Source: Candidatus Phoenicimicrobium oleiphilum (GTDB lineage: Bacteria > Atribacterota > Phoenicimicrobiia > Phoenicimicrobiales > Phoenicimicrobiaceae). Taken from it: a DNA stretch of 20,978 bases. A program made the position numbers and the translations under genes. This document shows positions 1 to 20,978 of the stretch, piece after piece (positions within the stretch are counted from its first letter, which is position 1; the number at the start of each line of letters is the position of its first letter). The notes below the pieces were generated by a model that had not been told where the DNA came from, made no database searches, and saw nothing but the letters and a program-made list of their open reading frames with translations. The stretch lies in the NCBI GenBank assembly GCA_039638295.1, contig JBDIWJ010000035.1:1-20978 (forward strand), read 5' to 3'.

Positions 1-103
1 GGAACCTTCTTATTATCTCCAATTGATTAAGAAGATTCCCTTTGAGCTAACCCAAGCAAGTGATAAAAAGGTGGTAGACTTTTATTTGTCATATAACCGG
101 TAA

Positions 104-2926
104 CTAATTTAATACTTTTTTTAGAAATTCTCCGGTAAACGAATTCTTATTACAGGCTATTTCTTCGGGTGTACCTTCAGCTACAACTCGTCCCCCTTCT
201 TCTCCCCCGCCTGGGCCGAGATCGATAATATGATCTGCTGACTTTATTACATCCAAATTATGTTCTATGACTAAAACGGTATTACCAGCCCTAACTAATC
301 GATCTAAGACATTCAACAACTTCTTTACATCATCAAAATGTAATCCAGTAGTTGGTTCATCTAAAAGATATAGGGTCTTCCCGGTACTTTTTCTGCTTAG
401 CTCCTTTGCCAATTTAACTCTTTGTGCCTCACCACCAGATAATGTAGTAGCTGACTGCCCCAATTTTATATATCCTAATCCTACATCATATAAAGTTTTT
501 AATTTTCTCTTAATCGAAGGAATTGCATTAAAAAATTCTAAAGCTTCTTCTACAGTCATATCTAATATTTGAGTTATATTTTTCCCTTTATACTTTATTT
601 CCAAAGTTTCTCGATTAAACCTCTTCCCCTTACAAACCTCACAAGGAATATATACATCAGGTAAAAAATACATCTCTATTTTTACTATTCCAGCGCCCTG
701 ACATGCTTCACATCTACCCCCCCTTATATTAAAACTAAACCTTCCCGCTTTATAGCCCCTTATTCTGGCCTCTTTTGTCTTGGAAAATATTTCTCTAATA
801 GGGGTAAAAGCCCCGGTATAAGTAGCAGGATTTGAACGTGAAGTTCTACCAATGGGTGATTGGTCAATAATTATTACTTTATCTATATTATTAATTCCCT
901 CGATTTTATCATAATCGCCAGGGTAAACTCTACTCTTGTAAATTTCTTTAATTAAAGCTTTATACAGGGTTTCTTCAACCAAAGTGCTTTTTCCTGACCC
1001 AGATACACCAGTTACACAAGTAAACGTTCCTAAAGGAATTGATACATCGATGTTCTTTAAATTATACTGACGAGCTCCAATGATTTTTAAATATTTACCA
1101 TTTCCCTTTCTTCTTTTTAAGGGTAGATTAATCCTATTCAGGTGGCTTAAATATCGGCCAGTAATAGATTGTGGGTTTTTAATTATATTTTGACAAGATC
1201 CTTTCGCTACAACGTAACCTCCATGAATCCCAGCACCAGGTCCAAGGTCAATAATATAATCAGCAATTTTCATTGTTGCCTCATCATGTTCAATTACAAT
1301 TACTGTATTCCCTAAATCTCTTAATTTCAAAAGGGCTTGTAGAAGTTTAAAATTATCCTTTTGGTGTAATCCAATGCTTGGTTCGTCTAAAATATATAGC
1401 ACTCCAGTCAAACTTGAACCAATCTGAGTAGCCAAACGAATCCTCTGATTTTCTCCGCCAGCTAAAGTAGAAGAGGCTCGAGATAAAGTTAAATAATCAA
1501 GTCCCACATTAATTAAAAAACTTAGTCTACTCTTAATTTCTTTCAATATCTGGCCTACAATTATTATTTCTCTTTCACTCAATTTTATATTTTCAAAAAA
1601 ATCATAGTTTTGTTTAATTGACCATTCGGTAACATCGGCAATAGAAAAACCATCAATAGTTACTTTTAAACTCTCTGGGCGTAGCCTTTTACCATTACAA
1701 GAAGGACAGGTTCTAATGGTCATAAATTTTTGTATCTCAGAACGGATATACTCTGATTTAGTCTCTCTATATCGTCTTTTTAGATTATTAATTACCCCTT
1801 CAAAAGAATTCTCATGTAACCAGTAAGTATTTTGTTCATCATTCTGATATTTAAAAGGAATTTTAATTTCTCCTGAACCATATAAGATAATCTCTTGATA
1901 TTCGGGTTTTAATTTAGCAAAAGGGGTATTAAGGCTAAAGCCATAAAAATCAGCTATGCCTTTTAATATATGATACAGATATTTCCCTTTTACTTCCCCC
2001 CAGGGAGCCAACGCTCCCTGTAAAATGGATTTGCTTTTATCTGGTATGATCAGATCAGGGTCAAACTCCATTTTAAAACCTAATCCGCTACAAGTTGGAC
2101 AAGCTCCGTAAGGACTATTAAAAGAAAAGATTCGAGGGGCAATCTCTGGCAAATTTATTCCACAACGAGGGCAAGAAAAATATTCACTAAACATCCTTTC
2201 ATTTTCCCCCTCTACATCGATTATAACTATTCCTTCACTTAAAGTTAAAGCAGTCTCTATTGAACTGGCTAAGCGGTTTTTTATTTCTGATTTTACTATT
2301 AATCTATCTACTACTACTTCTATATTATGGTTTTTGTATCTATCTATTTTTATATCATCTTCTATTTCATAGACCTCTCCGTCAACTCTTACTCGAACAA
2401 ATCCTTTCTTTTGGATGTCTTCTAATATTTTTTTATGTTCTCCCTTTTTAAAACGAATTACCGGAGCTAATATCTGAATTTTTTTTCCTTTAGGCAAGGT
2501 TAGAGTTTGATCGACCATTTGTTCTATAGTCTGTTTACTAACCTTTTGACCACACTCTGGACAATGAGGTATCCCAATTCGAGCGAATAATAACCTTAAA
2601 TAATCATAAATTTCCGTTACTGTACCAACCGTAGAACGAGGATTCTTACTAGCCTTTCTCTGATCAATAGAAATGGCTGGTGATAAACCTTCGATATAAT
2701 CTACATCTGGTTTCCTCATACGCTCCATAAATTGGCGGGCATACGAAGATAGAGATTCAATATATCTTCTCTGGCCTTCGGCATAGATAGTGTCAAAGGC
2801 TAAAGAAGATTTACCTGAACCACTCAACCCAGTTATCACAATTAATTTATTTCGGGGTATTTCTAAATTGATATTTTTTAAATTATGTTCTCTTGCCCCT
2901 TTAATTATTATCTTAGTCTGAACCAA
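104..2926 (-). CDS. uvrA: Excinuclease ABC subunit A
   Basis: 940 aa. N-terminus [14 protein letters not shown], two Walker A motifs ([18 protein letters not shown]), CxxC zinc fingers, LSGGEAQR signature and LDEP Walker B. TTG start with GAGGAG RBS upstream. Confidence 0.99.
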
Positions 2927-2943
2927 TTATTAATTCTCCTCTA

Positions 2944-2963
2944 ATTAGTCGTTAACGACTAAT
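2944..2963. repeat. Perfect 20-bp palindrome ATTAGTCGTTAACGACTAAT in the uvrB-uvrA spacer
   Basis: The sequence equals its own reverse complement. Its halves match the TAGTCGTT/AACGACTA arms at 7933-7949 and 8141-8157. Confidence 0.9.
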
Positions 2964-2965
2964 CA

Positions 2966-4966
2966 CTATTTTATTTCGCCGAATATAGTCTTCTCTTTTT
3001 TTAATCTTCTTATCTCATCTCTTAGTAAGGCAGCTCTTTCAAAATCTAAGTTTTTAGCTGCCTGCTTCATTTCTTTCTCTAAAGAATTGATTAATATTTT
3101 TAAACTATTTTGATTTAAATATCTCCCTCTCTCTTCTCTTATAGTAGAATTTTCTTGGAAATTAGTTAAGTTAGTAACCAAATTGAATTCTTGTACCGGT
3201 TTAATTATGGTCTGGGGAATTATATTATGTTTTCTATTGTACTCTATTTGTATCTTTCTTCTTCGATTGGTCTCTTCTACTGCTCTTCTTATTGAACCAG
3301 TAATATTTCTACAGTATAAAATAACCGTTCCATTTATATTTCGAGCTGCTCTTCCCATTGTCTGGATTAATGAAGTCTCTGATCTTAAAAAACCCTCTTT
3401 ATCCGCATCTAAAATAGCCACAAGAGATACCTCGGGAAGGTCCAGCCCCTCTCTTAAAAGATTAACTCCGACCAAAACATTAAACTTGCCCAATCTTAAA
3501 TCTCTTAAGATATTAATGCGTTCTAATGTATCTATTTCTGAATGCAGATATCTTACTTTAATATTAATCTCTTCTAAGTACTCTGCTACATTTTCTGCCA
3601 TTCTCTTAGTTAAAGTGGTTACCAATATTCTTTCTTTCTTTTCTGTTCTTTTCTTAATTTCACCTATTAGACTATCAATCTGATTTTTCGCTGGTTTTAT
3701 AATTACTTCAGGATCAACTAATCCAGTAGGTCTAATAATTTGCTCAACTACCTGTTCGCTTTTTCCCACCTCATACTTAGCTGGTGTAGCAGAAACAAAT
3801 ACAACTCTTTTCATATATTTTTCAATTTCTTTAAAATATAATGGTCTATTGTCATAGGCAGAGGGCAAACGAAATCCATATTCTACCAAGTTATCTTTTC
3901 GGGATTTGTCACCAGCAAACATCCCGCGTAATTGTGGTATGGTGACATGTGATTCATCAATAAACATTAAAAAATCAGAGGGGAAATAATCCAATAGAGT
4001 AGCTGGCGGCTCCCCTTCTTTTCTTCCACTTAGATGGCGAGAATAATTTTCAATTCCATTACAATAACCTACTTCTCTTAGCATTTCTATATCATATCTG
4101 GTTCTTTGTTCTAACCTTTGAGCTTCTAATAATTTTCCTGCTTTTTTAAAATATTTTAACCTTTCCTGCAATTCTTCTTCTATTGATAAGATTGCTCTTT
4201 CTAATTTATCTTTTGTAGTAACAAAATGTTTTGCGGGATAAATTATTAATTTATTTTTTTTATTTATAATCTTTCCGGTTAAAGGATCAACCTCTGAAAT
4301 AGCCTCTATTTCATCACCCCATAACTCTATACGGAAGGCATATTCTAAGTAGGAAGGAAATATCTCTATTACATCTCCCCTAACTCTAAAACATCCCCGG
4401 TGAAAATCAATATCATTTCTTTCGTAATGTATATTTATCAGTTTCTCTAAAATTTTATCCCTATCACAAACTTCATTCTGATTAATTATTAATACTAAAT
4501 CTTTATAGTCTTCGGGTGAACCCAATCCATAAATACAAGATACACTGGCTACGATAATCACATCATTTCTCTGGAGTAAAGAACTAGTAGCAGAGAGTCT
4601 TAACCGATCTATTTCATCATTTATAGAAGAATCTTTTTCAATATATGTATCAGTGTGTGGTATATAAGCTTCTGGCTGATAATAATCATAATAACTTACA
4701 AAATATTCTACCGCATTATACGGAAAATATTTTCTAAATTCGCTACACAATTGAGCAGCTAAAGTTTTATTATGAGAGATCACGAGGGTAGGCAACTGAA
4801 CCTCTTGGATTACATTTGCCATAGTAAAGGTTTTCCCTGAACCAGTAACACCAAGTAAAGTCTGATATTTGTATCCTTTTTTTATACCATCTATTAATTT
4901 TTTTATAGCTTGAGGCTGATCTCCTTGGGGAGAATAATCCGATACCAATTTAAAATCCTGAGCCAT
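2966..4966 (-). CDS. uvrB: Excinuclease ABC subunit B
   Basis: 666 aa. GVTGSGKT Walker [11 protein letters not shown] beta-hairpin, DESH motif and C-terminal UVR domain ([11 protein letters not shown]). Confidence 0.99.
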
Positions 4967-5035
4967 TCACAACACCTTTTATAACTATACGTATAATTCA
5001 GTTCATAATTTAAAACATATTTTTATCTTTAAATA

Positions 5036-5064
5036 ATTATACAATTATTTTATGATTCTATAAA
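5036..5064 (-). promoter_or_regulatory. Possible sigma70 promoter for uvrB-uvrA
   Basis: Minus strand reads TTTATA-17 bp-TATAAT. The -35 match is weak and the region is AT-rich. Confidence 0.35.
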
Positions 5065-5067
5065 GGG

Positions 5068-5168
5068 TTAATTCGTATCTCGTATCCAGCATCTAGTACT
5101 CGTACTATATCTGATAGCCTAAAGCGAATAGAACGCAGTAATAAAGTAATATGTAATGAGTAATATGT
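5068..5168. repeat. Degenerate heptamer arrays (CGTATCT-type, then GTAATAT-type)
   Basis: TTAATTCGTATCTCGTATC at 5068-5086 is identical to 14990-15008. GTAATAT/GTAATGA units lie at about 5138-5168. Confidence 0.75.
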
Positions 5169-5194
5169 AGAGGAGCACGATGCATCGGGCCCGT
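5167..5194. repeat. Degenerate GTAG-type REP-like palindrome
   Basis: GTAG followed by the imperfect palindrome GCACGATGCATCGGGC. Related to GATGCATTGTGCCCCTAC at 7111-7128. Confidence 0.55.
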
Positions 5195-5330
5195 CATAAA
5201 AATTATAAAAGCAGTCCAGGGTAAATAAATCCGTCTCCATTCAAAGCTATATAGACAGGTTGGTCTAACCTCGTGAAAAGGGGTGCGTTTGTTCTGTCCT
5301 ATTAACGATTAATTTTTTAGGTCAATCAGT

Positions 5331-7043
5331 TTACTCTAAAAATAAATCCACAATCTTTGAATTATCAACATCTACTAAACCTTTATTGGTTATTTTAAAA
5401 TGAGGAACAACTTCTAAGGATAAAAAAGCAATGCTCATAAAAGGATTATTCACTTTAACTCCTAAATTCCTTGAAATCTTATAAAGGGAATCTAATTTTT
5501 CTTTCACTTCTGAGAGGGGTCTATCAGACATTAATCCAGCAATAGGTAGTGGCAACGAATCTACTATTTTTTCATCTACAGATATCGCTAACCCTCCCCC
5601 CATCTTAGCAATGTTTGCACCTACATTTAACATATCTTTATCATTAGTACCAATAATTATAATATTATGGGAATCATGGGCAATAGATGAGCCCAAAGCC
5701 CCTTTTTTAAGACCAATTCCTTTAACCAAACCTAAACTTACTTTCTGAGAAGCATGATGTCTTTCTATTACCGCAACTTTTAGAATATCTCGTTTTATAT
5801 CAGATACCACCCATCCATTATTAATTCTGGGTGTCTCTATATCAATTTCAGTAATAATTTGATCTGGTAGTATTTTTATTACTCTACATTTATTTCCTTT
5901 AACTGGAATTTGGAAATCTTCGGGATAAAGCCATTTAATATTGACTGAACTTCGGATAGGTACATCCAATGCTTTAGAGATTATCTCCTTTAATTCTCCG
6001 TTTTCAGCAATTAATTCTCCGTTTCTAAAAACTTTAAGTATATTGAAATCTTCGAAGTTATCAAAAACAACTAAATCTGCAGTATACCCAGGAGCAATAG
6101 CGCCTAAATTTCTTAATCTAAAATATTCAGTAGTGTTAAGAGTTGCCATTCTTATAGCTGTAACAGGGTCAATACCACCTCTTATAGCAGTTTTAATTAT
6201 ATAATTGATGTGCCCTTCTTCTATTAGATCTTTTGGATGCCGGTCATCACAACAAAAGAAACATCTTCTAGAATTATTTAAATTTATAAGAGGTAGAAGA
6301 TCATTTAAATTCCGAGTGACAGATCCTTCTCTTAACATAATATACATTCCCAATCTTAATTTTTCTTGAGCTTCTTCTACTGTAGTACATTCATGCTCAG
6401 ATTTTATTTGGGCAGAAATATATGCGCAAAGATCTTTTCCTGACAAATTAGGGGCATGACCATCAATACATTTATGAGAAGAGACGACTATCTTATCTAA
6501 AACTTCTGGATTTTTGTTTAAAACTCCAGGAAAATTCATCATTTCCCCTAATCCCAAAACCCATTTTTCATCCAAAAGTGGATATAAATCATTTACCCCT
6601 AAATCTGCTCCCGAAGTACCTAAGGGCGAAGCGGGGACGCAGGAAGGGAGCATCATAAAGACATTTATGGGGGCATATTTGCTGGATTCTAACATATATC
6701 TGATGCCTTCTAAACCCAGAACATTGGCAATTTCATGGGGATCTATAATTACCGAAGTTGTTCCCAGAGGTACTACTGTGTTGGCAAATTCTGATACTTT
6801 TACCATTGAACTTTCTAAATGAATATGTCCGTCAATAAATCCTGGGGAGAGATAATTATTAGATATATCAATTATTCTATCAGCATCATATCCTTTTCCT
6901 ACACCCACAATCTTGTCTTTATAAATAGCAACATCAGTAGCATATATTTCCCCAGAAAATACATTTATTATATTTCCATTTTTTAATAATAAATCAGCTT
7001 TTTTCTCTCCTCGAGCCACTTTTATAATCTCTGAAAGATTCAT
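5331..7043 (-). CDS. ade: Adenine deaminase
   Basis: PGFIDGHIHLESS, DPHEIANV, EMMNFPGV, DGHAP, REGS, DDRHP and AHDSHN motifs. Start moved to MNLSEII (ATG at 7043, RBS AGGGTGA) because part of the ORF-track extension is translated heptamer repeat. Confidence 0.96.
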   Translation of the reverse strand: MNLSEIIKVARGEKKADLLLKNGNIINVFSGEIYATDVAIYKDKIVGVGKGYDADRIIDISNNYLSPGFIDGHIHLESSMVKVSEFANTVVPLGTTSVIIDPHEIANVLGLEGIRYMLESSKYAPINVFMMLPSCVPASPLGTSGADLGVNDLYPLLDEKWVLGLGEMMNFPGVLNKNPEVLDKIVVSSHKCIDGHAPNLSGKDLCAYISAQIKSEHECTTVEEAQEKLRLGMYIMLREGSVTRNLNDLLPLINLNNSRRCFFCCDDRHPKDLIEEGHINYIIKTAIRGGIDPVTAIRMATLNTTEYFRLRNLGAIAPGYTADLVVFDNFEDFNILKVFRNGELIAENGELKEIISKALDVPIRSSVNIKWLYPEDFQIPVKGNKCRVIKILPDQIITEIDIETPRINNGWVVSDIKRDILKVAVIERHHASQKVSLGLVKGIGLKKGALGSSIAHDSHNIIIIGTNDKDMLNVGANIAKMGGGLAISVDEKIVDSLPLPIAGLMSDRPLSEVKEKLDSLYKISRNLGVKVNNPFMSIAFLSLEVVPHFKITNKGLVDVDNSKIVDLFLE

Positions 7044-7062
7044 ATTAATCACCCTTTTTTTC

Positions 7063-7280
7063 ATATTGCGTATCGCGTATTGCATACTGCGTTAGAGAAA
7101 TAAAAAATAAGATGCATTGTGCCCCTACACCATATTATATATTATGGGCTGACACAAGGTTTGTCCCTACAACTATCTTCTGAATTCTGGCTCCTGGCAT
7201 CTATTTTCTTTCCTAAACCAGCTAACCAGGTAACTAACTAACCAAATACGAGATACGATTCACGAGATACGAGATACGAG
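7063..7280. repeat. Spacer cassette: left heptamer arm (GTATCGC-type, 7063-7092), two GTAG-type REP-like units (7111-7128, 7146-7170), TAACCAGN 8-mers, right arm (AGATACG-type, 7245-7280)
   Basis: Read directly from the sequence. On the minus strand the REP-like units read GTAGGGGCACAATGCATC and GTAGGGACAAACCTTGTGTCAGCCC. The right arm overlaps the 3' end of coaE. Confidence 0.75.
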
Positions 7281-7874
7281 ACTCTGCCAGATCTTTTCTA
7301 CTTGTCCCTTTGTTTTATCTAATGAATTACTATTATCTATCACATAGTCAGCCATTTTTGCTTTTTCTTTTATAGAAATTTGTGACTTAATTCTCTTTAA
7401 TGCCTTTTCTTTAGATAAATTATTTCTTTTACCTAATCTTTTAATTTGTTCCTCTTCTTCTACATATACAACAATTATCTTATCCATTAAATTATCAATC
7501 TTGGCTTCATAAATTAAGGCTGCTTCTACAATTAATATTTCTTCTTTTCCATCTTTACAAGTGCTATTTTTTGCTAAATTAATTTCCCTTTTTATTAACT
7601 TTATAATTTCCGGATGAGTAATTTCATTTAGTTTTTTTAATAACCTATCATCATTAAAGACAATTTCCCCTAATTTTTTTCTATCTATATTTAAATCTTC
7701 TTTTAATACATCTCTTCCAAATAATTTAACAATTTTCACCCAGGCAGGTTTATGAGGTAATATCACTTTATGACCAAGTTCATCAGCATCTATAATTTTA
7801 GCACCCAAATCTTTAAACATCTTAGCCACTGTACTTTTACCGCTTACAATCCCACCGGTTAGACCAATAATCAA
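7260..7874 (-). CDS. coaE: Dephospho-CoA kinase
   Basis: IIGLTGGIVSGKSTV P-loop, IIDAD, IDRKKLGEIVF, ITHPEI and ADYVIDN. Probable TTG start at 7874 with GGAGG 10 nt upstream. The ORF-track N-terminal 27 aa lie in repeat DNA and the RBS region. Confidence 0.95.
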   Translation of the reverse strand: MIIGLTGGIVSGKSTVAKMFKDLGAKIIDADELGHKVILPHKPAWVKIVKLFGRDVLKEDLNIDRKKLGEIVFNDDRLLKKLNEITHPEIIKLIKREINLAKNSTCKDGKEEILIVEAALIYEAKIDNLMDKIIVVYVEEEEQIKRLGKRNNLSKEKALKRIKSQISIKEKAKMADYVIDNSNSLDKTKGQVEKIWQSLVSRIS

Positions 7875-7910
7875 CCCTATATTTCCTCCCATACATAGTC
7901 GATAGTGAAT

Positions 7911-7932
7911 CTTGTCCTCGTGAAAACGGGGA
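7911..7932. repeat. 22-bp GAAA-tetraloop hairpin unit CTTGTCCTCGTGAAAACGGGGA
   Basis: Stem TCCTCGT/ACGGGGA (one G-T pair) around a GAAA loop. It interrupts an ATAGTGA heptamer. A related copy, CCTCGTGAAAAGGGG, is at 5269-5283. Confidence 0.7.
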
Positions 7933-7944
7933 AGTGAATAGTCG

Positions 7945-8104
7945 TTAGTTAGCATTAAGTTTTTTTATTAAGCTCATAGTCATTTTACTAATTTCATCAA
8001 TTTCATTTAGTAATTTATTAGCTTCCTTATTTTCAAAATATCCCAGTCGTAAGGCAATAATAATTTGAGTGGAAAGTTCAGCACAACCGACTTGTTATTT
8101 TCAT
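7945..8104 (-). pseudogene. Internally deleted four-helix-bundle protein gene (23S rRNA IVP / TIGR02436-like)
   Basis: RBS AAGAAGGA and ATG at 8104 give MKITS. In a shifted frame, 8088-7945 reads GCAELSTQIIIALRLGYFENKEANKLLNEIDEISKMTMSLIKKLNAN*, which resembles the family C-terminal half. Family recognised by eye, not by search. Confidence 0.8.
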
Positions 8105-8155
8105 AATCCTTCTTATTATTCTAAATACTACTCACTATTCACTAACGACTATTAA

Positions 8156-10807
8156 CTAATTTAGTTCTGCCCAATTATAGCCAGTCTTTAAATTAACTTT
8201 TAGAGGAACGGAAAGTTCTAAACTATGTTCCATAATATCTTTTACGAAATATTTTACTTCTTCTACTTCAGTTTTATAAACCTCAAATATTAATTCATCA
8301 TGAATTTGAAGAAGTAACTTAGTTTTAAGTCCTTTGTTCTTTAACAACCCATTAATTTTAATCATAGCTAACTTTATCAAATCTGCGGCACTACCCTGAA
8401 TAGGAGCATTAATGGCTATCCGTTCATTAAACTCTCTTATACTTCTATCCTGGCTATTTATACCATCTAAATATCTTCTTCGATTTAATAGGGTAACAAC
8501 ATAACCCTTTTTTCGGGCATCTTCTTTTTCCTTTTCAATATACTTTTTTACTCCCTGATATCTTTGGAAATAATTGTGAATATATTTTTCTGCCTCTTCT
8601 CTCCCTATCCCCAGGCTTCGAGCTAATCCATAACTACTCATACCATAAATAATTCCAAAATTTATCGTCTTAGCCATTCTCCTCATCTGTTCGTTAATTA
8701 AATCCTGATCAAGGTCAAATATATCTGCAGCAGTATGAGTATGAATATCTTCATCATTTCTAAAAGCAGTTATTAAACTTTCATCCTGTGAAAGATGAGC
8801 TAAAATACGTAATTCAATCTGGGAATAATCAGCTGATAATAGTATAAAATCTTCCTCGGGAATAAAAGCCCTTCTTATTTTTCTACCTATTTCGGTCCTG
8901 ATAGGAATATTCTGAAGATTTGGTTCGCTGCTGCTTAATCTTCCCGTAGAGGTAATAGTCTGATGAAAGGAAGTATGTATCCTTTTTGTATGGTCATTTA
9001 CTAAAAGGGGTAATTTTTCTATATAAGTATTTTTCAGTTTACATAATTCTCTGTATTCTAAGATAAAAGATACTATCTTATGTTGTGGAGCCAAAGTGCT
9101 AAGCACAAAAGAATTGGTAGAATAACCTGTTTTGGTCTTTTTAATCACCGGTAATTTCAATTTTTCAAAAAGTATTTTGCTTAGCTGCTTTGGAGAATTG
9201 ATATTGAATTTAGTTTCCGATAAATTATAGATATTCTCCTCTAATTCTATTAGCCGAGAATCCACTTGTGCAGACATTTTTTTTAAAAAATCAACATCTA
9301 CTTTAATTCCATTAATTTCCATCTCTGCTAATATTTTTACTAAAGGCATTTCGATTTCTTTAAATAAAGAAATTAATTCTTTTTCTTTTAATTTTTCCTC
9401 TAAAACTTCTTTTAACTTTAGGATTTTTTTAGCATTCTCACAAGCATTTTCTGTGTATTCAAAAGAATTTTCATTATTTTGTTTTTCTTTATTTTTCAAG
9501 TATCCTAAATATTCCCAGAATAAACTATTTAGATTGTATTCTTCTTTTGAGGGATTCAGCAAATAAGCAGCAACCATAGTATCAAAATTATCTCCCTTTA
9601 ATTCAATTTGATATCTATTCAAGACAATAAAACTATGTTTAAGATCATGCCCTATTTTTATAATTTTTTCATCTCTAAAAAATGGACCTAATTGTCTTAG
9701 GACTACACCTGAAGAAAGATACTTAAGTCTTTCCATTAAATTCAGGGGAGAGAGTGGTATATAAAAAGTTTCATTATTTTTAAAACTTATAGCGATTCCT
9801 AAGATCTGGGAAGAAACAGTATTATCGGAAGAAGTAATCAAATAGAACGAAAAATATTTATCCTTTTTAATTATATTGATTAACTCGTTCAATTTCTCTT
9901 TGGTTTCAACTAAGTTATATTTTATTTTTTTATTTTCTTGATTAATTTGAGGAGATATTTTTTTCACTAAATTCTTAAATTCTAATTTTTTAAATATTTT
10001 CAATAATTCTCCATAATTTGGAGATTTAATCCTAAAATCATCAAAATTATAGTCTATAGGTACATCAGTTACAATTGTGGCTAATTTCTTGCTCATTAAA
10101 ACTTGCTCTTTATATTTTATTAACTGTTCTCTTAATGATTTTTTAGATATTTTATCAATATCTTTAAATAGATTATTTAAATTACCATATTTTTTAATTA
10201 AGTTTATCGCTGTCTTTTCTCCTATGCCTGGAACTCCAGGAATGTTATCAGAAGAATCTCCTTTTAAAGCAATTATATCTACTATTTTATCAGGTTTCAC
10301 TCCATATTTATTTCTTATACTTTCTTCATCATATATTTTGACTTCAGTTATTCCTTTGATAGTAGTTACTACTTTAGTAAAGGGAGAAATTAGTTGGAAG
10401 ATATCTTTGTCACCGGTGACAATTAATGTATTATAATTTCTTTTTTCTGCCTTTTTTACCATTGTCCCAATAATATCATCTGCCTCATACTCCTCTTTAG
10501 AACAGATAGAAATATTGTAATTGTGAATTATTTCTTCAACCAATGGAATTTGAGTCATTAGTTCATCAGGCATCTTCTTACGATGAATCTTATAACCTTC
10601 AAATTCTTTATGTCGAAAGGTAGGCTTAGGTGTATCAAAGGCAACCATAATATAATCGGGTTTTTCTTCTTCTATTAACTTTACCAATATCATTGTAAAT
10701 CCATATACTGCATTTATAATTTGTCCATAAGAAGTAGTTAATCGGGGTAAAGCATAAAAAGTCCGATAAAGTAATCCTTGCCCATCAATTATAATGAATT
10801 TTTTCAT
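8156..10807 (-). CDS. polA: DNA polymerase I
   Basis: 883 aa. 5'-3' exonuclease motifs (EADDIIGT, GDSSDNIPGVPGIGEKTA) and polymerase motifs TGRLSSSEPNLQNIP, DYSQIELR, AKTINFGIIYG and QIHDEL. Confidence 0.99.
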   Translation of the reverse strand: MKKFIIIDGQGLLYRTFYALPRLTTSYGQIINAVYGFTMILVKLIEEEKPDYIMVAFDTPKPTFRHKEFEGYKIHRKKMPDELMTQIPLVEEIIHNYNISICSKEEYEADDIIGTMVKKAEKRNYNTLIVTGDKDIFQLISPFTKVVTTIKGITEVKIYDEESIRNKYGVKPDKIVDIIALKGDSSDNIPGVPGIGEKTAINLIKKYGNLNNLFKDIDKISKKSLREQLIKYKEQVLMSKKLATIVTDVPIDYNFDDFRIKSPNYGELLKIFKKLEFKNLVKKISPQINQENKKIKYNLVETKEKLNELINIIKKDKYFSFYLITSSDNTVSSQILGIAISFKNNETFYIPLSPLNLMERLKYLSSGVVLRQLGPFFRDEKIIKIGHDLKHSFIVLNRYQIELKGDNFDTMVAAYLLNPSKEEYNLNSLFWEYLGYLKNKEKQNNENSFEYTENACENAKKILKLKEVLEEKLKEKELISLFKEIEMPLVKILAEMEINGIKVDVDFLKKMSAQVDSRLIELEENIYNLSETKFNINSPKQLSKILFEKLKLPVIKKTKTGYSTNSFVLSTLAPQHKIVSFILEYRELCKLKNTYIEKLPLLVNDHTKRIHTSFHQTITSTGRLSSSEPNLQNIPIRTEIGRKIRRAFIPEEDFILLSADYSQIELRILAHLSQDESLITAFRNDEDIHTHTAADIFDLDQDLINEQMRRMAKTINFGIIYGMSSYGLARSLGIGREEAEKYIHNYFQRYQGVKKYIEKEKEDARKKGYVVTLLNRRRYLDGINSQDRSIREFNERIAINAPIQGSAADLIKLAMIKINGLLKNKGLKTKLLLQIHDELIFEVYKTEVEEVKYFVKDIMEHSLELSVPLKVNLKTGYNWAELN

Positions 10808-10844
10808 ATTATTTGGAACCTATTTTTCTTTCTATAAATTTTTC

Positions 10845-10873
10845 TTGACAATAAATATAAGTTAACCTATAAT
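10845..10873 (+). promoter_or_regulatory. Consensus sigma70 promoter for tRNA-Leu
   Basis: TTGACA (10845-10850), 17 bp, TATAAT (10868-10873), ending 23 bp upstream of the tRNA. Confidence 0.88.
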
Positions 10874-10896
10874 TTCTTTACAAGAAAGCTATATAA

Positions 10897-10985
10897 GCCG
10901 AAGTGGCGAAATTGGTAGACGCACTGGACTCAAAATCCAGCGAGCCTTTAAGCTCATGTCGGTTCGACTCCGACCTTCGGCACCA
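10897..10985 (+). tRNA. tRNA-Leu (anticodon CAA)
   Basis: Acceptor stem GCCGAAG/CTTCGGC, D-loop TTGGTAGAC, anticodon arm CTGGA-CTCAAAA-TCCAG, long variable arm, GGTTCGACTCC T-arm, discriminator A and encoded CCA. Confidence 0.98.
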
Positions 10986-11054
10986 TCATTTCGTATCTTG
11001 TTGTTCGTATCTTGTATCTCGTTTTCTAGCAAATAACTTAGAGTTTTCCTCTTA

Positions 11055-11170
11055 TGTCATTACGAGCGACCATAGGGAGCGTGGCAATCTCATTGAGATT
11101 GCTTCGTCACTTCGTTCTTCGCAACGACACTCGGTGTTATGTCATTGCGAGCGTCAGCGATGCAATCTCA
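11055..11170. repeat. Cluster of three alternating palindromic units (TGTCATTGCGAG...GCAATCTCA family)
   Basis: Forward unit 11055-11092, reverse unit 11094-11129, forward unit 11140-11170. Enclosed by heptamer arms at about 10990-11023 and 11204-11223. Confidence 0.8.
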
Positions 11171-11223
11171 AAATTATCTTACTTTAGTTAACTTAGCACT
11201 AGTTACGATTCACGAGATACAAG

Positions 11224-11451
11224 TTAATTATCGTTATCTAATAAACTATCATCATAAAGTAAGGCTTGACTAACTACATCTATAGCTTCTTGAACTTCAC
11301 ACTTAGGCACTAAAATCTCTACATTTCCATTTAACTCATCTTGGCTTATCTCCAACTGATTTAAAATAGTTACAATTCCTTTTTCTTTTAAAATTTTCTC
11401 AATATTCTTTGCTAAAGAAATATCTTTGGCAACATATATCACTTTCCACAT
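11224..11451 (-). CDS. Small conserved hypothetical protein, DUF2007-like
   Basis: 75 aa with GAGG RBS, directly downstream of dnaE. The MWxVIY...L..xGI...VEILVP..E...A pattern resembles small DUF2007-type proteins. Confidence 0.75.
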   Translation of the reverse strand: MWKVIYVAKDISLAKNIEKILKEKGIVTILNQLEISQDELNGNVEILVPKCEVQEAIDVVSQALLYDDSLLDNDN

Positions 11452-11478
11452 CTCAAATAAACCTCTAAGAATAATTTT

Positions 11479-14400
11479 TTAGTTATTTGCTATTTGTTCT
11501 ACCCATACTTTTTCATTTCCTAAAATATATCTTATTTTTCTAACTAATTCATCATTAATATTTACTGAATATTTTTTATCGATAGCATGTAGTATAGTTT
11601 TTTCTTTTTCTTTAAAGTGGAGTATTATCTGACTTTTCCCGGGATAAGTACAAAATATTTCTTTTAAATTTACTAAAAGATCTGGTTTGTTATTAGATGA
11701 ATTGATTTCAAGGTGAAGTTCTTCCAAAAAATCTTGTTTACCTTCTTCCTCTTTTAATGTAGATTCTTCTTCCAAATATTTATTTAGAGGAGATATATCC
11801 TCAGCGATTAATTTCACTTTTCCTTCCGCTATATCTAAACGACCTTTAATTATTACAATTTCTTCTTTCATTATCAATTCTTTATGCTCTTCATAAACTT
11901 TGGGAAAAACTATTACTTCAACTGTACCCTCTAAATCTTCTAAAGAAATAAATACCATAAGATTTCCATTCTTAGTGCTTTTTCTTTTAAAATTATTAAT
12001 TACTCCTCCCAAAATCACTTTACTTTTATCTGGTAAATTCTTTAAACCGACAGAAGTAGAGGTTATAATCTTCTGTAATTTTTCCTGATAATTATCCAGA
12101 GGGTGATAAGAAATATATAATCCTAACATCTCTTTCTCCATAGCTAAAAGCTCACTCTGGGAAAATTCGGGTATATCTGGCATTTTTTCTCGTTGATTAA
12201 TACTTATATATTTTTTACGGGGTTCTTTAAATAAATCAAATATCGAGGTTTGACCATTCTTCTGGGCTTTTTGGTATTCTTGACCGCTCTTCATAGTATC
12301 ATCTAAAATTTCCAATAATTGAGATCTTCTTACTTCTAATGAATCAAAAGCACCACATTTTATTAAACTTTCAATAACTCTTTTATTAACTAATCTTAAA
12401 TCTACTCTTTGGCAAAAATCAAGCAAGGAAGTGAAATTAGAATTTTTTTTGCGTTCTTTGATTATACTTTTTATAGCTTTTTCTCCAACATTTTTTACTG
12501 CAGCTAATCCAAAACGAATAGCTTTTTCTCCAACTACTGTGAAATTTACTAGGCTTTGATTTATATCAGGCGGCAGGATATCAATATTCATATTTTTACA
12601 TTCCTTTATATAGAGAGCGACTTTATCATTATTGCCCATTATACTAGTAAGTAGAGAAGACATATATTCTACAGGATAATGAGTTTTTAAATAGGCTGTC
12701 TGGTAAGAAATAAAGGCATAAGAGACACTGTGAGATTTATTAAAACCATATCCGGCAAAATAAGCAATTAGGTCAAATATTTCCGTTGCAGAACTTTTCC
12801 TAATACCTTTCTTTTGGGCACCTTTTATAAAAATTTCACGTTGTTTTTCCATAACTACTTTTTGTTTTTTCCCCATAGCTTTACGTAAAATGTCTGCTTG
12901 ACCTAAGGTAAAACCGGCTAACTCGCTGGCAATCTTCATAACTTGTTCTTGATAAACGATTACTCCATAAGTTTCTTTTAATATAGATTCCAATCGGGGA
13001 TGAGGGTATCTAATCTTTACAATTCCTTTCTTTCGATTAATAAAATCTTCAATCATTCCACTACCTAAAGGTCCTGGTCTGTATAATGCTAATAGTGCAG
13101 CAATATCTTCTATGCTCTCAGGTTTTAATCTTTTAACTAAATCTCTCATTCCTTCGCTTTCTAATTGAAAAATACCAGCACAGTTTCCTTGGGAAAGCAT
13201 TCTATATACTAGCTTGTCATCTAAAGGAATCCGATCTATGTCAACTTCTTTTCCCTGAGTATGTTTTATAATTTCTAAGGTATTACTTATTACAGTTAAA
13301 GTACGTAAGCCTAAAAAATCCATTTTTAATAAACCTAGCTCTTCTAATTCCGTCATAGCATACTGGGTACATATTTCACTTTCAGTGGTATTTTGTAATG
13401 GAACATAATCAGTTAGAGGTTTCTGAGAAAGTACTATACCAGCAGCGTGAGTAGAGGCGTGTCGAGCTAAACCCTCTAATGAGGAAGCTATATCTATTAA
13501 TTTTTTTATATTTTTGTCTTTCTTCATTAAATCTTTAAGCCGGCTTTCCATATTTAAAGCTTTTTCGATGGTAATATTAGGTTCCCAGGGAATCATTTTT
13601 GCAATAGTATCTACCTGAGAATAAGGAACACCCAGCGCCCTTCCTACATCTCGAATAGCAGCTCTTGCAGCCATAGTCCCGAAAGTAATAATCTGAGCCA
13701 CCTTATCTTCTCCATACTTTTTAGAAACATATTCTATCACTTCTTCTCTCCGCTCGTAACAAAAATCAATATCAAAATCGGGCATGCTAATTCTTTCGGG
13801 ATTTAAAAACCTTTCAAATAATAGTCCATAAGTCATGGGATCCACATTAGTTATCTTTAAACAATAGGCAACCAAACTACCTGCAGCAGAACCCCGTCCA
13901 GGCCCAACCATAATATTTTTTTCTTTAGCATATCTTACAAAATCCCAAACAATTAAAAAATAAGGAACAAACTCCATTTTTTCAATAACTGAAAGCTCAT
14001 ATTCCAATCTATCTTCTAATTCTTTGGTGATAATTGGATATCTCTCTTTAAGTCCTTGGTAACAAAGTTCTTTTAAATAACTGTTTATATTATAATTTTG
14101 GGGCACACTGAATTCGGGCAGCTGAGCTTGTTTAAAATTAATTTCTAAATTACATTTTTCAGCAATACGAATAGTATTTTCTATAGCTTGAGGTATTTCT
14201 GAAAAGTTCTGATTCATTTCTTCAGGGGAGCAAAAATAAAATTTGTCTGTAGCAAATTTTAAACGCTTGGGGTCATCTAAATTGGTAGCAGTCTGGATAC
14301 AAAGCAATATTTCGTGAGCTGATGCATCTTCTTTTTTAATATAATGAATATCACTGCTTGCTACAAGAGGAATTGAAAGTTCTTGTCCTATTTTTATGAG

Positions 14401-14973
14401 ATTCTCATTAACAATCTCTTGTTCCGGAATACCATTTTTTTGTAATTCTAAATAAAAATTATCTTCTCCAAAGATATTAACAAAATCAACTGTGACTTCT
14501 TTAGCTCTATTTATATTATTTTGTAAAATATAGTAGGGAATCTCACCCTTTAAACAAGCAGATAACCCAATTAATCCTTTACTATATTCCCTTAATATTT
14601 CTTTATCAATTCTTGGTTTATAGTAAAATCCCTCCAAATAAGATAAAGTAACTAATTTCATTAAATTTTTATAACCTTCATTATTCTTGGCTAATAAGAT
14701 TAAATGATAAGGAGTTTCTTTTCTTTGGGTAGATTTATCAAATCTACTATTGGGGGCAACATACACTTCACAGCCAATTATAGGCTTTACTCCTTGCCGA
14801 ATAGCTTCTTTATAGAATTGAATCACTCCATACATAACTCCATGATCAGTAATAGCTAAAGCAGGCATTTTATATTTTTTAGCTTTTGCCACCAATTCTT
14901 TAATCCTACAGGCACCATCTAATAAGCTGTATTCAGTATGGACATGTAGGTGAACAAAGTTTGAATGCCACAC
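11479..14973 (-). CDS. dnaE: DNA polymerase III alpha subunit
   Basis: 1164 aa. PHP domain (FVHLHVHTEYSLLDGA, AITDHG), GPGRGSAAGS, catalytic PDFDIDF, KMDFLGL, GFNKSHS and OB fold. GTG start. Confidence 0.99.
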   Translation of the reverse strand: MWHSNFVHLHVHTEYSLLDGACRIKELVAKAKKYKMPALAITDHGVMYGVIQFYKEAIRQGVKPIIGCEVYVAPNSRFDKSTQRKETPYHLILLAKNNEGYKNLMKLVTLSYLEGFYYKPRIDKEILREYSKGLIGLSACLKGEIPYYILQNNINRAKEVTVDFVNIFGEDNFYLELQKNGIPEQEIVNENLIKIGQELSIPLVASSDIHYIKKEDASAHEILLCIQTATNLDDPKRLKFATDKFYFCSPEEMNQNFSEIPQAIENTIRIAEKCNLEINFKQAQLPEFSVPQNYNINSYLKELCYQGLKERYPIITKELEDRLEYELSVIEKMEFVPYFLIVWDFVRYAKEKNIMVGPGRGSAAGSLVAYCLKITNVDPMTYGLLFERFLNPERISMPDFDIDFCYERREEVIEYVSKKYGEDKVAQIITFGTMAARAAIRDVGRALGVPYSQVDTIAKMIPWEPNITIEKALNMESRLKDLMKKDKNIKKLIDIASSLEGLARHASTHAAGIVLSQKPLTDYVPLQNTTESEICTQYAMTELEELGLLKMDFLGLRTLTVISNTLEIIKHTQGKEVDIDRIPLDDKLVYRMLSQGNCAGIFQLESEGMRDLVKRLKPESIEDIAALLALYRPGPLGSGMIEDFINRKKGIVKIRYPHPRLESILKETYGVIVYQEQVMKIASELAGFTLGQADILRKAMGKKQKVVMEKQREIFIKGAQKKGIRKSSATEIFDLIAYFAGYGFNKSHSVSYAFISYQTAYLKTHYPVEYMSSLLTSIMGNNDKVALYIKECKNMNIDILPPDINQSLVNFTVVGEKAIRFGLAAVKNVGEKAIKSIIKERKKNSNFTSLLDFCQRVDLRLVNKRVIESLIKCGAFDSLEVRRSQLLEILDDTMKSGQEYQKAQKNGQTSIFDLFKEPRKKYISINQREKMPDIPEFSQSELLAMEKEMLGLYISYHPLDNYQEKLQKIITSTSVGLKNLPDKSKVILGGVINNFKRKSTKNGNLMVFISLEDLEGTVEVIVFPKVYEEHKELIMKEEIVIIKGRLDIAEGKVKLIAEDISPLNKYLEEESTLKEEEGKQDFLEELHLEINSSNNKPDLLVNLKEIFCTYPGKSQIILHFKEKEKTILHAIDKKYSVNINDELVRKIRYILGNEKVWVEQIANN

Positions 14974-15050
14974 GTAAAAACCCCCAGATTTAATTCGTAT
15001 CTCGTATCTCGTAATAGTATAGCGTAGAGCGTATAGCGTATAGGAATACA

Positions 15051-15263
15051 GTATCGAGTATCGAGTATATAGTTAAGAAAGAAACTGTCCAACTGATAAA
15101 ACAATATTGAGCGAATAATTAATAAACATCTTTAACCACTTCTATTCCTGCTTGCCAGATTCTCAAATCTTGAAAGTTTTTTATCCTTTCAGCTATTCTT
15201 CTCTTTCTTTTTTCTCCTCACTATATACTCGATACTTGATACTGGATACTCGATACTCGATAC
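15051..15263 (-). mobile_element. MITE-like cassette copy 1 carrying a four-helix-bundle 5' fragment
   Basis: Perfect 16-bp inverted repeats GTATCGAGTATATAGT (15058-15073) and ACTATATACTCGATAC (15220-15235), each extended by heptamer arrays. The interior is homologous to 17328-17520 in inverted orientation. Mobility is inferred. Confidence 0.7.
15119..15196 (-). pseudogene. Four-helix-bundle protein N-terminal fragment
   Basis: Reads (I)AERIKNFQDLRIWQAGIEVVKDVY*, matching the family F.DL.(I/V)WQ....V..(I/V)Y N-terminus. ATA stands where ATG is expected. Confidence 0.75.
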
Positions 15264-15269
15264 AGTTTT

Positions 15270-16301
15270 TTATTTAAAAAATACCTGGGCTAATTCCCAC
15301 CATTTTTTATCTACAGTTTTAAGTTTGCTAACCGCTTCTTTTAAAGGCACCCCTGTTACTTCATTCCCTTTAAGAGCAGCCATATAACCGAATTTTCCTT
15401 GGGCAATCAAATCTACCGCAGTAACTCCACACCTAAGGCCTAAAATACGATCAAAAAGTGTAGGAGAACCTCCCCTTTGAATATGGCCAATTACTGCATA
15501 GCGAGTTTCTATCCCTGTTTTTTCTTCAATCAAATCTGCTAGAAGATTACCTACCCCTCTTTTACGTAAAATCATATGTCCAAATTGATCTAATTCCTCT
15601 TTTCCGGTTTCTATGCCAGGGAGAATTACTCCTTCTGATATCACTACAGAAGCGTACTTTTTCTTTTTATATACTTCTTTTAAATGCTGGCACATTTTCT
15701 CTATATCTATTTCTCCCTCGGGAATTAAGGTCCAATCTGCCCCTGAACCAAGACCAGTAAACAGAGCTACCCAACCAGCATGTCTCCCCATTACCTCTAA
15801 AATCATTATTCTCCGATGAGAAAGACCAGTATCTTGAAGACTCTTCATAGCCTGAATTGCCCAGGTAACCGAACTATCAAATCCAAAAGTATAATCAGTA
15901 CCACTAAGATCATTATCCATAGTTTTGGGAGCTCCAACTAATTTTATATCCTCTTCTTGAAATAATCTATTAGCAACTCCCAAAGTATCTTCTCCTCCAA
16001 TTGCTAAAACTGCATCTATCTTAAAACTTTTCAGGGAATTAAGTACTTTCTTAACTCCATTGTCTACTTTGTAGGGGTTTAATCTTGAAGTACCTAAAAT
16101 AGTACCACCTTTGTCTACTATTTCTTCTACCTCATTTATGCTTAAGGGCTTCATTTCACCCATTACCAGTCCTTTCCAACCTTCCTGGATTCCATAAACT
16201 TCATAATTATAATCTTTTGCCCTATATACTGCTCCCCTAATAGTTGGATTTAATCCCGGGCAATCTCCCCCACCAGTTAAAATAGCTATTCTTTTAATCA
16301 T
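15270..16301 (-). CDS. pfkA: Phosphofructokinase, group III, probably pyrophosphate-dependent
   Basis: TGGGDCPGLN, GGTILGTSR, GGEDT, PKTMDND, EVMGRHAG and GHIQRGG motifs. Probable start MIKRIAIL at 16301, just after the fba stop. Confidence 0.93.
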   Translation of the reverse strand: MIKRIAILTGGGDCPGLNPTIRGAVYRAKDYNYEVYGIQEGWKGLVMGEMKPLSINEVEEIVDKGGTILGTSRLNPYKVDNGVKKVLNSLKSFKIDAVLAIGGEDTLGVANRLFQEEDIKLVGAPKTMDNDLSGTDYTFGFDSSVTWAIQAMKSLQDTGLSHRRIMILEVMGRHAGWVALFTGLGSGADWTLIPEGEIDIEKMCQHLKEVYKKKKYASVVISEGVILPGIETGKEELDQFGHMILRKRGVGNLLADLIEEKTGIETRYAVIGHIQRGGSPTLFDRILGLRCGVTAVDLIAQGKFGYMAALKGNEVTGVPLKEAVSKLKTVDKKWWELAQVFFK

Positions 16302-16306
16302 ATTTA

Positions 16307-17173
16307 TCACGCCTTTCCACTGCAACCAAAAACTCTCATTCTATCGCGAATAATTTCTTTGGCTGCTTCTTTTGCTGGACCTAATATTTTACGTGGATCT
16401 ATCTCTTCCGGGTTCATTTTTATTATTTCTTTAATTTTTTCGGTAAATTTCATCCGGATTCGTGTATCTATATTAATCTTACATATCCCTGCCGCAATAC
16501 CTTTTTTAACTTCTTCATCATTAACCCCCGAGGCTCCATGCAAAACTAAAGGTACTCCTGTTAATTCTCTTATTTTTTCAATTCGAGCAATATCTAATTT
16601 TGCAAAAGGTGTACGGCAACCATGAATTGTACCCACAGCAGCTGCTAGTGAGTCTATCTCGGTTAATTCAACAAATTTTGCTGCTTCCTCAGGCTTAGCC
16701 ATTGTCTCTTTTACTTTTTCCAAAGCAACTCCTGGCTCATCACTATCACCCATTTTCCCTATTTGTCCTAATTCTGCTTCTACTGGAATATCGCAAGTAT
16801 GAGCCATCTCCACAACTTTTTTAGTCATTTTAACATTATCATCAAAAGGTAATTTTGAACCATCAAACATTAAGGAAGTAAAACCTGCCCTTAAGCATTT
16901 TATGTTTTGATAATAATCTGTTCCATGGTCTAAATGCAAAGCTACTGGTATACTTGCTTTTTCAGCTTCAACTTTTACCATAGCTACAATAATATCTAAT
17001 CCTGCATATTTTATAGCACCCTGGGAAGCTTGCAAGATTACTGGAGCCCTTTCTTCTTCAGCAGTTTCTATTATCGCTTGGATAATCTCCATATTATTAG
17101 CGTTAAAAGCTCCTACTGCATACCTTTCCTTTTGAGCTTTTTTTAACATTTCCTTGGTAGTTACTAAAGCCAT
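16307..17173 (-). CDS. fba: Class II fructose-1,6-bisphosphate aldolase
   Basis: YAVGAFN, ALHLDHG, SLMFDGS, VEAELG, GTIHG, LVLHGASG, KINIDT and DPRK motifs. Probable start MALVTT at 17173 with AAGGGG RBS. Confidence 0.96.
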   Translation of the reverse strand: MALVTTKEMLKKAQKERYAVGAFNANNMEIIQAIIETAEEERAPVILQASQGAIKYAGLDIIVAMVKVEAEKASIPVALHLDHGTDYYQNIKCLRAGFTSLMFDGSKLPFDDNVKMTKKVVEMAHTCDIPVEAELGQIGKMGDSDEPGVALEKVKETMAKPEEAAKFVELTEIDSLAAAVGTIHGCRTPFAKLDIARIEKIRELTGVPLVLHGASGVNDEEVKKGIAAGICKINIDTRIRMKFTEKIKEIIKMNPEEIDPRKILGPAKEAAKEIIRDRMRVFGCSGKA

Positions 17174-17273
17174 CGTTCTTTCCCCTTTCATTCATTTATA
17201 TTATTTCTTATACTTAATTGTCTATAAATACCCTCTTCTTCTGACTCAAACTGATAGTTTTTAAATTTTATTT

Positions 17274-17302
17274 ATTATAACTTGTTTATTTTTTCATTTC
17301 AA
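17274..17302 (-). promoter_or_regulatory. Sigma70-type promoter for fba-pfk
   Basis: Minus strand reads TTGAAA-17 bp-TATAAT. Confidence 0.7.
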
Positions 17303-17311
17303 GGGAATTAT

Positions 17312-17520
17312 TCGTATCGCGTATTGTGTATCGAGTATATAGTAAAGAGAGAAGAGCAAAGAGAAAAATAACTGAAAAAATAAAAAACTTTCAAGATTTG
17401 AAAATCTGATAAAAAGGAATAGAAGTCGTTAAAGATGTTTATTAATTATTCGCTCAATATTGTTTTATAAGTTGGACAGTTTCTTTTTTAACTATATATT
17501 ACATACTCGATACTCGATAC
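17312..17520 (+). mobile_element. MITE-like cassette copy 2 carrying a four-helix-bundle 5' fragment
   Basis: Left end GTATCGAGTATATAGT (17328-17343), right end ACTATATA..ATACTCGATACTCGATAC (17491-17520). About 10 mismatches over the 127-bp core (17372-17498) against the reverse complement of copy 1, by manual alignment. Confidence 0.7.
17368..17445 (+). pseudogene. Four-helix-bundle protein N-terminal fragment with nonsense mutations
   Basis: Reads ITEKIKNFQDLKI**KGIEVVKDVY*. The TGG CAA (WQ) of copy 1 is TGA TAA here. Confidence 0.72.
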
Positions 17521-17533
17521 TATATTAATATAG

Positions 17534-17562
17534 TTGAGAATAATCTTAATTAATGATATAGT
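17534..17562 (+). promoter_or_regulatory. Probable sigma70 promoter for hflKC
   Basis: TTGAGA-17 bp-TATAGT with an extended -10 TGn. Confidence 0.55.
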
Positions 17563-17622
17563 TTTAACATAAATAATATATAAACGTAATTTTGGTTATT
17601 TTAGTAAAAAGGAGGAATAAAT

Positions 17623-18642
17623 ATGCCAGAATACTATGATGAAGACAAGGATAGAATTATTAATATTGCTGAAAAAATACCGAAATTAAAATTTAGCAAA
17701 AAATTATTCGGTATTATCTTGGTGTTATTAATTGCGCTCTACCTTGCCAGTGGAATTTTTGTGGTTGCTCCTGATGAACAAGGAGTAGTCAAAAGATTTG
17801 GTAAATTTAATCGTATAGTAAGTCCGGGGCTCAACTATCACTTCCCTTATCCCATAGAAACAGTTTTTACTCCAGCAGTTACTCAAGTAAGAAGGGTGGA
17901 AATAGGATTTCGCACTATTAGCCTTGGTCCACCTGCACGTTACCAAGAAATTCCAGCAGAGGCTTTGATGTTAACCGGGGATGAAAATATTGTTAGTGCA
18001 GAAGCAATTGTTCAATACAAAATAAAGGACCCCGTTGACTATCTTTTTAATATTATTTTACCAGAACAGACGGTTAAAAGTGCTGCTGAGGCTGTTTTAA
18101 GGCAAGTAATTGGAGAGAGAAAAATAGATGAAGCACTTACTGTTGGAAAATATGAAATTCAGGAGGAAACAAAGAAAGTACTTCAAACTCTCTTAGATTC
18201 CTATAAATCAGGAATCCTTGTAGTTGCGGTTCAATTACAAGATGTTAACCCACCCAAAGAGGTTCAAGACGCTTTTAAGGATGTAGCCAGCGCAAAAGAA
18301 GATAAAAGTAAATACATAAATCAAGCCCAAGGGTATAAAAACGATATAATTCCCAAGGCTCGAGGAGAGGCAGTAAAAATTACCAAAGAAGCTGAAGGCT
18401 ACAAAATTGAGAGAATAAAAAAAGCTGAAGGTGATATCGCAAAATTCAATAGTATTTTAACTGAATATAAAAAAGGTGAATATATAACTCGAGCTCGCCT
18501 TTATCTGGAAACTATGGAAGAAATTTTACCCAATATGAATAAAGTAATAGTTGATTTAAAGGAAAATCAATCCTTAATAAATCTATTACCCTTAGGCGAT
18601 GCAAATATTCTAACTGCTCCTTCTAAGGAGGTGACCAAGTGA
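17623..18642 (+). CDS. hflK: FtsH protease modulator HflK
   Basis: AAGGAGG RBS, N-terminal TM helix and SPFH domain (GVVKRFGK, PGLNYHFPYPIE, MLTGDENIV, VQDAFKDV, IPKARGEA, RLYLETME). Confidence 0.96.
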   Translation: MPEYYDEDKDRIINIAEKIPKLKFSKKLFGIILVLLIALYLASGIFVVAPDEQGVVKRFGKFNRIVSPGLNYHFPYPIETVFTPAVTQVRRVEIGFRTISLGPPARYQEIPAEALMLTGDENIVSAEAIVQYKIKDPVDYLFNIILPEQTVKSAAEAVLRQVIGERKIDEALTVGKYEIQEETKKVLQTLLDSYKSGILVVAVQLQDVNPPKEVQDAFKDVASAKEDKSKYINQAQGYKNDIIPKARGEAVKITKEAEGYKIERIKKAEGDIAKFNSILTEYKKGEYITRARLYLETMEEILPNMNKVIVDLKENQSLINLLPLGDANILTAPSKEVTK

Positions 18643-19493
18643 TGAAAAAAGGAACAATTGCTATTATAATTATAATAACTCTATTAATTTTAGCTAATTT
18701 AACTTTGTTTATTGTTGATGAAACTAAGCAAGCAATTGTATTACAATTTGGTAAACCAATAAGAGTAATTAAAGAACCTGGCTTAAACTTTAAACTTCCT
18801 TTTATTCAAAATGTATTATTTTTTGAAGACCGGCTATTGGTATACGATGCTGCTCCCACTGAGGTTATCACTAAAGATAAAAAAACCTTAATTGTGGACA
18901 ATTATGCTCGCTGGAAAATTTTAGACCCTTTAACATTTTTACAAACTGTTAGAGATTTAAATGGTGCCCAGGCAAGATTAGATGATATTATATATTCCGA
19001 ATTGAGAGTTGACTTAGGATTATTTAATATGAGCGAAATAGTGTCAGAAAAAAGAGAATCTATTATGAGAAGGGTTACCAACATAAGCAATGAAAAGGCT
19101 AATACTTACGGTATAGAAATTGTGGATGTAAGAATCAAAAGAGTTGATTTGCCTCCAGAAAATGAAAAATATATCTTTGAAAGAATGAGGGCAGAAAGAG
19201 AGCGAATAGCAAAACAATACAGAGCTGAAGGGCAGGAAGAAGCAGCTAAAATTATTGCAGAAACCGAAAGAGAGAAAACGGTTATTTTGGCTGAAGCTTA
19301 TAAAACTGCTCAAACTTTAAAGGGTGAGGGAGAAGCAGAGGCTGTTAGAATATATGCGGAGAGTTTTAATCAAGATCCTGAATTTTATAAATTTTACAGA
19401 ACTTTAGAAGCTTATAAAAATACTTTTAGAGAGAAAACCACTGTCTTACTTTCTACTGATTCTGAATTTTTGAAATACTTAAGCAAACCCTGA
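18639..19493 (+). CDS. hflC: FtsH protease modulator HflC
   Basis: Overlaps the hflK stop (GTGATG) with an AGGAGG RBS. TM helix, QAIVLQFGKP, RMRAERERIA and DPEFYKFYRTLEAY. The start could be the ATG at 18642. Confidence 0.96.
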   Translation: MMKKGTIAIIIIITLLILANLTLFIVDETKQAIVLQFGKPIRVIKEPGLNFKLPFIQNVLFFEDRLLVYDAAPTEVITKDKKTLIVDNYARWKILDPLTFLQTVRDLNGAQARLDDIIYSELRVDLGLFNMSEIVSEKRESIMRRVTNISNEKANTYGIEIVDVRIKRVDLPPENEKYIFERMRAERERIAKQYRAEGQEEAAKIIAETEREKTVILAEAYKTAQTLKGEGEAEAVRIYAESFNQDPEFYKFYRTLEAYKNTFREKTTVLLSTDSEFLKYLSKP

Positions 19494-19494
19494 A

Positions 19495-19780
19495 ATCTCG
19501 TATCAAGTATCGCGTATCGAGTATCGCGTTTGTTCCCCCTCACCCTCTCTCCAGAAGGGGAGAGGGAATGGAGGGGGAATAAAGGATTTATTACTTTAAT
19601 TTTATTCTACACTCTATATGGAATTCTGACTCCTAACTACTGACTCCTGAATTCTTTTTTACGAGATACGAATTAGACTCCTGGTTCCCGACTTGTATTT
19701 TCTTCACTATATACGCGATACTCGATACTAGTTATCCTATACGCTAGATGAACCTACTCTCCGCTATCTTGCTATACGCT
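19495..19780. repeat. Spacer cassette between convergent genes: left heptamer arm, GC-rich hairpin, CTCCTGA-type heptamers, right arms
   Basis: ATCTCGT-ATCAAGT-ATCGCGT-ATCGAGT-ATCGCGT at 19495-19529, TACGAGATACGAATTA at 19660-19675 and CACTATATACGCGATACTCGATAC at 19705-19728. Confidence 0.78.
19533..19579. terminator. GC-rich hairpin, REP-like and a possible bidirectional terminator
   Basis: Outer stem TTCCCCCTC/GAGGGGGAA and inner stem CCCTCTCTCC/GGGGAGAGGG, between convergent hflC and the dehydrogenase. No clear U-tract. Confidence 0.5.
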
Positions 19781-19783
19781 AAT

Positions 19784-20977
19784 TTAGTATTCTAATTCTG
19801 TGTCTATTTGATTTTCTGGTTCTTCCCCATAATAAATCCTTACTATATTATCAAAAACAGATTTTATATTTTCCTCTAAAGCTTTATCAGTATATCCTGC
19901 CGTATGAGGGCTCATCACCACATTATCTAATCTATGAAAATCATATTTGCTTGGAAGTACTTCTCTTTGTTTTGAAGAAGGATATTGATACCAGGTATCT
20001 ATAGCAGCTCCAGCGAGATATCTTTTTTCCAGTGCTTTAAATAAAGCTTTTTCATCAATAATTGCACCACGAGCAATATTGATAAGATATTTTCCTTTCA
20101 TTAATTTCAATTCTTTCTCCCCAATTAAACCTTTAGTTCTTGAAGTAAGGGGTACAGCTACTACTATAAAGTCTGCTTTTTTAATTACATTATGTAAGTC
20201 TTTTTCTTCTCCAAGGAATTCTAAAATCTCCCTCTTCTCTAAATCTTGCTCTCCAATTTTATTTTTCAAAGCATATATCTTCATACCAAAACTTTTTGCT
20301 CTTTTTGCTATTTCCCAACCGATTGAACCTAAACCTATTATACCTAAACTTGTCCCTTGAAGTTGAATGGTGGGTTCTTTGGTAGAAAATCCATGCCATT
20401 TTCCTAATCTTAAATCTCTATCATAATTAACTACATTCTTTGCTAAAGCAAGGATGAGGGCAAAAGTATGTTCAGATACCGCAATTTTATTAGCATGAAT
20501 ATTGCAAACATAAATATCAGAAAATCTTTTATATAAATTAAAATCTAATTTATCTACACCAGCAAAAGGAATTTGGAATAATTTTAATTTCTTTGCCTGA
20601 CTGAGGTCTTCCTGGCTTAAATTTCCTCCTATAACTACTTCCACCTCGGGAAGGAGTTTTTTAATGGTATCTTTCGCTTCATCTTCAGGTATAATAAATT
20701 CAATATTAAGTCTTGCCTTTTGATTTAATTTATTAAATGAGTCTCTCCACATTTGTGATTTCACCATTTTACTTAAAATTAAAACTTTCATTTTTAGCCG
20801 GTCTTTTAATTTTCTTTCTACTTCCTCTTTTTGTAAAAAATTTCGTACTGCTATCAGGTGTTTGCATTCAAGTTTCATTTTTAAGGCCCTCTTGGTAAAA
20901 TCAGCACATTCACATTGCGGAACATTTATATTAACAGTATAATATTTTCCTGACTTCGAACTACTTACTATAAAATA
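19784..20977 (-). CDS. D-isomer-specific 2-hydroxyacid dehydrogenase with in-frame N-terminal SWIM zinc finger (5' end outside the window)
   Basis: GIIGLGSIG Rossmann motif, VPLTSRTKGLIG, INIARG, AAIDTW and SPHTAG. The frame has no stop from 20977 and reads YFIVSSSKSGKYYTVNINVPQCECADFTKRALKMKLECKHLIAV before the dehydrogenase domain, which begins at about 20791. Confidence 0.88.
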   Translation of the reverse strand, partial: YFIVSSSKSGKYYTVNINVPQCECADFTKRALKMKLECKHLIAVRNFLQKEEVERKLKDRLKMKVLILSKMVKSQMWRDSFNKLNQKARLNIEFIIPEDEAKDTIKKLLPEVEVVIGGNLSQEDLSQAKKLKLFQIPFAGVDKLDFNLYKRFSDIYVCNIHANKIAVSEHTFALILALAKNVVNYDRDLRLGKWHGFSTKEPTIQLQGTSLGIIGLGSIGWEIAKRAKSFGMKIYALKNKIGEQDLEKREILEFLGEEKDLHNVIKKADFIVVAVPLTSRTKGLIGEKELKLMKGKYLINIARGAIIDEKALFKALEKRYLAGAAIDTWYQYPSSKQREVLPSKYDFHRLDNVVMSPHTAGYTDKALEENIKSVFDNIVRIYYGEEPENQIDTELEY

Positions 20978-20978
20978 A

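Follow-up and report, generated by a model that had tools for sequence, protein, structure and literature searches.

A candidate REPtron-like family of four-helix-bundle gene cassettes with inverted heptamer arms at gene junctions of Candidatus Phoenicimicrobium oleiphilum

Several spacers of a contig of Candidatus Phoenicimicrobium oleiphilum (Atribacterota; JBDIWJ010000035.1) begin with a degenerate tandem array of 7-base units and end with inverted arrays, and three of them hold remnants of small four-helix-bundle genes. What kind of element is this, and how does it come to occupy gene junctions? We have analysed the whole stretch of 20,978 nucleotides (hereafter, the window), together with its source genome (G000) and genomes of relatives. 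Our best reading is a REPtron-like family of selfish cassettes, related to the ORF-bearing intervening sequences of 23S rRNA. In this family, small helix-bundle cassettes, each with its own 7- or 8-base unit, would stack and replace one another at gene junctions through DNA recombination of their arms, the protein reading its own repeat; we give this reading a probability of roughly 0.58. The cassettes likely spread as DNA, and each protein variant probably reads its own repeat. The basis in hand is a unit of gene plus arms, clade-specific units, presence and absence at the same junctions, replacement, internal deletion, inversion, a duplicated gene-less derivative and nesting around a single centre. 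The selfish nature of the cassettes, which the original prediction had proposed from the window alone, is supported.

Inverted arrays in the window and in the source genome

Arrays were recovered at both ends of the six spacers where they had first been noticed (7064-7092/7246-7281, 7895-7951/8132-8159, 10991-11022/11202-11222, 14995-15068/15225-15263, 17312-17339/17502-17522, and 19495-19529/19706-19782), and the left arms of a seventh spacer are present from 5073. The features of the window are listed in Table 1.

Table 1. Cassettes, arms, gene remnants and neighbouring features in the window
Feature	Position	Strand	Details
Bare B-family palindrome, TAGTCG core	2943..2969	.	End-stage remnant between uvrB stop and uvrA ribosome site; palindrome proper 2943-2964, one extra unit before it on the - strand; folding z -6.6/-4.7
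Stacked opening arms	5073..5165	+	A 5073-5095, J 5115-5128, D 5137-5165; start just upstream of uvrB -35 box
ade-uvrB spacer, centre and right side	5167..5315	.	Decayed GTAG-type REP-like hairpin 5167-5193; short hairpin piece 5269-5283; degenerate closing remnant
ade-coaE composite spacer	7064..7281	.	A opening arm 7064-7092; REP-like hairpins 7111-7170; closing arms C 7176-7200, H 8-mer 7216-7243, A 7245-7281 (encodes CoaE C-terminus and stop)
B-family cassette, polA/coaE junction	7895..8159	.	Outer arm 7895-7908; inner arm 7933-7951; far arm 8132-8159
Four-helix-bundle gene remnant, B-clade, C-terminal (aa 75-120)	7948..8085	-	E 7e-16; 80% to L007; TIGR02436 match, E 1e-8
tRNA-Leu(CAA)	10897..10985	+	Left neighbour of 10991 cassette; sole match in Rfam scan of window
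Gutted A-family cassette	10991..11222	.	Between tRNA-Leu 3' end and convergent 75-aa ORF; cargo of GTCATTGC-type REP hairpins, 11056-11170
pfkA-dnaE composite spacer	14995..15265	.	Outer unmatched arms A 14995-15013, J 15017-15043; inner matched pair 15046-15068/15225-15263
Four-helix-bundle gene remnant, N-terminal (about aa 1-25)	15104..15196	-	E 6e-9; same clade as intact gene on contig C3
Inverted second copy of 15046-15263 derivative, 86% identical	17312..17522	.	Between divergent -35 boxes (fba 17302, hflK 17534)
Four-helix-bundle gene remnant within 17312..17522	17368..17460	+	E 7e-5
Composite spacer, convergent hflC / 2-hydroxyacid dehydrogenase gene	19495..19782	.	A opening arm 19495-19529; GC-rich hairpin 19535-19566; closing arms C 19620-19656, A 19661-19729, J 19735-19782; folding z -7.1/-4.8

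In the source genome, whose assembly is 91% complete, 565 arrays are spread across 265 of 965 spacers; shuffling the spacers left 4, and 511 kb of coding DNA gave 10. The commonest array length is four units; an idea that matched a protein pentamer with five-unit arrays was dropped on this account. Array families expand genome by genome and independently, counts of the A and F patterns being 46 and 72 in the source genome, 2 and 60 in G002, and 177 and 34 in G021.

The fixed polarity seen in the window holds genome-wide, opening arms preceding closing arms in 117 of 118 two-sided spacers (expected 39±5). The proposal that the two ends of a spacer are mutual reverse complements stands in part: the same family is present on the left and right in 61 of these 118 spacers, and the ends are otherwise often unmatched because most spacers combine more than one unit family, with 8-mers (such as 7216-7243) and REP-type hairpins among them. 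These spacers are nested around one centre, where the REP-type hairpins are located; the GTAG hairpins are separate cargo within the arms, and the arms themselves are tandem 7- or 8-mers. Compound modules are common to several loci. The array cassettes and their link to helix-bundle genes had been caught by the original prediction, while the nesting of multiple families and the clade-specific units described below had been missed.

Cassette genes and their repeat units

Profile and sequence matches bear out the three four-helix-bundle genes in the window, all of them remnants. Two intact PF05635/TIGR02436 genes are present in the source genome (contigs C3 and C43; 139 and 128 bits, above cut-off), and both are flanked by inverted arms, of different families, as expected from the proposed link to PF05635. 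A search of the source genome for other gene families enclosed by arms gave no clean case: only these two genes qualify, and the remaining arm-enclosed matches are ordinary genes between unmatched arms. No intact gene of the B, D, F, G or H clade was found in the 91%-complete source genome, despite hundreds of such arrays, nor did the 66 loci of relatives yield a gene with F arrays on its flanks.

Structural comparison of the predicted fold gives matches to 2GSC (Z 20.1, rmsd 1.0 over 110 residues), 2RLD (Z 16.9) and Avd (Z 14.6-14.9), and the suggested kinship with bAvd of diversity-generating retroelements is upheld by this fold comparison; the Avd profile gives 36 bits against a cut-off of 80, and identity to Avd is about 10%. 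In one report, Avd binds a stem-loop with bases flipped between protomers (10.1101/2023.10.23.563531).

Across 66 genes of relatives, the 7- or 8-base unit is specific to the protein clade. An inverted periodic word is common to both flanks of 37 of 59 relatives' genes (10.5±2.5 after permutation), while a direct one was found for 5 of 59, and array models trained on the source genome detect a matched own arm pair at 44 of the 66. Arm similarity (Jaccard) is 0.44 at protein identities of at least 80% and 0.013 below 45%. The intact genes are mostly in clean spacers with their own arms alone, and foreign arms, where present beside them, are mostly outside the own arms (L011, L046, L053, L056, and L065). 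Inverted arrays flank PF05635-family genes across many phyla, and the units keep changing. The idea that the 8-mer clade keeps its period across lineages failed, since 66 other-lineage loci nearest to this clade have period 8 in 19 cases and period 7 in 31; in the sequences compared, neither unit nor period is kept at about 50% protein identity. Simple co-inheritance would also make genes and arms covary, and related genomes do not count as independent cases.

Junctions in relatives, gene signals and the search for a mobiliser

The junctions of the window are full, gutted, flipped or empty among relatives. In G006 and G019, the gap at the uvrB-uvrA junction is -1 or 0 nt. An intact cassette occupies the ade-coaE junction in G016 (L056), and the polA-coaE junction has an intact B cassette in G022 (L007) and a frameshifted near-full copy in G001 (L075). 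At the 10991 site, a full-length four-helix-bundle gene is present in L136, L139 and L159, the L143 copy has a premature stop, and the gap in G005 is 6 nt. The 15104-15196 site gives a deletion series in G042, G020, G007, G015, G014 and G001, and the cassette at 17312..17522 has the opposite orientation in G015. The proposed decay series from gene fragment to bare palindrome is supported. Near-identical cassettes were found upstream of different genes, and the cassette at a single junction can differ between genomes, as it does upstream of clpX-like, aspS-like and alaS genes (the first two named from their N-termini). The arrays are thus neither randomly oriented, nor devoid of gene association, nor free of presence/absence polymorphism, the three outcomes that the original prediction had named as fatal to it.

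These filled alleles at the same junctions largely refute the explanation by slippage-grown satellites or domesticated regulators (terminators, spacers) of local origin, for which the link to the gene is incidental. Such an origin would suit units that are short and degenerate and whose copy number differs among relatives, and a regulatory role could be imagined since Rho is present and the G-rich opening arms would avoid Rho loading. However, it does not explain inverted pairs around genes, clade-specific units, remnants inside arms, or wholesale replacement among relatives, and the empty junctions of close relatives argue against a conserved function of the site; we consider it very improbable.

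The arms had been described as abutting gene signals without breaking them. Abutting was observed, but the arms often supply stop codons instead, as for uvrB (2966-2968), coaE (7260-7262) and polA (8156-8158), and genome-wide, of the 194 outer arms located at 3' ends of genes, 40 overlap a whole stop codon. The -35 boxes around the 17312-17522 cassette and that of uvrB are predicted from consensus matches; because the promoter/terminator scan was at chance level overall, the -35 boxes rest on their score and on conservation in relatives.

The original prediction took the arms for an RNA stem cut by RNase III, which removes the cargo from transcripts, the resulting neutrality permitting residence in operons. 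The same protein family is encoded in 23S rRNA intervening sequences, RNase III is encoded in the source genome, and the arms draw stop codon and ribosome site together. In the Coxiella element, heptamer repeats precede the ORF and a 28-bp stem is cut by RNase III (PMC4990558). Folding exceeds that of shuffles in six of eight spacers, the others being 7060-7283 (z about -1) and 5066-5330 (z 0 to +1). Together these points support RNA looping weakly. Against it, some cassettes are outside transcripts, between predicted -35 boxes, and the arm at 5073 starts upstream of the predicted uvrB -35 box; the arms are about 80% complementary and have no own-partner advantage, the duplex energy being -24.7 kcal/mol with the own partner and -26.8 kcal/mol with a same-family arm elsewhere; and families are unmatched in about half of the two-sided spacers. 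A cut mRNA is split, not restored, and this model offers no route of spread. Furthermore, cargo is inverted in place at two sites, and inversion between arms is a DNA event, which counts against looping-out of RNA as the core mechanism. We therefore regard RNase III excision as improbable in that role. In contigs from RNA runs, the X2 run covers genes and spacers evenly, in a DNA-like manner, and is thus likely DNA-rich; the joints were repeat artefacts or relatives' alleles.

A linked mobiliser (transposase or reverse transcriptase, RT), which the original prediction had suggested looking for, was not found in searches of Y1 and RT genes. The 91%-complete source genome has no PF00078 match, 13 of 41 genomes having any RT, and DUF559 and PDDEXK_3 gave no match in it. 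Its sole Y1 gene has long inverted ends of its own, and by eye 14 Y1 loci of relatives, out of 20 fetched, likewise have their own ends and not arrays. Two GIY-YIG genes with their own hairpins are inside array-bearing spacers of the source genome, and the same is seen at the pilB-alaS junction of relatives. A test for target duplication gave no clear signal: direct matches at 32 matched outer pairs, at sites that are old and reworked, have a longest length of 4.5 against 4.26±0.17 after permutation. At uvrB-uvrA, the region around the ribosome site may have a diverged second copy.

These results bear on a passive model, in which fragile hairpin spacers break at the centre and arm microhomology allows their repair, with other spacers or incoming DNA as the source; turnover is driven by host repair, GIY-YIG nucleases, REP transposases or the like, and the gene hitchhikes or acts on RNA. 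It accounts for nesting, mismatched arms, inversions and modules common to several loci, and it agrees with the placement of the GIY-YIG genes, the lack of a clear target-duplication signal and an excess of arrays over intact genes by hundreds. It leaves unexplained why inverted arrays with ever-changing units surround PF05635 genes in many phyla, why all units change jointly in both arms, and why the intact genes mostly keep to clean spacers, and we judge it rather unlikely.

In the protein-directed recombination that we prefer, a fresh cassette would take the junction from stop codon to ribosome site, or land within older arms, and both neighbour genes would keep working because an arm can supply the stop codon. 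The cassette would later lose its gene through deletion, and its leftover arms would act as landing pads, within which subsequent cassettes and REP-type elements would pile up. The protein is predicted to form an Avd-like ring without known catalytic site; it would bind the arrays as single-stranded or hairpin nucleic acid and would recruit a cutter or recombinase supplied in trans. Points that weigh against this reading are the covariation expected from co-inheritance, the change of unit and period at about 50% protein identity, the lack of a catalytic partner and of a clear target-duplication signal in the searches above, the hundreds of arrays whose clades have no intact gene in the source genome, and a commonest array length of four units instead of five.

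Comparison with known systems

The literature covered, with few subscription journals and no supplements, contained no description, outside rRNA, of four-helix-bundle genes in inverted heptamer arrays. MITEs and mobile insertion cassettes also have gene-less derivatives with inverted ends, and one such derivative is present twice in the window; the cassettes differ in having no fixed terminal sequence, their outer pairs gave no clear target-duplication signal, and no matching transposase was found among the Y1 genes. Intergenic heptamer repeats include the cyanobacterial STRR. Others are GGGAATC of Xanthomonas and repeats of Nostoc (PMC4692102) and TAACTGA of Beggiatoaceae (PMC4679880), which are likewise intergenic, tandem and often at start or stop codons, with convergent pairs in Xanthomonas. 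A term search of these two papers gave no mention of helix-bundle genes, whereas the arrays described here are tied to a four-helix-bundle gene family and its remnants.

The ORF-bearing 23S rRNA intervening sequence of Coxiella burnetii (S23p; PMC4990558) is alike in its TIGR02436/PF05635 protein, inverted ends around the ORF, heptamer repeats before the start codon and reductive ORF decay. By contrast, the window cassettes occupy intergenic spacers, ends of tRNA genes and gaps between promoters, with more than ten nested unit families and imperfect stems; they and both intact genes of the source genome lie between protein or tRNA genes and none in 23S, the 23S gene being absent from the assembly. 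RAYT/REPIN systems (REPtrons; PMC3337134 and PMC3733652) resemble the cassettes in one small gene with inverted repeats, many gene-less doublets, a variant-specific repeat, genome-specific expansions and collapse to bare palindromes. They differ in that the flanked gene here is PF05635 and not an HUH/Y1 transposase, the arms are tandem 7/8-mer arrays and not GTAG hairpins, and the cassette gene often changes location. Avd of diversity-generating retroelements (PDB 4DWL, 8UB7) shares the fold and is a nucleic-acid-binding pentamer without chemistry of its own, while the loci examined here have no RT, template or variable repeat.

Our analysis links a common protein family without known function to unexplained intergenic heptamer repeats. 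It does so in a bacterial family in which nested repeat cassettes rewrite the junctions between genes, stop codons and the C-termini of proteins; this lineage offers more than ten closely related paralogs that all differ in their unit. A broader reading, held tentatively and at somewhat less than even odds, is that a widespread class of mobile cassettes uses PF05635 proteins as its sequence-reading subunits, each paralog binding its own array and directing insertion or exchange at junctions. If true, it would account for the surplus of heptamer repeats between bacterial genes, the ORF-bearing rRNA intervening sequences would be one landing site of the class, and the class would be a likely ancestor for Avd of diversity-generating retroelements.

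Inverted arrays in the window and the source genome

The source genome (G000; 1.65 Mb, 33% G+C, 91% complete) includes the window as the entire contig C35, which carries uvrA, uvrB, adenine deaminase, coaE, polA, tRNA-Leu, a conserved 75-aa ORF without NCBIfam match, dnaE, pfkA, fba, hflK, hflC and 2-hydroxyacid dehydrogenase genes. As first noticed, tandem arrays were present in all seven window spacers, and four-helix-bundle gene remnants were seen in three of them. With ten unit models trained on G000 itself, 565 arrays were detected across 265 of its 965 spacers; the models hit 4 times when the spacers were shuffled, and 10 times across 511 kb of coding sequence. Array periods peaked at 7, 8 and 14 (197, 118 and 109 arrays), other periods giving 0-44. 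The observation is real and not an artefact.

The fixed polarity noted in the window holds genome-wide: the opening arm came first in 64/64 cases where a spacer has both orientations of one unit family, although for families G and E polarity was assigned post hoc with the data in view. All opening arms preceded all closing arms in 117 of 118 two-sided spacers (expected 39+-5), and each spacer is therefore nested as a whole around one centre. Three REP-type hairpin motifs were located inside all arms in 56/59, 19/23 and 13/13 cases, and the outside-in order of families was kept (B outside A 13:2, A outside D 14:0, A outside F 18:0). Family array expansion was independent in each genome. The 8-mer family F is among the most abundant, with 78 arms placed (e.g. 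C15:100-300, C76:2281-2446), and no intact gene matching it was found among the 66 genes examined.

Association of the arms with the PF05635 gene

A genome-wide PF05635 search gave two intact genes in G000, both inside inverted arrays, of differing families. Their neighbours, read from translations, are in both cases type IV pilus-like (a prepilin-type gene; a PilB-like ATPase); DNA uptake could aid cassette spread. Matches to PF05635 were obtained in 32 of 41 related genomes (G001, G002, etc.), and a subset of the matches listed, 71 loci, yielded the gene set of 66 near-complete genes. Among the 59 genes with both flanks, an inverted periodic word was common to the flanks in 37 and a direct word in 5, compared with 10.5+-2.5 under permuted pairing; the 22 without an inverted word were mostly sister-family genes or genes with one strong arm. 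The gene tree, which has few columns and flagged long branches, clusters by unit: a GTAT family with four sub-types, TAGT, AGTAAT, TAGCGT and a 13-member clade mostly with 8-mers. Genes at least 80% identical precede different neighbours, and a single junction is occupied by different cassettes in different genomes.

The nearest four-helix-bundle matches from named genomes were mostly labelled Atribacterota, and the gene-plus-inverted-arms design is general beyond this lineage. Among 66 loci from other-lineage genomes, 25 had inverted words of period 7 and 10 had inverted words of period 8; the corresponding counts for 71 metagenome loci were 25 and 17, direct words numbering 1-5. Outside the lineage, unit and protein go together only where identity exceeds about 60-70%. 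Near 50% identity the period is no longer conserved, a result that speaks against a clade code being fixed and is consistent with unit and protein drifting gradually together. Opening arms there were G-rich in 178 versus 24 cases, GT being retained in 136 of 211 arms versus AC in 28.

G-richness and a conserved GT mark the opening arms across phyla, and C-richness the closing arms (L238-L426 and window arms). Rho is present, and this bias could be a means of keeping C-rich RNA off stop codons. Viral-classed contigs (L389-L426) also carry four-helix-bundle genes with inverted arrays (period-7 words in 18/36, period-8 words in 3/36).

Allelic states and movement

Full, gutted, flipped and empty states were found among relatives at the window junctions; since kin are not independent, these comparisons are patterns and not tests. 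At the tRNA-Leu junction, where the window has REP cargo, 4 of 26 loci have a full-length gene, one of them with a premature stop, and G005 has a 6-nt gap. The polA-coaE junction holds an intact gene in G022, a frameshifted copy in G001 and the C-terminal third in the window, with gaps of 13-552 nt among genomes of the source genome's family and of 3-147 nt among those of the sister family. The pfkA-dnaE gap is 27 nt in G008 and 32 nt in G002, and a deletion series runs through G042, G020, G007, G015, G014 and G001. The window derivative occurs as two mutually inverted copies 2 kb apart; in G020, G015 and G007 one of these sites carries it at full length. Cargo is flipped in place between fba and hflK (G000 versus G015) and after hflC (G014, G009 versus G023, G004). 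In G006 and G019, uvrB runs directly into uvrA (-1 or 0 nt); a bare palindrome separates the two genes in G000 and in G014, and in other family members the distance reaches 349 nt.

In filled uvrB-uvrA alleles the ribosome-site region is loosely repeated on either side of the insert (window 2927-2985; L448-L457), which may reflect target duplication in the past. Relatives vary in the C-terminal ends of CoaE and PolA (window 7260-7281, 8156-8170; L073-L093), because the arms provide the final codons and stop.

Since inversion, replacement and sites between promoters are seen, movement appears to occur at the DNA level. The predicted pairing of the arms was borne out in part: six of eight spacers fold beyond 40 shuffles, but an arm shows no special fit to its own partner. 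No mobiliser was found: G000 gave no RT match, the Y1 genes inspected carry their own ends and not the arrays, and GIY-YIG genes are nested in array-bearing spacers with their own hairpins. No clear signal of target-site duplication was seen at cassettes, and passive turnover of spacers through fragile hairpins is a serious rival. That the unit is mobile is well supported. We infer that the protein reads its own arms, since one genome contains many unit families side by side, each linked with a particular clade, and a single host factor would not readily account for this.

The GIY-YIG genes and their hairpins look like a second gene-plus-repeat system at the same sites, and the pilB-alaS junction of G004, G045 and G015 holds similar genes.

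Coordinates of genes in the window and in other contigs of the source genome
Feature	Location	Strand	Remarks
75-aa ORF, conserved	window 11224-11451	-	between dnaE and tRNA-Leu; in 25/30 family genomes
Intact four-helix-bundle gene	G000:C3:957-1316		
Intact four-helix-bundle gene	G000:C43:7674-8039		
Small GIY-YIG gene between own class of REP-like hairpins	G000:C3:13725-14586 (L105)		inside array-bearing spacer
Small GIY-YIG gene between own class of REP-like hairpins	G000:C2:85100-85720 (L104)		inside array-bearing spacer
Y1 transposase gene, 294 aa	G000:C23:17500-18570 (L103)		long palindromic inverted ends, TIRtron-like; unrelated to arrays

Relation to known systems

The structural kinship to Avd of diversity-generating retroelements, stated at the outset, was confirmed, the four-helix-bundle fold resembling Avd, Xcc0516 (2GSC) and BT_0352. 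PF05635 has been likened to Avd (PMC10053308, in part), which, according to sections of another report, is a pentamer holding a stem-loop via flipped bases, itself without chemistry (10.1101/2023.10.23.563531). A literature search, supplements aside, gave no published description of the intergenic cassette. Xanthomonas has been reported to contain inverted heptamer pairs, and Beggiatoaceae direct heptamer arrays; no link to four-helix-bundle genes was found in the portions of text covered, term counts included (PMC4692102, PMC4679880).

In the Coxiella 23S element, which RNase III cuts, heptamers precede an S23p ORF (PMC4990558, in excerpt). The element therefore appears to be one of the places where this design has landed, although the window elements are not 23S rRNA intervening sequences by location. 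Compared with RAYT/REPIN, as presented in parts of two reports (PMC3337134, PMC3733652), the population structure works alike, but gene type and repeat type differ. The elements are of the ORF-bearing intervening-sequence design, in a variant form that behaves like a REPtron, to which the window adds multi-family nesting, a unit-per-clade map and an allelic series at six junctions.

Follow-up and report, generated by a model that had tools for sequence, protein, structure and literature searches.

Two inverted copies of one deletion derivative of a heptamer-armed four-helix-bundle cassette in the spacers flanking fba-pfk of an Atribacterota genome

Among the described arrangements of bacterial repeats, fim and hin are promoter-bearing segments flanked by inverted repeats and turned by site-specific invertases, and the cyanobacterial STRR are intergenic tandem heptamer repeats. 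In Beggiatoa, TAACTGA heptamer repeats lie as tandem 7-mers in intergenic operon spacers, and the available text of the describing paper gives their function as unknown (PMC4679880). Coxiella's intervening sequence (IVS), as far as the accessible part of its description goes, combines terminal inverted repeats, heptamers, an AG-rich leader before the ORF, deletions of the ORF and a sporadic, laterally acquired distribution (PMC4990558). In addition, short inverted repeats have been described as giving rise to inverted spacers by template switching, according to the excerpted text of PMC8604942.

In the present study, we followed up a pair of inverted elements of about 190 bp, which a first-pass annotation had noticed on either side of pfk and fba in the window, a stretch of 20,978 nucleotides of DNA from Candidatus Phoenicimicrobium oleiphilum (genome G000 below). 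The two elements, here called copies A and B, represent in opposite orientations a single derivative, shortened by an internal deletion, of a heptamer-armed four-helix-bundle (PF05635/TIGR02436) cassette of Atribacterota.

The inverted pair and the cassette behind it

An inverted-repeat search of the window returned arms at 15050-15206 and 17358-17514 that are 90% complementary over 157 nt, and BLAST aligned copy A with copy B at 85% over 219 nt with a bit score of 250, the best score in 20 mononucleotide shuffles of the window being 42.8. In ungapped register the copies have 11-12 mismatches in 127 bp, and their identical 41-bp stretch lies at 15096-15136 and 17428-17468. These three comparisons bear out the reverse-complement pair and its 41-bp identity as they were first annotated. 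The 127-bp core also stands, with 11-12 in place of the ten or so mismatches that had been counted, and the extent given for copy A (15051-15242) has to be corrected at one end, since the pfk-side arm of A reaches 15263. The genes of the window were assigned by profile as dnaE, pfk, fba and hflK, and the parts of the locus are as follows.

11479..14973, minus strand: dnaE, DNA polymerase III alpha, downstream of A (profile search)
14995..15043, no strand: arrays of 7-mers that belong to other units, lying between A and the start of dnaE, outside the shared unit (tandem repeats; variable among relatives)
15051..15263, minus strand: copy A, the whole deleted cassette in the pfk/dnaE spacer, reading towards dnaE (repeat search, BLAST, RNA fold)
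15051..15073, minus strand: right arm of A, 7-mers complementary to the left arm (inverted-repeat search, tandem repeats)
15091-15064, minus strand: weak promoter-like site inside the tail of A, pointing at dnaE (promoter scan)
15072..15121, minus strand: tail of A, the cassette's native right end, which repeats the leader and first codons imperfectly in inverted form (comparison with other derivatives, fold)
15122..15196, minus strand: 25-codon 5' fragment of the four-helix-bundle gene in A, ATA for ATG (match to intact gene)
15197-15220, minus strand: purine-rich leader of A ahead of the 25-codon fragment (sequence)
15221..15263, minus strand: left arm of A, degenerate tandem 7-mers, beginning 7 bases past the pfk stop (period 7, 5.6 copies)
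15270..16301, minus strand: pfk, 6-phosphofructokinase (NF002872 above cut-off)
16307..17173, minus strand: fba, class II fructose-bisphosphate aldolase (TIGR01859 above cut-off)
17274..17302, minus strand: predicted fba promoter TTGAAA-17-TATAAT, intact, immediately outside B (11/12 match)
17314..17520, plus strand: copy B, the deleted cassette once more, set between the two -35 boxes of the divergent fba and hflK promoters and reading towards hflK (repeat search, BLAST, promoter scan, RNA fold)
17368..17442, plus strand: 25-codon fragment of B, ATA start, two in-frame stops at 17407-17412 (sequence)
17443..17492, plus strand: tail of B, the native right end of the cassette (comparison with other derivatives)
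17534..17562, plus strand: predicted hflK promoter TTGAGA-17-TATAGT, intact, immediately outside B (10/12 match; empty alleles have the same boundary)
17623..18642, plus strand: hflK, downstream of B (profile search)

Each copy carries its own terminal inverted repeats, as had been proposed, in the form of complementary degenerate 7-mer arrays at both ends. A and B also have in common, again in agreement with the earlier description, the 25-codon 5' fragment of a four-helix-bundle gene with the same TAT-TAA break, the junction reading GAT GTT TAT-TAA in both. Misassembly was ruled out as the source of the pair, because a second assembly (L090) holds both A and B, with 5 differences from the window in 7,551 places and none within the copies, and contigs from several sequencing runs, which may themselves be sources of the window, show no differences from it in the flanks and the middle segment.

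The 25-codon fragment corresponds to the beginning of an intact gene in the window's own genome (G000:C3:957-1316), which matches the profiles PF05635 (E 6e-41), TIGR02436 (E 9e-39) and, weakly, Avd, and whose cassette has the same 7-mer arms and purine-rich leader as A and B. The intact cassettes encode the four-helix-bundle protein only. What follows the junction had been described as an unrelated tail, and this part of the description has to be replaced, as the tail is the cassette's own right end: at G004:C103 and G025:C80 it comes after the end of a gene of the same subfamily, namely its last codons, stop and 3' UTR, and in the predicted RNA fold it pairs with the leader and the first codons. 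The first 44 letters of the tail-bearing 3' UTR are also found 3' of an intact gene in G019. In the unit, codon 25 is joined to this right end by deletion. The 3' UTR holds GATGTTTTAT and the gene holds GAT GTT TAT, as in the intact gene G020:C193, so that a deletion at this microhomology would explain the junction. A search of 52 genomes gave no intact gene followed by the whole tail, and the parent cassette is therefore pieced together from its derivatives. As RNA, copy A is predicted to form one long hairpin (-62.4 kcal/mol, z -4.9; equalled by 0 of 200 shuffles), and one long hairpin is likewise predicted for copy B (z -4.2).

Copy B is placed exactly between the -35 boxes of the divergent predicted fba and hflK promoters, both of which are intact. 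Of 24 loci, 23 have the fba promoter motif, and the remaining one is cut by a contig end. No rRNA was found in the window.

Distribution and orientation at the two slots

The pfk/dnaE spacer is called slot 1 and the fba/hflK spacer slot 2. Junction scans, which required an exact match to a degenerate pattern and which older copies elsewhere may therefore escape, matched 3 loci in 185,579 GTDB genomes and 9 in JGI metagenomes, and the IMG/VR scan gave 0 viral copies. All 12 junction loci sit in slot 1 or slot 2, which are neighbouring spacers; with duplicates merged they amount to 8 lineages (the window's included) and 9 copies, all from draft assemblies. A BLAST search of 86 genomes of the phylum with a 76-base junction query added no further loci, its reach being limited, as it missed the copy of G007. 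The genome-wide BLASTn count that had been suggested at first was carried out and gave 2 junction copies in G000, both in the spacers flanking fba-pfk, against 46 copies on 28 contigs and 34 copies on 24 contigs for two other intergenic repeat families of the same genome. The unit does not disperse like those families. It occupies 5 of the 25 distinct spacers compared at slot 1 and 5 of the 20 at slot 2 (where two belong to a single lineage), shares that are inflated by the choice of the metagenome loci through the junction itself, and it is absent from the other 20 and 15. In G001, which belongs to the same genus as the window's genome, it is missing at both slots.

At slot 1 the copies read towards dnaE in G000, G020, G007 and L089 and are reversed in L088, while at slot 2 they read towards hflK in G000 and L087 and are reversed in G015 and L093; all four states of slot and orientation were thus observed. 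In L088 the core is reversed between a pfk-side flank equal to that of the forward copy of G020 at 48 of 52 letters and a dnaE-side flank matching G028 and G029. In L093 the core is reversed between an fba-side flank that matches the window and an hflK-side flank that matches L087. G001 carries a different relic, reversed, at slot 1. The points at which the orientation switches lie within the arms. It is likely that what flips is the 200-bp unit itself, with the outer flanks staying put.

It had also been suggested that the inverted pair makes fba-pfk an invertible or composite segment, and the comparison of synteny speaks against this, since the gene order is constant. Collinearity of fba-pfk with the adjacent genes holds in 42 of 42 relatives (the dnaE link in 37, the hflK link in 22 and both in 17), and 7 of the 49 matching relatives were left out of this count because their blocks lie on separate contigs or are single. 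No invertase or transposase was found among the ORFs of the window. Among the pieces listed from 8 runs there was no strand-changing joint, all of these being contigs, mostly broken at the 41-bp repeat, in which a minority flip would be invisible. The RNA-library contig X15 (14804-15180) crosses the repeat of A in the native arrangement, and as assembled contigs these data are silent on expression. In 4 of 25 alleles the pfk-dnaE spacer measures 35-76 bases, which suggests that transcription of dnaE starts at the fba promoter; turning the operon round would then probably be harmful. The idea of a switchable glycolytic operon ahead of dnaE is without support.

History of the copies and candidate explanations

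Both copies had been said to lack the ATG. This holds for A and B, which start with ATA, as do 2 of 7 long copies of the gene, but not as a defect shared by the unit: 5 of the 9 copies still have their ATG, among them that of L087, the closest counterpart of B, in a close host, so the ATG was lost after the spread. The view that the unit was already deleted on reaching its second site is upheld by the same junction and common tail letters in 9 of 9 copies, which go back to one origin. Between A and B there are 12 differences in 133 letters, more than the 9 by which either departs from the G020 copy, and a recent duplication within the window's genome is thereby rejected. The sole private change common to A and B is that from ATG to ATA. 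Gene conversion is not needed to account for the 41-bp identity, since this stretch is the majority state of all copies. Judged from these comparisons, the pair is a slot-1 allele and a slot-2 allele present together in one genome.

The copies are star-like and mostly 5-9% apart; 7 of the 9 lie 2-9 changes from one majority state, and those of G015 and G007 lie 17-18 changes from it. Leader variants group by slot and not by host, the tail differs at 1-10 of 58 letters among the copies, and the unit tree is weakly resolved (supports 62-79). With G007 and G015 set aside, the unit distance is 0.045-0.091 at host fourfold-site distances of 0.22-0.50, and the Spearman correlation of unit with host distance, computed on non-independent pairs, is 0.30 (p 0.13) when G007 is omitted and 0.65 when it is included; in the latter case the unit distance does track that of the hosts. 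Beside slot 2, the identity of the fba 5' UTR between G000 and G020 is 0.67, and the fba 5' UTR of L093 is nearest to the window's (0.82) and just 0.66-0.68 identical to those of its own coding relatives. Copies that are 4.5-9.1% apart in hosts 22-50% apart at fourfold sites, together with the L093 fba 5' UTR that is nearest to that of G000, suggest a lateral spread of the unit between lineages. Synonymous divergence beside slot 1, in 40-codon windows, did not drop, hence no conversion tract that would reveal lateral exchange of alleles was found there.

We believe, with a probability of about 0.55, that the unit is a cassette relic confined to two spacers in both orientations, which flips, is copied to the neighbouring spacer and is handed from lineage to lineage through recombination or template switching at the 7-mer arms, not by genome-wide transposition. 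The deletion would have made use of GATRTTT, a short microhomology shared by codons 23-25 and the 3' UTR, and may have arisen at pfk/dnaE, which is home to other relics of the subfamily: slot 1 holds other derivatives in G014, G015, G028, G009 and G001, of four other types, and these point to it as the birthplace of the unit. A single local inverted copy, 2.1 kb away, would have created the second slot, crossovers or template switches within the arms would give the flips, and exchange of alleles at the same slot among co-occurring Atribacterota would spread the unit. As it lies outside promoters and reading frames, the relic would be near neutral, and it is probably neutral, for its host. Similar spacer pairs are about 2.7-fold enriched within 10 kb across the genome (50 of 2,291 against 0.82% expected) and mostly direct, a weak sign of genome-wide local copying of spacers; among 8 elements with this arm type, the other shared interiors are short and 73-78% alike.

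The first-pass annotation had regarded the unit as a non-autonomous MITE-like element moved in trans. A transposase or recombinase acting on the 7-mer arms, with a strong preference for nearby slots that already bear such arms, would account for the terminal inverted arms, the internal deletion of the cargo gene, the patchy presence across genera and the two orientations, as well as for copies more identical than the host genes and for intact cassettes of the subfamily at several loci. We nevertheless hold this to be unlikely, because the junction copies are confined to two neighbouring spacers and have no target-site duplication. G000 holds 71 arms of this 7-mer type, yet no copy lies beyond the two spacers, and insertion at unrelated loci, as would be expected of a MITE, was seen at none of the 12 junction loci. 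No target-site duplication was found by script in 7 of the 9 copies (0-3 matching letters) or by eye in the flanks of G015 and L093; the arm ends are fuzzy. No gene for a recombinase or transposase was found in the window, and the three such families found in G000 (Y1 transposase, resolvase and tyrosine recombinases) are on different contigs and showed no link to the unit. Quite unlikely, too, is a system so far undescribed whose working sites would be the 7-mer arms, with a dedicated enzyme, perhaps aided by the Avd-like four-helix-bundle protein, that flips anything enclosed by arms, copies it into arm-bearing spacers nearby and homes it into the corresponding spacer in other genera, so that the unit would serve as an orientation-dependent promoter or RNA-processing switch before dnaE, hflK or fba.

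The strong predicted hairpin and the promoter-like TGGACA-16-TATACT in the tail might also be read as signs of an old vertical relic kept under selection, either as a hairpin in the pfk-dnaE interval that would be an RNase III-type processing site or as a promoter pointing outward to dnaE or hflK, with flips in place and many losses. In keeping with this, the copy that diverges most is that of G007, the host at the greatest distance, and the variation of the tail is limited to the 1-10 letters given above. Such a history seems doubtful indeed, since the unit is missing from most spacers at both slots and from G001 of the same genus, and close hosts (L088, G014 and G015) differ in what they carry, yet distant hosts share the unit. 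The -35 letters of the tail motif are altered in 4 of 9 copies, the promoter scan gave no excess over shuffles (12 against 10.8), and slot 2 lies upstream of both predicted promoters, which makes an RNA role unlikely there. An independent, recurrent deletion at the same microhomology, in intact cassettes separately inserted at both spacers, is very improbable: another microhomology deletion (codon 5 to codon 103) does recur at four loci, and four other derivative types are present at slot 1, but all 9 copies share tail letters that are absent from tails at other loci, 7 of them lie near one majority state, and neither slot has an intact tail-bearing gene. The least probable of all is a change of slot by two successive inversions of an fba-pfk segment that is or was invertible (at the outer arms and then at the inner), which by the geometry of the arms would yield the exact mirror relation of A and B and explain the use of two slots, but has no inverted intermediate in any of the 42 relatives and no strand-changing joint among the pieces listed from the 8 runs, and would pass through a state likely to starve the replicative polymerase if dnaE is, as suggested, read from the fba promoter.

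Comparison with known systems

As in fim and hin, inverted repeats here flank a promoter-bearing segment, fba-pfk; unlike these, the locus has no invertase nearby, its repeats are relics that are 85-90% alike, and no flip of the segment occurs in the 42 relatives. The 7-mers also set it apart from the heptamer repeats of Beggiatoa, since here they are the arms of a four-helix-bundle cassette, whereas the accessible text of PMC4679880 mentions neither four-helix-bundle genes nor intervening sequences. A literature search, which reached a limited part of the subscription papers, turned up no account of heptamer-armed cassettes of four-helix-bundle genes lying between protein genes.

Prokaryotic MITEs, as described in the available part of PMC10969869, resemble the unit in being short, gene-less, AT-rich and intergenic, with terminal inverted repeats and an origin by internal deletion. 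The unit measures 207-213 bp with a 25-codon remnant and is short and non-coding, and its 7-mer arms, with the extended pairing, form such terminal inverted repeats. It differs from the MITEs of that account in having no target-site duplication, no dispersal and no known same-ended partner transposase, and its parent encodes no known transposase. A reversed spacer between arms, with the outer flanks unchanged, is also what is produced by inverted-repeat template switching or recombination (excerpts of PMC8604942 and PMC7202029). These excerpts concern short local repeats in yeast and E. coli, so that a 200-bp copy made 2.1 kb away would be an extrapolation from them.

The S23p (PF05635) intervening sequences in 23S rRNA of Coxiella burnetii and Leptospira offer further likenesses, as far as the available text of PMC4990558 goes. 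There, as here, a four-helix-bundle gene lies within terminal inverted repeats, and a PF05635 remnant within inverted repeats, the mark of an S23p-type intervening sequence, is what the unit contains. Heptamers and an AG-rich leader before the start, a hairpin as RNA and decay of the ORF by deletion are common to both, and so is the sporadic distribution at a fixed slot, which that text ascribes to horizontal transfer. The unit is unlike these sequences in lying between protein genes and between promoters, not in a 23S rRNA gene, and in having arms made wholly of 7-mers and both orientations at one slot. By its features, then, it would work like a decayed S23p intervening sequence outside rRNA, and by the defining traits of each class it would be neither an IVS, a MITE nor an invertible segment.

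What this locus adds is the flipping in place together with the restriction to two slots. The unique deletion junction is a marker by which the cassette can be followed across genera, and the question of how four-helix-bundle ('23S rRNA IVS protein') genes and heptamer repeats spread thereby becomes testable. In its fidelity to the slot, its flipping in place and its probable lateral spread, the unit stands closer to the rRNA intervening sequences than to MITEs.

Slots reused by the cassette subfamily

The cassette subfamily, in which a four-helix-bundle gene (PF05635/TIGR02436) lies between arms of degenerate 7-mers, reuses a few slots across different species, each directly 3' of the stop of a housekeeping gene, and the cassettes found there are intact in some cases and deleted in others. 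The adjoining genes, judged by sequence likeness, are presumably alaS, a pilC-like gene and rpsO. The loci at the reused slots form three groups:

L097, L014, L095, L082
L009, L008, L010, L011
L012, L019, L098, L096

Short 5' fragments of this subfamily were also found in the hflC/dehydrogenase spacer of four relatives (G023, G004, G009 and G014). In the window, this spacer (19495-19750) has a mosaic structure, with 7-mer arms alongside a G/C-rich hairpin; within or near it, the window differs at 5 places from the second assembly of the locus (L090) and from most sequencing runs.

Other remnants and deletion types

Further features were recorded as follows:

window:7978-8085, minus strand: 3' remnant of another four-helix-bundle gene (E 3e-6)
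window:10897-10982, plus strand: tRNA gene
G000:C3:31189-31300, in the genome of the window: cassette with a second type of deletion, which fuses codon 5 to codon ~103 at a microhomology of 12 letters

The 3' remnant is placed between polA and the next gene and has 7-mer arms of a different type. The second deletion type also occurs in G014, G015, G004 and G025, at other slots.

Putative insertions at the pfk/dnaE spacer

In one relative (L081:80-150; G029:C315), the 3' end of a group II intron directly abuts the cassette tail at this spacer. The RF00029 match there (E 4e-6, 37.8 bits) is under the gathering score, and the sequence after the intron end has ~10 letters in common with the cassette tail. 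This joint was probably produced by a deletion following intron insertion. No group II intron match of the RF00029 kind was found in G000. In G004, an insertion-sequence-like ORF, called by eye, is located downstream of pfk in the same spacer (L041:2230-3765).

Other repeats in the genome

G000 carries a further inverted spacer pair (C3:24241-24568 and 68542-68870), 96% alike and 44 kb apart, and one Y1 transposase. Two dispersed families of palindromic intergenic repeats were found genome-wide, with 46 and 34 copies, and the 46-copy family resembles REP elements of the RAYT type.
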